A stretch of 64,000 nucleotides of DNA from Bdellovibrionota bacterium (GTDB taxonomy: Bacteria; Bdellovibrionota_C; UBA2361; JAAYZI01): positions 384,001 to 448,000 of the forward strand of contig JBMNIF010000003.1 of NCBI GenBank assembly GCA_050950765.1. The letters are read 5' to 3'. Positions 1-64,000 of the stretch are shown one piece after another. How positions within the stretch are numbered: the stretch's first letter is position 1; each line of letters begins with the position of its first letter. The notes below the pieces were generated by a model that saw nothing but the letters and a program-made list of their open reading frames with translations, had not been told where the DNA came from and searched no databases. A program made the position numbers and the translations under genes.

Positions 1-432
1 AACGATTACGATCCAGACACGGATACACCCAAAAAAGATAAAGAATATTCTCAAGATCCCTGTTAGAGTATATCCGTAGAACGATGAGAGTGCCCCCTCC
101 TCTCCACTTCCTAACACTTGAGCTAATTGAAAAACGTGTATACTTAAAGAATTAAATAATTTCACATCAGCGATAATCTGATGTCTACTCAACCACCTAC
201 TGGCACTTTCCTGTTGCGCTACTAAATCTTGTGCCCAACTTGCATTCAAACGTAAAGTTTCTAACTTAGCCTTTTTTAAGTTTGTTTCTGTTTTTGTTGA
301 GCCATATATTGAAATAAGAAGAACAAGTAGAAAGATAATGGGGATAATCCACAACCATTTTAGAGACCTCTTCCTTACACTTCGACGAAGCTCTGCAAAA
401 TCTTTTTCATGTTTATTGCCGAAGAGACCCAA
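1..432 (-). CDS. Partial membrane protein running off the window start (not in the ORF track)
   Basis: Manual translation gives 144 open codons from TTG at 432 (AAGGT upstream): MGLFGNKHEKDFAELRRSVRKRSLKWLWIIPIIFLLVLLISIYG..., with a second hydrophobic segment at the window edge. Confidence 0.65.
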   Translation of the reverse strand, partial: MGLFGNKHEKDFAELRRSVRKRSLKWLWIIPIIFLLVLLISIYGSTKTETNLKKAKLETLRLNASWAQDLVAQQESASRWLSRHQIIADVKLFNSLSIHVFQLAQVLGSGEEGALSSFYGYTLTGILRIFFIFFGCIRVWIVIV

Positions 433-760
433 GATATTTTACCTTTTAAAACAGAAATTCAACTACCATACGACGCACAACACCCGTCGTTATATAAGAT
501 GTTAATCTAACTTATAACGTTGCAACATCCCTTTACTTTTTTGTGAACAAAAATTTTCCGTATCATCATTTAGAATACTATAAAAAACCTCCGATTTTTC
601 AAATTTCCCCTATTTTTATTAGATCCTGCTCCAACTCCTTAAATATTCTACCTTTCTCTGTTGAAACCACTGTATTATCCTTAGCATCTGATAAGAGTCG
701 AGAATTTGCTTTCAGCAGGAGATATTCTTCTGCAAAAAAACTTTAAAGGAGATTAAACAG

Positions 761-2221
761 ATGAGTACCATGCCGGAAATTATTGATGGTTTTCCAAATA
801 TATCAGGTCATGAAAAAGAGTTATTTGAAGCCACGACAGCCAAAGTCAAAGACCCGATCTATCTCCACGACACTCCGATCGATTTTAATAATATCAAAAG
901 CTGCGTTGCTGCCGCTTTACATATGCATCAGCCACTGATTCCAGCAGGGGGAGATAACCTTCAAACTGCAGAAATTATCAGCAATTTGCAACATATGTTT
1001 GAACACTCCGCCGAAGGAGATAACTATAACGCAGGTGTTTTTAAAGATTGTTATCAACGTCTCGGCAGAATGATCCCCGAACTGGTTAATGAAGGGAAAG
1101 AACCCCGCATTATGGTTGAATACTCAGGGGCTCTTCTTTACGGACTCCGTAAAATGGGAGCAGATGATGTTTTTGATCTACTTATACCACTTACACAAGA
1201 TCCTCGTTATCGTCGTGCTGTAGAATGGTTAGGATCTCCTTGGGGTCACGCTGTGGCACCATCAACGCCGGTACAAGATTACAGACTTCACGTTAAAGCT
1301 TGGCAACACAACTTTGCTGCTATCTTCGGCTGGGATGCTCTTTCCAGAGTTAGAGGTTTTTCTCCTTCAGAGATGGCGCTGCCTAATCATCCTGATGTTG
1401 CTTACGAATTTGTAAAAACTTTGGTTGAGTGCGGTTATCGCTGGGTATTAGTGCAAGAACACACCGTTGAAACACCAGAAGGGCACGGTGTTCAACAAAA
1501 ACATATTCCGCACCGTTTAGTTTGCCGCAATTCTAAAGGCGAGGTGGCTGAAATTATCGCGTTAATTAAAACTCAAGGGAGCGACACAAAGCTTGTCGCG
1601 CAGATGCAGCCATACTATGAAGCTAAAGGGTTGGATCGCATTACCTTAGCAGGTAAATCGATCCCTCAAATTGTCACGCAGATCGCTGATGGTGAAAACG
1701 GCGGTGTGATGATGAATGAGTTCCCGCCAAAATATATGGAGGTCATGCGAGAAGCTTCCGCTACAAATACGGCACCGATAAACGGCACCGAATACCTTGA
1801 GTTGCTGGAAGCTGCTGGTGTACAACAATCCGACCTGCCTGTTATTCAACCTATCAAGCAAGCTTTAATTTGGGAAAGAATGGAGTCTGCAACAGGCCCT
1901 GAAAAGTTGGCAGCCGTTATTAAAGACCTCTCTGCCGAACGTCACGATTTTAATGTTGAGGGTGGAAGTTGGACGAATAATATCTCATGGGTTCGCGGTT
2001 ATGAAAACGTCTTAGGACCTATGGAAAAAGCGAGCTCTCTCTTTAATGAAAAAGTTTTAAAAGCTGGGGTCTCTCCCGATGATCCGAGATTTAGAAAAGC
2101 TTTATTCTTCCTTATGTCATCTCAAACCAGTTGCTATCGTTACTGGGGACAAGGGATCTGGACAGATTACGGTAAAGAGATCTCAAGACGTGCCATAGCA
2201 GTTTTAGAAAATGATTTTTAA
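761..2221 (+). CDS. Glycoside hydrolase family 57 protein
   Basis: HMHQP, SPSEMALP and IADGENGG match GH57 conserved regions; AGGAG RBS. Confidence 0.85.
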   Translation: MSTMPEIIDGFPNISGHEKELFEATTAKVKDPIYLHDTPIDFNNIKSCVAAALHMHQPLIPAGGDNLQTAEIISNLQHMFEHSAEGDNYNAGVFKDCYQRLGRMIPELVNEGKEPRIMVEYSGALLYGLRKMGADDVFDLLIPLTQDPRYRRAVEWLGSPWGHAVAPSTPVQDYRLHVKAWQHNFAAIFGWDALSRVRGFSPSEMALPNHPDVAYEFVKTLVECGYRWVLVQEHTVETPEGHGVQQKHIPHRLVCRNSKGEVAEIIALIKTQGSDTKLVAQMQPYYEAKGLDRITLAGKSIPQIVTQIADGENGGVMMNEFPPKYMEVMREASATNTAPINGTEYLELLEAAGVQQSDLPVIQPIKQALIWERMESATGPEKLAAVIKDLSAERHDFNVEGGSWTNNISWVRGYENVLGPMEKASSLFNEKVLKAGVSPDDPRFRKALFFLMSSQTSCYRYWGQGIWTDYGKEISRRAIAVLENDF

Positions 2222-2231
2222 GATAATTTAT

Positions 2232-2273
2232 TTTTAGATCTGGCAGCGCCTTCATGCTCTGTCAGATCTAAAA
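2232..2273 (+). other. Intergenic stem-loop
   Basis: TTTTAGATCTGGCAG...CTGTCAGATCTAAAA with one G-U pair; no 3' U-tract, so not a classic terminator. Confidence 0.55.
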
Positions 2274-2309
2274 CACGCGCGCTTGCAGCGCGTCGTCACC
2301 TACAAAAAA

Positions 2310-3851
2310 ATGACTCCTGATGCCACTTACATAAGTTTACCGTCTCCTGAAAGAAGTCCTGATAGACTTTTTGTTATCGCCTCTTTATTGGGTTTAAAGC
2401 CAACACCACTATCAGATGCTAAAGTTTTAGATATCGGGTCTGGACAAGGGTGGGATCTTATCGCTTTGGCTTGCGCCTATCCGAAAACAAGTTTTTTAGG
2501 GATAGACCGCTCTGCTACTGCTATTGCAGCCGGAAAAGAAGCTATCGCTAAACTAGATCTAAACAATATCGATCTGACCTGTCTTGATTTGCAACAATTT
2601 AACACCGCACAAAAATTTGACTATATTATCTGTCACGGTGTTTATTCATGGGTGCCTGAAGATACCGCTCTGCAGATCTTCAAGATCTGTCAAGATAAAT
2701 TATCAGATAACGGTTTGGCTTACATTAGCTACAACGCTCTCCCTGCTTGGACAACACGTGGTATTTTAAGAGAAGCGTTACGACGTTTCGTAAAAAGTGG
2801 ATCGCAGGAAGCTAAAATTGCGAAAGCCCGTTCAATTATCGAAACATTTAGCGCCACATTACAGGACTATCAATCGCCTTATGCTATGAGTCTTAAACTG
2901 GAGCTGGAGCAAGCAAAAAAAGCTTCGGATGGTTTTATTATTCAAGAGCTACTCTCTGATTATGCTTACGCTGAATATCTGGACACCTTTATAGCAAAAG
3001 CACAGCAACACCACCTCCACTACTTAGCAGAGGCGAAGTTTGAACGTATGATTTCAGAAAGGCTGGATGAATTAGCAGAAACGCCTGAATTGTGTAGAGT
3101 AGTTAGATCTCTCGATTCTTTCGTTGCCAAAGAGCAGGTTCTTGAGTTTGTCTTTCCAACTTGGTTACGGCAATCGATACTATGCAAAGAATCTGTTCCT
3201 GATAGACCAAACACACTCTCACTTTCAACGGAAGCACTTGCAGATCTTTATATCGCCTCTCCATTAGTTCCAACCCTTCCTTCAGATCCAGAAGGGGGCG
3301 ATGATATTTTTATGAACCCGAGCGGCTCTTATATTAAAATTTCCAATGAACACTTATGCCAAACGCTTAATAAGTTACACAACACTTGGCCAGATTGGAT
3401 CCCTGTAAAAAGTTTATATGAGATGCTTTCATTTCACTCCTCTTATACATTAAATAATTTTGCTGGAGATCTCGGGCTACTTTTTCGCAAAGGGCTGATT
3501 GAACTGCACGGTGTAGCAGCACCTTTTACTAATGATGCCACAGAGAAACCTTTAATCTCACCTCTAGCACGTTTACAGGTACAGCAGCAGCATTGGCTTA
3601 CAAACTTAAAACAGGAATACACACTCTTTACAGATTTTGAAAAACACCTAATTCCATTACTCGATGGAACTCGCACAAAAGAAGAGTTAAAAACAGAGCT
3701 CAAAGATCTATTAAGCTCTGAAGAATTAACTTTAAAAGAGGAGTTCAGATCAGAAGCTGCCAACTTAGATCTTGATACCCTACTTTCTCAAGCTATCGAT
3801 GAAGCTTTGAAACACTTTGCAGAAAGTGCGCTATTCCCCAAAATTGCTTAG
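2310..3851 (+). CDS. Class I SAM methyltransferase with methyltransferase-regulatory domain (PKMT-like architecture)
   Basis: VLDIGSGQG, FDYIICHGVYSWV, AYISYNALPAW; ATG at 2310 preferred to TTG at 2283. Confidence 0.85.
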   Translation: MTPDATYISLPSPERSPDRLFVIASLLGLKPTPLSDAKVLDIGSGQGWDLIALACAYPKTSFLGIDRSATAIAAGKEAIAKLDLNNIDLTCLDLQQFNTAQKFDYIICHGVYSWVPEDTALQIFKICQDKLSDNGLAYISYNALPAWTTRGILREALRRFVKSGSQEAKIAKARSIIETFSATLQDYQSPYAMSLKLELEQAKKASDGFIIQELLSDYAYAEYLDTFIAKAQQHHLHYLAEAKFERMISERLDELAETPELCRVVRSLDSFVAKEQVLEFVFPTWLRQSILCKESVPDRPNTLSLSTEALADLYIASPLVPTLPSDPEGGDDIFMNPSGSYIKISNEHLCQTLNKLHNTWPDWIPVKSLYEMLSFHSSYTLNNFAGDLGLLFRKGLIELHGVAAPFTNDATEKPLISPLARLQVQQQHWLTNLKQEYTLFTDFEKHLIPLLDGTRTKEELKTELKDLLSSEELTLKEEFRSEAANLDLDTLLSQAIDEALKHFAESALFPKIA

Positions 3852-3860
3852 TGCTTAAGG

Positions 3861-4601
3861 TTAACGCATCTTGTAGATAAATAAGGCATCCTGCCGTCCT
3901 TTCCCTAGCTCTCTTACAGCACTTGCTTTAGCAGGTGCTTCAAATGAATTTGATAATAGGAGGGTGCCCTTTGCCATCTCATCTTTAGCTTTTTTCCAGA
4001 TAGCAGGCATAAACGGCGGAGCAAGAAAGGTATACACAACATCGTAACTTCCTAAATCAATCTTCCACAAACTACGAAAGTGCACCGTAACATTTCGATA
4101 AGAAAGAGAGGTTAATTTAGCGAAGATAAAAACTATCGGATTTATCTCCACCCCGACAAAAGAGCTCTCAGGTCTGTGCCTAGCTAAAAATCGCAACAAC
4201 GCTGCGCTGCCACAACCTGCATCCAAAAAAGAGATGGTCGTATTTCTCGGAAGCGCTTCCAAAACTGCATCATAGACAGGACGAGCGCTCGGATAAAAAG
4301 GAACTTTTGTAAAAAAGGTCGGAGTATAAATTAAAAGTAAGAGACAAACACCTACCCAAACTAGAGACGGCAGATCTAACTGCAGTGAAAGGATTACGCC
4401 AAAAGGTAGCGCCGCATTTACAAGTTGCCAAGCTAACGAAACTCCTAAGCAACGTGCCAGTAAAGCAGCTACAACACCGTGCAATACTATATGCGCGACA
4501 GAAGCACCGTATAATTCCTGAACGATAAAGCCGCACATAAAACCGATCAGTTGTGCTATTATAGAGATGAGTAGTGAGATATGTGGAGATTTACGGATCA
4601 T
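3861..4601 (-). CDS. Membrane-anchored class I SAM methyltransferase
   Basis: Hydrophobic N-terminus, VPFYPS, FLDAGCGSA, YDVVYTFLAP. Confidence 0.8.
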   Translation of the reverse strand: MIRKSPHISLLISIIAQLIGFMCGFIVQELYGASVAHIVLHGVVAALLARCLGVSLAWQLVNAALPFGVILSLQLDLPSLVWVGVCLLLLIYTPTFFTKVPFYPSARPVYDAVLEALPRNTTISFLDAGCGSAALLRFLARHRPESSFVGVEINPIVFIFAKLTSLSYRNVTVHFRSLWKIDLGSYDVVYTFLAPPFMPAIWKKAKDEMAKGTLLLSNSFEAPAKASAVRELGKGRQDALFIYKMR

Positions 4602-5656
4602 TATTTTTGTAAGGCCTCAGATATTGATGAATTGAATTCACTCCTCACCCCTTTTTCATAGTAACGATCTAGTTCCGTACTTTTTTCTTTAATGCCGACC
4701 GCTAAAGCAGATTCTGGAACGACAATCATAACTTGCACAAAGAGATCTTCCCGCTCTGATCCTTTCTTAATCCCCTTATTTTTTAACCTAATCCGTGTAC
4801 CACTATTAGTATTGGGAGGGATCTTTAATTCTGCTTCACCGTTAAGAGTTGGTACCTTTAAAGTAACTCCGGCGATCGCTTCTGATATAGTTAGTGGTAC
4901 ATTCATAACTAAACCATCTTCTTCAAGACTTAAGTAAGGATGGCGTTCGATACTTTTTATAATACACAACGCTTCATTATTTTTATGAGGACCGTATTTT
5001 ATGCGCAGCACGGAAGCTGCTCTAGTTCCAGCAGGGATTACGATATTCCCGACACACTTTGAAACTTCATCAGGGATTGTGATAGCGCGTTTAGCGCCAT
5101 AAATCGCCTCGCGTAAAGAGATCTTTAACTCAAGAACAGAAAGCTCCTTTATAACTCTTTTTTGTTGCGTTTTATCTCTTATATTTTTCTCTCTGTTACT
5201 ATCTTTAGTGGTGAAAGCTCGCTTAAACCAAGCGCTGATCTTAGTAAAAGGGAACTCTTGCAGCACTAGCTCGGCAGGCTCCTTTTCAATTTTTCTCTCT
5301 TGCTGATAGGCGTGAGTTTTTTTAGGAGGCACCTCTTTTTGATCTGATCTCCGATCCGAAGGAGCTCTCCAACTCTGCTTTGTATCCATATTTTTTTTAA
5401 AAGAGGTGTACGCTTTAAACCTTGCATCCACCTGTTGATACTGAGCAAAAGAGAACTCGACATCGTATTTTGCCCGTTTTTGTGGGTTTCTTAATGTATT
5501 ATACGCCTCTGTGATATCTTTAAAGATTATAGCTGCTTTTTCATCGGAATTAATATCAGGATGATACCGTCGTGCCAAACTCCTATAAGCGCGCCGAATC
5601 TTATCAAGATCGGCTGATGGAGTAAGTCCTAATATTTTATAATAATTTTTTTTCAT
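4601..5656 (-). CDS. DnaJ/CbpA-type J-domain protein without zinc finger
   Basis: NYYKILG, YHPD and a C-terminal DnaJ_C region (VPTLNG, RLKNKG); ATG at 5656 preferred. Confidence 0.9.
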   Translation of the reverse strand: MKKNYYKILGLTPSADLDKIRRAYRSLARRYHPDINSDEKAAIIFKDITEAYNTLRNPQKRAKYDVEFSFAQYQQVDARFKAYTSFKKNMDTKQSWRAPSDRRSDQKEVPPKKTHAYQQERKIEKEPAELVLQEFPFTKISAWFKRAFTTKDSNREKNIRDKTQQKRVIKELSVLELKISLREAIYGAKRAITIPDEVSKCVGNIVIPAGTRAASVLRIKYGPHKNNEALCIIKSIERHPYLSLEEDGLVMNVPLTISEAIAGVTLKVPTLNGEAELKIPPNTNSGTRIRLKNKGIKKGSEREDLFVQVMIVVPESALAVGIKEKSTELDRYYEKGVRSEFNSSISEALQK

Positions 5657-5921
5657 CGGTATTAGAGGCCACTTCAAAATTCAATCTAAACAACACGTTT
5701 CATTAGATGCAAAAAGGAGCAGCTAAGAAACACCCTTTTAAATATAATAATATCAATAAGATAATTGTCGAGATGAGCCTCAAATTCTTGTTTTTTCAAT
5801 AAATTAGCGGTATAAAGGGAGAATATTGAAATTTTCTATTTTACCTGTGTTATATTTATAGCCTTAGAGATCCGTCTTTCGGATGTGGATGTGGTGTAAG
5901 GATATTTTTTAGAGGTCTTGC

Positions 5922-6578
5922 GTGACGTACCCTGCCGACAATAATCAATCTGCAACGATTCAACACCGTTTTGCAGTGCAACTTATAGAAGGTGTCGGTA
6001 TTTTAGATGAAGAGACAGCGGAAACTCTTGTTAAGGCTTTTGCAAAGGTTCCGAGAAGCAGCTTCATACCGAAAGCTTTCAACGCTTACGCTACGGAAGA
6101 CGTTACACTCCCTATCGGATATGGACAAACGATCACAAAACCTTCCTTAGTTGCAAGGATGCTTGGAGTGATCGGTTTGCGCAAAGGGATGCGTGTTTTA
6201 GAGATCGGTTGCGGATCTGGATATTGCAGCGCTGTAATGGCAGCAGCTGGTGCACAAGTTTTCGCTGTTGAGAACATCGGCTTATTAGCGCAACGCACTC
6301 GCAGGCTACTTGATAAATTAAACTTTCAAAACATTTTAATCCGCCGTTGTGACGGGCGTTACGGCTGGCAGGAACATGCGCCTTATGATGCAATTGTCGT
6401 TTCCACTGTTTTTGAAACGATAGAGCCTGAGTTAATTTCACAACTCAATAATCAGGGTGGAAAAATGATTGCACCAATAGGTAATAAAGACGGTCAGATC
6501 CTCACCTTATGGGAGGTGAAAGGAGAAGAAGTAAAACATTATCACCTTGAACCGTGTGACTTTAGCGATGGACAATAA
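5922..6578 (+). CDS. pcm: Protein-L-isoaspartate O-methyltransferase
   Basis: VPRSSF, LPIGYGQTI, VLEIGCGSGY, APYDAI; adjacent to an nlpD-like gene. Confidence 0.92.
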   Translation: MTYPADNNQSATIQHRFAVQLIEGVGILDEETAETLVKAFAKVPRSSFIPKAFNAYATEDVTLPIGYGQTITKPSLVARMLGVIGLRKGMRVLEIGCGSGYCSAVMAAAGAQVFAVENIGLLAQRTRRLLDKLNFQNILIRRCDGRYGWQEHAPYDAIVVSTVFETIEPELISQLNNQGGKMIAPIGNKDGQILTLWEVKGEEVKHYHLEPCDFSDGQ

Positions 6579-7323
6579 CCGTTTTGATGATATGCGCAAA
6601 ATCTTAAGCTTCAATAAGATCATTGTAGTGGCAGTTGTACTTTTGGTGAGCTTGTCCCTGATTCGTTGCAGTTCAAAACGTGAAATCTTCTACACAGTTC
6701 AACGTGGAGATACGTTATCTGCTATCGCTGGTTGGTATGGTGTTGAGGTTAAAGATCTGCAATTACAAAACGGCATAAGGGATCCACGCAACTTGCAAGT
6801 CGGAACTACTTTGAAAATAGTTGTAAATCAGGGGAAAAGAACACCTACACCAAATGCTATCTATCTAAGCAGCAGTGACAGAAGGGGAAATCGCATCATT
6901 CGAAACGTAAAGTTGGGAAGTGCTAAACGTTACATCGGGAACTTAATACCACCACTTGCTAACAAAGGGAGGATAACTTCCAGATTCGGTTATCGCGCTT
7001 CAGGTATTCATAAAGGCATAGATTTTTCAGCAAAGGTAGGCACTCCTATTTACGCAGCGCACGCCGGTAAGGTTGTAATCAGTGGCGTTCCTTTTAGCGG
7101 TTACGGCAAGATGGTCGCCATTGCAGGAGACGGTCTATTAACTTTATATGCACACAACAACCGTAATTTTGTACGAGCAGGGCAATACGTTCAGCAAGGT
7201 TACAAAATTGCAGAGGTCGGATCGACGGGTAAAGCCACAGGTCCGCACCTTCATTTTGAAGTGCGCATACCAACCGAGACAGGTTATAACATTGTAGTGG
7301 ATCCTGAAATTTTTTATCGTTGA
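6568..7323 (+). CDS. LysM plus M23 peptidase (NlpD-like); start 6568 or 6592
   Basis: YTVQRGDTL LysM, HKGID, YAHN, GPHLHFE; signal/lipobox-like N-terminus. Confidence 0.9.
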   Translation: MDNNRFDDMRKILSFNKIIVVAVVLLVSLSLIRCSSKREIFYTVQRGDTLSAIAGWYGVEVKDLQLQNGIRDPRNLQVGTTLKIVVNQGKRTPTPNAIYLSSSDRRGNRIIRNVKLGSAKRYIGNLIPPLANKGRITSRFGYRASGIHKGIDFSAKVGTPIYAAHAGKVVISGVPFSGYGKMVAIAGDGLLTLYAHNNRNFVRAGQYVQQGYKIAEVGSTGKATGPHLHFEVRIPTETGYNIVVDPEIFYR

Positions 7324-7376
7324 TCTTAGTTTGAGATATAGCGATCAAGTCTGCGACTTTAAGTGGTGGTTATTTT

Positions 7377-8372
7377 TTAACGTCCGATTAACCAATTCCA
7401 ATTGTGCCCACTACGAATAATATTTTTTGCAGACTCAATCATAGCTTCGCACTCTCTTTTTTCAAAAAAGCCGAGCGTTTCCCAAACTGCGCTACTGGCT
7501 TCATCCACCCGTTGTTTTCTAATAGCTTCGCAGATTGTAAAGGCAGCTTGCCACCTACGCTCTTCAATATTTTTATTACTATCTTCATTTAAGAATTTAT
7601 TTCCAGAGACACAGAATTCAGCCATACCGAAGGCAGCATCTTTACCGCAGCCACAAGCGGAGAGCAGCATGGCGCTAACTTGTAGCGGTTCACAACCATA
7701 GATCTTTAATCCAACACTACTAATCTCTCCGCCGTAAGTGAGTTGATCGACAGCTTCTTTAGCCTGTTCTAACGTTCCCGTTGCAATTAAAACCACTAAC
7801 CCACTTCTTCCGGAAAATCCCGCCAACATCCCCTTTCCTGAACCGAATTCAGGCTCAACTGATCCGACCATATGCCCGATTCGCGCTCGTAGCAGAGCGT
7901 CATCCAGCATCGGTCTCCAGATCCTTTCGGAGTCTTTCATCGATAACTTCCGACAGATCGAATGGATAACAGCACAAGTTGCTACAACATCTGCTGAAAG
8001 GCTTTGTAAAGCCGTTTGCGTGTTTGATACCTTTTTACCACATCCTAAAATGGGATCCTGTGCCGCTGCGAAGAGTAGATTATTTAATCCCAATACGAAT
8101 CCGGCATTTATTTTTTTTTGTCCACTTCCTCCGAAAACAAAATTAGAAAGTCTCCAGATGAACCATGGAACTGGAGCGAAATTTTTGACTATATTCTTAG
8201 CGACTGACCACGTTTGAACTCTTTCTGCAGAACGGTCGAGATCGATACGTGTAGAAAACTCTTCCGAGACCTCATCTAAGCCGCGCTCAATATTAAGAGA
8301 TAATTCGTCTCTATTAGATAATGTCGAGGTGTTTTCTTCCTCTATGTTCTTATTTGATTCTCCGTTCCCCAT
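7377..8372 (-). CDS. Hypothetical protein, possibly a degenerate HDOD-like helical domain
   Basis: 331-aa ORF; IWRPMLDDALLRARIG...GMLAGFSGRSGLVVL loosely resembles HDOD helices without the HD residues. Confidence 0.6.
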   Translation of the reverse strand: MGNGESNKNIEEENTSTLSNRDELSLNIERGLDEVSEEFSTRIDLDRSAERVQTWSVAKNIVKNFAPVPWFIWRLSNFVFGGSGQKKINAGFVLGLNNLLFAAAQDPILGCGKKVSNTQTALQSLSADVVATCAVIHSICRKLSMKDSERIWRPMLDDALLRARIGHMVGSVEPEFGSGKGMLAGFSGRSGLVVLIATGTLEQAKEAVDQLTYGGEISSVGLKIYGCEPLQVSAMLLSACGCGKDAAFGMAEFCVSGNKFLNEDSNKNIEERRWQAAFTICEAIRKQRVDEASSAVWETLGFFEKRECEAMIESAKNIIRSGHNWNWLIGR

Positions 8373-8823
8373 TAGCCATTATCAAACATAAATTGGTTTT
8401 TTTTCTCTGCAAGTAACTCTTACTGTCGACAGATCTTACTATTATTATTAGCTTTAAATATTTTCACCGTTACCTTCACCACTATTTTTTTAATATCTTC
8501 GCCGTTATCCTTTGTAAAAAATAATTTGTAAAAAAACCTCATTGATTTGAATCCCCTACCTCTTAAGATCTATCTAATCAAATGATTTTTATTGACGACT
8601 TAATAAGCGTTAGGATAACAACTTGGATTTATTGCACATTTTTCGCTTTAATCCGAACCTCTTTAATTATTTAAAGGGTAAGTTATCTTATTAAAAAAAG
8701 CTCACTTAAACACTAAGTGCTTGCCAGTACTGGAAAAATAATATAAGTATAGGCGAAGGCTGGAGTTTTTGTGTTGTACAAGTCTTATTGATTCGGCTGA
8801 AATTAATTCAATTGGGGATTAAT

Positions 8824-9150
8824 ATGGGTAACTCAAAATACTGTTTAACTAAAGCTGATCTTGCAGATGCTATTTATGCGACGCTTCCGGTTGATAAGCA
8901 GAAAGCTGCGCAAATCGTTGAGACGTATATTCAGATTATAAAAGATGCTCTTGTAAAAGAGAATAAGGTTATGCTCTCTGGATTCGGTTCTTATGAAGTT
9001 AAATTCAAACCACCGCGACGTGGCAGAAACCCTCAGACGGGAGAATCCATAATTTTACGTGCTCGTAAAGTTGTCAAATTTAAACCGAGCCAACTTCTTC
9101 GTAAAGCTATAAACGGTCAAGACGTTTCAAACGAAGAAGAGAAAGATTAG
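8824..9150 (+). CDS. ihfA: Integration host factor alpha / HU family protein
   Basis: LTKADLA, LSGFG, GRNPQTGE, ARKVVKFKPSQLL; ATG at 8824. Confidence 0.8.
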   Translation: MGNSKYCLTKADLADAIYATLPVDKQKAAQIVETYIQIIKDALVKENKVMLSGFGSYEVKFKPPRRGRNPQTGESIILRARKVVKFKPSQLLRKAINGQDVSNEEEKD

Positions 9151-9254
9151 CTTCCCTTCCCATATTTGATTGAATTATCAAATAATACAAACTGCTTACG
9201 TTTGAAACGTGGCGTGCTTTGTTAGTTATTTTTGATATTTTTAATAAAATAGAG

Positions 9255-9282
9255 CGGGCATTCTTTTTTTGAGGATGCCCGT
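9255..9282 (+). terminator. Stem-loop downstream of ihfA
   Basis: GCGGGCATTCTT-TTTT-GAGGATGCCCGT. Confidence 0.55.
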
Positions 9283-9324
9283 TAATATTTCTAGGTTCCC
9301 TTTCCTACTATATAACCCATTGAA

Positions 9325-10889
9325 CCCAAACTTTTCTGTGATTTACGTAACAATAAAGTAACATATTGTTATAACCTATAGAAATTTTTTAAAAATTAAC
9401 AAAAAAGGGGGTTGACTTTTTTGTTGTTTTGACATACGTATTTAGGTATGGGAAAGAAAGCAAAAATACACCCTGATTGGGCAACAAAATATCGAGAGAA
9501 AGGAAAAGAGGTACGTCTTATCAATGGGAGATATTACCTATATAGCTACAGCTATAAGTATGACCCTGAGAGGAAAAGGAGCGTGAAAGTTACTGGTAAA
9601 TTACTTGGACGAATTACAGAAGAGGACGGTTTTATACCAAGTGAGAAGAGAAGCCTTGTACCTGCTGTGAATATTAAGTGCAGAGAGTATGGTTTATCTC
9701 AATTTATCCTCAATCAAAAAACAATTATTGAAAGACTTCGGTGTTATTTTCCAGATAAGTGGAAGGCTATTTTGCTGATGTCATACAGCAGGATCAAACA
9801 TTGCTCTCCTATTAAACGCATGAATGATGATTTTGAAAACAGTATGTTGAGTGAAAAACTTAATTTTCTTCTTAATAAGAAAGCTATTCCGAATATTTTG
9901 CAATCGATTGGGAAAGATGAATTTGCTCGTTCTGAATATATGAAGAGTTTTATTCATGGAAAAGATTTTTTGTTAATTGATTCTACATTTCTTAGAACAT
10001 CTATGAGAAAGTCGAGTCTTGCTAAAGGAGGATATAATAAAGACCATTTTTGGGAAACGCAGGCGAGTTTGCTTTATATTTACTCTAAAAAATTGCAACA
10101 ACCAGTCTATTATAGGTTATTGGCTGGGAATATAAGAGATGTAAAAGCTCTATCTTTAACTATCCAAGAATCAGAAATTGGTGATGCTACTATTATTGCA
10201 GATAAGGGTTTCTATTCAGAGTCTAACGTTAAAGATCTTATAGAGAATAAACTTAGCTTTGTTATTCCATTGCGTAGAAATAGCTCTCTTATAGACTATG
10301 ATGGAATAGAAACAAGCAGGAACGTTATTGAATATAATAAAACGTACTTAAGATATAAAAAATATAAGATTGGGAATGGATTTATATATCTGTTTAGAGA
10401 CCCGTTTTTAGCAGGTGAAGAGGAAAATAACTTAGTTTCATTAACAATATCTCATCCAGAAAAATACAATTTAACAGATGTTGATTTAAAAAAAGTGAGG
10501 CTAGGAACTGTTGCATTCTTTTCAAATTTGGACTCATCCGCAGAAGAAATATACACGTTATACAAAATGCGACTATCTATTGAACAATCTTTTGATACGT
10601 TAAAAACTGTTTTAAAAGCAGATGCTTCATATATGAGTGATGATGATAAATTTCAGGGATGGATGTTCGTGAATCACATAGCAATACAGTGGAGCTATGA
10701 AATATTAAAAACAATAAAAAAACATAAACTTTCGACTTCAATATCATTAGAAGATGCTATCAGAAGGTTATCTGAAATTAAAAAAGTTAGGCTTGGGGAC
10801 TCTTGGTATTTAGCCGAGCAAACTAAAGCAGAGCTAAAAATAGCCGAACTGTTACTTACTTAACATACGTAAAAAGGGGAAAGTTTGGG
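9325..10889 (+). mobile_element. Complete IS (IS1634/IS4-like)
   Basis: Imperfect terminal IRs CCCAAACTTT..TTTACGTA; 6-bp direct repeat ATTGAA at 9319-9324 and 10890-10895. Confidence 0.9.
9448..10863 (+). CDS. DDE transposase (IS1634/IS4-like)
   Basis: LIDST, AGNIRDV, IADKGFYS, YKMRLSIEQSF (YREK-like). Confidence 0.92.
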   Translation: MGKKAKIHPDWATKYREKGKEVRLINGRYYLYSYSYKYDPERKRSVKVTGKLLGRITEEDGFIPSEKRSLVPAVNIKCREYGLSQFILNQKTIIERLRCYFPDKWKAILLMSYSRIKHCSPIKRMNDDFENSMLSEKLNFLLNKKAIPNILQSIGKDEFARSEYMKSFIHGKDFLLIDSTFLRTSMRKSSLAKGGYNKDHFWETQASLLYIYSKKLQQPVYYRLLAGNIRDVKALSLTIQESEIGDATIIADKGFYSESNVKDLIENKLSFVIPLRRNSSLIDYDGIETSRNVIEYNKTYLRYKKYKIGNGFIYLFRDPFLAGEEENNLVSLTISHPEKYNLTDVDLKKVRLGTVAFFSNLDSSAEEIYTLYKMRLSIEQSFDTLKTVLKADASYMSDDDKFQGWMFVNHIAIQWSYEILKTIKKHKLSTSISLEDAIRRLSEIKKVRLGDSWYLAEQTKAELKIAELLLT

Positions 10890-11093
10890 ATTGAAAATAG
10901 GCGTATTTGTCTACGTTACTTTATGAAAACGCCTTGCCAAACAGGCAAGTTATTTTCATATTTATTAATATTTTTAGATATGCAAAATATTAATTTGGAA
11001 TCAATTTCATTTTACGTGTAGAATAGACTCATAGTCGAAGCGCGTTCTGCGTCTCTTAAGAAAAGAGTCTTCACGTAGTATGGGAGCATAATT

Positions 11094-12998
11094 ATGATAA
11101 ACGATTTAAGAATAAATTTTAAAACAGTTTTTGTGGCATTAATTGCCTCATTAGCTTTAGCGGTTTCACCTGCCATAGCTGGGCCTCAAGCAGGTCTTTC
11201 AGAAGGAGCTAGAAATTACAACAATTGCCCAGCATGTCCAGCTCCAACCTGCGACGATGTTGATCTACAACAGTGTTGCGGGCAGAATCCTCCTGTTCTT
11301 GAAATAGAGGAGAAGGGGATCGCTGAATTTGAACTTGGTTTAGTTCGTTGGTGCACAGTTGGAAAAAAATGGCAGATCTACGGTGTTTGTCAAGGCTTCC
11401 CAACTTGCAATGATGTTGATTTAAAAAAGTGTTGCCCAGCATGTCCAACACCGCCTCCAACTCCGAAGCCAACACCAAAACCTACACCGAAGCCTACTCC
11501 GACTCCTGAGTGCAAATATTATAAAGGCACACTGGATTCTTCAAATACCAAGAAAACAGGTCGTGACAATCTTCAGGTTTCAAATAAAACCAAAGTAAGT
11601 TGTATTGATCAGAAACTAGATACCCTAAAAAATGATTGCAAACATCGCGGTTATTATAGGGATGATTGTATAGCAGTCGGTCTTACAAAGATGTTCTTTG
11701 GTAATCTAAGTAAAACCTCAAGCTACAAACATGATAAATGGGGAGTAGATACTGGACAGTACAAAGACGATCTTAAAGATAATGCCAGAGCTAGTTACGG
11801 CACCTGCACAACAGCCGATTTTGCTAGTCATGCAGTATACAAAGGAAATAACGATATCTGCTTAAGTGGATACTTCTACTTTGATGAAAACTGCAATCCT
11901 ATCTCAGAAAAAGATGCTACCGATCTTTGCGGAAAGATGAATGTCTCGTTTCAATCAACCTTTGAATGGTCAACTCCGCTCTCCCTTATCTGGAAAGAGG
12001 GGCATGATATAAATGCAGAGGTTGTTTTCGCTAAGTTCAATCTTGATTTAAGCAGTTCTGAAAATGTTTGGTACGCTTGGAAAGCATCTGAAGAGGCTCC
12101 GCTTCTTGTGTATGATCCGAAGCACACCGGACTTATCACTGATGCTTCTCAACTCTTTGGTAACTGGACCTTTGGTGGAAAACAGTTAGCTTCTCTGATC
12201 TCTTCAGATTCCTACAACAGTGCAGGAAAATGGGAGAACGGCTTTGAAGCGTTAGCCAGCTTAGATAGAGATTTTGATGGCAAATTAAGTGGTGATGAGT
12301 TAAGTGACTTAGCACTCTGGTTTGACTCAAATAGAGACGGCATCTCTCAGAAGGGTGAAGTTAAGACTCTTAAAGAGGTAGATGTCACGGCTCTCTATTT
12401 CAATGGCTATAAGAAAGATGCAAAGAGTGGAGATTTAACTTTAGCTGTTGGCTATGAGAGAACTCTCAATGGTAAAACAGTACAAGGTGCCTCCATTGAC
12501 TGGAATGAAGTCGGAGCTCCTTCTAAGTTAGCATTGGCAGATTACTATGACCTTCTTCAAGGGCATACCGCACAAAACAGTGCAGCTGCAACAGATAGTA
12601 ATGAATTAAAGCCTGCTACTAATAAGAAGAGCTTTGCTGGTACTTGGAATTGGTACATTGATGAAGAGAGCGTCACTGATGATTCTCCATCAAACGGAAC
12701 CTTTATTATCAGTTCCAATGAGAACGGATCTTTCAAAGGCTTCTCCTTTGTAGAGAGACGCTTTGAGACTTCTCCAGACAGCAAGTTAAGCAGCTTTGTT
12801 AGTATGAATAGAATTGAGGGCAAAGAGGGATTAGTAAAAGGGATCCCAGCCGTTCAGTTTACCTCTCGTGTAGGTAACTCCTTCACGAACAACAAAGCGA
12901 CTTTCTCAGCTGATGGCAATACGCTTAGCGGCAAAACAGAAGTCGTTATCGCGGGAGGTAAGGGTATCTCATACTCTTGGAAAGCAGTAAGAAAGTAA
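11094..12998 (+). CDS. Secreted Cys-rich protein with Pro/Thr/Lys linker and DxDxDG calcium-binding-like domain
   Basis: Signal peptide; repeated CPACP and PTC.DVDL..CC; PTPK repeats; NGFEALASLDRDFDG and LWFDSNRDGISQ. Confidence 0.8.
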   Translation: MINDLRINFKTVFVALIASLALAVSPAIAGPQAGLSEGARNYNNCPACPAPTCDDVDLQQCCGQNPPVLEIEEKGIAEFELGLVRWCTVGKKWQIYGVCQGFPTCNDVDLKKCCPACPTPPPTPKPTPKPTPKPTPTPECKYYKGTLDSSNTKKTGRDNLQVSNKTKVSCIDQKLDTLKNDCKHRGYYRDDCIAVGLTKMFFGNLSKTSSYKHDKWGVDTGQYKDDLKDNARASYGTCTTADFASHAVYKGNNDICLSGYFYFDENCNPISEKDATDLCGKMNVSFQSTFEWSTPLSLIWKEGHDINAEVVFAKFNLDLSSSENVWYAWKASEEAPLLVYDPKHTGLITDASQLFGNWTFGGKQLASLISSDSYNSAGKWENGFEALASLDRDFDGKLSGDELSDLALWFDSNRDGISQKGEVKTLKEVDVTALYFNGYKKDAKSGDLTLAVGYERTLNGKTVQGASIDWNEVGAPSKLALADYYDLLQGHTAQNSAAATDSNELKPATNKKSFAGTWNWYIDEESVTDDSPSNGTFIISSNENGSFKGFSFVERRFETSPDSKLSSFVSMNRIEGKEGLVKGIPAVQFTSRVGNSFTNNKATFSADGNTLSGKTEVVIAGGKGISYSWKAVRK

Positions 12999-13020
12999 TA
13001 TTGCGATAATCTCCTTATTT

Positions 13021-13058
13021 ACGCCTGAGTCTTTTAAAAAAGGCTCAGGCGTTTTTTT
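13021..13058 (+). terminator. Rho-independent terminator
   Basis: ACGCCTGAGTCTTTT...AAAAGGCTCAGGCGT followed by a T-run, just after the stop at 12998. Confidence 0.85.
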
Positions 13059-13076
13059 ATCCTTATTTCCCCTCCA

Positions 13077-13968
13077 CCAATTAGGACACCCAAACTTCAA
13101 AATCACAATAATCTAATAATATCAAGATGTTAACAAAAGCTTAGAAATTGGCAGATCTGGTGCCACCCTTCAGTAGGACAGCTTGTCACTGGTGCCACCC
13201 ACCAGTGCTAAAAGCCTTTAAAATTACGATAGCTAATAATATCAATCCATCTAGTGACAACTGAACGGGCTGCAACTGCAAAACGAATCAGCTAGGTCTC
13301 GACGGAGGTTAAAAATCTGGTGCCACCCTTCAGCAAAAGGTGGGTGTCCTAATTGAAAAAGCCGCTAGAGCGGATCAGCTAGATCTCGACGGCGGCTTTG
13401 GTTTTAGTGCCACCCTTCAATAAGACGAGTTCTGTTGGATTTGGGCGGCTTTGAATCTGGTGCCACCCTTCAGCAAAAGGTGGGTGTCCTAATTAAAAAG
13501 TCAGTGACGCTTGAACGGGCTGCAACTAAAAATCAAATCAGCTAGGTCTGGACGGAGGTTAAAAATTTGGTGCCACCCTTCAGTAGGGCAGGCTGTCGCT
13601 GGTGCCACCCACCAGCGTCGCAGACGCTTTGCAAATAGGACACCCAAACTTCAAAATTATAACATCTAATAATATCAAGATGTTAGCAAAAGTTTAGGAT
13701 TCGGCAGATCTGGTGCCACCCTTCTTTGTTGCAGTTTGTCACTGGTGCCACCCACCAGTAAGAGCGGATTCCCTTCAAAGACAACTGGACGGGCTGTAAC
13801 TTGCAGAACAGATCAGCTAGATCTCGACGGGGGTTAAAAGTGGGTGTCCTAATTGAGGGGTGCTAGGCACTGGTGCCACCCACCAAGATGCTCCCCACTT
13901 CTTAGGGGCGCTTGAACGGGCTGCAACTGAAGACAGAACTAGCTAGATCTTCACGGAGGTAAAAGGTT
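13077..13968 (+). repeat. Mosaic REP/BIME-like repeat field 1a
   Basis: About 10 GGTGCCACCC cores, GGGTGTCCTAATT/AGGACACCC motifs and IHF-consensus modules shared with the other fields. Confidence 0.9.
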
Positions 13969-14125
13969 GCCCATAAAAACAAATTGCTCTAATATTAACA
14001 GGTGGTTACAAGTTCGGCTTTAATCTGGCTTAATCGCTTGTTATAGCGGTATAAGCTCTCACTTTCCGAACAACTTTCACTAAGTACATAAAGAAATAAT
14101 CAAAGAAGGTGTTAGTTAATAAGAT

Positions 14126-14401
14126 ATGCGTCAAATAATTATCTTAACTCTATTATTTAATTACATATCTTCCCCAATAGCTTGGGGAGCTACACCTGAA
14201 GCATCTAAAAAATCACCTACCGAGCACTCCTCTAAAACAGATGCAAAGGTTGACCCTTCAATACTGCAAGAGCTAGAAGAACTTATTAAAAAATCCCCGC
14301 AATCTTCAGAAGCTCATTTTAATGTCGGTGTTGCTCAATATCGTTTATCGAAATATCAGGAGGCACTGGTGCCACCCACCAAGATGCTCCCCACTTCTTA
14401 G
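14126..14401 (+). pseudogene. Truncated 5' copy of the batC-like gene fused to repeat DNA
   Basis: First 79 aa match 15025.. with one substitution; then reads into GGCACTGGTGCCACCC and stops. Confidence 0.9.
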
Positions 14402-14868
14402 GGGCGGTTGGACGGGCTCAAACAGAAGAGCGGCTTTGGTTTTGGTACCACCCTTCAATAAGACGGGATCTACTAAATTTTGGCGGCTTTGAATTTGGTG
14501 CCACCCACCAGCGTCGCAGACGCTTTACAAATAGGACACCCAAACTTCAAAATTATAACATCTAATAATATCAAGATGTTAGCAAAAGTTTAGGATTCGG
14601 CAGATCTGGTGCCACCCTTCTTTGTTGCAGTTTGTCACTGGTGCCACCCACCAGTAAGAAGAGCGGATTCCCTTCAAAGACAACTGGACGGGCTGTAACT
14701 TGCAGAACAGATCAGCTAGATCTCGACGGGGGTTAAAAGTGGGTGTCCTAATTGAGGGGTGCTAGGCACTGGTGCCACCCACCAAGATGCTCCCCACTTC
14801 TTAGGGGCGGTTGGACGGGCTGCAACTAAAAATCAGATCAGCTAGGTCTGGACGGAGGTAAAAGGTTG
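14362..14868 (+). repeat. Mosaic repeat field 1b
   Basis: About 6 cores, IHF module at 14569-14581, same modules as field 1a. Confidence 0.9.
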
Positions 14869-15024
14869 CCCATAAAAACAAATTGCTCTAATATTAACAG
14901 GTGGTTACAAGTTCGGCTTTAATCTGGCTTAATCGCTTGTTATAGCGGTATAAGCTCTCACTTTCCGAACAACTTTCACTAAGTACATAAAGAAATAATC
15001 AAAGAAGGTGTTAGTTAATAAGAT

Positions 15025-16089
15025 ATGCGTCAAATAATTATCTTAACTCTATTATTTAATTACATATCTTCCCCAATAGCTTGGGGAGCTACACCTGAAG
15101 CATCTAAAAAATCACCTACCGAGCACTCCTCTAAAACAGATGCAAAGGTTGACCCTTCAATACTGCAAGAGTTGGAAGAACTTACTAAAAAATCCCCGCA
15201 ATCTTCAGAAGCTCATTTTAATGTCGGTGTTGCTCAATATCGTTTATCGAAATATCAGGAAGCTGTTAAATCTTTTGAAAAGGCAGCCCTCTTAAGTAAA
15301 GATGAGCACCTTACAGCTGAATGCCTCTATAATCTTGGGAACTCCTTTTACAAATCGGCTGAAGAAAGTTTGCAAACAGATCCGCAAGAAGCTTTAAAAC
15401 TTCTATCCCAAAGTGCAACATCATTCTCCGAATCCTTAAGGAGAGATCCAAGTAATCCCCTCTCCGGAAAGAATCTTGAGTTTACAAGAAAAACCATCCA
15501 GCGCCTTAAAACTGCTATGGAAAAGAAAAAACAGGAACAGCAAAAACAAGATCAAGCAAAAAAAGATCTGGAACAATTAAAGCGAGATCAGGAGAGCTTA
15601 AATAAGCAAACTAAAGAAACTGCCGCACAAGAAAAAGAGGATCCTTCAAATCAATCCAATCAGAACAATGAAGAAACTACCAAGCAAGCTAAAAAGCAAC
15701 AGGAGTTAAAACAGAAAGGATCAGAATTAAGAGATAAACTTTCAAATGAAAAGGCTGCCTCCGATCTGGAAGATGCCGTTAAAAATATGTCAGAAGCACA
15801 AAAAAATTTAACTCAAGGCAACCCACACCAAGCTGCTAAAAACCAAGAACAAGCTCTTAAAAATATCAACGAAGCGTTGAAAAAATTCTCGGAAGAAAAA
15901 CAGCAACAGAAAAAAGATCACGATAAAAACACTTCAAAAGATCCTGCTTCTCAGCAAAAGCAAGAGACCACACCACACCAAACGAACGACGAAGCTCAAA
16001 AGATTTTACAACAAGAACAGGAAAATCGTAACAGATATAACAGCGCCACTACTTCCGGTGGAATCGCATCTGTTGATAAGGATTGGTAA
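15025..16089 (+). CDS. batC: BatC-like TPR protein with Gln/Lys-rich tail
   Basis: TPRs AHFNVG and LYNLGNSFY, Q/K/E-rich region, terminal DKDW; upstream of batD. Confidence 0.75.
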   Translation: MRQIIILTLLFNYISSPIAWGATPEASKKSPTEHSSKTDAKVDPSILQELEELTKKSPQSSEAHFNVGVAQYRLSKYQEAVKSFEKAALLSKDEHLTAECLYNLGNSFYKSAEESLQTDPQEALKLLSQSATSFSESLRRDPSNPLSGKNLEFTRKTIQRLKTAMEKKKQEQQKQDQAKKDLEQLKRDQESLNKQTKETAAQEKEDPSNQSNQNNEETTKQAKKQQELKQKGSELRDKLSNEKAASDLEDAVKNMSEAQKNLTQGNPHQAAKNQEQALKNINEALKKFSEEKQQQKKDHDKNTSKDPASQQKQETTPHQTNDEAQKILQQEQENRNRYNSATTSGGIASVDKDW

Positions 16090-17927
16090 TGAATAATCAT
16101 CGTTATATATATTTTTTTCTCAGCTGTTTTTTACTATTCATGACTTTAATCGGCGATGCCGTAGCGGAGAATATTACAGCTTATGTACAGGTAGAGAATC
16201 AAGAAGTCTATTTGGGGGATTCTTTCGGATTACAGATCGTTGTTATCGGCGAAACGAAACCGGATGCTCCAGATCTTGAAGAGCTTGATAACTTTAAAGT
16301 TGAAACTCTCGGCGTAAGCAACTCAAGTAGCAGTAGCATCAGCATCATAAATGGCAGAAGACAAGAAAGCACTCAATACCAATATGTTTTCAATTACAGA
16401 TTGACACCAAAGACAACAGGAACTTTTACAATCCCATCCTTTACACTATCAGCTGCAGGGGAAAGTACCACAACAAAACCTCTAAAAATCAATGTAGTCA
16501 CTCCGAAAGGAGACCCTGATTATAAGTTGCGTCTTACACTTTCAAAAGACACCGCCTATGTCGGAGAAGCGCTCACTCTAAACATCACTTGGTATCTAGC
16601 AAGTGATGCCAGCAATTTTAATTTTTCATTACCTATTTTAGATGATCCCCGTTTTGCAGTACACCATCCAGAAGTTACTCCGCACAGTGGCAATGAATAT
16701 ATCCGTTTCCCGTTAGCAGGGCGTGATATCTTTGCGAAAAAAAGTTCCGCCGAGCTTGAAGGAAAATTCTATACTACCATCTCCTTTCAACAAATTATTA
16801 TTCCTAAACAGAGTGGCGAGATAGAATTGCCTAAAGGTGTCGTAACTGGGAAAAAGATTACAGGTTATAGCCGCCAAAATAGACGAACAGGTCTAATTAT
16901 CGGCGACCCTTTCTTTGATGATTTTTTTAATGCAAGGGAACCTATCTATCAACGTTTTGCCATACCCTCTAATCAACCTAAATTAACAGTTAAAGAGGTG
17001 CCGAGCACAGGGAAGCCTTACGACTTTACAGGTCTGATCGGCGATTATTCAATCATAGCTAACGCCACCCCCACCGATGTTAATGTAGGAGATCCTATAA
17101 CACTTACAATCGAAATTGCTGGTCCTAACTATATGGGGAACGTCTCAATTTACCCCTTAGAGAAACGTCAGGAATTAACAGGTGATTTTAAAGTCCCCGT
17201 AGAGATGGCAGCCCCTAAGATAAAACAGGGTATCGCAACATTTACGCAAACGATTAGACCCCTACGTCCTGATGTTAAACAGATTCCACCACTTAGATTA
17301 TCGTATTTTGATAGTAGTAAAGGAAAATACCTCACAACTTCTAGTGACCCGATCCCGTTAAAAGTAACATCAGCTAGAATTGTAACTGCACAAGACGCAG
17401 AGGGCACCACTTCTCCCATCCTTCAAACAACTACCTTAAAAACTTCAGCAGATGGAATTGTATATAATTACACTGACACCGCAAAGTTATTAGCAAAAGA
17501 AGTTGGCGCTACGCCCATTCAAAATAGCCCCTTCTGGATGTTTTTACTTATCGTTCCTTGCGGTCTGTATCTGATAATACTTGGAGTTCTCTCCTACAAA
17601 AGATTGAGTATGGCGGGGAGTAATAACGATGTTCGTAGTAACATTGCAGAGATCAAGAAACTTTGTCATGACAAAGCAGCACCGCAACAGATCCTTTCCG
17701 CATTCCGTAATTATCTCTCAAAAAAACTACTCCTCTCTGCAGGTTCCACAACATTTAAAGATATCGAACCTATCTTACAACAAAAAGGTATCTCATCGAC
17801 TCTCTTGGAAGAGATAAATACTTTCTTACAAGCACTTGAGGCGGCAAGTTATGCCGGAGCAGATGATGATACCGTACGTCCTCAAATGTTAAAAATCCTC
17901 AACAAGATGGAGAAAGAAATAAAATGA
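16089..17927 (+). CDS. batD: BatD family protein
   Basis: SSSISIINGR, YVGE, DPFFDDFF, FTGLIGDY, VGDPITLTI, C-terminal TM; TAATG coupling to batC. Confidence 0.9.
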   Translation: MNNHRYIYFFLSCFLLFMTLIGDAVAENITAYVQVENQEVYLGDSFGLQIVVIGETKPDAPDLEELDNFKVETLGVSNSSSSSISIINGRRQESTQYQYVFNYRLTPKTTGTFTIPSFTLSAAGESTTTKPLKINVVTPKGDPDYKLRLTLSKDTAYVGEALTLNITWYLASDASNFNFSLPILDDPRFAVHHPEVTPHSGNEYIRFPLAGRDIFAKKSSAELEGKFYTTISFQQIIIPKQSGEIELPKGVVTGKKITGYSRQNRRTGLIIGDPFFDDFFNAREPIYQRFAIPSNQPKLTVKEVPSTGKPYDFTGLIGDYSIIANATPTDVNVGDPITLTIEIAGPNYMGNVSIYPLEKRQELTGDFKVPVEMAAPKIKQGIATFTQTIRPLRPDVKQIPPLRLSYFDSSKGKYLTTSSDPIPLKVTSARIVTAQDAEGTTSPILQTTTLKTSADGIVYNYTDTAKLLAKEVGATPIQNSPFWMFLLIVPCGLYLIILGVLSYKRLSMAGSNNDVRSNIAEIKKLCHDKAAPQQILSAFRNYLSKKLLLSAGSTTFKDIEPILQQKGISSTLLEEINTFLQALEAASYAGADDDTVRPQMLKILNKMEKEIK

Positions 17928-18736
17928 AGCATCTGTTTTTAACCGTAAGTATTTACATTACTGTCCTACTCTCGGCTTTCGTTACTCCGCTTTATGGTGA
18001 AGGCTTATCAACTTTACAAACCAAAGATATTTTAAAAGAAGCCAACGCTTTTTTTAAAGAAGGAAGCGACTTACCCCCTTCCGACAGAGCAAAGAGAGAT
18101 GAACTCTACCGTAAAGCTCTGTTACGTTATGAACAACTAATAAACGAAGCCGGAATAAAAAATGGAGCTATCTATTACAATACTGCAAATATCTATTTCC
18201 TGTTAGGCGACTTAGGACGTGCCATCTTAAACTATCGTCGCGCTGAACTCTTCGCACCAACAGACGATAATATCTTAAAAAATCTGGAGTATGTACGTAA
18301 TCGCAAAATTGATAAGATAAACACGACTAATTCAAAGTCACCTCTAAAAACGATCTTTTTTTGGCACTATTTATTAAGTAAAACCACAAAAGTTAAAATA
18401 GCTATCGTATTTTTCGCTCTGTTTTGGATCTTTTTAACAGTTAGACTTTTGAAGTTGCGATCTTGTTCCCGTATATTTCCAACTTTGTGCGCTCTGATTA
18501 CTATACTTTTTTTAACATCAGCCTTTATTTATGAAGAATCAAAAGCTGCTGTAATTATAGCTCCCGAAACAATAGCTCGTAAAGGTGACGGATTAAATTA
18601 TGAACCTGCTTTTAAAGATCCTCTACACGCCGGAACTGAAGTAGTAATAAAAGAAGATCGTGATAACTGGTTACGCGTAGAATTACCCGACGGCAGCTCT
18701 TGTTGGTTACTTGCTAACGATCTAGAAGTGATCTGA
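17924..18736 (+). CDS. batE: BatE-like TPR plus SH3 protein
   Basis: YYNTAN..GRAILNYRRA, TM segments, LHAGTEV..WLRVELPDG. Confidence 0.85.
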   Translation: MKHLFLTVSIYITVLLSAFVTPLYGEGLSTLQTKDILKEANAFFKEGSDLPPSDRAKRDELYRKALLRYEQLINEAGIKNGAIYYNTANIYFLLGDLGRAILNYRRAELFAPTDDNILKNLEYVRNRKIDKINTTNSKSPLKTIFFWHYLLSKTTKVKIAIVFFALFWIFLTVRLLKLRSCSRIFPTLCALITILFLTSAFIYEESKAAVIIAPETIARKGDGLNYEPAFKDPLHAGTEVVIKEDRDNWLRVELPDGSSCWLLANDLEVI

Positions 18737-18820
18737 CACGACCCTTTTATAAAAATATCAATACACCCTAACGAAATAAACGATCAACGCTCCACGACCT
18801 TAACGTGATTATGCCTTAAT

Positions 18821-18852
18821 CAAAACTTTTCCCCTTTACGTATATTAGGTAA
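18821..18852. mobile_element. Orphan IS end resembling the right end of the 9325-10889 IS
   Basis: CAAAACTTTTCCCCTTTACGTATATTAGGTAA vs reverse complement of the 10889 end CCCAAACTTTCCCCTTTTTACGTATGTTAAGTAA. Confidence 0.6.
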
Positions 18853-18914
18853 ACGCTTTTACGTGGATAGCACTTTCAACACCCGCCAAAATCTAGCCGC
18901 TCACTCTACAATCT

Positions 18915-19157
18915 CAGCCCATTCAATTTTTTAACCCCCGTTAACATCTAGCTAATCCGTTCTGCATGGTTTCAGCCCATTCAATTTTTTAACCCCGTTA
19001 ACATCTAGCTAATCCATTCTGCATGGTTCCAGCCCGTTCAATTTTTTAACCCCCGTTAACATCTAGCTAATCCATTCTGCATGGTTCCAGCCCGTTCAAT
19101 TTTTTAATCCCCGTTAACACCTAGCTAATCCGTTCTGCAGGCTCCAGCCCGTTCAAT
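18915..19157 (-). repeat. Tandem repeat of about 57 bp, roughly 4 copies; inverted module of the repeat fields
   Basis: CAGCCCRTTCAATTTTTTAACCCCCGTTAACATCTAGCTAATCCRTTCTGCATGGTT repeated. Confidence 0.9.
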
Positions 19158-19243
19158 CGTCATTGGAGGGTAAGAAAACGTCATTGGAGGATGAGAAAAC
19201 GTTATTGAAGAGTGAGGGAACGTCATTGAAGGGTAGCACCAGT
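19158..19243 (-). repeat. 21-bp tandem repeat (about 4 copies) ending in an inverted core variant
   Basis: CGTCATTGGAGGGTAAGAAAA-like units; 19228-19243 reverse complement is ACTGGTGCTACCCTTC. Confidence 0.8.
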
Positions 19244-21001
19244 ACAAGAGAACCTTTAAGTAGTTTGGTGCTATGAGTTAAAAAATTCTTAAACCGTTAA
19301 TGGATTATTTTTCCTAAATTCCCGTTTTTTTTATAGTCTACACCTTAGTATTTAATATTTTATCGATAAAAATCTTCTGGTCAATTTCTAATGCTTCTAA
19401 AATATCTTTTTGTTTTTTTGTTAATGGCTGTAGTAGCATGCTCAGATTTTCATTATCTATGCGTCTTATCATTTTAAGCGTTTCTAAAACTCTCTGAATG
19501 GTTTTTTTCTACTTTTTTGTTATTATTATTTATAGTTCTTTGTAGGTCTGACCACATAATTAAGCTAAGAAAGGAGACGAAGCTTTTGCCGTCAGTAGTT
19601 TTTTCATTATGTGTTAGCATACGGTCATTATCCAATTCATTTTTTAAATTATCGAAAGCTTTCTCAATAAAGTCTCGTCGTGAATAGATATGAAGTGCTT
19701 CTTGTGGTGTCATTGTTGAGTGGTTACTCAAAAAAGCAAAAACTCCTAGCATAGATAAGATATCGGTAATTTTTTCATGATCTCTTTCAAAACTTTCTAA
19801 CTGCACTTCTTTCTTAGTTTTTATTTTGTAGTATTTAGAGTAGCGACTCATACTCATAGGCTTTTTCATTTCTTTTAGTTCATCTTCTAATCTGTCAATA
19901 TGAGAGTAAAGAGTGCTCTCTTCCTCAGATGCACTTTTTGTATTTAAGTAAACGTAGAGAGAAAATTTTTCTCCATTTATCTCAATATCTTTTCTTACCC
20001 CATAACAATTTGTCCCAGATATGTGATTCCTAGAAGAGCGAAGAGTAACAGATGCTTCCCTCATAGTATCGTTATAATTTTTCTGAGATTTAGGAACAGC
20101 TACGAGAAATTCTATTTGCTCTTTTTTTATATATTCTAAATTTTCTTTTGTAATAAAACCTCTATCCAGAACATAAAATATATCATCAATACCTAAGCTT
20201 TTAGAGTATTCCATCATTGTTGTAAGAAAAACTTTATCAACAACACTTCCACTGTAAAGAAAAAAACTTATTGGTAAATTGCTGTCGGTAGCGTATAAAA
20301 GTCCGACATTTAGTTGTGGTAAATATTCTTTGTCTCTATTGTATCCATTCTCGGCAAGTGGCAAGTCTGCATAAGTAGAAAGGCTCGTAACATCATAAGC
20401 TACAGTCTCATTGTTTTTCATAGCATGGTTTTTCCACACAGAAAAAAACTTCATTTGATCTTGTTTGGTAATCGATGAAAAAAGCTCACTTGTCTTTTGC
20501 GAAGATAGAGATATGTTTTTAGGGGTAAGAGTATTTTGCAAAAAATTATCTATATTCATCATTACATTGCCTTCGCAAGCCATGTATAACGCAGTATAAA
20601 AGATATCTTCGTATTTATCGGGAAAGATTGTTTTTAAGCATTTTAATAACCCTATAGCCTCAGCTCTCATTTTTAATGCGACTACGTGACCTGCGTCCCA
20701 AACAAAGCGAGAAGAAGCTAGATCAATAACGTCAGATGGCATTGGATAATATTTTCTAAAGTTCTCATTAGGAATCATTCTTCCTTGTCTATCAGGGTCT
20801 ATCTTTCCCACAATCACTTCATCACAAGTAGGTGTGCCGTTCTTATTACGACGATGACCAAGTACGTGATACACATACTTTACGTTTCCTTTGCTATCTT
20901 TTTTATACGAAATCTGTGCTGGTTCAGCGTGAAATGGACATTTGAGGTGCTGAAAAAAGCTACTATAATAGCCTGAGTGATATTAACTAATGGGGTGAAT
21001 A

Positions 21002-21307
21002 ATGGGAAAACATTTTAGTGCAGAAGATAAGGTTAAGATACTGAAGGAGCATTTATTAGGAAATAAGCCGTTATCGAGTTTATGCGATAAATACGGCGTA
21101 CACATTAGTACATTTTATGAATGGCAGAAGCTATTATTTGAGGGAGCTATCCAAATTTTTGAGCGGAATAAAAATGGTAGGAAAGAAGAAAAGAAGCAAG
21201 CTGAACGGATAGATATTTTGGAGAAGAAGCTAACGAAGAAGGATTCTGCGCTAGCGGAGCTTTTGGGGCTTCATATAGATTTAAAAAAAAAGCTTGGGGA
21301 GCTTTAA
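21002..21307 (+). CDS. IS3 OrfA (HTH)
   Basis: FSAEDKVKIL..LCDKYGVHISTFYEW; ends in an A9G slippery run. Confidence 0.9.
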   Translation: MGKHFSAEDKVKILKEHLLGNKPLSSLCDKYGVHISTFYEWQKLLFEGAIQIFERNKNGRKEEKKQAERIDILEKKLTKKDSALAELLGLHIDLKKKLGEL

Positions 21308-21342
21308 CGAAGCGTTGGGTTGAGCCACAAATACGAGATGAG

Positions 21343-22305
21343 GTGATAGATTTTGTACATGAATGGCAAGAGAAATCAGAAATGAAGCGGGAGATGTTTA
21401 TAAAGAGGTTAGGGATAACACGGAGCAAGTACTATGCTTGGGAAAAACATTACGGTAAAGAGAACTTTCATAACGGGCTAATTCCGAGAGATTACTGGCT
21501 ATTACCCAGTGAAAGGGAGGCTATTATTAAGTATTATTTAGAGCACTCAAGAGTAGGTTATCGAGCATTAACATACATGATGCTTGACGCAGATGTTGTG
21601 GCAGTATCCCCTGCGACGACCTATAGAGTATTGAAAAGTGCTGGCTTAATGCGTTGCTGGAATGGTTTAAAAAGCAAGAAAGGGACAGGATTTGAACAAC
21701 CACTTAACCCGCATGAACATTGGCATACGGATGTTTCATATATCAATATTTGTGGCACATTTTACTATTTTATTGGAGTTTTGGATGGATGTAGTCGGTA
21801 TTTAGTTGCATGGGACATTAGAGAATCGATGAAAGAAATAGATATTGAAGTAGTATTACAAAAGGCTAGAGAAAGTTTTCCAGACGCAAGACCGCGAATT
21901 ATTTCAGATAACGGTTCAGCCTATATTTCAAAAGAGTTTAAGAATTTTATAAAGATATCTGGTATGACTCACGTCAAGACATCACCGTTCTATCCACAAT
22001 CGAACGGTAAGATGGAGAGATTTAATGGGACATTAAAAGTAGAAGCGATACGACCTAACACTCCAGTATCACTTGATGATGCGAAAACTATAGTGAGTAA
22101 GTTTGTCGAAGAATATAACAATCAGCGGTTACATTGTGCGCTAGGTTATATAACACCAAATGATAGATTGAATAACAAGCAAGAGGAGATATTTAGAGCT
22201 CGAGACAGCAAATTGGAAGCTGCTAGAGCACATCGCAAGTTAGTAAGAGAGGGGTACCCCTCTCTTACTAACTACAACATTGAACAACAAGCTCAGGTGT
22301 GTTAA
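21343..22305 (+). CDS. IS3 OrfB (rve integrase core), fused to OrfA by -1 frameshift
   Basis: WHTDVSY, ISDNGS, PQSNGKMER, YNNQRLHCALGY; lies in the -1 frame relative to OrfA. Confidence 0.93.
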   Translation: MIDFVHEWQEKSEMKREMFIKRLGITRSKYYAWEKHYGKENFHNGLIPRDYWLLPSEREAIIKYYLEHSRVGYRALTYMMLDADVVAVSPATTYRVLKSAGLMRCWNGLKSKKGTGFEQPLNPHEHWHTDVSYINICGTFYYFIGVLDGCSRYLVAWDIRESMKEIDIEVVLQKARESFPDARPRIISDNGSAYISKEFKNFIKISGMTHVKTSPFYPQSNGKMERFNGTLKVEAIRPNTPVSLDDAKTIVSKFVEEYNNQRLHCALGYITPNDRLNNKQEEIFRARDSKLEAARAHRKLVREGYPSLTNYNIEQQAQVC

Positions 22306-22837
22306 CTAGGGTTTTGTGGCATGACAAAAGTCCATTTCCATCAGAGGCAGAACAAATCTTTTTTTTCTGGAATTGGAATTGAAATATTTATTAAAGCCAT
22401 TTTGTGTCCTATTTTTTACTGTCCCGTAGACTACGGAAACATGTCTACAGAACAAAAAATGTCAATGGTTTTTTAAAAACTTTCATAAAAACTTAATTAA
22501 ATAAATATGTTGGAGGAAATATAATATTAGAAAATCTAAATATGAAATTAAATTATTGATATGGACTACATAAAAAACGGGAATTTAGGTATTTTTTAAC
22601 TTTTAGACTATCTCAGAACGCCTTCTTCTTTAAAAGCATTGCAGACTTTCTGTCGACGCTGCAATTGATGAGCTAAAAATTTTTTACTCCGACTCCTAAA
22701 AAGGGGTGGAAAAATTCTGTCCTCACTTCTTAACTCAAAATCAAGGAAATTTGTTAAAATTATTTAAAAATTCATTCTAAAAAAGTATCTGCACTCGAAG
22801 GACATGATATATCAATACACTTTAACGAACTCGGTTA

Positions 22838-24622
22838 TTATGCACCCCCTGTTAAGCGTGCCCTGATTGCAAACTGTTTAGCCAGTTCAGATTCTCCTTT
22901 TGCTTCATAGACTGCACTTAATATCTGCAATCCATTTACATACTCCGGAGTATTCTCCTTGCCGTCAGTCGATGCCAAGATATAACCGAGAGCATAAAGA
23001 GTTAATTTTTCAGCGCGATCCTCAAAGCCATTCTCAAGAAAAGCCTGCACGCGCGCTTGCCAATTATCTATTCGCAAAAATCCTTTCCTATCTGCAAAAT
23101 CTTCTTCCGTTAAGACTGAAACTTCTTCAGCATCTTCTTCAACCGTCTCTTCCGCAGTAGAAGTTGAGGTAGAGAATGAATCTTCGTCTTCAACTTCTTC
23201 ATGTATTTCATTAGGATCTAATCCCACAGGAGCACCATCAATAGCGGCGACAGAGGTCATAAGAATTTCTTCTGCCGTTAACTCTTTTTCTTCAGGTTCT
23301 TTTTTATCCGTTGATACTGCTTCTTCCTCTACGGGGATCTCCACTTTCGGCACCTCAAAGGGGGCCTTATCATTTAAGAATTGAAGAGCATAAGATCTGC
23401 ACGCCGTAAAAACTGGAGAGATATAAACTGATCCATCAAAGGCTCGTACAATATCTACAATAAAAGGCAGTAGCGTTCCTCCAAACTTAGTATCGAGATT
23501 ATCCATATCTTCTAAAAACATCTCCTGTCTTTTTTTAGCATCGCCGCGGTCACCGCTCTGCACCATCGCCAGATCTCGATCGTAATCTCCTACGTATTTA
23601 TCTGTATAAAGCCTAGAAAATGTTTCCTTACAATTTTGAACCTCTTTTTCAGCAACTTCTCCCTGCTTTTCCAACAAAGAAATTGATCTTTTATAAATCC
23701 ACATCGCTATTTCTGGTTCCAACAATTTATTAACCCAGCTAGCTGCCGTTCTAAAAGAATCAATTGCTCTACTTATATCTTTTTGGTCTTCACAATATTG
23801 AGCAAAGAAGCAGAGGCTATCGATAGTTTCGTCGGCATCCATACCATACAACCCTTGCACTAACTCCACGCCCCATTCCATATTGATTAAAGATTGTCTG
23901 GCGTCATTCTTATCTCGATAAATCGCCGTTAACACATTGATGCAAGCGATAAATAACGGAGAGATCTCCATATTAAAATGTTCGCGCATCGCCAAGACTG
24001 ATTGTAAAACTTTTTCGGCATCTTCTGCTTTATTACTCAAAAAATAAGCGAACCCGACCTTTGCTTGCACATAAGCAAGTTGTGTATAGTCTCCCATCGT
24101 CATATTGTCGGTGTTAATCTCTTGTGCAGCTTCAATATAATAATCGATAGCTTCGTCATATTTTTCTTGCGAAAAAGAAATTTCAGCGAAGCACAACGAC
24201 AATCCAATTTTAAATATCTTTACGATATCAGAGCTTCCGGAGATATTTTTTCTGACTTTACTATAATGCAAACAAGCCTCATCTATCCGTCCCCCCTGCA
24301 ACGCCACAAGAGCCATTGCGCACGTTGTCCCGTAAGAAAGGATCTGTAAAAGATCCTCGTCCAGCACCATATCGGTGTACTGTTTTGCTGTTTTAACATG
24401 TGCCGTCGCTTCTTGAGTGTTCCCCCCCAGCAACTCTGCCAACCCAAGAAGTGATGTGACAGGTGCCATATATTCAGGCATTTTAGCAAACTTACCGCTG
24501 CACAATTCTTTTAATTCATTCAGCTGTACCAGTGCAGTAGAGACATCCCGTCTAGAGACTGCTTCTAAAGCGTTACTATATTGATCGAGCCACGTCAGAT
24601 CGTTTCCGGTAAGATTGCTCAT
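22838..24622 (-). CDS. TPR-like helical repeat protein with acidic low-complexity region
   Basis: Repeated patterns such as YDEAIDYY and AEDAEKVLQSVL; E/D-rich segment near the C-terminus. Confidence 0.75.
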   Translation of the reverse strand: MSNLTGNDLTWLDQYSNALEAVSRRDVSTALVQLNELKELCSGKFAKMPEYMAPVTSLLGLAELLGGNTQEATAHVKTAKQYTDMVLDEDLLQILSYGTTCAMALVALQGGRIDEACLHYSKVRKNISGSSDIVKIFKIGLSLCFAEISFSQEKYDEAIDYYIEAAQEINTDNMTMGDYTQLAYVQAKVGFAYFLSNKAEDAEKVLQSVLAMREHFNMEISPLFIACINVLTAIYRDKNDARQSLINMEWGVELVQGLYGMDADETIDSLCFFAQYCEDQKDISRAIDSFRTAASWVNKLLEPEIAMWIYKRSISLLEKQGEVAEKEVQNCKETFSRLYTDKYVGDYDRDLAMVQSGDRGDAKKRQEMFLEDMDNLDTKFGGTLLPFIVDIVRAFDGSVYISPVFTACRSYALQFLNDKAPFEVPKVEIPVEEEAVSTDKKEPEEKELTAEEILMTSVAAIDGAPVGLDPNEIHEEVEDEDSFSTSTSTAEETVEEDAEEVSVLTEEDFADRKGFLRIDNWQARVQAFLENGFEDRAEKLTLYALGYILASTDGKENTPEYVNGLQILSAVYEAKGESELAKQFAIRARLTGGA

Positions 24623-24726
24623 AACTATGCTCCAAGAGATTTTTCGTTATAAGAGAGATAACAACACTACACTAGGTAGATGCTTGAAATATTTACATCG
24701 ATGCAGCTTTTGCACGCAGGCACAAT

Positions 24727-26135
24727 GTGGTGCCACCCTTCAGGGACAGCTGGGCAGGCTGATACGGCAAAACAGATCGGTTAGGTTTCTACGGAGGTTA
24801 AAAGTGGGTGTCCTAATTGGGGGCTAGATCTCGACGGAGGTTAAAAATTTGGCAGCAAGACGGGTGACGAATTTGGTGCCACCCTTCTTTGTTGCAGGCT
24901 GTCGCTGGTGCCACCCTTCAGCGCCGCAGACGCTTTGCAAATAGGACACCCAAACTTCAAAATCACAACATCTAATAATATCAAGATGTTAGCAAAAGTT
25001 TAAAATTCGACAGATCTGGTGCCACCCTTCAGTGACGCTTGAACGGAGGTTAAAAGTGGGTGTCCTAATTGGGCAGATCTGGTGCCACCCAACAAGATGC
25101 TCCCTCCACTTCTCAGGGGCGCTTGAACGGGCTGAAACTGTAGAACAGATCAGCTGGATCTTCACAGGGGTGAAAAGTGGGTGTCCTAATTGGCAGTGTC
25201 GACGGAGGTTAAAAATTTGGCAGCAAGACGGGTGACGAATTTGGTGCCACCCTTCTTTGTTGCAGGCTGTCGCTGGTGCCACCCACCAGCGCCGCAGACG
25301 CTTTGCAAATAGGACACCCAAACTTCAAAATCACAACATCTAATAATATCAAGATGTTAGCAAAAGTTTAAAATTCGACAGATCTGGTGCCACCCACCAA
25401 TAAGACGCGATCTGCTAGATTTGGACGGCTTTGGTTTCCACCCACCAATAAGACGGGATCTGCTAGATTTGGACGGCTTTGGTTTTGGCGCCACCCTTCA
25501 AGGACAACTGACCACCCACCAGTGCAGTTAAAAATTTGGTGCCACCCACCAGTGCAGAATCTTGGTTTAAAAGGATGAAGTCTTTAAAATCAATATGTTA
25601 GCACCTAACTAAAGATGGTTAGTTTTGGTGCCACCCAACAGCAAGACGGGATCTGTTGGATTTGGGTGGCTTTGGATCTGGTGCCACCCTTCAAGGACAA
25701 CTGAACGGGCTGCAACTAAAAATCAGATCAGCTAGATCTTCACGGAGGTTAAAAAGTGGGTGTCCTAATTAGCAGTGACGGCTGAATGGGCTGATGCTAA
25801 AAATCGAAGTAGCTAGATCTGGACGGAGGTTAAAAATTTGGAAAATTTGGTGCCACCCACCAGTGCAGAATCTTGGTTTAAAAGGATGAAGTCTTTAAAA
25901 TCAATATGTTAGCACCTAACTAAAGATGGTTAGCTTTGGTGCCACCCACCAGTAAGACGGGATCTGTTGGATTTGGGCGGCTTTGGATCTGGTGCCACCC
26001 AACAGCAAGACGGGATCTGTTGGATTTGGACGGCTTTGGTTTTGGTGCCACCCTTCAAGGACAACTGAATGGGCTGATACTAAAAATCGAAGCAGCTAGT
26101 TCTCGACGGAGGTAAAAAGTGCCACCCAGCAGTGC
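24727..26135 (+). repeat. Mosaic repeat field 2
   Basis: About 15 exact cores plus variants; internal duplications 24831-25027/25199-25395 and about 25531-25637/25842-25948. Confidence 0.92.
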
Positions 26136-26216
26136 AGAGCGGGAATCAGTAGTTAATCAATTTCTCAGATAATTTAGATAATTTACTGTTACAAAATAGC
26201 TAGCTATTTCAAAATG

Positions 26217-27254
26217 TTATGCAGCGGCGTTCTCACTTAAAGCTTTTCGTAGCGTTTGTCCGAGAGAAAAAAGCTGGCTAGGGTTTTTAGGTTTACCATC
26301 CACCCGTACTTCGTAGTGCAGGTGTGGACCTGTTGAACGTCCTGAAGATCCAGAAAGCGCGATAATATCACGAGCTGTTACTTTATCGCCTCTTTTAACA
26401 AGCATCTTTGAAAGGTGAGCGTAACGGGTCATAACTCTATCAGTATGCTTAATATCAATGTAATAACCGTACGTGTTGCTGTATTTTACATTAGAGACAA
26501 CACCATCAGCAGTAGCATAAACAGCAGAGCCAACCTTTAATGAAAAATCAACTCCTTGATGTACACGCCACCTCTTACTAAACGGTGAGAACCTAGCACC
26601 AAAAAGAGATGTCACCTTACCATTTGAAGGATAATTGAATGGGATTGCCCGAATAGCAGCGATATATTGATCCAAAAACTCTGCGGTTTTTACACTCTTT
26701 GAAGTTACAGGTAATTTTAGAAGAGCATCTTTACTGTCAGCATCCCAATTTTCCGAAGCAACTATTTTAACACAACTCTTTTTGCCACTCTTTTTACTGG
26801 CGCTAACACAATCTATCTCTAAGCCACCAACTCCCCCTTTGGTAACCTTATCAGAGAGACCAAGAGCATTTAAATCTTTATCCTGAATAACACCTAGATT
26901 TTTAGCCGAATACAGCACTTCATTTAACTTTTTCAAGCGCTGCTCTACCTCTTTCTTATACTCTTCAGCTTGTACGTTTTTATTTTTTAATCCACGAACC
27001 TTCTGTTGCAAGTTCTTATTGGTACGGTGCAAGGTATCCCGTTCAGATTTTAACTTGAGCATTGAAAAGTAATTACCGCCTTGACGGAAACGCAATCTAG
27101 CGTAGTCGCTCACCACGTAGAGACCAGCCAAAGCCACAACAACCACTAATAGCGCTAATCCAAGCACTTTTAAGAAACAAACTCTAAGTTTTCTAACCTT
27201 TCCACATTTAGTTGAAACCAACCAAATGCAGAAATCATTATCAAGACGTCCCAT
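26217..27254 (-). CDS. M23 peptidase with N-terminal TM and coiled coil
   Basis: HQGVD, YAHLS, STGPHLHYE. Confidence 0.9.
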   Translation of the reverse strand: MGRLDNDFCIWLVSTKCGKVRKLRVCFLKVLGLALLVVVVALAGLYVVSDYARLRFRQGGNYFSMLKLKSERDTLHRTNKNLQQKVRGLKNKNVQAEEYKKEVEQRLKKLNEVLYSAKNLGVIQDKDLNALGLSDKVTKGGVGGLEIDCVSASKKSGKKSCVKIVASENWDADSKDALLKLPVTSKSVKTAEFLDQYIAAIRAIPFNYPSNGKVTSLFGARFSPFSKRWRVHQGVDFSLKVGSAVYATADGVVSNVKYSNTYGYYIDIKHTDRVMTRYAHLSKMLVKRGDKVTARDIIALSGSSGRSTGPHLHYEVRVDGKPKNPSQLFSLGQTLRKALSENAAA

Positions 27255-27474
27255 AATCAGAACCGAACATACGCCCTTAAGATGAGTAGCGCTTCAAAAA
27301 AAAGAAGAAGCTTTATATAACTCAATCAAGGCAACAACAGGAGCGTAGCATACGAAAAAACTCCATTTTGGTCAAACTAACAAAATCCAACAATATCTCT
27401 ACGACCATAAAAAATAGAACACTATATTGACAAATAAAACACAACACATTAATCAAAACATTAAAAATATCTTA

Positions 27475-29118
27475 TTACAATCCCAAAAGTTCTTTGGCAG
27501 ACTCTCTCGTAGCAGCAGTTATCTTATAACCTGCTAACATTCTTGCAATTTCATTAACCCTCTCATCCCCCGAAATCTCTCGAATCTTAGTTTTCGTACG
27601 CTCCCCCACCACCTTTTCTACTAGTAAGTGATGATCCCCCAAAGATGCTACTTGTGCAAGATGCGTAATACACAACACCTGTGAATGCTCACTCAAGCTC
27701 TTCAACTTATCTCCTACTGCTCTGGCCACACTGCCAGAAATACCAGAATCAACCTCATCAAAGATCAACACATTAACGCCACTACGATCTCGTAAAATCT
27801 TTTTAAGCACCAACATAATCCTCGAAAGCTCTCCACCTGAAGCTACCGACCGCAGCGGCTTGCACGGCTCCCCTTTATTTGTGCTGATCATCATCTCCAA
27901 TCTATCTTTCCCCGAAGGTGTAAGCTCCCCCTCAGAGATCACAACCTCTAACTTAGCTTCTGGCATATTTAGCTCTTTCAATTCACTAACAACCTGCTTA
28001 GCCAACGAGGCAGCCGCCTTCTTGCGCTTCCCCGAAAGCTCATCAGCCAACTTCGAAACAACTTTCTTCTTCTCGTCAACACCACTCCTTAAACGCTCAA
28101 AAGATTCCGGATCACTAATCTCATTAAGCTCCTTTTCCACACTCCCTTTTAACGCCGCCAGATCCGCATCGTTACACCGATACTTCCTCTCTAACCTCGC
28201 CACTTCCGCCAAATGATCCCTCTTACTATCTAATTCCTTTTGATCAACATCAATCGAAGAAACATAGTCACTAAGCGCTGCTTCAAAAATATGTAGAGCC
28301 TCTAAAGCAGCATCAGCCAACCCCTCTACCTCTGAAGCCCCCTCATCCAATTTACTCAGACTTGTTGCCATCTTTATAAGTTTTGAAAACTGCTCATAGA
28401 TCCCACCTTCATCATTTAACAACTGCCCAATCTGCGCAGATTCGGCAAGGATGCCTTCCGCATTCGCCATACGCCTAACAATATTTTCCAACTCCGCTCT
28501 AATACCAGCTCTTACCTCAACTTTTTTCAACTCCTCAAAGATATTCTCCAACTCCGCTCTACGAATGGCAGCGTGTTTCTGTTTTTGTGCAGCCTCCTCC
28601 AACTCCTTACAAGCTGCTTGCCAATCAACATAAGCTCCCCGATAACACTCAAGCAGTTCATCATTAGCCGCAAAACCATCTAACAACTCAAGGTGATAAC
28701 TCGGCTCTAATAAACGCACCTGCTGCCCCTGCCCACAGATATTAACTAAGCTAAGCGCAATCTCTTCAAGAAGAGAAACAGTCCCCAACCTTCCATTAAT
28801 ATAGATCTTGCCACGTCCTGCGCTATTCATACCACGCATCAAAAGCAACTCTTTCTCTTCGCCAACAATAGCAGGTAATGACGCTCTTAAACGTTCATCT
28901 AAAAAAGAGAGATCAAAAAGCGCCTCCACCTCCCAGCCGTCCGTGCCACTTCTTACATATTGCCCCTTAGGTCGCGCTCCAAGAATCAACTCCAACGCTT
29001 GTAACAACATCGATTTTCCAGAGCCAGTTTCCCCACTAATAACGTTCAACCCTGGTGTAAACGAGATATGCTCATCTTCAATGATCACAAAATTCTTAAT
29101 ATGCAGCTCCTGCAACAT
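27475..29118 (-). CDS. recN: DNA repair protein RecN
   Basis: GETGSGKS, ASGGELSR, IFDEVDSG, CITHLAQVA. Confidence 0.97.
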   Translation of the reverse strand: MLQELHIKNFVIIEDEHISFTPGLNVISGETGSGKSMLLQALELILGARPKGQYVRSGTDGWEVEALFDLSFLDERLRASLPAIVGEEKELLLMRGMNSAGRGKIYINGRLGTVSLLEEIALSLVNICGQGQQVRLLEPSYHLELLDGFAANDELLECYRGAYVDWQAACKELEEAAQKQKHAAIRRAELENIFEELKKVEVRAGIRAELENIVRRMANAEGILAESAQIGQLLNDEGGIYEQFSKLIKMATSLSKLDEGASEVEGLADAALEALHIFEAALSDYVSSIDVDQKELDSKRDHLAEVARLERKYRCNDADLAALKGSVEKELNEISDPESFERLRSGVDEKKKVVSKLADELSGKRKKAAASLAKQVVSELKELNMPEAKLEVVISEGELTPSGKDRLEMMISTNKGEPCKPLRSVASGGELSRIMLVLKKILRDRSGVNVLIFDEVDSGISGSVARAVGDKLKSLSEHSQVLCITHLAQVASLGDHHLLVEKVVGERTKTKIREISGDERVNEIARMLAGYKITAATRESAKELLGL

Positions 29119-29229
29119 TTTTTTCCTTTTCCTAACCGATTTTAATTACCTTACCCGAAACACTTGCAACCCTTGCAACATTTTTTTCCTTTTCTAACCG
29201 ATCTCAAACTATCTTACCCGAAACACTTG
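29111..29229 (-). repeat. 63-bp-period tandem duplication covering the recN leader and start codon
   Basis: TGCAACATTTTTTTCCTTTT...CTTACCCGAAACACTTG at 29111 and 29174. Confidence 0.85.
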
Positions 29230-29312
29230 AAGCTCCTATTTCCCTCTCTCTCCTTTCCCAACCGGTCTCAATTCCCCTTCTCTAAATCTTACACACTTTC
29301 CGCAACTTTATT

Positions 29313-30182
29313 TTATCCTGCACAATTAGGTGCGCCCCAATTTAATTTATTACGCAATATCTTAAAATATCCCTCCTTTGAAGATTTAACTAACTTCACT
29401 GTAAGATCAGATCCTGAAATTTTAATACAATCTCCACCCTGTACAGGGACCGTTTTTTGACCGTCTGCAATAAGTATTAAACTTTTCTCCAAAGGTAGCT
29501 CCACACTTAATTTACAGTGCGCCGGAAGAATTACAGGACGACTGGTTAAAGAATGCGGACAGATCGGTGTAATAAGAATTGCATTTAAAGCTGGATGTAC
29601 TATGGAACCACCCGCAGAAAGAGAATAAGCAGTAGAGCCTGTCGGAGTAGCAAAAACAACACCGTCTCCACGCGTACTTAAAAAAGGTTGGTCATCAAGT
29701 GAAACAACAAGATCTACTATCTGTTCTCCAGCATCCTTTTGAATAAAAACATCATTTAAAAACGGAACTGTAAATATTAAATCTCCATCCCTACAAACTT
29801 GCAGAGTTAGCATATTCCTTTCATCGTGTTGTGCTTTAGCATTATAAAGATCATCCAAACACGAGATCAGATCTTCCGGCGCAATCTCCGTAAGAAATCC
29901 AAGCCTGCCAAAATTTACAGCAACAAACTTAGGTCCATCACGTCGCGTATATTTAGCAACACTTAAAAGGGTACCATCCCCACCCAAAGTAATAACAACA
30001 TCACTTTGCTGTACCAACTCAACTGTATCTTTAATCTCTATTGAATTATAAGAGTCTAAACTTTCAGCAGCTTTAGGTTCAAAGAGAAACCTTACCTCAC
30101 GCTCCTTACCCCACTCTATGATAGCAGCCAGCAGAGTTTGCGACTCCTCAGATACTGACTTTAAAACTAATCCTATAATCAT
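29313..30182 (-). CDS. nadK: NAD kinase
   Basis: LGGDGT, GRLGFL, LND, ATPTGSTAYSLSAGG, PICPH; adjacent to recN. Confidence 0.96.
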   Translation of the reverse strand: MIIGLVLKSVSEESQTLLAAIIEWGKEREVRFLFEPKAAESLDSYNSIEIKDTVELVQQSDVVITLGGDGTLLSVAKYTRRDGPKFVAVNFGRLGFLTEIAPEDLISCLDDLYNAKAQHDERNMLTLQVCRDGDLIFTVPFLNDVFIQKDAGEQIVDLVVSLDDQPFLSTRGDGVVFATPTGSTAYSLSAGGSIVHPALNAILITPICPHSLTSRPVILPAHCKLSVELPLEKSLILIADGQKTVPVQGGDCIKISGSDLTVKLVKSSKEGYFKILRNKLNWGAPNCAG

Positions 30183-30194
30183 TATTATTGCAGC

Positions 30195-30725
30195 TTATTC
30201 TATCTGCCATTGCTCGTTCGAAGGAATATCAAGCGATGCCTCAGCAGTATTTGTGCGCATTATATAACGTTTTATCTTCTCTCCAGCCATATCTCTGGTG
30301 ATAAATTCTTTACCAGCGACAGCAGAAGTAAATCGCCCCGGTCCCGCCGTGAAAGAATCATAAACAGAATCCCATTTCTCCTTATTTTCTTCAGAGAGGA
30401 CACTTCCGACCCCGATACTTTCATAGCCTGAGACATTTAAAACCACATTCCCGAGTGCCAAGATGGCATAAGGAGGAAAAACAACAATTGTGCCTACTTG
30501 CAGCATACTATTTCCTAAGCCATGCCCATAGAACCAGTTACCTGCAACATCCTTCATCATTTTCTGATTTTCTTCAGGAGGCAGAGGTTTTTGCGTTAAC
30601 ATTCCAGCAAGTTGCGGTTCTGCGCTATCTGTATTTTTTTTCTTAATCACAGAACAAGAAGATAGCAAACCAACTAGGATAAGTAGGAAACAGCCGACTG
30701 TAAAAACATTTTTAGTATCAGCCAT
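30195..30725 (-). CDS. Hypothetical lipoprotein
   Basis: ATG at 30725 with GAGG RBS; lipobox-like LSSC. Confidence 0.65.
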   Translation of the reverse strand: MADTKNVFTVGCFLLILVGLLSSCSVIKKKNTDSAEPQLAGMLTQKPLPPEENQKMMKDVAGNWFYGHGLGNSMLQVGTIVVFPPYAILALGNVVLNVSGYESIGVGSVLSEENKEKWDSVYDSFTAGPGRFTSAVAGKEFITRDMAGEKIKRYIMRTNTAEASLDIPSNEQWQIE

Positions 30726-31055
30726 TAATTCGTACCTCTGAAAAACCGCGGGGAGTATGTTTTTACCGCACACCCCCCTCTTTCACAAAGCCTTCTCTGC
30801 TTTAATCTAAATAAGATTTAGGTGCATTAATAAACAGCAACACAATCGATGCGTTATTAAGATCACCCATCCCAAAGAAGACTCGTTAGTCAAACAGGGA
30901 AAAACTCAAAAAAAAATCTACACTAATTATCACCGAAATTACCAATTTCGGAAAGATACAAAATAATGAAGAAATTCAACTTCTTTTCTTTATTGATCAT
31001 TCAGTAAAAAGGAAGTTCTAAAAAAGAATTTTGTCCTCTATCCATCCACGAAACA

Positions 31056-32285
31056 CTACCCGACAGCTTCTATGGTTACTGAAGAATCCATATTGAGGCA
31101 CTCTGTTTTTAGTAGTGATGTTGCCTGCATCGCCCCCTGTCTCAAGGTACTAATAACTTGCTGTTGTCGCAACAGCAGCGCGCGACGATCTGCCCAAGCG
31201 GAGACGATCTGCTCCGACAAGTTCTTCTCACTTAATGTTGCAAGCTCAAGTCCTAAATGCTCACAATTTAATAACTTCATATATCCGCGCACTTTTGGCG
31301 CATAAATAAGTCCGATTATAGGGACATCCACCGCTGATGCTAAAATTAATGAATGAAAACGCATCCCCACAAACAAACGGCACTCCCGCATCGCCGCCTG
31401 AATATCGTGACTAAGAGAATTGGTATTATCTACAAGAGGTGCATCCGTTAACTCAGAAAGTCTTTTTGAAACACCTTCATCCATCGGCTGAGTGCAAAAG
31501 ATAATCGGCTGCACAACCTCTCCAGATTCTTTCTCAATAGTCTTCTTAGCAGTATTTACGCCATCAGCAATTATCTTAATCAGATCACTACCACTCGCCA
31601 TGCGCTCTTTTTTTGTCAACCACGTATCCAGATACGCCGTAACATTTACCCCAAGCAAAGCTGCACTGTCATAATTAGCGCCCACTTTCCGTAACAACTC
31701 ACACCCTCGTTCTCTAGAAGAAACAGGATTGATAAAAGCAGAATCTCCCGTCAGGCTGATCGGACGCGTCACACCGATCTCTTCAGCAAGGTGTTTACTA
31801 TCCTTTTCTCGCATCGTTACTAAATCACAGCTGTTTATAACATAGCGCGCCATCCACCTACTTAAACGCGAAGGGAATGGTCCAATTCCACAATTAAAAC
31901 AGGCAACTTTACACTTTAAAAGCTTCGCCAATGGCACTAAAAAGAATAGCGTGATTAGATAATTAAAAGCAGGATTGAGTAGTTTTTTCCCAAAAATAAT
32001 CCCATCACAAATTAACGCCACATCACTCTTTGCTAAACACAACAAGGTCGGCAACCCTAACAGGCGCACACTTAACGTCCACGGCATTACATTTACAGGA
32101 TGGACTCGATACTTACTCCCGTAATGTTTCTCTATCCATTGCGGTGCAATAGTTGGAACGTAGAATTCGACGTTAGGAATCTCATTTGAGAGATGCTCCA
32201 TAATACTAGATAAAATGGCAGCATCTCCCAAGTTGCGACCGGAATTATTGCCTAACAGGGTAACCCGCGGAATTTTGTTTTTCAT
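31056..32285 (-). CDS. Polysaccharide pyruvyl transferase family protein (CsaB/WcaK-like)
   Basis: NLGDAAI, GIGP, MREKDS, GMRFHSLILA, YAPKV. Confidence 0.9.
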   Translation of the reverse strand: MKNKIPRVTLLGNNSGRNLGDAAILSSIMEHLSNEIPNVEFYVPTIAPQWIEKHYGSKYRVHPVNVMPWTLSVRLLGLPTLLCLAKSDVALICDGIIFGKKLLNPAFNYLITLFFLVPLAKLLKCKVACFNCGIGPFPSRLSRWMARYVINSCDLVTMREKDSKHLAEEIGVTRPISLTGDSAFINPVSSRERGCELLRKVGANYDSAALLGVNVTAYLDTWLTKKERMASGSDLIKIIADGVNTAKKTIEKESGEVVQPIIFCTQPMDEGVSKRLSELTDAPLVDNTNSLSHDIQAAMRECRLFVGMRFHSLILASAVDVPIIGLIYAPKVRGYMKLLNCEHLGLELATLSEKNLSEQIVSAWADRRALLLRQQQVISTLRQGAMQATSLLKTECLNMDSSVTIEAVG

Positions 32286-32665
32286 TTCGAAGTTGTAAAA
32301 GATTGATATTCAGCAGCATCCATCAATGAATCAAGATCCGTCACCTTAAAATCTACAATTTTAATAATCCACCCCGCTTGATACGGATCGGTGTTAAGTA
32401 GTGAAGGATCGTCAGATAAGAGAGTATTAACCTCTTTGATCTTACCGGAAACAGGGGCGTACACATCAGAAGCTGCCTTCGTTGATTCAGCAACGCAAAA
32501 ACTATTATTCTGCTCCACCTCCATCCCCTCTGTCGGTAATTCGACAAAGACGACATCACCTAACTCAGATTGTGCAAAATCAGTAATTCCGATAGTGGCA
32601 ACATCACCTTCAACACGAATCCACTGATGCTCTTTAGTATATTTTAAATCTTCAGGGTAATTCAT
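32282..32665 (-). CDS. gcvH: Glycine cleavage H protein
   Basis: YTKEHQW, GITDFAQSELGD, lipoyl site ESTKAAS. Confidence 0.96.
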   Translation of the reverse strand: MNYPEDLKYTKEHQWIRVEGDVATIGITDFAQSELGDVVFVELPTEGMEVEQNNSFCVAESTKAASDVYAPVSGKIKEVNTLLSDDPSLLNTDPYQAGWIIKIVDFKVTDLDSLMDAAEYQSFTTSK

Positions 32666-32742
32666 TTCGTATTTTCTCCTTAGAAAAAATGATTCATATC
32701 ACAACGATCCGAAAAGATACAGTGATTGAGTCTTAATAAGTC

Positions 32743-33651
32743 CTAACAAGAACTCGGCGAAAGTAAAGATCTCTTATAAGCGTCAAAAGTATTCGCCATC
32801 AGCATGGCAACGGTCATCGGACCTACTCCACCAGGTACGGGCGTAATAGCACGACACAACTCTTTAACTCCTTCAAAATCAACATCCCCAACTAATTTAC
32901 CATCAGAGAGTCTGTTGATACCAACATCTATCACAATAGATCCTTTAGAAACCCACTCCTTAGTAACCATCTGCGGCACCCCCACTGCCGCTACAATTAT
33001 ATCAGCCTCACGACAGATCTTAGCACCCTCTTTTGTTCGTGAATGCACCACCGTTACTGTGGCGTTTCGCTCCAACAGAAGCATTGAAACAGGTTTTCCA
33101 ACTAAGATCGATCTTCCGATCACAACCGCTTTTAAACCACTTAGATCAGCAGCAGGAGCATCTTCTTCACAACCATCATCTTGATAAGCGAGATCGAGTA
33201 ATTTCATAATCCCGAGCGGAGTGCACGGTCTAATCCCCGCTAGCCCCCGCATCAAAAGCCCTTGATTAACGGGATGTAATCCATCGACATCTTTTTCAGG
33301 AGAGATTAAGTTAAGTAACGACGTGCTATCCAGATGCTTCGGGAGTGGAAGCTGCATCAAGATACCATCCACTTCCGGATTATTATTAAACTGAGAGATG
33401 GCTGCTGCCACCTCTTCTTGCGTAGCATCTTCTGCTAAAATAGCATTAAATGTTTTAAAACCGCATTTTTTAGTGGCTGTTTTTTCTTTATTTGCAACGT
33501 AAGTTTTTGAAGCAGGATTTTCACCAACTAAGACAACAGCCAAACCTGGTTGCCGCTTTCCTTGCTGCACGTAGTGATCAACTTCAGTATGTAGTTTTTT
33601 ATGAATACGGCTGGCTAGCGCCTTACCATCTAAAATTTTGCATAAACTCAT
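32743..33651 (-). CDS. folD: Methylenetetrahydrofolate dehydrogenase/cyclohydrolase
   Basis: QLPLP, KDVDG, PCTP, GRSILVGKP, PVPGGVGPMT. Confidence 0.97.
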   Translation of the reverse strand: MSLCKILDGKALASRIHKKLHTEVDHYVQQGKRQPGLAVVLVGENPASKTYVANKEKTATKKCGFKTFNAILAEDATQEEVAAAISQFNNNPEVDGILMQLPLPKHLDSTSLLNLISPEKDVDGLHPVNQGLLMRGLAGIRPCTPLGIMKLLDLAYQDDGCEEDAPAADLSGLKAVVIGRSILVGKPVSMLLLERNATVTVVHSRTKEGAKICREADIIVAAVGVPQMVTKEWVSKGSIVIDVGINRLSDGKLVGDVDFEGVKELCRAITPVPGGVGPMTVAMLMANTFDAYKRSLLSPSSC

Positions 33652-33901
33652 AATAAAGTTTCCTCCTAAGTTTTACCGATCTCAACTTACCTGCACCTCA
33701 TTAATAAAAAGAGAAGAAGATAATCGACTACTCCTTTTTTTGCAAAGAGAAGAGGTGCTATCTTACTTAAAGATTAATTATTTTACAGCTATCTCAAGCT
33801 CAAGCCCCCACTTTGTAGGTATTTCTCTTTTCTTCTTAATTAGTTAGAGTAGTAAATATTGTAAAACAGATTACTTTTAAACCATCTTGGATACATTAGC
33901 T

Positions 33902-36900
33902 ATGTTTATAAAAAAAATATTTTTCTCCCTATCTCTAATATTTTCATTTTTATACATTTCCAGTGCATTAGCCCTTACTGACGAGATCCCACAACTAGAT
34001 AAAGCAGCAGTCCTACGCTCTGCTGCTGAAATTACCACAGAAAATTATCCTGATGCTGATGACGTTCTGATTGATGACTACACTAGGGTTAAGTACAACG
34101 CTGATGGCACATCCCTTGAACTTTGCGACAGCTACCAGAAAATTCTTACTGAAAAAGGCAAGCGTGACAACAGTGAGATAACTATGCACTTTACAATTCC
34201 ATACGATAAAGTTGCGGTGTTACTCCTTGAAATAATCAAGCCTGATGGCACAACCATTCCCGTAGACATAGCAGCTCAAAGTAAAGAGATGATTAGCTCA
34301 GGACAGATGAACTCAAACATCTATAATCCTAATGACAAAGAGCTAAGAGTCGGAATTCCAAACTTACAGATTAACGATATTGTTCACACCATCACACGTT
34401 CTGAAACCGTCAAACCCATTGTCCCAAATACTTGGAGCGATATAGTAATCTTTGAATACACCTCCCCTATTAAACACCATACTTATGAAGTTATTGCACC
34501 ACACGAACGTCCGCTAAAAAAGATCGCCCTGCGAGATGAAGTAAAAGGGAGTGTCAAAGCTTCAAAAACACAATTAAAAGACGGCATCTCCTACAAGTGG
34601 GAAGTTTTTAACGTTCCGCAGATATTTCCAGAACCTAACATGCCTGCGCTATTCTCCGTTGTTCAACGTCTTATCGTCAGCACAATAGAAGATTGGGAAG
34701 AGATCTCAAAGTGGTACTGGAATATCAGCGAACCGCATCTTGCTGCTACTACTCCAGAGATGCGTCAAAAGGTAGATGAGATCACTAAAGGCATTAATGA
34801 TCCGAGAGAAAAACTTGAAGCGATCTTTCGTTGGGTCTCTCAAGAGATCCGTTACATGGGAATCACCATTGAAGATGATGCACCAGGCTTTGAACCTCAC
34901 GATGTTAAGCTCACCTTTGAACAACGTCACGGAGTGTGTAGAGATAAAGCAGCTTTATTAGTAGCAATGCTACGCATGGCAGGTTTGGATGCTTACCCCG
35001 TGATTATCTATGTGGGTCCTAAACGTGATCCAGAAGTACCGATGGCACGTTTTAATCACGCCGTAGTTGCTGCTGAACTACCACTCCCAAACTCTAAAGA
35101 AAAAGAAACGATCCTAATGGATCCCACAAATGAAAGCACAAAAGACCTTTTCCCAGCGTATCTAAATGATCGCAGCTACATAATTGCGAAAAGCGCAGGA
35201 GAAACTTTACGCGTTTCGCCTATTACACCGGCAGAAGAAAATGCTGTATCCATTACAACAAAAGCAGCTATTGATGATAACGGACTCTTAAATGCAACAA
35301 CTACCATCGCCTTCAACGGCATTAACGATTCTGCTTATAGAGGATTCTTAGCACGCACCACTTCTGATGAAAGGAAGCGTTTCTTTGAAGCTTTAATAGG
35401 AGCAGTTGCTCCGGAAGCTACCCTCACATCTGTTGAGTTAACACCAAAAAATTTACTAGACACAACGCTCCCCCTCTCTGCTAAGTTAGCATTTAAAACA
35501 GACGATAATATGTTGATACAAGAAAACGGCGTCACCATGTTCGTCCCTCCGTATTTTGGAACTCGTCTCGGTCTAGTTAATTTCGCACTTGGCAAAACAG
35601 GATTGGAGAAACGAAGATACCCTCTCAATATTGATTTTGCTTGTGGAGTTGAAGAAGAGATCGATATCGAACTTGCACCGTCTTTAGGCGCAATAAAAGC
35701 GCTACCTGATGTTACAACCATAAGTAACGATGGAGTTTCTTGGAACGGACAAGCTCTCAAAACAGAAAGCGGCTTAAATATTAAAAGGCAGTTTTACTTA
35801 AAAGTAGTGGAGTTTACTCCGCAACAATATCAGACACTAAAAAACGACCTTAAGGTAATTGAATATGACAAGAGGAAACGTCCGATACTTGAGCAAGGAG
35901 ACGGATCCGACAGAAACGCCGATCTTATTTTACTCGATCGTACAGTTAAGTTTTTTCTAAATGACAGCCACACTTGGAGAGAGGAGCATTACTACAAGAA
36001 GAAGATCTTAACCTATAACGGTAAAAAGGATGCTGCTGAAGTAAAGATAACTTACAACTCAGCTCTGGAAGATGTTAAAGTATTAGAAGCGAAAGTAACA
36101 AATGGCACAGTAACTAAAGAGATCTCTCCTAATGAAATAAATCTTATGGATGCTGCATGGGTAGCTTCTGCGCCACGTTATCCTGCTACAAAAACGTTAG
36201 TTTTAAGTTTACCGAGTGTGGAGATCGGTAGTATCGTTGAATACAAGATCGCTATCGAGAAGAAAGATAGCCCCTTTTTCTCAACACTTCAGATCTTTAG
36301 AGATTTTAACCCACTAAAACGTAAGACCGTTACTATTGATGCACCTAAGGATCTAGCACTCACAATTAAAACAGACGATAACGGTACAGCAATACCGGAT
36401 AACACCGATCATTCGATATTCGATATTACCGACACGACGAAAGGAGATCGCCGCATCCGTACTTGGACGGTTTCAGATCAAAAGCCGCTAACAAAAGAGG
36501 ATAACTTACCGCCTGCCTTTGCCATGACAGCTATGCTGCACGTCACTTCAGGAGATTGGCAGATCTTTTCAAAAAGCATCTATGATAAATTAAAAGAAGC
36601 TGCTGAAAAGCAACCGCAAACAGCTCTCTTAGCTCAACAGATCACGGGAAAAGCTGCAAACAGAGATGAGAAGATAATTGCCATCAGAGATTTTGTTGCA
36701 AAAAATATCCGTCGTGTTGGCCCCACTATCAATATGCTTCCACTAAGCGCCATCACCGCCTCTGATCAAACTATAAAAGACGGATATGGTAATAACAGTG
36801 ACCGAGCTGTTGTGCAGTATGCTCTTTTAAAAGAAGCAGGTTTAAACCCTGAGTATTTATTAGTTGATTCGAGTAGATTAGCGCCTGAATTACTAGAGTT

Positions 36901-37729
36901 CAGAAAGAACGCCTCAGACCTTGATACATTTGATCTGGTACTGGTAAAAGTTCAAGGAGATTCTGAAGAGATAATTCTTAATGACACCAATCAATACGCT
37001 CATCTCGGGACAACCCCTTCCGAGGGACGCTTATCATTAACAGAGAGAGCCGATCTGGAGCTACTCTCAATTCCGCAAAATCTACAAAACTGTGTACACG
37101 TTAATTACGACTTAACCATTGAAAAAGATGGCACTGCCCTTTTAACTTGGACAAAAGAGAGTTTCGGCACTGCCTATGCTTCTGGGAAAAAGTTTTTTTC
37201 AGAGATGACTCCGGAGGAGAGGACACGTTATCAGCAGGAGCAGGTGGCAGCAATTTCACAAAGTGCTATTTTAACAAAAAGTTTAGCGGCAAACTTTAAT
37301 GTTTATCCGAGTAGAGAGACTTTCAGTGTAAAGGTACCTCACTTTGCCGTACAGACCGGAGATTATCTATATTTTAATCTGCCGCGCACCGTTCAAAGGT
37401 TATTTAACGTCCATCAAAAGACACGGGAAAATCCTTTGGCATTTTCTTCCATTACACGTTTAAAGATCGATACAACAGTTACTCTTCCCAAAGAGTTCTC
37501 AAACATAGCTCTTCTGCCGCAACCACAAGAGTGGCACCTTCCGAATGATAGCGGAAAAATTATTTTAAAGGTTGATCTTTCAAAAGCCGACGCTCAAAAG
37601 AAGATACGATTCTCTCAGAGAGTAGACCTAAAACCACTACTACTTGAAGCAGCGGATTATCACCGTGTCTTTGATATCGATAAGACTCTGGCACTACCAG
37701 CAAGTAGAATCGTTTTATTAAAAAAATAA
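33902..37729 (+). CDS. Exported protein with two DUF3857 plus transglutaminase-like modules
   Basis: Signal peptide; module 1 GVCRDKA/FNHAV/MDPT; module 2 GNNSDRA; ATG at 33902. Confidence 0.85.
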   Translation: MFIKKIFFSLSLIFSFLYISSALALTDEIPQLDKAAVLRSAAEITTENYPDADDVLIDDYTRVKYNADGTSLELCDSYQKILTEKGKRDNSEITMHFTIPYDKVAVLLLEIIKPDGTTIPVDIAAQSKEMISSGQMNSNIYNPNDKELRVGIPNLQINDIVHTITRSETVKPIVPNTWSDIVIFEYTSPIKHHTYEVIAPHERPLKKIALRDEVKGSVKASKTQLKDGISYKWEVFNVPQIFPEPNMPALFSVVQRLIVSTIEDWEEISKWYWNISEPHLAATTPEMRQKVDEITKGINDPREKLEAIFRWVSQEIRYMGITIEDDAPGFEPHDVKLTFEQRHGVCRDKAALLVAMLRMAGLDAYPVIIYVGPKRDPEVPMARFNHAVVAAELPLPNSKEKETILMDPTNESTKDLFPAYLNDRSYIIAKSAGETLRVSPITPAEENAVSITTKAAIDDNGLLNATTTIAFNGINDSAYRGFLARTTSDERKRFFEALIGAVAPEATLTSVELTPKNLLDTTLPLSAKLAFKTDDNMLIQENGVTMFVPPYFGTRLGLVNFALGKTGLEKRRYPLNIDFACGVEEEIDIELAPSLGAIKALPDVTTISNDGVSWNGQALKTESGLNIKRQFYLKVVEFTPQQYQTLKNDLKVIEYDKRKRPILEQGDGSDRNADLILLDRTVKFFLNDSHTWREEHYYKKKILTYNGKKDAAEVKITYNSALEDVKVLEAKVTNGTVTKEISPNEINLMDAAWVASAPRYPATKTLVLSLPSVEIGSIVEYKIAIEKKDSPFFSTLQIFRDFNPLKRKTVTIDAPKDLALTIKTDDNGTAIPDNTDHSIFDITDTTKGDRRIRTWTVSDQKPLTKEDNLPPAFAMTAMLHVTSGDWQIFSKSIYDKLKEAAEKQPQTALLAQQITGKAANRDEKIIAIRDFVAKNIRRVGPTINMLPLSAITASDQTIKDGYGNNSDRAVVQYALLKEAGLNPEYLLVDSSRLAPELLEFRKNASDLDTFDLVLVKVQGDSEEIILNDTNQYAHLGTTPSEGRLSLTERADLELLSIPQNLQNCVHVNYDLTIEKDGTALLTWTKESFGTAYASGKKFFSEMTPEERTRYQQEQVAAISQSAILTKSLAANFNVYPSRETFSVKVPHFAVQTGDYLYFNLPRTVQRLFNVHQKTRENPLAFSSITRLKIDTTVTLPKEFSNIALLPQPQEWHLPNDSGKIILKVDLSKADAQKKIRFSQRVDLKPLLLEAADYHRVFDIDKTLALPASRIVLLKK

Positions 37730-37737
37730 GCCGGTCT

Positions 37738-39078
37738 GAATTTGACCACCCTTCAGAGACGGCAGGACGGGCTGCAACTTGCAGAGCGAATCGGTTAGAT
37801 CTCTACGAAGGTTAAAAATTTGGTGCCACCCACCAGTGCTAAAAGCCTTTAAAATTACAATAGTTAATAATATCAATATATTAGCAAAAGCTTAAAATCT
37901 GGCAGTTTTGGTGCCACCCTTCTTTTTTGCCGCTTTGACGGCTTGGGCGACTGGATAAATTTGGTGCCACCCACCACTTTAAAGAGATCTGGCTGGGCTT
38001 GGAACTGGTGCCACCCTTCAGGGACGCCCTACAGGACGCTTGAACGGGCTGCAACTTGCAGAGCAAAGTCGGCTAGATCTTATGGGGGTTAAAAATTTGG
38101 TGCCACCCACCAGTGCTAAAAGCCTTTAAAATTACAATAGTTAATAATATCAATATATTAGCAAAAGCTTAAAATCTGGCAGTTTTGGTGCCACCCACCA
38201 CTTTAAAGATGCTTAGTTTTGGTGCCACCCACCAGTAACAGCACCACCCTTCTATGGGGGTAAAAATTTGGTGCCACCCACCAGTGCTAAAAGCCTTTAA
38301 AATTACAACAGTTAATAATATCAATATATTAGCAAAAGCTTAAAATCTGGCAGTTTTGGTGCCACCCTTCTTTTTTGCCGCTTTGACGGCTTGGGAGGTC
38401 AAAATTTGGTGCCACCCACCAGTAAAAGTGGGTGTCCTAATTGGCGGCTAATAATATCAGTATGTTAGCAAAAGTTAGAATTTGAACTGCAAATCGAATC
38501 GGCTAGATCTGGACGGGGGTTAAAAAACTGGTGCCACCCACCAGTTAAAAGTGGGTGTCCTAATTGGCGGCTAATAATATCAGGATGTTAGTAAAAGCTT
38601 AGGTCTTGGCAGTTTTGGCAGCATTTTGGTGCCACCCTTCAAGGACAACCGAACGGGCTGCAACTGCGGGGCGAAGTCGGCTAGTCTACGGAGGTTAAAA
38701 ATTTGGTGCCACCCACCAGTGCAGAATCTTGGAGGTTAAAAATTTGGTGCCACCCACCAGTGCAGAATCTTGGCTTAAAAGGATGAAGTCTTTAAAATCA
38801 ATATGTTAGCACCTAACTAAAGATGCTTAGTTTTGGTGCCACCCTTCTATGACAATTGAACGGGGTGATACTGCAAAACGAACTGGCTAGATTTCTACGG
38901 AGGTAAAAGGTGGGTGTCCTAATTGGAAGCTAAGGACGATCGAGCGAGCTGATACTAAAAAACGAGTTAGCTAGATCTAGACGGAGGTCAAAAAATTTGG
39001 TGCCACCCTTTAGGGACGACTGAACGGGCTGATACTGCAAAGCGGGATCAGCTAGGTCTCTACGGAGGTCAAAAATTT
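37738..39078 (+). repeat. Mosaic repeat field 3 between convergent genes
   Basis: About 16 exact cores; three copies of an 88-bp IHF module (37822, 38099, 38270); modules shared with fields 1 and 2. Confidence 0.92.
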
Positions 39079-39084
39079 GAAAGG

Positions 39085-41730
39085 TTATGTGATAGGGGTA
39101 ATTGACATTTTATTACAGCTGGAGCCATCTGAAAAAATAAGTTCTATGGTTTCTTCTTTCATAGTAGCTGCAATTGGATGGAATCCGTGCCACCCTAACT
39201 CTGAAAGTTGTGTTAGCGCCCCCTCTATTTTGAAGTTTTTCACTTCACCTTGAGGCGAAATTTGATGGACAAAGATCCCGTAATGTTCATCAAAACTTAA
39301 AAAAACATTTTCCTGAATCTTCGCCATAAAAGGAGTAGACTGTTCCTTACTCCCCTTCATTAAAGTTTTTGGAGTGTAGCCTTCGCCATCAATAACATCA
39401 TCTATATCAAAGAGGAAAAGTTTACCTCTCCCAGTTCCGACAATAAATTTTTTATTAGAAATATCAGAAATAAAAACTATATCGGGCAGTGCTGTTACTA
39501 TGGATTGCACATTAACTAATTTCCTAGTTTCTCTCTCCATTTCAAATACACTCACCACTCCGTTGGAAGATGCAAGGAGTAAAAAATCTCCCACCATGCC
39601 GATAGAAACAGGCTCTCCCTGTGGCTCTGCCACATATTTAGAATAAAAGTTATCTTTTTTACACTTTACATTAAAATAATCTAAACACACGTAATTGCCT
39701 CTGATAGAAATAACATAAGGATCAACCATCCTACCGGAAAAGCAATTTAAAGCGTGAACTCTACATCTGGTAGTGTCGCCTTCAGCAGTTTTATCTTTAG
39801 CAGCTTCATCTTTAGCAGCTTCATCTTCAATACTTTTACTTGTTGCAATTTTTAGATAGTTAGAAACCTTTTCTTTTGATTTTTCTTCTGATTTTTGAGC
39901 ACATAAGTGAAGTCTCCCCTCATCATCTCCTACTATTACAAAACCACCTTCGATATCCACAAACCCTGTAATTGAGGTGACACCTTCACAGTTAAAGATG
40001 CCTTCTTCACATTTAAGATCACAAACAAGACTTTCTGCTGCAAAGTCTGAATTCAGAACTCCTACTGCACAATCTGAAAAAAGATCTTCTCCTTCTTCAA
40101 AAAGCTCTTCTTGGAAAGTAAGAAAATCTTTGGGAATTTTGATGGACCCATCGTCTTCTTCTGTGGCATCAAACTCCCGTTCGCCTTTTCCTGCGGCACC
40201 CCTAGATCTTTTAGGGATCCTTTTACCTCTTCTTTTATCAGCAGGATCTTTAATATCTTTTTTTATTACAGAAGGCTCTTCCTTACTACCCTTACTATTT
40301 ATAACTTTCTTGACCTTTCTGGTCTCTTTTAGTTCTGCAGGCTCTTTCTCACTATTTGTAACTTTCTTGACCTCTCTGGTTCCTCTTAGTTCTGCGGGGT
40401 TTTGTAAGTATTTTTTCAAGACCTTAGCATCACTTTTTTCAATCACGAAAAACTTTTCTTTTGATTTTTCAGTACAACGTTCATATACATTAAACAAGAC
40501 CTTACCATTAAGGAGGAATCTACATCCCACACGACTAAGCGCTTTATCTTTTAATGAATTATCTTTTAATGAAGCAACAAACTCATCAAAAGTTTTTTCT
40601 AAGACGGGATCCTTTTCACTGAAAAAATTCTCATATTTAAGAGGGACTTCATCCTTCGCCTTTGGTAATAAAATTTTACGTTCAGTCAGTAGATCTTCAA
40701 ATTTAGCTTTATCTCCTTTTTTGATAGCATAAACAGCGATAGAACCGGATCGTCTTAGAAAACAAGTGACCTCTTTGCCTGATTCAGATTTTAAGGTAAT
40801 CTCCTTATCATCCTCCCCAAAAAGTTTAGCTAAGGGATTATTTTTAGTCGATGCGGTACTCCCATATATAATACGCTCCGTTTTTTTATCGAGAGGGATG
40901 ATATAATTCTTATACTTTGCACTTAAATATTCCTTTAACGTTGAAATATGCTCTAAATTTGCTGCAAAAACGGTGCGCGCATGAGCTTTACGCATAAAAA
41001 ACGGAATTTTAAACTCCCTCCCGTTAATTGTTTCTACAAATGTCCAGTGGTCTTTTTCAGGATCAGCCTTAACTATTTTGTCTAATTTTTTGCAAAGAGT
41101 GGTTATATATTTGATACTCTCACCAATAACAACTCTTTTTTTTTGTAATCCCTTACCACTGATAGCGAATTCACCTTTTTTATTCAAAAATTGGGCTTCT
41201 CTTCCATGAGGATGTTTAGTAGATAAATACTCTTTCAAGGTTTTAAGATCTTCTTTTTTAATAGCTGGAACTACTCTAGCTCCATTTTGTCTGATAAAAA
41301 TAGGGATCTCAAACTCCTCACCATTGATAACACCGTGAAAAGCGACCTCCTTTATCCCCGCTCTAAAACATTCTTTATAAAAATCTTTATTACTGACATC
41401 TTCTAGATCATACCCTTGTTGCTTTGCGCTATTCTGAAAAGATTCTCTTATTTCTTTTAAAAACTCCTTAATGACAGGTGTGTCATAAGAACCAAGTGTA
41501 GACAAACTGTTTTGACTAATGGAGAGCTCATTATCTAGATCTAATTTTTCAATATTTTTACGGCTTTTTTTGATTTCAGATAAAGGGTCATTAATTTCGA
41601 ACGGAACTCCAGTCTTAAATGGAGTGTTAAGACCATTCTGTGCAGAATTTGATTCACAATTTGATCCCTGCGCACGATTTGATAATCCCTGCGCAGGATT
41701 TGATTCACTATTTCGCCTTACTCCAAACAT
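39085..41730 (-). CDS. Large hypothetical Lys-rich protein with internal repeats and a beta-propeller-like C-terminus
   Basis: 881-aa ORF; repeated INGxEFxIPxFxR..TLKEYLS; WD-like blades VGDDEGRLHL, ASSNGVVSVFE, GTGRGKLFLFD. Confidence 0.7.
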   Translation of the reverse strand: MFGVRRNSESNPAQGLSNRAQGSNCESNSAQNGLNTPFKTGVPFEINDPLSEIKKSRKNIEKLDLDNELSISQNSLSTLGSYDTPVIKEFLKEIRESFQNSAKQQGYDLEDVSNKDFYKECFRAGIKEVAFHGVINGEEFEIPIFIRQNGARVVPAIKKEDLKTLKEYLSTKHPHGREAQFLNKKGEFAISGKGLQKKRVVIGESIKYITTLCKKLDKIVKADPEKDHWTFVETINGREFKIPFFMRKAHARTVFAANLEHISTLKEYLSAKYKNYIIPLDKKTERIIYGSTASTKNNPLAKLFGEDDKEITLKSESGKEVTCFLRRSGSIAVYAIKKGDKAKFEDLLTERKILLPKAKDEVPLKYENFFSEKDPVLEKTFDEFVASLKDNSLKDKALSRVGCRFLLNGKVLFNVYERCTEKSKEKFFVIEKSDAKVLKKYLQNPAELRGTREVKKVTNSEKEPAELKETRKVKKVINSKGSKEEPSVIKKDIKDPADKRRGKRIPKRSRGAAGKGEREFDATEEDDGSIKIPKDFLTFQEELFEEGEDLFSDCAVGVLNSDFAAESLVCDLKCEEGIFNCEGVTSITGFVDIEGGFVIVGDDEGRLHLCAQKSEEKSKEKVSNYLKIATSKSIEDEAAKDEAAKDKTAEGDTTRCRVHALNCFSGRMVDPYVISIRGNYVCLDYFNVKCKKDNFYSKYVAEPQGEPVSIGMVGDFLLLASSNGVVSVFEMERETRKLVNVQSIVTALPDIVFISDISNKKFIVGTGRGKLFLFDIDDVIDGEGYTPKTLMKGSKEQSTPFMAKIQENVFLSFDEHYGIFVHQISPQGEVKNFKIEGALTQLSELGWHGFHPIAATMKEETIELIFSDGSSCNKMSITPIT

Positions 41731-41980
41731 AACTATACAAGCTTATGGTCTGATAAAAAGTTTACCGTATTTATTCTTTAAAAATTAAATTCCTACCCTC
41801 TTACAATGATCGTAAAGTTTAAGAACAGAGAAATATAAAAAGTCAGGGCGAAACACTACAACAACGTTTTTTAAAAAAACCTTGGTGTAAAATCGCCCCT
41901 ATGAAGAGATCACTCTTCATGCTTCTTAACGCGCTTAGGCGGCTTGCTGTTTCAAAAGATTGGCAAGCAGTTGGCTGTCC

Positions 41981-42418
41981 TCAAAAACCCTTCGGGACTA
42001 AAATGAGGATTTTTTTTCCCCTCGTAATACCGCCTTTCTTGCTGACCAGACTGACCAGAGGACGACTCAAAGTAAGAGCGCCCAAATCGGGATTCGGTCG
42101 ATTCTCTATTTTGACCTCTACGGATTCTGAAGCGATGAGCCCGAATTGGTTTTTTTCTTCGTCATCTTCGTATCCTAGCCAAACTAGTTCGACGACCTCT
42201 GCGGCGTTATTCAAGTTAGCTTCTGTGACGAGCTCTCCCCGCAGTATATCCACTTCTTTAGGTGCGTTAGTGGATATTGGCAGTTCACCCGTAGCAAGAC
42301 TTTTCGCAAAAATCCGAGCGATTACTTTACCGTTTCGTATCAAAACGATCATTTTACCAATGGGCAACCAAATTTCTTCCACGTTGCCTCTAGAACTTTT
42401 TCTTGTAGCATCAGCCAT
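41981..42418 (-). CDS. Hypothetical protein
   Basis: 145-aa ORF, AAGGAAG upstream, co-oriented with neighbours. Confidence 0.55.
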   Translation of the reverse strand: MADATRKSSRGNVEEIWLPIGKMIVLIRNGKVIARIFAKSLATGELPISTNAPKEVDILRGELVTEANLNNAAEVVELVWLGYEDDEEKNQFGLIASESVEVKIENRPNPDLGALTLSRPLVSLVSKKGGITRGKKILILVPKGF

Positions 42419-42649
42419 TATTGCAGACTTTCTTCCTTAAGTATTGTTTTACTTTTCAGTTACTACGTTAAAAAAAGGTCCTCCTTTCTATTATCTATTT
42501 TTGTTATAAATACCTTTTAGACTATTGGGGCTGTTTACCCCTCCTTTCTATAAAAACCCTAATAGTTAGTTGTAGCGTTTCTCCTCTGTGCTAACGATGT
42601 CACCACAGAAGAGAAATACCTTTCCTTCTACCCTACAAATTGTCTGTGT

Positions 42650-42678
42650 ATGTTAGCACTTTTAGAAATCTTAGTCAC
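42650..42678 (-). promoter_or_regulatory. Candidate sigma70 promoter with extended -10
   Basis: GTGACT-17 nt-TAACAT, with TG-n before the -10. Confidence 0.45.
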
Positions 42679-42883
42679 AACATCAGCAAAGGTTGCCATC
42701 GTGCTTTAGAAAGTCTGACTATTTGAAAGATTACTATATTTTTATGCTTTATTATTAGATATAACTAATTGATTTTATTCACTTTAACGATCTTAGTAGC
42801 CCAAAGTGAATAAATTAAGAGAAGGAGTGTCCTTCTTTTGAAGAGAGAGGAGAAGGAGAACTCTCCCTCCCCCCCTTTTTAAA

Positions 42884-43786
42884 TTACATATACAACACTC
42901 GTACCCGCGCCGTATTTAAAGCATTTAGCGGAACATCCCAAGCTCCTTCTAAAAGCTTTTTAATTTTCTTCATATTATCTTCAGGATAATACAACTTCGG
43001 ATATTCTCCTTCCGGAAGGGGTTCTTTTAATATTTCAAAAACTTCACGTGCAGCATCATAAACATCACCGAACTTATCAACTAATCCAAGCTCTAAAGCC
43101 TTACTACCGATAATAATGCGTCCATCAGCAAAAGCTTCAACATCATCTCTCTTTAATTTTCGCCCATCAACTACAGCCTGCACAAAATCTTTTCTTATAT
43201 CCAAAATAGTTTCACTTAAAAGCGCTCTCTCTGAATCTGTCATCTCTCTAAAGATATTACCGGTATCTTTAAATTCCCCACTCTTAATAGTAACCATCTC
43301 AAAGCCAACTTGATCCGTAATTTTTCGAACGTTAGGCATCTGCATGATAACACCGATAGAACCAGTTATCGTTCCTGGTTGACAAAAAACTTTCGATGCA
43401 CCTAACGCTGAATACAAAGCACCCGACCCTGCGGTAGATCCCATAGAAGCAACGATCGGTTTTTTAGCTTTTAACTTCTCCACCGTTCTGTAAATATCTT
43501 GCGACGGAGCAACCGCTCCTCCAGGAGAATCAATGCGTAAAACGATGCCCTTTATCTTAGGATTATTAACCTGCTTATGCAGCTCTGCTACGATATCTTT
43601 CGATGATGTTATTGCGCCCTTCAATTCTACAACAGCGACTACCTTATCTAATGGAGAAAAAACAGGTTCAGAACTACGCACTCCACCAAGTGAAGTAATT
43701 AAGACACCGAGTAAAAAAATAGGTATAAATAAGAAAATAAAGCAAAGTGTCAGAACTTTAGCCAACCAGATTAAATAATTTTTCAT
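42884..43786 (-). CDS. sppA: Signal peptide peptidase SppA (S49, short form)
   Basis: LRIDSPGG, PIVASMG, TGSIGVI, KSGEFKD, ADGRI. Confidence 0.93.
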   Translation of the reverse strand: MKNYLIWLAKVLTLCFIFLFIPIFLLGVLITSLGGVRSSEPVFSPLDKVVAVVELKGAITSSKDIVAELHKQVNNPKIKGIVLRIDSPGGAVAPSQDIYRTVEKLKAKKPIVASMGSTAGSGALYSALGASKVFCQPGTITGSIGVIMQMPNVRKITDQVGFEMVTIKSGEFKDTGNIFREMTDSERALLSETILDIRKDFVQAVVDGRKLKRDDVEAFADGRIIIGSKALELGLVDKFGDVYDAAREVFEILKEPLPEGEYPKLYYPEDNMKKIKKLLEGAWDVPLNALNTARVRVLYM

Positions 43787-43799
43787 TACACTCTCACCG

Positions 43800-44093
43800 T
43801 TAAATAAAACCCAATAGCGCCTTTACCTCTTCATTCGGCTCCCATGGTGGATCAAAACAAAGTGTTACATAAACATCTTCGACACCTTCAAGAGCAGCTA
43901 CTCTCTCTCTAACAGACAACACCATCTCCGGTCCAGCTGGGCAGGCTGGTGTTGTAAGGGTCATCTTTATATTGACAAAAGATTCGTCCTCGATCGAGAT
44001 ATCGTATATCAACCCTAGAAACCAAACATCGAGCAAAAGCTCAGGATCTAACACCGTTTTTAAGGCTTCTATAACTGCTTCTTTCGTGACCAT
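43800..44093 (-). CDS. DUF59/SufT-like Fe-S assembly factor
   Basis: VLDPEL, LGLIY, MTLTTPACP, FDPPW. Confidence 0.92.
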   Translation of the reverse strand: MVTKEAVIEALKTVLDPELLLDVWFLGLIYDISIEDESFVNIKMTLTTPACPAGPEMVLSVRERVAALEGVEDVYVTLCFDPPWEPNEEVKALLGFI

Positions 44094-44131
44094 ATATTAT
44101 CATCACCACATTTAAGATAAAGCAAGCAATC

Positions 44132-45373
44132 CTATTCCAAAATCGTCTTCAGTAACGTATTGCCTGAAATCGGCTTCTGTAAACACGCTGCAGCACCACA
44201 ACTGATAGCACGAACCTCCGCCTCTTTATCTTCCACAAAAGCGATCACCTTAGCTTGTACCTTCAGCTCACTTTTTATTAAGCGTAACAATTCGCAACCA
44301 TACCCAGACTCAACGGCACTATCAATTAAAATAATATCGAATTGCATATCACTTGTATAGACAACAACTTCCTGCGCCGTCTCTGCTATCTCAACGGATC
44401 CGCCCCAAGCTTCTGCCAATCTTACTAAGATATCTCGCACCTCATTATTATCAGCCACTACAAGTATTTTATGTTGAATTAACGGTGTGGAGTCATCTAA
44501 TATCTCAAGCATATCTTCATAGAACTCATCAATGCTCTTTTTGTCTTCGCAGACAGCTGGAATCCGCACCGTAAAACGGGTTCCTACACCTTCACGGCTC
44601 CAAGCTTTTATCTCACCTCCTGCCGCAGCTACAAGGTTTTTACAAACAGCTAGCCCGATCCCCAAACCATCCTGCTTTACCTTACTATCATCCGTTGAAC
44701 GATAATAAGGCTCAAATAGGTGCGGAAGATCTCCTTCTGCAATGCCAGAGCCGTTATCAGAAACTTCAATAGTAATAAACGGCACAGGAAACTCACTCCG
44801 TGCAGAAACCTGTACCTCTCCCCTTTCCGGAGTAAACTTTAGTGCGTTATGCAGTAGATTAAAGATAACCTGCTTTAGATGTTTGGGGTCGATATAAGCA
44901 GTAAGATTAGCCTCATGCTTAATAAATTTAATTGTAATGCTTTTCCTCTGCGCATTAGATTGCAATAAACCGACTATACTTCCTAAAACATTATTAACAT
45001 CCACATTACTCGGTTCAGGTTTAAGTAAAGCACTTTCTGCCATACTGACATCAAGGAAATCCGTTACTAATTTCAATAACTGATCACTATACTCCCTGAT
45101 ATAACTCAACGATTTTCTATGCTCTTCCGGTAGCTTTTCTCCTAATAGCAACTCAAGGGTTTCTGCCGAACATAAGATAGCAGTAATGGGGTTTTTTATT
45201 TCATGTGCCACATCTCTAGCAAGGTTAGCACGCATGCTTAAAAGCTTATCTAAATGCGCACACTCGCATTCACTCTTTTTTAGCCTCTTTCTACAAACGG
45301 CAAAACAGATCCATCCGCACACAGCTGTAAGTGCTACCAATAAAAAAGGTATAAAAAGATAGTACTCCCCCAT
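44132..45373 (-). CDS. Hybrid histidine kinase with receiver domain
   Basis: AHEIKNP, NLLHNALKFT, DNGSGI, GLGIGL; receiver with ILID and QKP. Confidence 0.92.
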   Translation of the reverse strand: MGEYYLFIPFLLVALTAVCGWICFAVCRKRLKKSECECAHLDKLLSMRANLARDVAHEIKNPITAILCSAETLELLLGEKLPEEHRKSLSYIREYSDQLLKLVTDFLDVSMAESALLKPEPSNVDVNNVLGSIVGLLQSNAQRKSITIKFIKHEANLTAYIDPKHLKQVIFNLLHNALKFTPERGEVQVSARSEFPVPFITIEVSDNGSGIAEGDLPHLFEPYYRSTDDSKVKQDGLGIGLAVCKNLVAAAGGEIKAWSREGVGTRFTVRIPAVCEDKKSIDEFYEDMLEILDDSTPLIQHKILVVADNNEVRDILVRLAEAWGGSVEIAETAQEVVVYTSDMQFDIILIDSAVESGYGCELLRLIKSELKVQAKVIAFVEDKEAEVRAISCGAAACLQKPISGNTLLKTILE

Positions 45374-45445
45374 AAAAAGGAATCCCTCATATTTTACAAA
45401 AGGCTCATCCTTTTTATCGACCTGTTATAAGAACGGCTTAACCTA

Positions 45446-45492
45446 AAAAAACTCCCCCTTTTTAAGAAAACAACAATAAAAAGGAGGAGTTG
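45446..45492 (-). terminator. Terminator after flgE
   Basis: Minus strand ACTCCTCCTTTTTA..TAAAAAGGGGGAGT followed by a T-run. Confidence 0.7.
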
Positions 45493-45533
45493 TGCTTAAA
45501 GATGAGTGCTAAATATCATCTTTTCTATTTGGA

Positions 45534-46838
45534 TTAGGTAAGATTTATAATCTCGTTTAATAACTGATTAATCGTTGTAATGATACGCGAATTAGCTTGA
45601 AAGCTACGTTGTAAAGTGATTAATTTTACAAACTCGCTGGCGATATCAACAGTAGATAACTCCAAAGAGCCTGACTCTATACTTCCTAAAGTACCACTCC
45701 CCGAGCGTCCAATAATCGGAGAACCGGATTCCAACGTTTCTTGTAGATAATTTGCGCCAACCCTTTCTAACCCTTCAGAGTTAGCAAAATTAGCCATCCC
45801 AACTGTACCAATCACGGATGTTTGACCATTATCTAAGACTGCAAAAATTCGACCTGCTTTATCGATACTCAAACTGGTAATTGAGCCCACACCGTTACCA
45901 TCCCCCGTGATAGAACCGATTCCAGCAGGTGTTGAATACATAGTGAAAAGCCCAAAGGAGAAATCTATCTCCGTAGCAGCCGCTCCTTTTGACCACTGTA
46001 CATTAGCTGTAATATCGCTAGTACCAACCGCAGGAGGATTGGTTCTTGCGCCGTTTCCGTCAAACGTCATCGTTGCCGTACCGATGCAATACGGAACACC
46101 ATCACCACCGCCATTATCAACTTCATTGGCATCAACATATAAACGTACTTCATACTCACTATCTGAATGCGCAGTACCATCCTTCGTCCTAAAGAAGTAT
46201 GCCGTTACGGTGTGACTTGTTCCTAAAGAATCAAAAACATCTACAACTGTTTGAAACGCTGCAGCTTCTGTTAAGTTCGCATAGGTGGCGGTACCGCCCC
46301 CTTCTATTGTTACAGGGATATCATTGACACCACCGGGTAAGGCGACATCTCGTGCATCAAGATTTCCTGAAATTGCTACATTTTTTGTTGCCACATTTTC
46401 TTGAGTAATTGTCGTAGCATTTAGATCTTCAAGAGAGCCTGAACCACTCGCTGGAAAGCCTTGAACTCTATTCCCTCTTTGATCGACGATATAACCTTCA
46501 TCATCAAGTTTAAAATTACCAGCTCTGGTATAGTACCGTTGGTCTCCTTTAGACACGATAAAGAAACCGTTGCCATCGATAGCGAGATCTAAATCTCGAC
46601 CCGTTACTTCCAAAGTTCCCTGTTCAAAGACATTAGTAACAGCGCTGGCGGCGGATCCACTACCGACAACCTTTCCGCTAGTTTGACCTCCAGCGATAAT
46701 ATCTTCAAATTCAGTACGTGAAGTTTTATATCCAACCGTACTAGAATTAGAGATATTATCTCCGACAACGGCTATTGCAACACCATGACTTGTAAGACCG
46801 GCTCGACCGGAAAACAATCCATTTACAATACTTGACAC
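45534..46838 (-). CDS. flgE: Flagellar hook protein
   Basis: DNISNSSTVGYK, DLAIDGNGFF, YTRAGNF, LELSTVD..QRSFQANSR. Confidence 0.96.
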   Translation of the reverse strand: MSSIVNGLFSGRAGLTSHGVAIAVVGDNISNSSTVGYKTSRTEFEDIIAGGQTSGKVVGSGSAASAVTNVFEQGTLEVTGRDLDLAIDGNGFFIVSKGDQRYYTRAGNFKLDDEGYIVDQRGNRVQGFPASGSGSLEDLNATTITQENVATKNVAISGNLDARDVALPGGVNDIPVTIEGGGTATYANLTEAAAFQTVVDVFDSLGTSHTVTAYFFRTKDGTAHSDSEYEVRLYVDANEVDNGGGDGVPYCIGTATMTFDGNGARTNPPAVGTSDITANVQWSKGAAATEIDFSFGLFTMYSTPAGIGSITGDGNGVGSITSLSIDKAGRIFAVLDNGQTSVIGTVGMANFANSEGLERVGANYLQETLESGSPIIGRSGSGTLGSIESGSLELSTVDIASEFVKLITLQRSFQANSRIITTINQLLNEIINLT

Positions 46839-46903
46839 GTCATATCCTCCTACTTAATCTAGCGCCGCCAACTAACTAACGACACCAGAGCTGTTACTTC
46901 TTT

Positions 46904-46919
46904 AGCAAAGTTGAGCCCC
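46904..46919 (-). promoter_or_regulatory. Possible internal sigma54 promoter for flgE
   Basis: GGGGCTCAACTTTGCT fits GG-N10-GC with TTGCT. Confidence 0.4.
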
Positions 46920-46934
46920 TATATAAGGTTCACA

Positions 46935-47612
46935 CTATGCATTCGTTTTTGCTAACCTCACTTCCTTGATTTTATCAAGGCTAACCTCACTCCCGTTCAC
47001 CAATAATGTTGGAGAATCACCTGGAATAAATCCATCTACAATCCCTGAGCTATATGCTGTCGGCGTTAATTGAGCGCCATTAAGTGTTGTCGCAGTAATA
47101 TTCATCAAATATTCACCATCGGGAATACCTACTTCCCCGAGATCTACACTGCATTGACCTGCCTTTAAGTTTTCAAAGTTAACAGTTGCCACCGTTGTTC
47201 CGTTGCTATTTACAAGCTCTACAGAAACATCTTTAGCATCTTGAGAAAGATCGAAGCTGATACTTCCTGCATTGCCATTTGAAACGGTAGTGGTTCTTGA
47301 ATTCAAGAGAACTTCATGACCTAAATAAGAAGCCATTGAAGAAGCGCTCTCTGTACCTGACGCATTGTTTGCCTTCTCTAATTTTCCGTTAATATCGATT
47401 AACTGTTCCAACTGACTAAACTGTGCCAAGTTTACGGCAAAATCATCATTACTCATCGGATCCAACGGATCTTGATTTTTTAATTGAGCCACTAACATCG
47501 TCAAAAACTCATTTTTGCCGATAGTGTTATCACTTTTCTCCTTTACAACTGCAGCACTACTTTGTGTTGCGTTAATGTTATCAATAAAATTATTTGCATC
47601 TATCATCGTCAT
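46935..47612 (-). CDS. flgD: Flagellar hook capping protein
   Basis: FLTMLVAQLKNQDPLDP, LAQFSQLEQ; ATG at 47612 after AGGTGA. Confidence 0.95.
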   Translation of the reverse strand: MTMIDANNFIDNINATQSSAAVVKEKSDNTIGKNEFLTMLVAQLKNQDPLDPMSNDDFAVNLAQFSQLEQLIDINGKLEKANNASGTESASSMASYLGHEVLLNSRTTTVSNGNAGSISFDLSQDAKDVSVELVNSNGTTVATVNFENLKAGQCSVDLGEVGIPDGEYLMNITATTLNGAQLTPTAYSSGIVDGFIPGDSPTLLVNGSEVSLDKIKEVRLAKTNA

Positions 47613-47620
47613 ATCTTCAC

Positions 47621-49441
47621 CTATGCTATCCAATGGTCATTAGAATCAAGTGTCTTTACCTTTCTAGTTGAAGCAGGAGCTTCACTATTCTCTCTTTTTG
47701 AAGCAGCTAACGGATCTCTTTCACCCTTATCTTGTTGAGTCTGCTGCTGCATCGTCCCTTCAAATGTTCCTTCATCTGAAGCGACAGACACACTTACCTG
47801 ATCAACATTAATCCCTAAATTCCTTAGGATCTGTTGCAGTTCAGGGGCTCTCTCTCTTAAAGCCTGATTAACAGCGGCATTATCCGCCACTAATCTAGCG
47901 TGTAAGTTACCATCCCTTAATGTCACATCGACCTTCAAAGTTCCCAATTCTTCTGGATCGAGTTTAATTGAAATAGTCTTGCCATCCTTTGAACGTGAAA
48001 TCTCTTTCAAAGCATCTTCAACTCGTGCCAACATGCTACTTGTTTGAGAGCGTGTCAGCATCTTTGTATTTTTCGTATTTTCAGAATCTCTATTTGTTTG
48101 CGTGTTATTATCAGCGGCATCAGAGACGACAGCAGAAACTCCTTGCACCGTTGTATTTTGTGTTGCTTGTTGTGTAGCAACAGCCACACTCTCAGATATC
48201 ACTTCAGCTGCGCTTAAGTTTGCATTTGAAAGGTATTGCGATTGCCAGATCTGCCCATAACTTGAAAAGATATTAACCTGTGTATCAGAAGCGATATCAG
48301 GTGTTGAATATTCAGATACATCTGAAACATTCTCTACTTTATCTTGCAAGATCTTAGCGATTAAATCTTCCTCAGTTTTTGTATTTTTAAAGGTTTGTTG
48401 AGGATCTAACTCCACATCCTCTTCTGCAATAACTTCAGCACTTACTGTTTTCGGAGTAGAAACTTTTACGACTTCTTCTTCAATTGATTTTACGATATCT
48501 TCGGAAGCAACGTTTGTTATTTTCTGATCTAAAACTTCTCCTTCAGAAAGATCCTCCATAGGATACTCTCCAAAATCTAAAGGCTCATCTAAGTTTTCTT
48601 TAAGAGTTTCTTCTTTTACAACCGCCTCTTGATCTGTTTTTAACGGCGCTGCTGTAAGTGGAATATCAGCTCCGTCTGAAGGTATCACAGCAGTTTCATC
48701 TGAAATTGTAGCAACACTTTTATCTAAAATAGCGACACCCTCTTCATCTGGAAGTATCGCAGCAGTTTCAGGGGTGAGACTTTCTTCAATATCTTCACTG
48801 GATTCTTTTACAACCGCCTCTTGATCTGTTTTTAACGGCGCTGCTGTAAGTGGAATATCAGCTCCGTCTGAAGGTATCACAGCAGTTTCATCTGAAATTG
48901 TAGCAACACTTTTATCTAAAATAGCGACACCCTCTTCATCTGGAAGTATCGCAGCAGTTTCAGGGGTGAGACTTTCTTCAATATCTTCACTGGATTCTTT
49001 TGCAACAACCTCTTTTACAGGCATATCCTCTGTCACAGGGGCTGCAACTACGTCACCTTCTAGCTTAACGTCTTTTTCTGGTGTTGCATTTAAAGTCTGA
49101 TCCTTTGATTCGTCTTCTTTTGAAGGTACCTTTTCGGCATTATCTTTTTTAGCCACGTTTTTTTGTGGCGTTTCGACGGTTGTTATTGATTTAGAATTTT
49201 TATCAGGATCTTTTACCTTCTGTTTTTTGTTCTGTTTTTTAGTTATCCCTTCAATTTTAACTCCTTTTTCTATCTCTCCGCAGCCGATTCCGGCAACTTG
49301 TAGGGCAATTTTGTCCAGTAGGGAGGAAAATTCATCCATCAATTCTTTATTACTTTTTTTCTTCGTCTCTGCATCGGCAGCAAATGCAGGTTGCTGTATT
49401 TGCATGTCAAATTGAGCATTAACTTCGATTCCCACTGTCAT
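47621..49441 (-). CDS. fliK: Flagellar hook-length control protein
   Basis: C-terminal IKLDPEELGTLKV domain, long low-complexity N-terminus, fliK-flgD-flgE order. Confidence 0.92.
   Translation of the reverse strand: MTVGIEVNAQFDMQIQQPAFAADAETKKKSNKELMDEFSSLLDKIALQVAGIGCGEIEKGVKIEGITKKQNKKQKVKDPDKNSKSITTVETPQKNVAKKDNAEKVPSKEDESKDQTLNATPEKDVKLEGDVVAAPVTEDMPVKEVVAKESSEDIEESLTPETAAILPDEEGVAILDKSVATISDETAVIPSDGADIPLTAAPLKTDQEAVVKESSEDIEESLTPETAAILPDEEGVAILDKSVATISDETAVIPSDGADIPLTAAPLKTDQEAVVKEETLKENLDEPLDFGEYPMEDLSEGEVLDQKITNVASEDIVKSIEEEVVKVSTPKTVSAEVIAEEDVELDPQQTFKNTKTEEDLIAKILQDKVENVSDVSEYSTPDIASDTQVNIFSSYGQIWQSQYLSNANLSAAEVISESVAVATQQATQNTTVQGVSAVVSDAADNNTQTNRDSENTKNTKMLTRSQTSSMLARVEDALKEISRSKDGKTISIKLDPEELGTLKVDVTLRDGNLHARLVADNAAVNQALRERAPELQQILRNLGINVDQVSVSVASDEGTFEGTMQQQTQQDKGERDPLAASKRENSEAPASTRKVKTLDSNDHWIA
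48611..49001 (-). repeat. Exact in-frame 192-bp tandem duplication within fliK
   Basis: 64-aa unit KESSEDIEES...TDQEAVV occurs twice; TTCTTTT microhomology at the junctions. Confidence 0.95.
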
Positions 49442-49479
49442 ACGATCTCCGAAAAGGTGTAGGTTATACCGTTAACAAA

Positions 49480-49495
49480 AGCAAAACCCGATCCA
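49480..49495 (-). promoter_or_regulatory. Sigma54 -24/-12 promoter of the fliK-flgDE operon
   Basis: TGGATCGGGTTTTGCT (GG-N10-GC); IHF-like TTTCAATATGTTA at 49524-49536. Confidence 0.7.
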
Positions 49496-49794
49496 GCACC
49501 ACAACAAAAGAAGGACTGAATGTTTTCAATATGTTAGGACGAGAGCGGATGAATCTTCAGAAGGCAATTTCTACCCCCCTCCCCTTCTAGCAGAAAAGTT
49601 TTCCTATATTTTTTGAGGGAAGAGAGGTGGTGTCTACTAAAGAGCTTTTCCTGCCTTCTTTTAAAAGAAAAGTTTTCTTATATTTTTTATTAGACGGTGG
49701 ATAACCTCATGTGTTGTTTCAAAATTGATCTATTTAAAAAAAACGGATATGAAAACACACTACTGTTAATTATGCCTACTCTTACGGAGCTTTA

Positions 49795-51792
49795 ATGCTT
49801 AATTACATTAAGAATCTATCAAAGTCTTTTGACAGGCAATTTTCTGAAAACGGGTTATTACGCTTTGATATAAAATTGCAATTAGTGTTGTTTTGCTCAC
49901 TCCTCTTATTTGTTTTATTTATAACTTGTAAGCTTTCCTTTTCTTCTATCGGAATGTGGAATGAGATATTTCCAGAGGAAGGTATTTCCACAACATTATT
50001 TGGGAAACCTAAAGGTATAAGATCTGATGAATGGTTGGTGATTTCTCCAATGTACCTATCCCAGATGCAGCAGAATGGCACCCTTGACAGTCAGAATTTA
50101 GGCGCAAAGGGCTCTGCCTTATTACTATCACTCCCAACAGCATCCATATTTTCCATAATACGACCATCTCTTGTCGGAGCAGCTTTTCTGTCGGAAGAGT
50201 TTGCATTTTCATATAGTTGGGCTGTCAGAACTATTGTCTTCTGGCTCTCCTCTTTTTTAGTTTTAATGCTACTAACTAAAAACAGGCTTTTAATTTCATT
50301 CTTATGTTCATTATTTCTATATTTTTCCGGCTTTGTGCAATGGTGGTTCTCAAGCGTTAATCTTTACATGACCAGCATTAATGTGATTTTTCTAGCAAGT
50401 TGTTATTTTATTTTATCGTCTAAAAAAACAAATATCCTGTTAGCGACTATTATAGGCTCCTTATTCTTTATTGATTTTGTCCTTGTTTTATACCCTCCGT
50501 TTTTAATTCCGTTAGTTCATCTATATCTATTTATACTTATTGGGTGGAGCCTCGATAATTGGGATAAGAAGAGAATTTTTAAATACCTACATTTAAAGAT
50601 AGCACTATTTTTTATTGTAATCTTTTCTCTAACTACATTTTTCTTATCATTTTACAACTCTGCAAAAGAAGCTATTTATCTTATCCAACACACTGTCTAT
50701 CCAGGGGCTCGTTCCATTTCAGGAGGGGGGCTCCCATTTTCTGATCTTTTTACAGGTTTTTTTACACTATTTTTAACAGAATCTATTGCAACAAAGCTTG
50801 GGACAAATATCTGTGAGCTAAGTAATTTTACTTTTGTTTGGCCACTTTTATTTTTCCCTTTCTTTAAGATTAGAAATATTAGGGGGGTGCGCTATCTTTT
50901 TATCTCTCTTGCTGCATATTTTATCTTTATTTCAATCTGGATTTTTTATGGGTTCCCTGAACCCTTAGCTAAGATAACTCTTATGAATGTAGTTCAACCG
51001 AAACGTGCTTTTATCGGAATGGGGATGGCAAACACTCTCTTTTTAGCCGTTTTTATGAGTATGAATCATTTTGAACTTACTAAATCAAAAGCTCTCAAAG
51101 TTATTTCCTCCTTATTTCTACTCTTACTTTTATCGATTTTTTCCTACTATTCTTACAAGAGAAGTTTGGAATTGGGAGTGCTTCAGAATCCTCAACATCT
51201 AGTCTTATTCATTATAGCCTATTCAAGTATATTAATTGCACTTTACTATCGTAAGGAAATCGCCCTATTCCTACTTGCTGGAATAGCAGTTTTTTCAACT
51301 TATTCGGTAAATCCCATTGAGCATGGAATTGCTGCCATAAAAGGGAAAGAATTATCGAAAGTTATAAAAAAAGAGAGTGCGGGTGAAAATTATTGGATCG
51401 CATATAACGATAATAACATCACTGCCAATTTCGCTATGGCAAATGGTGCCAATGTTTTTAACGGGACAAAATACACTCCTCTCCTTGAAGAGTTAGCTAT
51501 ATTAGATCCTGAACATAAATATACTCAAATTTATAATAGATATGCGCACATTGCAGTTAACCCATTACCTGATAAAAAAGCACCTCCTCAATTTAAACTA
51601 TTTAGTCCTGATGCCTACATCATTGAAATACACCCCTGCTCTCCCTATTTAAAAAAACTTGGAATTACACACTTTATATTTTCAGGGAAGCCTGCCCCTG
51701 AACTTACACGCTGCCTCACTCCATTAAATCAAGAGCCTCTATCAGGTTCAGTTTTTATTTATAAAAGAAAGAACAAACGAATAAAACTTTAG
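49795..51792 (+). CDS. Polytopic membrane protein, probable GT-C-type glycan-modifying transferase (copy 1)
   Basis: Many TM segments, IRSDEW after the first TM, TVYPGAR; next to the polysaccharide locus. Confidence 0.7.
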   Translation: MLNYIKNLSKSFDRQFSENGLLRFDIKLQLVLFCSLLLFVLFITCKLSFSSIGMWNEIFPEEGISTTLFGKPKGIRSDEWLVISPMYLSQMQQNGTLDSQNLGAKGSALLLSLPTASIFSIIRPSLVGAAFLSEEFAFSYSWAVRTIVFWLSSFLVLMLLTKNRLLISFLCSLFLYFSGFVQWWFSSVNLYMTSINVIFLASCYFILSSKKTNILLATIIGSLFFIDFVLVLYPPFLIPLVHLYLFILIGWSLDNWDKKRIFKYLHLKIALFFIVIFSLTTFFLSFYNSAKEAIYLIQHTVYPGARSISGGGLPFSDLFTGFFTLFLTESIATKLGTNICELSNFTFVWPLLFFPFFKIRNIRGVRYLFISLAAYFIFISIWIFYGFPEPLAKITLMNVVQPKRAFIGMGMANTLFLAVFMSMNHFELTKSKALKVISSLFLLLLLSIFSYYSYKRSLELGVLQNPQHLVLFIIAYSSILIALYYRKEIALFLLAGIAVFSTYSVNPIEHGIAAIKGKELSKVIKKESAGENYWIAYNDNNITANFAMANGANVFNGTKYTPLLEELAILDPEHKYTQIYNRYAHIAVNPLPDKKAPPQFKLFSPDAYIIEIHPCSPYLKKLGITHFIFSGKPAPELTRCLTPLNQEPLSGSVFIYKRKNKRIKL

Positions 51793-51904
51793 CATCACTT
51801 GAGGCGGAGTTGTTTAGCGTGTTACTTTTCAAAATTGATTTATTTAGAAAAAACATATATGAAAACACACTACTGTTAATTGTCCATAATTTTACGGAGC
51901 TTTA

Positions 51905-53899
51905 ATGCTTAATTACATTAAGAATCTATCAAAGTCTTTTGACAGGCAATTTTCTGAAAACGGGTTATTACGCTTTGATATAAAATTGCAATTAGTGTTG
52001 TTTTGCTCACTCCTCTTATTTGTTTTATTTATAACTTGTAAGCTTTCCTTTTCTTCTATCGGAATGTGGAATGAGATATTTCCAGAGGAAGGTATTTCCA
52101 CAACATTATTTGGGAAGCCTAAAAGTATAAGATCTGATGAATGGTTGGTTTTTTCTTCAATGTATTTATCTCAAATGCAGCAAAATGGCACCCTTGATAG
52201 TCAGAATTTAGGCGCAAAAGGCTCTGCCTTATTACTATCACTCCCAACAGCATCCATATTTTCCATAATACGACCATCTCTTATCGGAGCAGCTTTTCTG
52301 CCGGAGGAGTTTGCATTTTCATATACTTGGGCTATCAGAACTATTGTCTTCTGGCTCTCCTCTTTTTTAGTTTTAATGCTGCTAACTAAAAACAGGTTTT
52401 TAATTTCATTCTTATGTTCATTATTTCTATATTTTTCCGGCTTTGTACAATGGTGGTTCCCAACCGTTAATCTTTGTATGACCGGCATTAATGTGATTTT
52501 TCTAGCAAGTTGTTATTTTATTTTATCGTCTAAAAAAACAAATATCCTGTTAGCGACTATTATAGGTTCCTTATTCTTTATTGATTTTGTCCTTGTTTTA
52601 TACCCTCCGTTTTTAATTCCATTAGCTTATCTATATCTATTTATGCTCATTGGATGGAGCTTCGATAATTGGGATAAAAAGAGAATTTTTAAATACCTAC
52701 ATTTAAAGATAGCACTATTTTTTATTGCGATTTTTTCTCTAACTATATTTTTCTTATCATTTTACAACTCTGCAAAAGAAGCTATTTATCTTATCCAACA
52801 CACTGTCTATCCAGGGGCTCGTTCTCTTTTAGGAGGTAACTTCTCGTTTCCTGCTCTTCTTACAGGTTTTTTTACACCATTTTTAACAGAATCTATTGCA
52901 ATAAAGCTTGGGACAAATATCTGTGAACTAAGTAATTTTACTTTTGTTTGGCCACTTTTATTTTTCCCTTTCTTTAAGATTAAAAATATTAGCGGAGTGC
53001 GCTATCTTTTTATCTCTCTTGCTGCATATTTTATCTTTATTTCAATCTGGATTTTTTATGGGTTCCCTGAACCCTTAGCCAAGATAACTCTTATGAATGT
53101 AGTTCAACCGAAACGTGCTTTTATCGGAATGGGGATGGCAAACACTTTCTTTTTAGCCGTTTTTATGAGTATGAATCGTTTTGAACTTACTAAATCAAAA
53201 GCTCTCAAAGCTATTTCCTCCTTATTTCTACTCTTACTTTTATCGATTTTTTCCTACTATTCTTACAAGAGAAGTTTGGAATTGGGAGTGCTTCAGAATC
53301 CTCAACATCTAGTCTTATTCATTATAGCCTATTCAAGTATATTAATTGCACTTTACTATCGTAAGAAAATCGCTCTATTCCTACTTACTGGAATAGCAAT
53401 TTTTTCAACTTATTCGGTAAATCCCATTGAGTATGGAATTGCTGCAATAAAAGGAAGAGAATTGTCAAAAATTGTAAAAAAGGAGAGTGCAGGCAAAAAT
53501 TATTGGATCACATATAATAATAATACCACTGCCAATTTCGCTATGGCAAATGGAGCTAACGTTTTTAACGGAGTAAAATACACTCCTCTCCTTGAGAAAT
53601 TAGCTATATTAGATCCTGAACATAAATATACTCAAATTTATAATAGATATGCCAATATCACTACTACTTTGTTACCTGATAAAAAAGCACCTCCTCAATT
53701 TAAACTATTTAATCCTGATGCCTATAACATCGAAATACACCCCTGCTCTCCCTATTTAAAAAAACTTGGAATTACACACTTTATATTTTCAGGAAAGCCT
53801 GCCCCTGAACTTACACGCTGCCTCACTCCATTAAATCAAGAACCTCTATCAGGTTCAGTTTTTATTTATAAGAGAAAGAACAAACGAGTGAAACTTTAG
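51905..53899 (+). CDS. Tandem paralog of 49795-51792 (copy 2)
   Basis: About 92% aa identity by manual count; upstream region also duplicated. Confidence 0.7.
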   Translation: MLNYIKNLSKSFDRQFSENGLLRFDIKLQLVLFCSLLLFVLFITCKLSFSSIGMWNEIFPEEGISTTLFGKPKSIRSDEWLVFSSMYLSQMQQNGTLDSQNLGAKGSALLLSLPTASIFSIIRPSLIGAAFLPEEFAFSYTWAIRTIVFWLSSFLVLMLLTKNRFLISFLCSLFLYFSGFVQWWFPTVNLCMTGINVIFLASCYFILSSKKTNILLATIIGSLFFIDFVLVLYPPFLIPLAYLYLFMLIGWSFDNWDKKRIFKYLHLKIALFFIAIFSLTIFFLSFYNSAKEAIYLIQHTVYPGARSLLGGNFSFPALLTGFFTPFLTESIAIKLGTNICELSNFTFVWPLLFFPFFKIKNISGVRYLFISLAAYFIFISIWIFYGFPEPLAKITLMNVVQPKRAFIGMGMANTFFLAVFMSMNRFELTKSKALKAISSLFLLLLLSIFSYYSYKRSLELGVLQNPQHLVLFIIAYSSILIALYYRKKIALFLLTGIAIFSTYSVNPIEYGIAAIKGRELSKIVKKESAGKNYWITYNNNTTANFAMANGANVFNGVKYTPLLEKLAILDPEHKYTQIYNRYANITTTLLPDKKAPPQFKLFNPDAYNIEIHPCSPYLKKLGITHFIFSGKPAPELTRCLTPLNQEPLSGSVFIYKRKNKRVKL

Positions 53900-54002
53900 T
53901 ATTACTTAAGATAGACTCATTTAACGTTTATATCTAATTAACTATCAAACACTAAGCAAAATCAGATAAAGATATCTTTTATTTTTCATAGAATAAAAAC
54001 CA

Positions 54003-55034
54003 TCAATTTTCATGGGCAAACAACAACTGCAATATCTTTTCAGCTGTTTGTTTCCATTGAAACTTTTCTCTAGCGAAAAAATAACATTGCTTAGAAACCT
54101 GCTGTAACCAAGCTTTATCTGTTTGAGCTCTTTTCACATATCTAAGCACATCCCATGGGGAGTTTAATAAAAATGGAGAAACCTCCGGATGCGCACCAAT
54201 ATCCAAGCAAAGCGAAAAAGTTCCCACAGCTTGTGCTTCAACTACAGGAAGATTAAAACCTTCCCACAAACTAAAAGAAACAAAGATATCCAGTGACCTT
54301 AGATATTTATATTTATCAACATCACTTAAGTTAAGGTGTGTTTCAATTCCCATCTGATTAAAATTTGCCGCATCCTCAAGACTTCCGCGCCCCGCAACAT
54401 GAGGTTCTATTAAGATCCCATTTTTTCGCGCATATCTAACAAAATCTAGGAAGTCTTGATTCCCTTTATAATACGCCTCTCCTTGTCCTATCCGCATCAG
54501 TGTTCCGATTTTTATTGGAGCTTTTGAGGTAAGATCTATCTTTTTTACACCAAAATCAGTAGCGTGATCAGAACCGAAATGAACAGTTTTAGCAGCAATA
54601 AAATTGATGTCATGCTTTATAAAATACGAGCAGCCAAGAACATTCCCGCTAAGAAAAGGATAAACATTTTCCTGCTTATTCTTTATAATAGCAGACCTTT
54701 CCTCAGCATCTGTGCTAAATAATTCAGGAGTCGGATCTCCATATTCCCAAGCCCAACACTTATAATTTTTCGAAAGGTCAGGCAATATCTCAAAAAATGG
54801 ACTTGTTAAAGCGCAAATAATATCGGGCTTAATACGATCTGCAATCTCTCTTGTTTTTTGCAAATCGTTTCCAATTTGATAGACTGGGCAATTAAGACCT
54901 GCCATATCTCCATGGCAACAGATAACTGCACACTCAACGTCTCGTTTTTGAAATTCGGGGATCAGTTGCTGCAAAACCACAGGAACCCCATAACCGTCAT
55001 ACATAACAACTGCTAAAAACAATACCTTCTGCAT
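54003..55034 (-). CDS. Glycosyltransferase, GT4/GT-B
   Basis: SLWEGFNLPVVEAQAVG (EX7E). Confidence 0.88.
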   Translation of the reverse strand: MQKVLFLAVVMYDGYGVPVVLQQLIPEFQKRDVECAVICCHGDMAGLNCPVYQIGNDLQKTREIADRIKPDIICALTSPFFEILPDLSKNYKCWAWEYGDPTPELFSTDAEERSAIIKNKQENVYPFLSGNVLGCSYFIKHDINFIAAKTVHFGSDHATDFGVKKIDLTSKAPIKIGTLMRIGQGEAYYKGNQDFLDFVRYARKNGILIEPHVAGRGSLEDAANFNQMGIETHLNLSDVDKYKYLRSLDIFVSFSLWEGFNLPVVEAQAVGTFSLCLDIGAHPEVSPFLLNSPWDVLRYVKRAQTDKAWLQQVSKQCYFFAREKFQWKQTAEKILQLLFAHEN

Positions 55035-55057
55035 AATCAAACGATCCAACTAGAATT

Positions 55058-58000
55058 TTAATTTTGATAATTTTTTAAATACAACTCTATATAAGAAAGA
55101 TATTTTCTCAAAAACCTTCTTCTATCAGCCCAATTTTCATCCCCTTTTGGACGAGTGGCATTTTCAATATGAATGATATGCCCCAAATTAAAACACTTTG
55201 AATAATACCCCAAACGCGACAACTCTAAGCAAAAAGCTGCATCTTGACATTCACTTTGATAATGTTCGTCCAAACCGTTCACAAATGAATAAAGTTCATT
55301 TCTTACCATCAAGAAAGCCCCAGTTACTGTTGGATATCTCTTCTCTTGAGGAATATCAGAAGCTATTATTTTTTGTCGATGATTTACATGATAAGGCAAT
55401 CCGAAAATATCCGGCTGCTTTAAAAATTCACACCCCATATGTTGAATCGTACCGTCAGGATAATACAAGACAGCACCTAAACACCCCAACTCCTTATCTT
55501 CGATCAATTTGCTATAAGCATCAAACAACAATTTCTCATTTGGCGGCAGAATAATATCATTATTAAGTAATAAAACGGCATCTCCAGAAGCTTCCCGCTG
55601 TAATAAATTATTACACCTCGAAAACTGATATTTTAGCCCCATCTTAATTAAGACTTGCCCAGCAACAGTTTTATAAAAACTTAAAACCTCCTCATTAGTT
55701 GTACCAGTATCACCGATTATAATTTCATAAAAACAGTGGGCAGTTTCAAAAGCTTTCTTTTGCTGAATCAGCTGTTTTAGTAATGGAATTATCAATTCAG
55801 GGGCATCTTTAGTTACGATCAAGACAGACAAGCCTTTTTGCAACTGTTTTTCTTGATATAGCGGGGAAGTGCCTTTTTGTACTTCTCGAATTCTATCAAG
55901 ATTCGATTGATCTCCATAAATATTTAAAGGCTCCCTCAATTCAAAAGAAGAGAAGCCACATCTATTGTAATCAGCAAGCCAACTCTTTTCGACTCGTGTT
56001 TGCTGAGCAATTGCAAAGTCATTCGCATTAAAGGTCAAATTTTGATTGTATGCAGGGTCATTAGCAATTAAGAATTTCCACTTCTTTTGCACAAAAGCTG
56101 CTTCTTTTGCACAACGCAACATTTTCTCATGATTAACGTTATCCTCCCCTCTTGAAGCAGATTCATGATGAATTACTTTAGCATACGGAGTAAAAACATT
56201 TCGATATCCTAACTTCTGCAATTTAAGCGTGAGGTCTACATCATTAAAAGCCACAGCCAAATGTTCCTCATCTAAACCATCAACAGCATCAAAAAGACGT
56301 TTTCGGACTAAAAGACACGCAGCAGAAAGGGCAGAATAGTTCCTGCGAAACGCTCCGTATTTTTGATATGTTTTATTTGTCAATTCGCATCCTGCGAAGA
56401 CGTGCGTTGCTAAACCGTGTGGTCCGAGTATTACACCGGCGTGTTGTATCTTTCCATTTGGATATAAAAGCAATGGAGCTACACTAGCGACATTATCCCT
56501 TAAGCCTTCTGCTACCACCTCATTCAACCAATTACGATCGACAATCTCCAAGTCATTATTCATCAGCAATAAAAATTCACCATTCGCATTATTCGCTGCC
56601 AAATTATTTAACGCCGAATAATTAAATGGTGAATCATCTCTGATAATTCTAAGATTTTGCTTATTTGCTAATGTTGCAAAAAAGCTCAAGGTTTCTTCTT
56701 TTACAGAACCATTATCAACAATAATTATTTCATAATTTTTATAGTCAGTTTTTGTAAAAATACCCGTTAAACAAACTCTTAATAAATCAACACAATCTCT
56801 TGTAGGAATAATTATCGAAACTAACGGCTCTTCAGTTTTAATCTTATATCGAATTGCAGGCAAGTTATCTTCATAAACAACTTTTGCATGAAGGTTAACA
56901 TTTTTGTCATTAATCAAATTACAATAATCGCTTAAAACCAGCTCACCTTCTTTTAGAAATATCTTCCGATTTTGTTTCCTTTTAACCTTACTAAAAATTG
57001 GGATTGCAATATGCTCTATTGCTTTAGGATGTTGTAGTGCAAGCTTAAGTAACAGCTCCCAATGATATTGATACGAAAACTTTGCATTAAAACCGCCAAA
57101 TCGTTTTAAAGCTCCAACGTTATAAAAGGCAGCATCCCCTATATAGTTTTTTGAAATTAAATAATCGAAATTAAGATCAGGTTTAAATGTAGGGTTATAT
57201 CTTTGCCCTTTAGTATTGATAATGTCTTCGTCAAAATAAATCGCACTTACACCACGACTTTTATTACATACTCGAGCAATTAGATAAAACGCCTGCTCTC
57301 TAAAGCGATCTCCAGCATTAACGAAAGAGATAAATTGCCCTACCTCGGGCAGATTGATTATTTCATTATAGTCGGCAACAGTAGTTTTACTTTTAGAAAC
57401 AACCATCACCTGTTTTTCACAGTTAAGTTCTGTAACAATTTTTTCGATTTTTGCCCTACTAGCTTCATTCACAAGAATTATCGAATTCCAAGAATCATAG
57501 GTTTGTTTAGTAATGGATAGAATGGTGCTTCTAAGTTTTCGTAATTTTTTATCTTCGACATTTATGACAATAGAAAATTTTGGATGCCACTCAAAAGCAT
57601 TGCAGGCAGTAATGATCTTCTGCAAATCTTCATTAGTTAATCCAAAATTATCGTTATACCACTGCTCATAAACAGATATCTCAAATAAACTTTTTGTAAC
57701 TGTTTTAAAATAATTTTTGATATCAGCTTTATTAAGATCCTTCCCTGTTAATAATTTCAGAAAACATTTAACACTCTTCTTTATGCCATTTTTTAAAGGT
57801 AGCGGTAGTTTCGCCGCAATATAGTGATACCCCTTTTTTAATAATGCTTTCTTATCAGGATGTTTAAGTGCTTTCTTTAACAATCCCACAGAATAACGCA
57901 CTCTATGTCCAGCTTTAAATAAACGGTGCTCTAAAGATTTCAATTCCTGCTCTTTTACTTGAATCAATTGATTCTGTTTCTCAAGCTCTGCATATAATTC

Positions 58001-59815
58001 TACTACTAACTGTTCTTTTTGCTTCAGATTATCTTGTGTTTTTTTCAACTCCTTTTGCAAGGCAACGATGTTATTATTGTTCTCAAGGATTAAGTCATAA
58101 CGCTTAACCAGTTCGGTATAAATTTTATTCAAAAAATTATTTATTGAATGATCTTGATTAATCTCTTCAAAACTGGAGCGTAATTGAAAATCTAATTCTT
58201 CATATCCACTTAATAAGGGAAGGTCGATAAATGTTAAGTATCTTTCATAATAATCTTTTGCGCTCCCCTGTTTTTCCAGTACAAACTGAATTTCAGCTTC
58301 TGCAAGTAATATTTTGTCTATCTCTTCATTTGAGATCTGAAAATCAATTAACTCCAGATAATTAGAAATTATATTTCGTGGCGTTTGTCCAATGAGAATT
58401 CCATACTCCTTTATTTGAGAAAGAGTATGGAGGATACCTCGAACCAGTATACTTTTTATTGAACTATTACTATCAACAAAGGTATCATTATCTATAAAAG
58501 AAATTTTACCTGTGGAATCAACTATTAAATTATGTGGAATAGCATCTATAAATTCTTTCGGTAATAAACCACCTTCTGCAAGATTAGATTTTAAGAAATC
58601 ACTCCAAGATCGGAACCATTGTACAAGATCTTCTTGAGTGCCCTTTCTCCATAATATTTTTTTTAATATCTGCAGATAAGATTCACCACTGACATAATCT
58701 TCTTCACGTACTGCAACACAACGATTCTTTTCAAGAGACGATACACTTTTCAGAACTGTGATCCTATTTCCTTGGATTTTGAATGTCTGGACATAAGACG
58801 GGGTTTCTTTATATGGAGTTGTGTAATATTTCGCCAACCACTGATCTGCAAGCGCCCCAGCTTTGTTCTTTGAAGCAAAAACAAGAAAAGAATTGGCCAA
58901 TTCTGAACCTAAGCCATTTTTTGCAAGCGTTCCTCGCACTAAAGAATCTTCAAAAATGGATACCTGTTCAACGCCATTAAAAGTATTCTTTGTTTTTAAA
59001 AGTAGATCCGGAACATTAAATTTACTTTCATTAAATCCTTTTTCTGAAACAACCACATTTGGTAACTTATAATCAGGGAATGGATAAAAGAAATCTACCT
59101 TTTCGAAACCTGCCTTCAAAATCCTATTTTTTAAATCTCCTTTACCAAAAGTAACGGGAGTCTCTTTGGTATATAGATCCTGAACTCCGAAGAACGCCTT
59201 TGCTACGTGATCCTCTGGATACCCAGCAAGATACTTCAACCCTAGCTGATTTTCTATGGCAACTATTAAAGTGCCGTTGTCAGACAACATATTCAAGCAA
59301 TGTTGTAGACAGGTCCGAACGGGATTCTCTGAATTGATAAAAAGAGGAGAGTATTCTAGAACTCCAATTAAAGAGATAACATCAAATTTCTCCTGCGAAT
59401 TAAAATCCATTAAGTTTGAGACATAAACCTTGACATTAGGTAGATCAGAACATCTGGCTGCTGCAACCTTAGCACGTGAAAAACTCCCTTCAATCCCCGT
59501 AACTTGAGCACCTGTTTCTCCCCAGAAGCGCAAGATAGCCCCACAGCCACAACCAAGATCTAAGATATTTTTGCAATTAGAAAAATCAAACGGTCGTAAT
59601 AAATTCTGTCTAACAGAACTTAAATGATACTCACTAGGCCAATCTTTAATATGAGCGCTTAATTCTTGAGAATAGGAAGATTTATCGGCAGCAGCAGAGA
59701 CAACGTCGTAAATATATTTCTCTATCTCCTCTCCATCAGAGTATGCAAAGTTTTCAAGTTCTGCTCTATGCCACACCCTAAATTGCTCATCGTAAATAAA
59801 ATCTTTCATACTCAC
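55058..59815 (-). CDS. Multidomain methyltransferase, kinase-like, coiled-coil and GT2 protein
   Basis: ILDLGCGCGA, IGVLEY; DAIPHN..FIDND; heptad-rich segment; VSIIIPTRD, VDNGS, NND, FNDVD; further GT2 with LLNND and QDAAFC. Confidence 0.88.
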   Translation of the reverse strand: MSMKDFIYDEQFRVWHRAELENFAYSDGEEIEKYIYDVVSAAADKSSYSQELSAHIKDWPSEYHLSSVRQNLLRPFDFSNCKNILDLGCGCGAILRFWGETGAQVTGIEGSFSRAKVAAARCSDLPNVKVYVSNLMDFNSQEKFDVISLIGVLEYSPLFINSENPVRTCLQHCLNMLSDNGTLIVAIENQLGLKYLAGYPEDHVAKAFFGVQDLYTKETPVTFGKGDLKNRILKAGFEKVDFFYPFPDYKLPNVVVSEKGFNESKFNVPDLLLKTKNTFNGVEQVSIFEDSLVRGTLAKNGLGSELANSFLVFASKNKAGALADQWLAKYYTTPYKETPSYVQTFKIQGNRITVLKSVSSLEKNRCVAVREEDYVSGESYLQILKKILWRKGTQEDLVQWFRSWSDFLKSNLAEGGLLPKEFIDAIPHNLIVDSTGKISFIDNDTFVDSNSSIKSILVRGILHTLSQIKEYGILIGQTPRNIISNYLELIDFQISNEEIDKILLAEAEIQFVLEKQGSAKDYYERYLTFIDLPLLSGYEELDFQLRSSFEEINQDHSINNFLNKIYTELVKRYDLILENNNNIVALQKELKKTQDNLKQKEQLVVELYAELEKQNQLIQVKEQELKSLEHRLFKAGHRVRYSVGLLKKALKHPDKKALLKKGYHYIAAKLPLPLKNGIKKSVKCFLKLLTGKDLNKADIKNYFKTVTKSLFEISVYEQWYNDNFGLTNEDLQKIITACNAFEWHPKFSIVINVEDKKLRKLRSTILSITKQTYDSWNSIILVNEASRAKIEKIVTELNCEKQVMVVSKSKTTVADYNEIINLPEVGQFISFVNAGDRFREQAFYLIARVCNKSRGVSAIYFDEDIINTKGQRYNPTFKPDLNFDYLISKNYIGDAAFYNVGALKRFGGFNAKFSYQYHWELLLKLALQHPKAIEHIAIPIFSKVKRKQNRKIFLKEGELVLSDYCNLINDKNVNLHAKVVYEDNLPAIRYKIKTEEPLVSIIIPTRDCVDLLRVCLTGIFTKTDYKNYEIIIVDNGSVKEETLSFFATLANKQNLRIIRDDSPFNYSALNNLAANNANGEFLLLMNNDLEIVDRNWLNEVVAEGLRDNVASVAPLLLYPNGKIQHAGVILGPHGLATHVFAGCELTNKTYQKYGAFRRNYSALSAACLLVRKRLFDAVDGLDEEHLAVAFNDVDLTLKLQKLGYRNVFTPYAKVIHHESASRGEDNVNHEKMLRCAKEAAFVQKKWKFLIANDPAYNQNLTFNANDFAIAQQTRVEKSWLADYNRCGFSSFELREPLNIYGDQSNLDRIREVQKGTSPLYQEKQLQKGLSVLIVTKDAPELIIPLLKQLIQQKKAFETAHCFYEIIIGDTGTTNEEVLSFYKTVAGQVLIKMGLKYQFSRCNNLLQREASGDAVLLLNNDIILPPNEKLLFDAYSKLIEDKELGCLGAVLYYPDGTIQHMGCEFLKQPDIFGLPYHVNHRQKIIASDIPQEKRYPTVTGAFLMVRNELYSFVNGLDEHYQSECQDAAFCLELSRLGYYSKCFNLGHIIHIENATRPKGDENWADRRRFLRKYLSYIELYLKNYQN

Positions 59816-60069
59816 TCACGATCAATATAAGGGCTACTTTCATCATATACTTACAATGTAAAAAGCATATAATTCTTTATGAAATATCCTTACAAATTCT
59901 AAAAAACATTTACTAAAGCCCCCCCTACACAAGGCTCGCCTTCCCTAGCCTTATTCTGAAGTAAGATACTCTAATTTAAGAAGATAAAAGTCAATAAAAG
60001 CGTATAAAAACACCTTTAATAAGTGATTGGGGGATAAAAGCCCCGTTTTTATGGTAAATCTATCTATAT

Positions 60070-61386
60070 CTAAGCTAAAGCTATCTTTACCTCTAAATCC
60101 ACATGCCCGTAATAGGTGATATTATCAATAACATTGATATGAATAGAATCGTAACGTCTATCCAGCGGCACATCAGTACCAGAACCTAAATCAGCTAAGC
60201 CAACTGACAAAAAATAATCGTTTGGCGCAAGATTCAAGTCTGCTTCAAATGAAACAAAGATAGGTTGATTGACTTCTATTGAGTCTATATTGAGCGACTG
60301 CAATTCTGAATTAGTATTATATAACGTCAATCCATCCCTTGTTTTAATGGCAAAACCGAAAACAGGACGAAGTGGTTTTTTATAAAAGATACATTTTGTA
60401 AGTAATTTAAATTTCCCTCTGCTCTTATAAGAATTGGGATATTCTACACCATTAAAAGTGACAAAATAATCCAAAATAGCAGCACTCTTATCTCCCCACC
60501 GATACTCATACTGATTATAACCCTTACGAGTTGAAAATAGATCAGTAGTGGAAGAGTCTTCTTTAAATATTTTAAAAGGATCTTCTGTTACAAGGGAGTT
60601 CTCGGCTTTTTCTATTTCTTCTGTTATCTTTTTCTGTTTAGCGTCAGATTTTCCAAAGAGTAAGTCTAAATAAACATTAACGACATCTTTAGGGAGACCT
60701 TCCGCAAGAAGAGACCCGTTGTTTAATAAGATAGCCCGAGTACAGTGTTGTATAACTTGCTCTGGAGAATGCGTCACAAGAATAATCGTTGTACCGGCAG
60801 CCTTTAATTCAGCTAAACGTGAAAAGCAACGTGCTTGGAATTTGGCATCACCAACCGCTAAAATTTCATCAACAATCAATATATCAGGAGATACTGAACT
60901 GGCTACCGCAAAAGCCAATCTGGCAAACATCCCGCTTGAATATGTTTTTACAGGTTGATCAATAAAAGTTCCGATATCTGCAAAATCAAGGATTGCATCA
61001 TACCGTTTCTTCATCTCAGCTTCACTAATGCCGAGAATGGCTCCACTTAAAATAACATTTTCAGCTCCCGTAAATTCAGGATTAAAGCCTGCTCCCAATT
61101 CAAGTAGTGCCGCAATACGTCCATTCGTTTTTACAGAGCCAGCAGTAGGTCTAAGAGTTCCAGCGATAATCTGCAACAACGTCGATTTGCCGGATCCATT
61201 TCGTCCAAGAATGCCGAGGGTCTCTCCTTTATAAACTGTAAGATTGATATCACGTAACGCCCAAAAAGTTTCATAATAAGTTCTGCGCTTACGCCAGATC
61301 ATCTGCTTTAAACGATCTTGTGGTTTCTTAAAGATCGGATAAACCTTGCTTACATTTTCAACCTGTATCGTAATATCAGATGACAT
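60070..61386 (-). CDS. wzt: Polysaccharide ABC exporter ATPase with C-terminal carbohydrate-binding domain
   Basis: GRNGSGKST, YSSGM, DEILAVGD and an Ig-like C-terminal extension; ATG at 61386. Confidence 0.93.
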   Translation of the reverse strand: MSSDITIQVENVSKVYPIFKKPQDRLKQMIWRKRRTYYETFWALRDINLTVYKGETLGILGRNGSGKSTLLQIIAGTLRPTAGSVKTNGRIAALLELGAGFNPEFTGAENVILSGAILGISEAEMKKRYDAILDFADIGTFIDQPVKTYSSGMFARLAFAVASSVSPDILIVDEILAVGDAKFQARCFSRLAELKAAGTTIILVTHSPEQVIQHCTRAILLNNGSLLAEGLPKDVVNVYLDLLFGKSDAKQKKITEEIEKAENSLVTEDPFKIFKEDSSTTDLFSTRKGYNQYEYRWGDKSAAILDYFVTFNGVEYPNSYKSRGKFKLLTKCIFYKKPLRPVFGFAIKTRDGLTLYNTNSELQSLNIDSIEVNQPIFVSFEADLNLAPNDYFLSVGLADLGSGTDVPLDRRYDSIHINVIDNITYYGHVDLEVKIALA

Positions 61387-62173
61387 CTGCAAACCCCTTT
61401 TCCGTCTTTTTGAACCATAAAAATCCGAGATATAAGACAATAATAGAAACTATCAGATATCCGCCCAAAAGGGGAAGATTCGGGATAGCTGCTCTAAACA
61501 TCAGCCCTCTTGCAGCTTCAATAATAATCGTAACAGGACTTAAATTAATTATAGCTTGATACTTCTCCGGAATAGCTGCCAGTGGATAAAAGATGGGGCT
61601 TAAAAACATCAGAATCATCACAAAGACACCAACGATCTGTCCCAGATCTCTAACGAAGACACCTAATGAAGCAAGAAAATAGGTAAGTCCCAAAGTTAAT
61701 AAACAAAACGGGATTAAAAGTAGCGGCACTAGTAATACTTCAAAGCTGGGAATTCCTTCAATAAAAAGATATCCCACCATTAAAACAAGATAACTCAAAA
61801 TAAAATTAAACAGCGCACTGATAATTGTTACAATCGGTAAGATCTCTAACGGGAAAAGGATCTTTTTTACATAAATAGCATTTGAAAGAATTAACGTTGG
61901 AGCTCTGTTGATACACTCAGCAAAGAGATTGAAAAAAATTAAGCCGCAAAAGAGGATTAAGGCAAAACTACCCTGCCCTGTATTATCCTCTCCCCACCTC
62001 GCTTTAAAAACAACTGAAAAAACAAACGTATAAACAAGTAGTAATAAAACAGGGATAAAGATCGCCCACAAGATCCCTAAAAATGTTCCGCGATACCTTG
62101 ATTCGATATCACGTTTTGATAAACGCCATATTAAAGCCGCATTGTTACGAATAGATGCTAGTAAACTAAACAT
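61376..62173 (-). CDS. wzm: Polysaccharide ABC exporter permease
   Basis: RYRGTFLGILW, RDLGQ, LSPIFYP, FADVI. Confidence 0.95.
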   Translation of the reverse strand: MFSLLASIRNNAALIWRLSKRDIESRYRGTFLGILWAIFIPVLLLLVYTFVFSVVFKARWGEDNTGQGSFALILFCGLIFFNLFAECINRAPTLILSNAIYVKKILFPLEILPIVTIISALFNFILSYLVLMVGYLFIEGIPSFEVLLVPLLLIPFCLLTLGLTYFLASLGVFVRDLGQIVGVFVMILMFLSPIFYPLAAIPEKYQAIINLSPVTIIIEAARGLMFRAAIPNLPLLGGYLIVSIIVLYLGFLWFKKTEKGFADVI

Positions 62174-62322
62174 TAATCTCTACATCCGCTAGATACAGGA
62201 AAAGGTTATAAATAAATGACTACTGCATAACCGTCATTGAATATATCGTGTTCTAACACTATTAAAACAATTTAACAAAGCATCCGCTGTACAGATTAAA
62301 GCGCCGTATAGTTCTCTAGCCT

Positions 62323-64000
62323 CTAGTTTTCAGCAGAGTGCAAGCCCCCTGCGCCTGCTTTAAAATCTATATTACAACGGTCAGGATTACCCTCTCTCGC
62401 TGCCGAGCAGTTCCATAAACAAGCACCACAATGCACACACTTTTCTCTATCAAATAGCGGCACACCATTATCCTCGCCTTGAGTAATCGCTTGACCTGAA
62501 CAGAGAGAGATGCAAACCCGTTTTTTACATCTTTTGCAGAGGTCAGGATTTATAAACTTGACGTGATCGGCATAGCCAGCAGGAGCTTGCACCTTTCCAC
62601 CTAATAATAGAGCATCTTGTTGAGAAACGAGTAGTTTCCCATCAAACTCTATCTTCGGCCAACCGATCTTTGTCATCACAGCATCATGCAACGGAATTCC
62701 CTGCTCCTTTGCCTCCTTTCGTAAAGCGTCAATCTCTTCAGCAGAAAGAATACCTTTATAATAATCTTCCATAGAACGGATTCGGGCATATGATTTTTGA
62801 GACTTGCCTGAAACATTTAGAAGTCCCCGAGTAATCCCCGTTAATCCCATACCGATCACACCGCGCACAAATCCCTCACGGAAACCATCTCTACTTTTTT
62901 CTGCGATCACACTTTCCTTTTCCAACCAACTTGCACGCCTTTTTGCAAGATAAGTTTTTTCCAGATTTTCCTTAGTAAACGGCAATTTTTGTTGTAATAA
63001 TTCAATAACACCTTCCGCTAAAAACTTTCCGCTAGCCCACGCTTCATCAACACCAGAACCGGTTAAGATATTTGTTGTACCCGATCCTTCACCGATACGA
63101 GCGTAACCGTCACCTACTAAAAACGGCTCTCCACGCCTCCCAGATTCTTGCAATGTTTTAGCTCCCCATGAGCGCAGCCGTCCTCCCTCTAAAAACTGCC
63201 AGAGATAAGGATGCGTCATCCAATGTTGCAAGTAGCGATAACTTGTTCTAACGGGGTTATCTAACCATGACGGCACAAAAATACCTAACGTTGCCGTCTG
63301 TTCTGAGAGAACATACATAAAACCAAAGATCTCTGGCTCAGGATAACCAAAGGTATGAATTACAGTGCCTGCTTTCAAACCGTGTCCTTCCGGAAGTTCC
63401 ACAACACCCTTCATCCCAACAGCCCACTCCTGATTTTCATGACCATCAGGCAACCCGAAATGATCATCTAAAGCCTGTCCGACCTGCCCAACAGGTCCAT
63501 CTCCAACAACTGTCAGAGCAGCTTCAACCTCCATCCCTGGAGTGTAGGCGCTATCCGGATTTTCATTTTTATCAACGCCCTGATCTGTCAACTTTATCCC
63601 TTTAACTACATCACCCTCAAAAAGAGGTGCACTGACAGGACTAGCTGGCCAGATCTGCACCCGTCCATCACACATCAACTGTTCAGAAACCCACTGCGTA
63701 AATTGTCCGAATGAAAAAACCACGCCACCGTGTTTATTTAAAAACGGTGGAGTATATGGCAAACGAAAAGCGTAATTTTTTCGAGGTAAAACTTTATCGG
63801 CAAACTTTAGAAGGGGAGATCTTCTACTGGCACCGTGTGGATCTAATAGATACACCATCCTCTCTTCCGTAATAGGGTGCATTAACGGGATGGCGAGTTT
63901 TTCAATCTCTCCCAAAGATTCTCTGATGGCTTTTGCTTTTGATACAACACCAGAAACACCAAAACCTACACTATCCGCACGTTCATAGCACAACACCTGT
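62323..64000 (-). CDS. ETF-quinone oxidoreductase / FixC-FixX-like flavoprotein with C-terminal 4Fe-4S domain (5' part outside the window)
   Basis: WAVGMK, HTFGYP, IGEGSG, CxxC..C and CVHCGAC. Confidence 0.85.
   Translation of the reverse strand, partial: QVLCYERADSVGFGVSGVVSKAKAIRESLGEIEKLAIPLMHPITEERMVYLLDPHGASRRSPLLKFADKVLPRKNYAFRLPYTPPFLNKHGGVVFSFGQFTQWVSEQLMCDGRVQIWPASPVSAPLFEGDVVKGIKLTDQGVDKNENPDSAYTPGMEVEAALTVVGDGPVGQVGQALDDHFGLPDGHENQEWAVGMKGVVELPEGHGLKAGTVIHTFGYPEPEIFGFMYVLSEQTATLGIFVPSWLDNPVRTSYRYLQHWMTHPYLWQFLEGGRLRSWGAKTLQESGRRGEPFLVGDGYARIGEGSGTTNILTGSGVDEAWASGKFLAEGVIELLQQKLPFTKENLEKTYLAKRRASWLEKESVIAEKSRDGFREGFVRGVIGMGLTGITRGLLNVSGKSQKSYARIRSMEDYYKGILSAEEIDALRKEAKEQGIPLHDAVMTKIGWPKIEFDGKLLVSQQDALLLGGKVQAPAGYADHVKFINPDLCKRCKKRVCISLCSGQAITQGEDNGVPLFDREKCVHCGACLWNCSAAREGNPDRCNIDFKAGAGGLHSAEN

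Follow-up and report, generated by a model that had tools for sequence, protein, structure and literature searches.

Repeat fields and cassettes at the locus

The window, by which we mean the whole stretch of 64,000 nt that was analysed, contains 48 GTGCCACCC cores, all on the plus strand: 15, 16 and 16 in three repeat fields and one at 39187. An IHF alpha-like DNABII protein gene, encoding a candidate binding protein, lies at 8788..9150 on the plus strand. Field 1 is a plus-strand mosaic of GGTGCCACCC cores and cassettes in two parts. Part one (13047..13960) was delimited by direct reading, core positions and repeats, and part two (14365..14860), recognized in the same way, is a tandem duplicate of about 900 bp of part one. 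Between them is a duplicated fragment of the 5′ end of the downstream gene, and the duplicate copies at 13760-14059 and 14659-14958 are 96% identical. We note that the field begins directly 3′ of a terminator-like hairpin belonging to the upstream gene. Fields 2 (24725..26135) and 3 (37735..39075), both on the plus strand and defined by direct reading and core positions, hold 16 cores each and lie between two minus-strand genes and between convergent genes, respectively.

The eleven perfect IHF-consensus sites reported in the initial annotation were all recovered as plus-strand WATCAANNNNTTR matches, and each lies in a copy of a plus-strand cassette that occurs as three types. Type A comprises the copies at 13111..13168 (site 13120), 13663..13721 (site 13673), 14559..14617 (site 14569), 24969..25027 (site 24979) and 25337..25395 (site 25347); the first opens field 1 with no same-strand core upstream, and the third is the duplicate of the second. 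Type B, in which the linker interior has diverged at equal length, is found at 25579..25636 (site 25588), 25890..25947 (site 25899) and 38787..38844 (site 38796), and type C at 37861..37919 (site 37871, in an 88-bp core-to-core unit), 38138..38196 (site 38148) and 38309..38367 (site 38319). All these copies were identified by nhmmer together with alignment, and the third type A copy by the repeats as well. Two further plus-strand copies are present in field 3. One (38570..38637; nhmmer and alignment) has a one-mismatch site at 38578. The other (38446..38539; direct reading and nhmmer) is degenerate or recombined: it reads TATCAG... at 38450, its linker has given way to interior sequence from another cassette, and there is no core 26 nt further on. 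In total the window contains 19 perfect WATCAANNNNTTR matches compared with 7.22 ± 2.82 expected, a count reached in none of 100 shuffles.

The repeat family across the genome

The three fields belong to a mosaic repeat family with 1,025 GTGCCACCC cores in 159 intergenic fields; just 45 of the 1,025 fall inside ORFs, as crudely called. All cores share one orientation in 141 of the 159 fields; the other 18 are mixed, and the six transposase loci described below are among them. Among the 84 uniformly oriented fields with at least three cores, the gene on the 5′ side is co-oriented with the cores in 64 and the field lies between convergent genes in 34, again using crude ORFs. No replication-strand bias of the cores was seen (188 plus and 303 minus where GC skew is positive; 270 plus and 264 minus where it is negative).

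The arrays are head-to-tail mosaics in which about ten kinds of cassette, the IHF-like cassette among them, are set between GGTGCCACCC cores. The cores are flanked by (A/T)nYTG on the 5′ side and by TTCAG or ACCAG on the 3′ side, and no GTAG or CGTC tetranucleotide was seen in these flanks. On its own the 10-nt core is no palindrome, and a 5-bp hairpin results in the ACCAG variant. In a 79-nt cassette a 5-bp stem is maintained by G-C/G-U and U-A/U-G changes, on the plus strand only. No consensus secondary structure was found for the type A/C IHF cassette, which favours a duplex protein site in that element. Other kinds of cassette also carry conserved blocks, and block conservation is thus not peculiar to the IHF-like cassette.

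One inherited cassette and its spacing

A single non-coding cassette of about 58–75 nt accounts for the eleven sites, each being a copy of it. A search with nhmmer yielded 190 copies genome-wide, 177 of them near full length; 184 lie within fields, every one oriented as the cores. The layout is CTAATAA-TATCAAGATGTTA-GCA, about 20 variable nucleotides and TTTTGG-TGCCACCC. The alignment of types A, B and C extends from some 25 nt 5′ of the site as far as the core, the linkers of types A and C are identical at 20 of 26 positions, and linker variants intergrade between copies. The types had been put forward as three independent cases, a view that this alignment overturns, and the accompanying caveat, that the shared spacing would be trivial if all three were copies of one ancestor, applies in part, as they form a single cassette family.

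Measured from the core positions, exactly 26 nt separate each of the eleven sites from the next GGTGCCACCC core, as originally claimed. The genome-wide histogram of this distance that had been proposed peaks at the same value: a core follows within 200 nt at 129 of the 395 IHF-consensus sites counted over the two strands, the distance being 26 nt in 79 cases and 25 nt in 30, the apparent class at 15 nt being a second overlapping match. The composite site–spacer–core pattern has 111 matches genome-wide compared with none for the reversed control. Inheritance of site, linker and core as a single unit keeps the spacing at 26 nt, and as a sign of selection this constancy is mostly explained by common descent.

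The alternative, favoured in the initial annotation, is that the geometry itself is selected, an IHF U-turn setting the flanking cores side by side in a complex that serves the transposase or chromosome structure. Several measurements fit this reading. The available part of PMC5829579 places the nearest IHF kink 6 bp from TTR and the two kinks about 9 bp apart; judging from these published positions, the bend centre would fall within 1–2 bp of W. In the 88-bp units W is preceded at 39–40 nt by the end of the upstream core and followed at 39 nt by the start of the downstream one, so that the two are equidistant (39–40) from the predicted bend centre. Type B has had 17 interior linker bases replaced (5 of 17 identical to A/C in a by-eye count) and has still kept exactly 26 nt, and 109 of the 113 spacings within 23–27 nt are 25 or 26. 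The upstream distances cluster at 17, 29, 39, 52, 62 and 73 nt, a period of about 11 nt (Rayleigh R of 0.78 when copies are counted and of 0.44 for distinct distances, p ~0.02), but few independent junction types underlie this periodicity and neighbouring distances depend on one another.

Other features of the arrays make selection on geometry rather unlikely in our view. Types B (40) and C (39) do show the reported 39–40 nt from the previous core, but genome-wide the upstream distance is variable, with just 66 of 146 modules at 37–40 nt, and the 26 nt simply comes along with the cassette. Outlying spacings of 34–39 nt (+8 to +13) are tandem duplications or insertions in the TTTGG-rich linker end, or recombinants. 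The one-mismatch site at 38578 does stand 37 nt (26+11) from its core, but the extra 11 nt are an imperfect tandem duplication in the linker, and the helical phasing once read into them falls away. Furthermore, Y1/HUH transposases work on single strands, according to the available part of PMC3333891, where a duplex-bending protein has no known role, and related transposases elsewhere showed no arrangement of this kind (five genomes; 19 genes examined upstream).

A Y1 transposase associated with the cores

The genome encodes a REP-type Y1 (RAYT-like) transposase of 322 amino acids in six copies, about 99% identical, on four contigs. In each of the six a plus/minus core pair (a hairpin) lies upstream of the gene and a reverse core downstream. 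Across the family alignment neither the HUH nor the Y motif varies. The best family is the REP-associated tyrosine transposase (NCBIfam REP_Tyr_transpos) at 67.3 bits, which is below the cut-off of 80; the IS200 model gives 18 bits. E. coli TnpA-REP (4ER8) is both the best structure by sequence (E 5e-5) and the top fold match (E 7.8e-6, TM 0.60), and the extra C-terminal half of the protein is confidently folded in the predicted structure. Relatives in other MAGs have inverted GGTACCACCC-TCTTTT-like ends, or variants of these, in 5 of 14 printed loci as judged by eye. The transposase gene of this genome has a WATCAA site some 40 nt ahead of its start codon; among 19 related transposase genes, a WATCAR sequence within 300 nt upstream is present in one and absent in 18.

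For this six-copy RAYT-type Y1 (HUH) transposase the cores are the REP-like sequence, either recognized by the enzyme or terminal, and the whole is a REP/BIME-like system. Given that the cores are the REP-like sequence of this enzyme, the arrays would be its BIME-like product, enlarged by local duplication.

The motif as a putative IHF site

The nine IHF-consensus positions have a pi of 0.09, compared with 0.32 at N4 and 0.37 in the linker interior, and thus vary about four times less than N4 or the linker. The values are unchanged when one copy per field is used (n = 73; permutation p = 0.00075). The degeneracy is also that of the consensus, W being T or A only and R being A or G only. In an ascertainment-free set of copies found via linker and core alone, 101 of 141 sites are perfect and 125 of 141 match WATCAR. 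A point against the IHF reading is that the best conserved/variable mask lies one column to the left of the true consensus frame (0.274 versus 0.226), because the sixth consensus base varies between A and G. The diversity values indicate that the consensus positions are most likely under purifying selection while the bases between them drift, and with the consensus held in this way a protein most likely does bind the motif.

As its ligand the cell's own IHF heterodimer is the best candidate. The initial annotation had placed an IHF gene at 8824, and the alpha-like gene introduced above corresponds to it, with a Pfam PF00216 match (E 4e-29) and 106.2 bits to NCBIfam IHF alpha against a cut-off of 111. 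A beta-like gene falls just under its NCBIfam cut-off (101.1 bits versus 115), and there is a third DNABII gene. When aligned to the chains of 1IHF, the alpha- and beta-like proteins prove to retain GRNP in the arm and the R-I-E-I-R stretch of beta, residues which we take to have roles in IHF. In model IHF sites specificity resides in WATCA(R) and TTR, and an A/T-rich tract occupies the 5′ half of a footprint of about 35 bp. Here TAATAA lies directly 5′ of the site, and long forms also have AAAA about 17–20 nt upstream; in the 17-nt class of upstream distances the 5′ half of the footprint is GC-rich core. It is plausible to regard the cassette as a putative IHF-binding element.

We considered whether the motif could instead be a chance feature, without function, of a recently spread AT-rich cassette, its conservation reflecting ancestry and gene conversion. 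Copies inside one field are frequently identical, cassette variation consists mostly of a few transitions, and outside the cassettes the window contains 8 IHF-consensus sites, at expectation (7.2). The cassette is confined to this lineage among the genomes searched, which weighs against the IHF reading as well: it was not found in 40 related genomes or in 5 genomes with related transposases, and none of 19 stretches of metagenome contigs matching a 22-nt pattern has a core. This explanation is nevertheless very improbable. The linker-interior pi indicates copies old enough to drift, the consensus stays conserved even with one copy per field, the pattern persists in the set picked without reference to the motif, and many distinct linker lineages, type B included, all retain the site.

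The TAATAA block is nearly as conserved as the motif (pi 0.15) and lies outside the IHF consensus, which leaves it unexplained by that consensus and invites a different reading. The reverse complement of AATAATATCA, TGATATTATT, resembles an extended −10 element, and the block could be a complementary-strand promoter or the site of another protein, either of which we judge quite unlikely. Such a promoter would fire leftwards into the preceding core, where a hairpin and T-run resemble a weak terminator, to give a tiny RNA per unit, a proposal that we hold to be just as doubtful. A promoter scan finds minus-strand TTTAAA-18-TATTAT with TG upstream in both type A cassettes of field 2, and cores some 40 nt downstream have minus-strand terminator-like hairpins (TGGTGGGTGGCACCA followed by A2T5). 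Field 2 also includes the whole of a 151-nt metatranscriptome contig, which may come from either strand and may reflect DNA carry-over. However, the number of calls in field 2 equals the shuffle expectation (2 versus 1.9), field 3 (types C and B) gives none in four on the minus strand, type B has T for A at the would-be −11 and no −10 match, and 5-bp stems are weak as terminators. A promoter would also leave unexplained the conserved TTA/GCA block 5 nt away and the variable gap between the blocks.

Comparison with known systems

The comparison with the E. coli BIME-1/RIB elements drawn in the initial annotation is apt, the cores being REP-like and tied to a RAYT-type Y1 transposase; the RIB/RIP elements were reportedly treated by Boccard and Prentki in 1993. 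As described in the available part of PMC3333891, BIME-1 contains a conserved L linker with an IHF site between two REPs. The cassette likewise has a consensus IHF site in its conserved linker, with an extragenic repeat of high copy number on either side, this repeat is also linked to a REP-type Y1 transposase, and the fields are mostly downstream of genes (64 of 84 after a co-oriented gene). In contrast to BIME-1/RIB, the flanking cores are direct rather than inverted, they read GGTGCCACCC and lack a GTAG tag, the host is apparently a Bdellovibrionota MAG and not an enterobacterium, and the IHF site is a putative one. The cassette also recurs many times in long mosaic arrays, unlike BIME-1, which is single-copy per locus as described.

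REPtron or REP-RAYT systems, in which TnpA-REP is said to have flanking REPs, are reportedly treated by Nunvar (2010), Ton-Hoang (2012) and Bertels and Rainey. As in those systems, the Y1/HUH protein best matches TnpA-REP by sequence and fold, its gene is bracketed by inverted copies of the commonest extragenic repeat in the genome, and that repeat is extragenic with about 1,000 copies, which is more than 100 per genome. The protein is, however, twice as long (322 amino acids), with an extra C-terminal half, single orientation prevails (141 of 159 fields) instead of alternating REP/iREP, and the GTAG or CGTC tag that marks the foot of the imperfect REP palindrome is missing. REP-RAYT classification is covered in PMC6006769 and PMC5581495; RAYTs are typically single copy according to the available part of the latter, unlike the six near-identical copies here. 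Vertical inheritance of that one copy is a further hallmark of RAYTs.

The arrays also share features with other mobile elements. The DDE transposons and insertion sequences IS10, IS1, Tn1000 and Mu have IHF sites at their ends, and IHF helps to build the transpososome. Similarly, the putative bending-protein site here is separated from a transposase recognition sequence by a short, constant interval, with a WATCAA site near the transposase start as well. Those elements use double-strand DDE enzymes whereas the Y1 enzyme is single-strand; the gene-upstream site is absent from most relatives, as noted above, and we know of no transpososome-type role of IHF for single-strand Y1 enzymes. The IS200/IS605 elements (IS608, ISDra2) have the same catalytic fold as the present transposase, and subterminal structures with a short conserved target or recognition sequence, as in those elements, could explain head-to-tail insertion beside existing copies. 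Unlike IS200/IS605, the cores have no replication-strand bias, and the IS200 model scores poorly, at the 18 bits given above.

Formation and possible roles of the arrays

In our view, the most consistent interpretation, which we hold to be probable if far from certain, is that the eleven sites belong to one inherited cassette family in BIME-like arrays linked to the RAYT-type transposase, with the motif kept as a putative IHF site. IHF would bind the cassette much as it does the L linker of E. coli BIME-1 (RIB/RIP), and might contribute to nucleoid structuring or aid in array processing. A more elaborate scheme, which we consider improbable, has the arrays built by cassette exchange between direct GGTGCCACCC cores through the multi-copy long RAYT, with the IHF cassette as the architectural part, an IHF U-turn at W synapsing cores 39–40 bp away and the other classes being about 11 bp out of step. 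If true, no earlier HUH/Y1 recombination system would have been host-factor-assisted, and the REP–IHF partnership of E. coli would have arisen independently a second time.

Almost all work on REP/BIME systems, and on the subclass that binds IHF, has been done in enterobacteria and pseudomonads, where the part played by IHF is still unclear. The present arrays come from a far-removed lineage with a different core, direct mosaic arrays and an IS-like long RAYT, and once more have a well kept IHF consensus between repeats. Should binding be confirmed, the REP–IHF link would be a recurring solution rather than an oddity of E. coli, and the conserved transposase-family termini across many MAGs would also offer a new model of array growth. 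The source organism is uncultured and is frequent in digester and bioreactor metagenomes.

Spacing and relationships of the predicted IHF sites

The window contains 19 perfect matches to the IHF consensus WATCAANNNNTTR, compared with an expectation of 7.22 ± 2.82, and this number was reached by 0 of 100 shuffles. Eleven of the 19 are on the + strand at the positions reported in the initial annotation (13120, 13673, 14569, 24979, 25347, 25588, 25899, 37871, 38148, 38319 and 38796); the other eight are at chance level. The 48 GTGCCACCC cores (short, REP-like direct repeats) of the window likewise all lie on the + strand. As had been claimed, the core sequence GGTGCCACCC starts exactly 26 nt after each of the 11 sites, and direct reading of the sequence gives a distance to the previous core of 39 nt in type C and 40 nt in type B, two of the three types (A, B and C) into which these repeat units had been divided.

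Each such unit, or cassette, comprises a predicted IHF site, a linker and a core, and the three types had been counted as three independent cases of the same spacing. Alignment of the copies in the window indicates otherwise. Types A and C are plainly one sequence from approximately 25 nt upstream of the site through the core, with linkers identical at 20 of 26 positions. Type B has in common with them part of the left arm, ATCAATATGTTAGCA and AGTTTTGG, and is about two-thirds identical to type C overall when counted by eye on this alignment, with only chance similarity over 17 interior linker bases. Across the genome the linker variants form gradations. The types therefore align as a single inherited unit of which the 26 nt spacing is a property, and the use of the spacing as independent evidence of selection is not supported.

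A profile built from perfect copies identified 190 cassette copies genome-wide, 177 of them near full length. Of these, 184 are inside fields (intergenic arrays of cores), all 184 in the orientation of the cores, at a frequency of approximately one for every five or six cores; of the 48 fields having at least ten cores, 43 contain one. The site-to-core spacing is 26 nt in 79 copies, 25 nt in 30 and 23, 24 or 27 nt in four together. A class with 34–39 nt comprises six copies, to which that at 38578 in the window, whose site has one mismatch, adds a seventh. The distance of 37 nt (26 + 11) reported for this site is correct, but its interpretation as one additional helical turn is not, because members of this class either have a tandem duplication or insertion in the linker, at its TTTGG-rich end, or are recombinants with a different cassette, which accounts mechanically for the extra 11 nt. 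Helical phasing in the distance to the downstream core (15, 26 and 37 nt) was likewise rejected, as the apparent 15 nt class is a second, overlapping consensus that arises from one G>T change.

Conservation of the motif

Nucleotide diversity is 0.09 over the nine consensus positions, compared with 0.32 over the four N positions and 0.37 in the linker interior, the last value indicating that the copies are not recent. The TAATAA immediately 5′ of the site has a diversity of 0.15 and the core 0.01. Sampling a single copy at random from each field (n = 73) left these figures unchanged. In a permutation test, nine columns drawn at random were equally conserved in 0.075% of permutations, although the copies are related and such statistics do not derive from independent trials. 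The degeneracy also matches the consensus, with only T or A at W and only A or G at R. Among 144 distinct copies, the sixth consensus position has A in 107 and G in 36; some versions of the IHF consensus give this position as R. To control for circularity, copies were re-collected using a profile of the linker and core only (n = 141). In this set 101 of 141 have a perfect site and 125 of 141 have WATCAR, with the same column profile. We do note that the best-fitting mask of conserved and variable columns is one column off the consensus frame, and that other cassettes contain conserved blocks too.

A hairpin in the A/C linker was considered and rejected; RNAalifold returned no structure, and mismatches without convincing compensation are evident in the pair counts. 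The simplest reading of the cassette is thus a candidate duplex protein-binding site. Another possibility is that the conserved AATAATATCA, the reverse complement of which, TGATATTATT, reads as an extended −10 element, would belong to a minus-strand promoter. A scan predicts such a promoter in field 2 (approximately 25–26 kb in the window), in each of the two type A cassettes there, but none on the minus strand in field 3 (approximately 38–39 kb). Furthermore, the extended −10 is absent from type B, and this reading leaves the conserved TTA/GCA block unexplained.

Returning to the protein-binding site, the sequence conservation indicates that the cassette very probably binds a protein, and the most likely candidate is IHF. 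An IHF α-like DNABII protein is encoded in the window (8788–9150; 106.2 bits, cut-off 111) and an IHF β-like protein elsewhere in the genome (C2:901975–902241; 101.1 bits, cut-off 115), which also encodes a third DNABII protein. Alignment to the E. coli chains indicates that the α-like and β-like proteins both retain the GRNP(K/Q)TG arm and that the β-like protein retains R-I-E-I-R. In IHF, the GRNP arm and the R-I-E-I-R residues read the consensus. Directly downstream of the α-like gene is an IS1634-family DDE transposase gene (9448–10863; NCBIfam 145.7 bits, cut-off 100).

Geometry of the flanking cores

The initial annotation had proposed that IHF brings two cores together, which in geometric terms would be a U-turn at W placing the flanking cores side by side. 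According to PMC5829579, a distance of 6 bp separates TTR from the nearest kink of the IHF bend, and approximately 9 bp separate the kinks, which would put the bend centre at most 1–2 bp from W. In the 88 bp units (such as the type C unit at 38100–38197), 39–40 nt separate the end of the upstream core from W, and the downstream core starts 39 nt beyond W, so that a U-turn would align the two cores. This equidistance is the strongest argument for the model. However, the upstream distance in question is found in only 66 of 146 modules. Other values include 17 nt (22 copies), 29 nt (7), 51–54 nt (10) and 60–63 nt (18), and the distance classes mirror different left-hand partner sequences. Genome-wide, the distances that separate the site from the core before it cluster near 17, 29, 39, 52, 62 and 73 nt (examples are at 37822–37919 and 25243–25395 in the window), with a period of approximately 11 nt (Rayleigh R of 0.78 by copies, and 0.44 by distinct distances with p of about 0.02). 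As there are few independent junction types, we regard this period as a weak and unexplained hint.

A REP-type transposase and its relatives

When the genome was searched for Y1 transposases, six copies of one gene were identified, approximately 99% identical across about 1.4 kb. The family alignment gives a protein of 322 residues from a conserved MRNRRDRR start, with invariant HUH and Y-x-Y-x-NP-x-K-A-G-L motifs. The best-matching family is the REP-associated tyrosine transposases (RAYTs; 67.3 bits, under the cut-off of 80), compared with only 18 bits for the IS200 model. E. coli TnpA-REP (PDB entry 4ER8) is the closest solved structure both by sequence and by fold (AlphaFold model with pLDDT 80.6; Foldseek E of 7.8e-6 and TM of 0.60). 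The C-terminal half (residues ~160–305) folds confidently in the model, and the fold search, run with the whole-protein model, returned no PDB match to it.

The long RAYT unit is exemplified by L001 1190–2620 (G000:C2:7484–8914), with five further copies (L002–L006). Its order is a +/− core hairpin, a pre-start region, the 322-residue gene, a terminator-like hairpin and a reverse core. In all six copies a + core faces a − core upstream of the gene, together forming a long hairpin, and a reverse core is found downstream; + arrays lie upstream and − arrays downstream. Two GGCA-N4-TGCC palindromes and one WATCAA site lie within 160 nt upstream of the start codon.

Homologues of the long protein are scarce in the protein database, with 11 in the length window used, the present protein included, one of them named RayT at source. 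A tblastn search returned 339 related stretches, mostly in MAGs of Bdellovibrionales, Oligoflexia and Myxococcota and often several per genome. In five of 14 loci inspected (L012, L013, L015, L016 and L026, long RAYT genes from Bdellovibrionales and Oligoflexia MAGs), the related gene is bracketed by GGTACCACCC-TCTTTT-like sequences, or variants, in inverted orientation. The cores therefore serve this transposase family as its REP-like, or terminal, recognition sequence, and the fields are a BIME-like proliferation of that sequence. Throughout the clade, the core may act as a recognition tag in the way that GTAG does in E. coli REPs. Short tandem repeats are often found beside the GGTACCACCC-TCTTTT-like ends in the MAG loci, and other relatives have flanking repeats containing GGTGCC.

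The analogy with BIME-1/RIB elements drawn in the initial annotation was thus right, and is stronger than could be known there, because a REP-type transposase is present in the genome. In E. coli BIME-1, the L linker between two REPs carries an IHF site (PMC3333891). According to a RIB paper title in the reference list of PMC6006769, E. coli RIBs are located behind genes; the fields described here are likewise mostly placed behind genes. Taken as a whole, this amounts to a REP/BIME-like system that is found in a distant lineage and has an unusual architecture.

Occurrence and possible origin of the cassette

The cassette was found in none of 40 related genomes, nor in five genomes with related transposases. 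In four of these five, counts of WATCAANNNNTTR exceed the reversed control by up to about 100, but the 13-mers are diverse, and a cassette-like 13-mer is rare in the four genomes re-searched (12 vs 5, 6 vs 5, 9 vs 4 and 3 vs 5). A 22 nt cassette pattern matched 19 stretches of metagenome contigs (approximately 12 distinct loci). No core accompanies any of them, and we judge them to be chance matches in AT-rich DNA. Searches of an open-access library for RAYT with Bdellovibrio and for the core decamer returned no description of the repeat family; members of the transposase clade may be listed in the supplementary tables to PMC6006769 and PMC5581495.

The WATCAA site upstream of the transposase gene lies approximately 40 nt before the start codon in the source genome, and only one of 19 related transposase genes has a counterpart. 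Local alignment of type C with the reversed upstream region of the transposase gene scores 16 (null 9.6 ± 1.8; score reached by a fraction of 0.008 of 500 shuffles), whereas the type A match is mostly shared core and the value for type B is 0.08. The likeness of type C hints that the cassette might descend, in shortened form, from the end of the element, which we consider suggestive only.

Organization of the fields

The source genome (2.64 Mb in five contigs, 40% GC) contains 1,025 GTGCCACCC cores in 159 fields, 49 of which consist of a single core, while the largest has 28. A single core orientation is found within 141 of the 159 fields; fields having at least two cores occupy 2.8% of the genome, and 45 of the 1,025 cores fall within crude ORFs. 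Of 84 single-orientation fields with at least three cores, 64 have a 5′ gene that points the same way as the cores, and 34 are situated between convergent genes. Comparison of core orientation with the sign of the GC skew gave no replication-strand bias genome-wide. The short-read contigs are interrupted at fields, and many joints there may derive from paralogous fields.

The 847 core-to-core segments include lengths of 79 nt (108), 53 nt (69), 88 nt (46), 32 nt (25) and 43 nt (25), among others. As each length class has its own consensus, the fields are mosaics of approximately ten cassette kinds, all ending in ...YTGG-TGCCACCC. The commonest is the 79 nt kind (for example 38629–38707 in the window), which has a stem of 5 bp (GGCUG/CAGCU) plus two outer pairs. 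Variation in this stem is almost all of the G–C/G–U or U–A/U–G kind, so that pairing is retained only on the core-sense (+) strand, which points to a strand-specific single-strand structure of DNA or RNA. A coding reading of this cassette (Shine–Dalgarno-like GGAGG followed by TTG or GTG) was rejected by eye, as common variants have TGA in frame. An Rfam scan of the whole window at the gathering threshold gave no matches.

Several further features of the fields in the window were observed. Terminator-like hairpins occur on both strands at cores (37900–37925, 38098–38112 and other cores with this motif), consisting of TGGCAGTTTTGGTGCCA then CCCTTCTTTT on the + strand and TGGTGGGTGGCACCA then AATTTTT on the − strand; field 3 has eight such sites compared with 2.2 expected. 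A 151 nt contig from a metatranscriptome library maps inside field 2 (25121–25271) with one mismatch, possibly as DNA carry-over. The ORF finder places a 110-residue ORF (24989–25321, − strand) entirely within the same field, but it is almost certainly spurious. Field 1 (approximately 13–15 kb) contains a tandem segmental duplication of approximately 900 bp (13600–14365 vs 14496–15260), which takes in ~240 nt from the start of the TPR/DUF4175 gene that lies downstream (ATG at 14127 vs 15025); the duplicated gene fragment is truncated by the core at 14369.

Follow-up and report, generated by a model that had tools for sequence, protein, structure and literature searches.

Shuffled direct arrays of a short inverted-repeat end in a Bdellovibrionota genome are probably by-products of a TIRtron-type Y1 transposase

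The window analyzed here (the whole stretch of 64,000 nucleotides) contains exactly 45 copies of the 10-mer GGTGCCACCC, all on the + strand and grouped into four runs, in agreement with the initial annotation, which had counted about 45 co-oriented 10-mers. Shuffled sequences contained a mean of 0.01 copies, and 0 of 100 shuffles reached 45. A second motif, AGGACACCC, was missing from that annotation and occurs 16 times in the window versus 0.13 expected. The main features are as follows.

13159-13881, 14368-14780, 24729-26053 and 37822-39008, + strand: core runs with 9, 5, 15 and 16 copies, by exact motif count
13077..13967, + strand: field 1, nine co-oriented cores with modules; boundaries at C3+ 397076 and 397967
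13600..14364, + strand: copy 1 of a tandem duplication (769 bp), 98% identical to 14496-15263
14126..14361, + strand: truncated 5' copy of the TPR gene at 15025-16089, about 79 codons
14361..14863, + strand: field 2, five cores, mostly duplication copy 2; 3' end placed by analogy with field 1
24727..26130, + strand: field 3, 15 exact cores plus degenerate ones
25833..25858, + strand: perfect 9-bp stutter that duplicates the outer flank and ends at TGG, adjoining the core at 25849; C3+ 409848
37746..39079, + strand: field 4, 16 exact cores
38407..38445, + strand: example of a hybrid unit, core A followed by the inverted second motif, 7-bp stem, z −1.54

Field 1 starts 79 bp past the stop codon of the ORF at 11094-12998. 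The 769-bp duplication has a core at its start, followed by modules and intergenic DNA, and reaches into the TPR gene, which we take to be BatC-like; the host DNA of the truncated TPR copy stops 6 to 7 nt short of the core at 14368. Fields 1 and 2 are separated not by intergenic DNA but by a truncated second copy of the gene that follows. Field 3 is flanked by the ORFs at 22838-24622 (−) and 26217-27254 (−) and field 4 by the convergent ORFs at 33887-37729 (+) and 39085-41730 (−); the start of field 4 falls within a core (CCACCC) and its end 1 nt into another. The initial description of the cores as confined to intergenic fields holds for all 45 of them, which lie between genes, but not for part of the stretch covering fields 1 and 2, nor with regard to a weak antisense ORF of 110 aa. 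This ORF spans 24989-25321, within field 3. No Rfam family matched positions 12900-39200.

Across the source genome (G000) we counted 967 copies of GGTGCCACCC in 141 clusters, most of which have all their cores on one strand, with 949 of the 967 outside ORFs of at least 100 aa; the arrays make up about 2.5 to 2.8% of the DNA. The core is preceded by WWYT and followed by TTCA or ACCA, and TGG stands 5' of the inferred cut described below in 871 of 944 cases. Field ends scatter, with 53 of 95 5' ends at −11 to +7, 18 of 84 3' ends at −5 to +6 and 24 more at +14 to +25, a spread that counts against the transposase model developed here; one cut position could be read neither from these ends nor from truncated cores on the right side. 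A replichore or lagging-strand bias of the fields was rejected (53:41, P = 0.26). The genome is generally prone to duplication, 79 of 84 low-copy duplications having both ends more than 30 bp away from any core, and host-gene capture as a general habit is unsupported, since only 5 of the 84 touch a core.

The spacers between cores are 11 to 400 bp long and reused. We obtained 792 modules, which fall into 262 families; the 25 largest comprise 421 modules, and 159 families are singletons. The "small library of reusable modules" proposed initially is therefore real as to reuse but not as to smallness. Sharing between fields was borne out in the window, where a family with a 111-bp period recurs at 13601, 14497, 24907, and 25275 and an 89-bp family at 25538, 25849, and 38746; non-tandem modules turn up again in as many as 57 of the 115 runs of G000. 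The mutual information of module types was 0.246 across the core versus 0.242 after shuffling (419 of 1,000 shuffles reached 0.246) and 0.659 versus 0.194 within modules (0 of 1,000 reached 0.659), showing that the order of modules is statistically unconstrained across the core, with linkage within modules. Breakpoints concentrate in the 8-nt windows beside the core, which hold 45% of 5,761 right and 43% of 6,018 left breakpoints and cover 10% of positions, as expected from the earlier remark that junctions often lie at the core, although this excess is circular in part, since the matches were seeded by the shared core itself. Together with the stutter junctions described below, the free order supports the core as the point of reassortment, with the cutting itself presumably enzymatic.

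The same core bounds an autonomous element. In six of six copies of an element of ∼1,403 bp, TGGTGCCACCC forms a perfect 11-bp terminal inverted repeat (TIR), inverted at both ends; the copies are 97.8 to 99.2% identical and occupy six different loci, all outside the window. Each encodes P0001, a 322-aa Y1/HUH transposase that scores over the cut-off of Pfam Y1_Tnp, and inward-pointing cores flank each Y1_Tnp gene 205 to 207 bp upstream of the ATG and 228 bp downstream of the stop codon. Looking for a core-flanked Y1_Tnp/RAYT or recombinase gene, as had been suggested, thus led to six such genes, and the postulated mobilizing enzyme of RAYT/Y1 HUH type encoded outside the window is likely P0001. 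The protein carries the motifs NHFH (60-63) and YIYINP (121-126), with H61, H63, Y121, N125, and P126 invariant in 28 aligned homologs and an H-to-W distance of 40 aa. Its AlphaFold model (pLDDT 89.7) best matches Escherichia coli TnpA-REP (4ER8; E = 2.6e-6), while it stays under the NCBIfam cut-offs for REP_Tyr_transpos (67.4 bits; cut-off, 80) and IS200 (18; cut-off, 55). No Pfam family matched the tail of ∼170 aa, and an HTH family was absent from 28 of 28 family members at an E value of 0.1. Four partial right-end copies of the element, with lengths of 414, 249, 152, and 66 bp, all terminate at a core, and truncated right-end pieces are stacked head to tail outside the element ends, as modules are. 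A search of G000 (94% complete) for serine recombinases, reverse transcriptases, and IS110 gave no hit. The three tyrosine recombinases and three DDE genes checked were rejected as mobilizers, lying 2.3 to 35 kb from the nearest core.

Of 91 genomes of the order, 86 contain P0001 homologs. An inverted repeat of 10 to 16 bp surrounds the homolog gene at 13 of 28 loci (a raw count, without shuffled control); most of these repeats begin with TGG, and their sequences differ. The TGGTGCCACCC TIR recurs beside homologs at two loci of G025 and, as a right end with one mismatch, in G040, and in G019 it bounds MITE-like inverted pairs; this last genome (92% complete) has 37 cores and yielded no Y1 gene, which may be unassembled or lost. 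Direct core pairs were restricted to G000 (283) and G019 (4) among the 91 genomes, and G001, the sole genome of the same family searched, has only two cores. A search of viral and genome contigs for loci related to P0001 found none, and tblastn gave no match in plasmids. The Y1 lineage that this core flanks in Planctomycetes is a different one; a second Y1 gene of G000 could therefore act on the core as well.

This second gene (C1:418239-419288) is single copy and encodes a 350-aa protein with YVDLNP, TS (SEFTS), and an H-to-W distance of 93 aa, which by motif is of the TnpA-Y1 subclass 2.3 type. It is flanked only by GGACACCC-type repeats, with the nearest core A 5.9 kb off, and it supplies the second motif AGGACACCC that is mixed into the fields; 161 of the 194 copies of this motif lie within 300 bp of core A.

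Short duplications at core edges (stutters) place the putative cut. In G000, 23 of 25 distinct perfect cases, including that at 25833..25858, allow a junction between TGG and TGCCACCC, and 15 of 16 unambiguous ones fall exactly between TGG and TG; all seven stutters at loci of G019, G040, and G025 fit as well, while controls at shifted positions gave 1 to 12 cases and no peak. We therefore predict, from these sequences, that the enzyme nicks between TGG and TGCCACCC. The unambiguous cases have zero microhomology, which argues against plain slippage. Two observations count against the model: 213 distant loci that carry this core show no +2 peak, and other TIRs of the P0001 family have four stutters, which end at +4 or +5. 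The second motif shows no stutter signature (4 of 194).

We consider it likely that the core is the TIR of an autonomous TIRtron-type element and that the fields are non-autonomous by-products of P0001; putative cleavage or mobilization of the TIR by this protein can be read only indirectly, from the stutter junctions and the six dispersed copies. P0001 would bind the core on single-stranded DNA and nick after TGG, leaving a 3'-OH on the TGG side and a 5'-phosphotyrosine on TGCCACCC, and the cut ends would be rejoined to partner ends at another core or at loosely chosen nearby sites. Exchange between cores could excise, insert, and reorder core-plus-spacer units, exchange with a site 8 to 30 nt upstream could give rise to stutters, and exchange with a distant 3' end could capture downstream DNA of variable length, for instance element ends or a 5' portion of the TPR gene; local tandem copies were probably added by host recombination and slippage. 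The arrays are most likely selfish and tolerated at gene 3' ends. A bolder version, which we put forward only tentatively, takes P0001 to be a still active, site-specific single-strand recombinase that recognizes an 11-nt, non-palindromic, hairpin-free site, nicks it between TGG and TGCCACCC, and is free to cut out, insert, and rearrange cassettes bounded by cores in an integron-like manner, with occasional capture of host gene fragments and with its sites interleaved with those of the second Y1 protein.

An assembly artefact or a decayed coding repeat has a negligible chance of explaining the fields. The genome does appear to be metagenome derived, and no single public contig covers a whole field; however, contigs from three studies show no differences at unique junction pieces and field edges (pieces 25044-25228 and 25366-25556 of field 3 and 37965-38113 of field 4 are identical in all three), and since they match the field junctions exactly, these are not misassemblies. 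Field depth is about 4 to 27 times flank depth, and the position of nearly all cores outside ORFs speaks against decayed coding DNA. The identity of the fields across the three studies also suits a different, unlikely scenario, in which the transposase only seeded solo ends or MITEs and the arrays were built by RecA recombination, gene conversion, and slippage on the 11 to 20 bp shared around cores. Homology alone predicts breakpoints beside a shared core, near-identical modules do form local runs, and the 79 of 84 duplications that are not core linked point to host processes; yet such processes fit poorly with stutters that end at one bond without microhomology, with the non-tandem modules in up to half of the runs, with the presence of MutS in G000, and with the restriction of direct pairs to two of 91 genomes. 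On the other side, each of the 24 read joints tested corresponds to a combination that another G000 field already contains; as existing fields explain every joint, no ongoing shuffling was seen, which counts against the P0001 model. A 20-nt field motif retrieved no sister strains from metagenome contigs, and no empty site was found. One read run did contain a divergent strain, and two RNA runs contained 5 to 7% of the sequence words.

It is improbable that the arrays are built mainly by the second Y1 gene, working on both motifs that end in CACCC. Its homologs (E = 1e-61 to 1e-70) were found in 7 of 213 direct-core loci, all titled Planctomycetes, with a core upstream of the gene in six of six loci viewed and an inverted one downstream in five of the six, and the second motif clusters around core A as given above; against this, in G000 the gene has repeats of its own type at its flanks and is single copy, versus six near-identical P0001 elements bounded by core A. 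Still less probable is domestication of the fields for a host function at gene 3' ends, such as mRNA stability, termination, or binding of nucleoid proteins. By crude ORF calls, a co-oriented gene end precedes 73 of 97 fields versus 48% expected (P = 6e-8), with a strand bias of 35:13 between co-directional genes (P = 0.002), but single-stranded non-template DNA during transcription or selection against promoter disruption would explain this bias equally well. Moreover, fields are absent from G001, module order is random, there is no Rfam match, and the main modules are unstructured.

With P0001 as the preferred agent, G000 is an extreme natural record of a defined enzyme-site pair at 967 sites, with a scissile bond predicted at the nucleotide level and testable by one oligonucleotide assay. 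If correct, an HUH transposase uses a short inverted-repeat end without a hairpin to build shuffled direct arrays, which would bring IS200/IS605, TIRtrons, and REP/BIME together in a single scheme and provide a compact single-stranded DNA cut-and-join enzyme. To our knowledge, the formation of BIME-like mosaics is still at the level of models. TIRYTs were named in 2013, and few works treating them were found in the literature searched. Among the matches listed, papers on GGTGCCACCC were unrelated to bacterial repeats, and those on Bdellovibrionota, Planctomycetes, and HUH/TIR work from 2018 on contained no such arrays; the motif, a mosaic array of such scale, and the cut site were not found in print, although the 2013 and 2018 supplements could list the TIR.

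Several known systems share features with these arrays. IS608 uses a target tetranucleotide, which the short conserved TGG 5' of the inferred cut resembles, and IS200/IS605 elements (IS608, ISDra2) share the Y1 HUH fold; here, in contrast, the element ends are inverted repeats instead of different subterminal hairpins, P0001 is twice as long, and the fields show no lagging-strand bias. In integron cassette arrays, too, direct-oriented sites bound reorderable units, but the units here are 20 to 170 bp and non-coding, no integrase or attC structure is nearby, and the enzyme is a Y1 instead of a tyrosine recombinase. One-ended transposition of IS91/ISCR likewise combines a fixed end with a variable end that captures neighboring DNA, although by a Y2 and not a Y1 enzyme. 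A CRISPR or other Rfam RNA was rejected on account of the variable, reused spacers and the lack of Rfam matches.

The REP/BIME-like identity proposed initially was not upheld: a GTAG foot is missing, the main modules form no hairpin, and the orientation is direct. In the context of the 967 cores, the 5' GT[AG]G tetranucleotide that marks the foot of a REP palindrome is missing; shuffled sequences fold at least as well as the two main modules do (z +0.80 and +0.15), with one of seven modules folded at −3.10 and three at −1.5 to −1.8; and core orientation does not alternate in the window. Going by the available text of PMC8266576, PMC5581495, PMC3337134, and PMC3116915, REP/BIME and REPIN/RAYT systems share the enzyme fold (4ER8), hundreds of intergenic copies with enrichment at gene 3' ends, and mosaic higher-order arrays, whereas RAYT genes are typically single copy and the P0001 gene is multicopy (six) and IS-like. 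HUH chemistry and variable-distance cleavage are described for TnpA-REP (PMC8266576, in excerpt). P0001 resembles TnpA-Y1 class 2 as outlined in the excerpted text of Quentin et al. 2018 (PMC6006769) in its Y---NP, NHFH, and SS motifs, but, judged by motif and profile, it lacks the C-terminal HTH/Bac_DnaA_C tail of subclass 2.1, and it differs from subclass 2.3 in lacking the core insertion of ∼55 aa and in having YIYINP instead of YVDLNP. The second G000 protein does have this insertion, YVDLNP, and TS (350 versus ∼325 aa). That text reports no REP-like flanks for subclasses 2.1 and 2.3, whereas both G000 Y1 proteins have specific flanking repeats.

The closest match is to TIRtrons/TIRYTs, Y1 genes flanked by TIRs with copies in dimers or clusters (Di Nocera, De Gregorio, and Rocco 2013, PMC3733652), and this description makes the claim of an unrecognized system too strong for the class. 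As excerpted, that paper calls the TIR families "moderately abundant," notes GGGGWSAS in some TIRs and unrelated sequences in others, and gives neither a cut site nor biochemistry or a mechanism. Shared with the system described in its available text are a RAYT-like tyrosine transposase gene between TIRs instead of REPs and a TIR repeat family in the same genome. The differences from that text are that the TIR TGGTGCCACCC is short (11 bp) and without the GGGGWSAS motif, that its 967 copies are almost all direct and accompanied by a shuffled spacer library, and that there are six near-identical autonomous copies. The system thus fits TIRtron/TIRYT and not REP/BIME: the class is known, and here its core has expanded hugely.

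The initial annotation described about 45 co-oriented intergenic copies of a 10-mer core (core A), GGTGCCACCC, and this description held: the window contains 45 exact copies (versus 0.01 expected), all on the + strand and arranged as four intergenic runs. The genome-wide count that it had proposed showed that the core is the commonest 10-mer of the source genome, G000 (2.64 Mb in 5 contigs, 94% complete), with 967 copies in 141 clusters. Open reading frames (ORFs) of at least 100 amino acids contain only 18 of these 967 cores while covering ∼80% of the DNA, and the core arrays (referred to as fields here) occupy 65.8 to 73.7 kb, i.e., 2.5 to 2.8% of the genome. Using crude ORF calls, we observed that fields tend to lie at the 3' ends of genes and carry their cores on the sense strand (73 of 97; p = 6e-8), with a field strand ratio of 35:13 between co-directional genes (p = 0.002); there was no replichore bias of fields in G000 (53:41). 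The fields are a real feature of this genome. The field edges and the unique junction pieces at 25044-25228, 25366-25556, and 37965-38113 recur with 0 differences in contigs from runs of three studies, one run possibly being the source sample, and the summed contig depth of fields in public runs is ∼4 to 27 times that of their flanks. No single contig of these studies holds a whole field, and no novel module order appeared among the public contigs. Samples holding the sequence come mainly from anaerobic digesters and bioreactors. Fields gave no match in Rfam. A one-mismatch core, CGTGCCACCC, lies at 39187-39196, ∼110 bp past field 4 (37746..39079), in the 3' end of an 881-amino-acid ORF without a Pfam match (39085-41730).

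To describe the composition of the fields, we clustered the 792 core-to-core pieces (modules) at an edit distance of 28% and obtained 262 families. The biggest family has 112 copies, which are distributed over 57 of 115 runs; 421 modules belong to the 25 largest families, and 159 modules are singletons. Head and tail classes inside one module are coupled (mutual information of 0.659 versus 0.194 when shuffled; 0 of 1,000 shuffles), and the tail before a core is uncoupled from the head after it (0.246 versus 0.242; 419 of 1,000). Since the head after a core is independent of the preceding tail, the core acts as a free reassortment point. The earlier claim that junctions often fall at the core is supported by a module order that is free across it and by shared-segment breakpoints that concentrate beside it (45% and 43% versus 10%), a clustering also favored by shared sequence alone.

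The suggested search for a Y1_Tnp/RAYT gene flanked by the motif was productive. The Pfam Y1_Tnp profile identified six genes in G000, each inside a 1,402- to 1,404-bp element that ends in perfect inverted copies of the 11-bp form of the core, TGGTGCCACCC, located 205 to 207 bp upstream of the ATG and 228 bp downstream of the stop codon. The six copies are 97.8 to 99.2% identical and lie at six separate loci. Outside the left end are stacked field-type modules; outside the right end are stacked right-end fragments of 414, 249, 152, and 66 bp, every one ending at a core. The encoded protein, P0001 (322 amino acids), carries the motifs NHFH and YIYINP, and its residues H61, H63, Y121, N125, and P126 are invariant among 28 aligned homologs. 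Its model (pLDDT of 89.7) matches TnpA-REP (4ER8) best, followed by IS608/ISDra2 TnpA. P0001 scores under both NCBIfam cut-offs, and its C-terminal half has no Pfam match. Other recombinase types in G000 either were not found or are distant from cores. In the window, cores are lacking at the ends of two genes for DDE_Tnp_1 transposases and of one element of the IS3 type (rve) (9448-10863, 19474-20874, and 21002-22305). At C1:385499, on one of the G000 contigs, a left end resembling that of the element (86% over 88 bp) is followed by unrelated DNA without a transposase gene and is probably an element remnant.

A profile search revealed a further, single-copy Y1 gene outside the window (C1:418239-419288), whose 350-amino-acid product contains YVDLNP and a long insertion and, judged by motif, appears to be of the subclass 2.3 type. 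This gene is flanked by GGACACCC/GGGTGTCC repeats. G000 has 194 copies of GGACACCC, of which 161 lie at most 300 bp from core A, mainly in the opposite orientation, and 16 copies occur in the window fields. Given this mixture with core A, the fields combine the ends of two elements and are hybrids. On C1, 31 of 103 copies of this second motif lie within ∼10 kb of the gene, and arrays of it alone are found at C1:412900-413600.

P0001 relatives form 541 clusters at 50% identity (E = 1e-10), and of 91 genomes from the order, 86 contain homologs. At 28 homolog loci, the inverted repeat around the gene measured 10 to 16 bp in 13, only 8 to 9 bp in 8, and was absent in 7 (raw counts, without a control). 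The terminal inverted repeat (TIR) TGGTGCCACCC also flanks homologs in the relatives G025 and G040. A third relative, G019, contains MITE-like inverted core pairs with AT-rich spacers of 110 to 150 bp and flank stutters (L064-L072), although no Y1 gene was found in it. The 11-mer has 943 copies in G000 versus 37, 16, 9, and at most 5 among 40 relatives, whose counts are lowered because most of these genomes are fragmented. Direct core pairs occur in 2 of 91 genomes, and the expansion of the core is peculiar to G000 among the genomes searched. Collection scans for direct core pairs yielded at least 213 loci, and some freshwater metagenome contigs (L195, L208, and L216) carry similar shuffled arrays. 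Since such arrays exist in other organisms, the shuffled-core architecture is not confined to G000. The arrays of these three loci and of L100 are co-oriented and built of unrelated modules. Among the direct-pair loci listed (at least 213), at least seven have strong homologs of the second Y1 protein, all in records titled Planctomycetes and with core A as the repeat that flanks the gene; core A therefore serves two Y1 lineages.

L086, L093, L101, L106, L119, L122, L138: Planctomycetes records with a subclass-2.3-type Y1 gene, flanked by inverted, tandemly repeated TGGTGCCACCC

Stutters, short duplications of the outer flank beside a core, point to a candidate cut site.

25833-25858: perfect stutter in the window

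Such duplications precede 42 of 967 cores, continuing for 2 nt or more inside the core, versus 11 of 7,584 host TGG sites. The junction between TGG and TGCCACCC is allowed by 23 of 25 distinct perfect tandem duplications in G000, and 15 of the 16 unambiguous ones fall exactly there, as do 7 of 7 duplications at G019, G025, and G040 loci (5 of 5 unambiguous); shifted controls gave 1 to 12 cases, without a peak. Unambiguous stutters have zero microhomology, so that cut-and-join fits better than slippage. As stated in PMC8266576, cleavage by HUH enzymes yields one end with a 3'-OH and one with a 5'-phosphotyrosine, and TnpA-REP, which also catalyzes strand transfer, cuts at a variable distance from its site. 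We predict that the enzyme would nick the core just after TGG and then rejoin the ends to partner ends. This model allows the endpoints of a 769-bp duplication in the window, which begins at a core, terminates within a TPR gene, and rejoins 6 to 7 nt before the next core. Against a general cut site, four stutters at other TIRs lie at +4/+5, field ends are spread, and 79 of 84 low-copy duplications in G000 are unrelated to cores. There was no +2 stutter peak in distant loci with the same core among the direct-pair loci listed (at least 213). Many tandem and near-tandem low-copy duplications, 79 of them without a core link, are found across G000, although MutS is present. A tandem pair of DUF7657/DUF7654 genes in the window (49795-51792 and 51905-53899; 94% identity over 2.1 kb) adjoins glycosyltransferase and Wzm/Wzt genes.

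The fields had initially been attributed to a REP/BIME-like system, which we do not retain. The G000 arrays depart from REPs and BIMEs in foot, hairpin, and orientation: the GTAG foot is absent at G000 cores, and the main modules fold no better than shuffles. The six-copy element instead agrees with the definition of TIRtrons/TIRYTs, tyrosine transposase genes with flanking TIRs, in the main text of Di Nocera 2013 (PMC3733652), where TIR families are described as moderately abundant and present as dimers or clusters. Its anatomy places it among TIRtrons, and we infer a RAYT/REP-like chemistry. RAYTs are mostly single-copy, and tandem REP arrays are left unexplained in the main texts of Bertels 2017 and 2011 (PMC5581495, PMC3337134, and PMC3116915). 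According to the main text of Quentin 2018 (PMC6006769), TIRYTs constitute subclass 2.1, which has an HTH tail that P0001 lacks, and subclass 2.3 has no flanking repeats, in contrast to the TGGTGCCACCC flanks of the Planctomycetes records. The P0001 family may represent a branch of class 2 that has yet to be classified. Nothing further on the motif or on later TIRYT work was found in main texts. The G000 system is unusual in its scale, in the direct orientation of its cores, in modules that shuffle freely, and in a readable predicted cut site.
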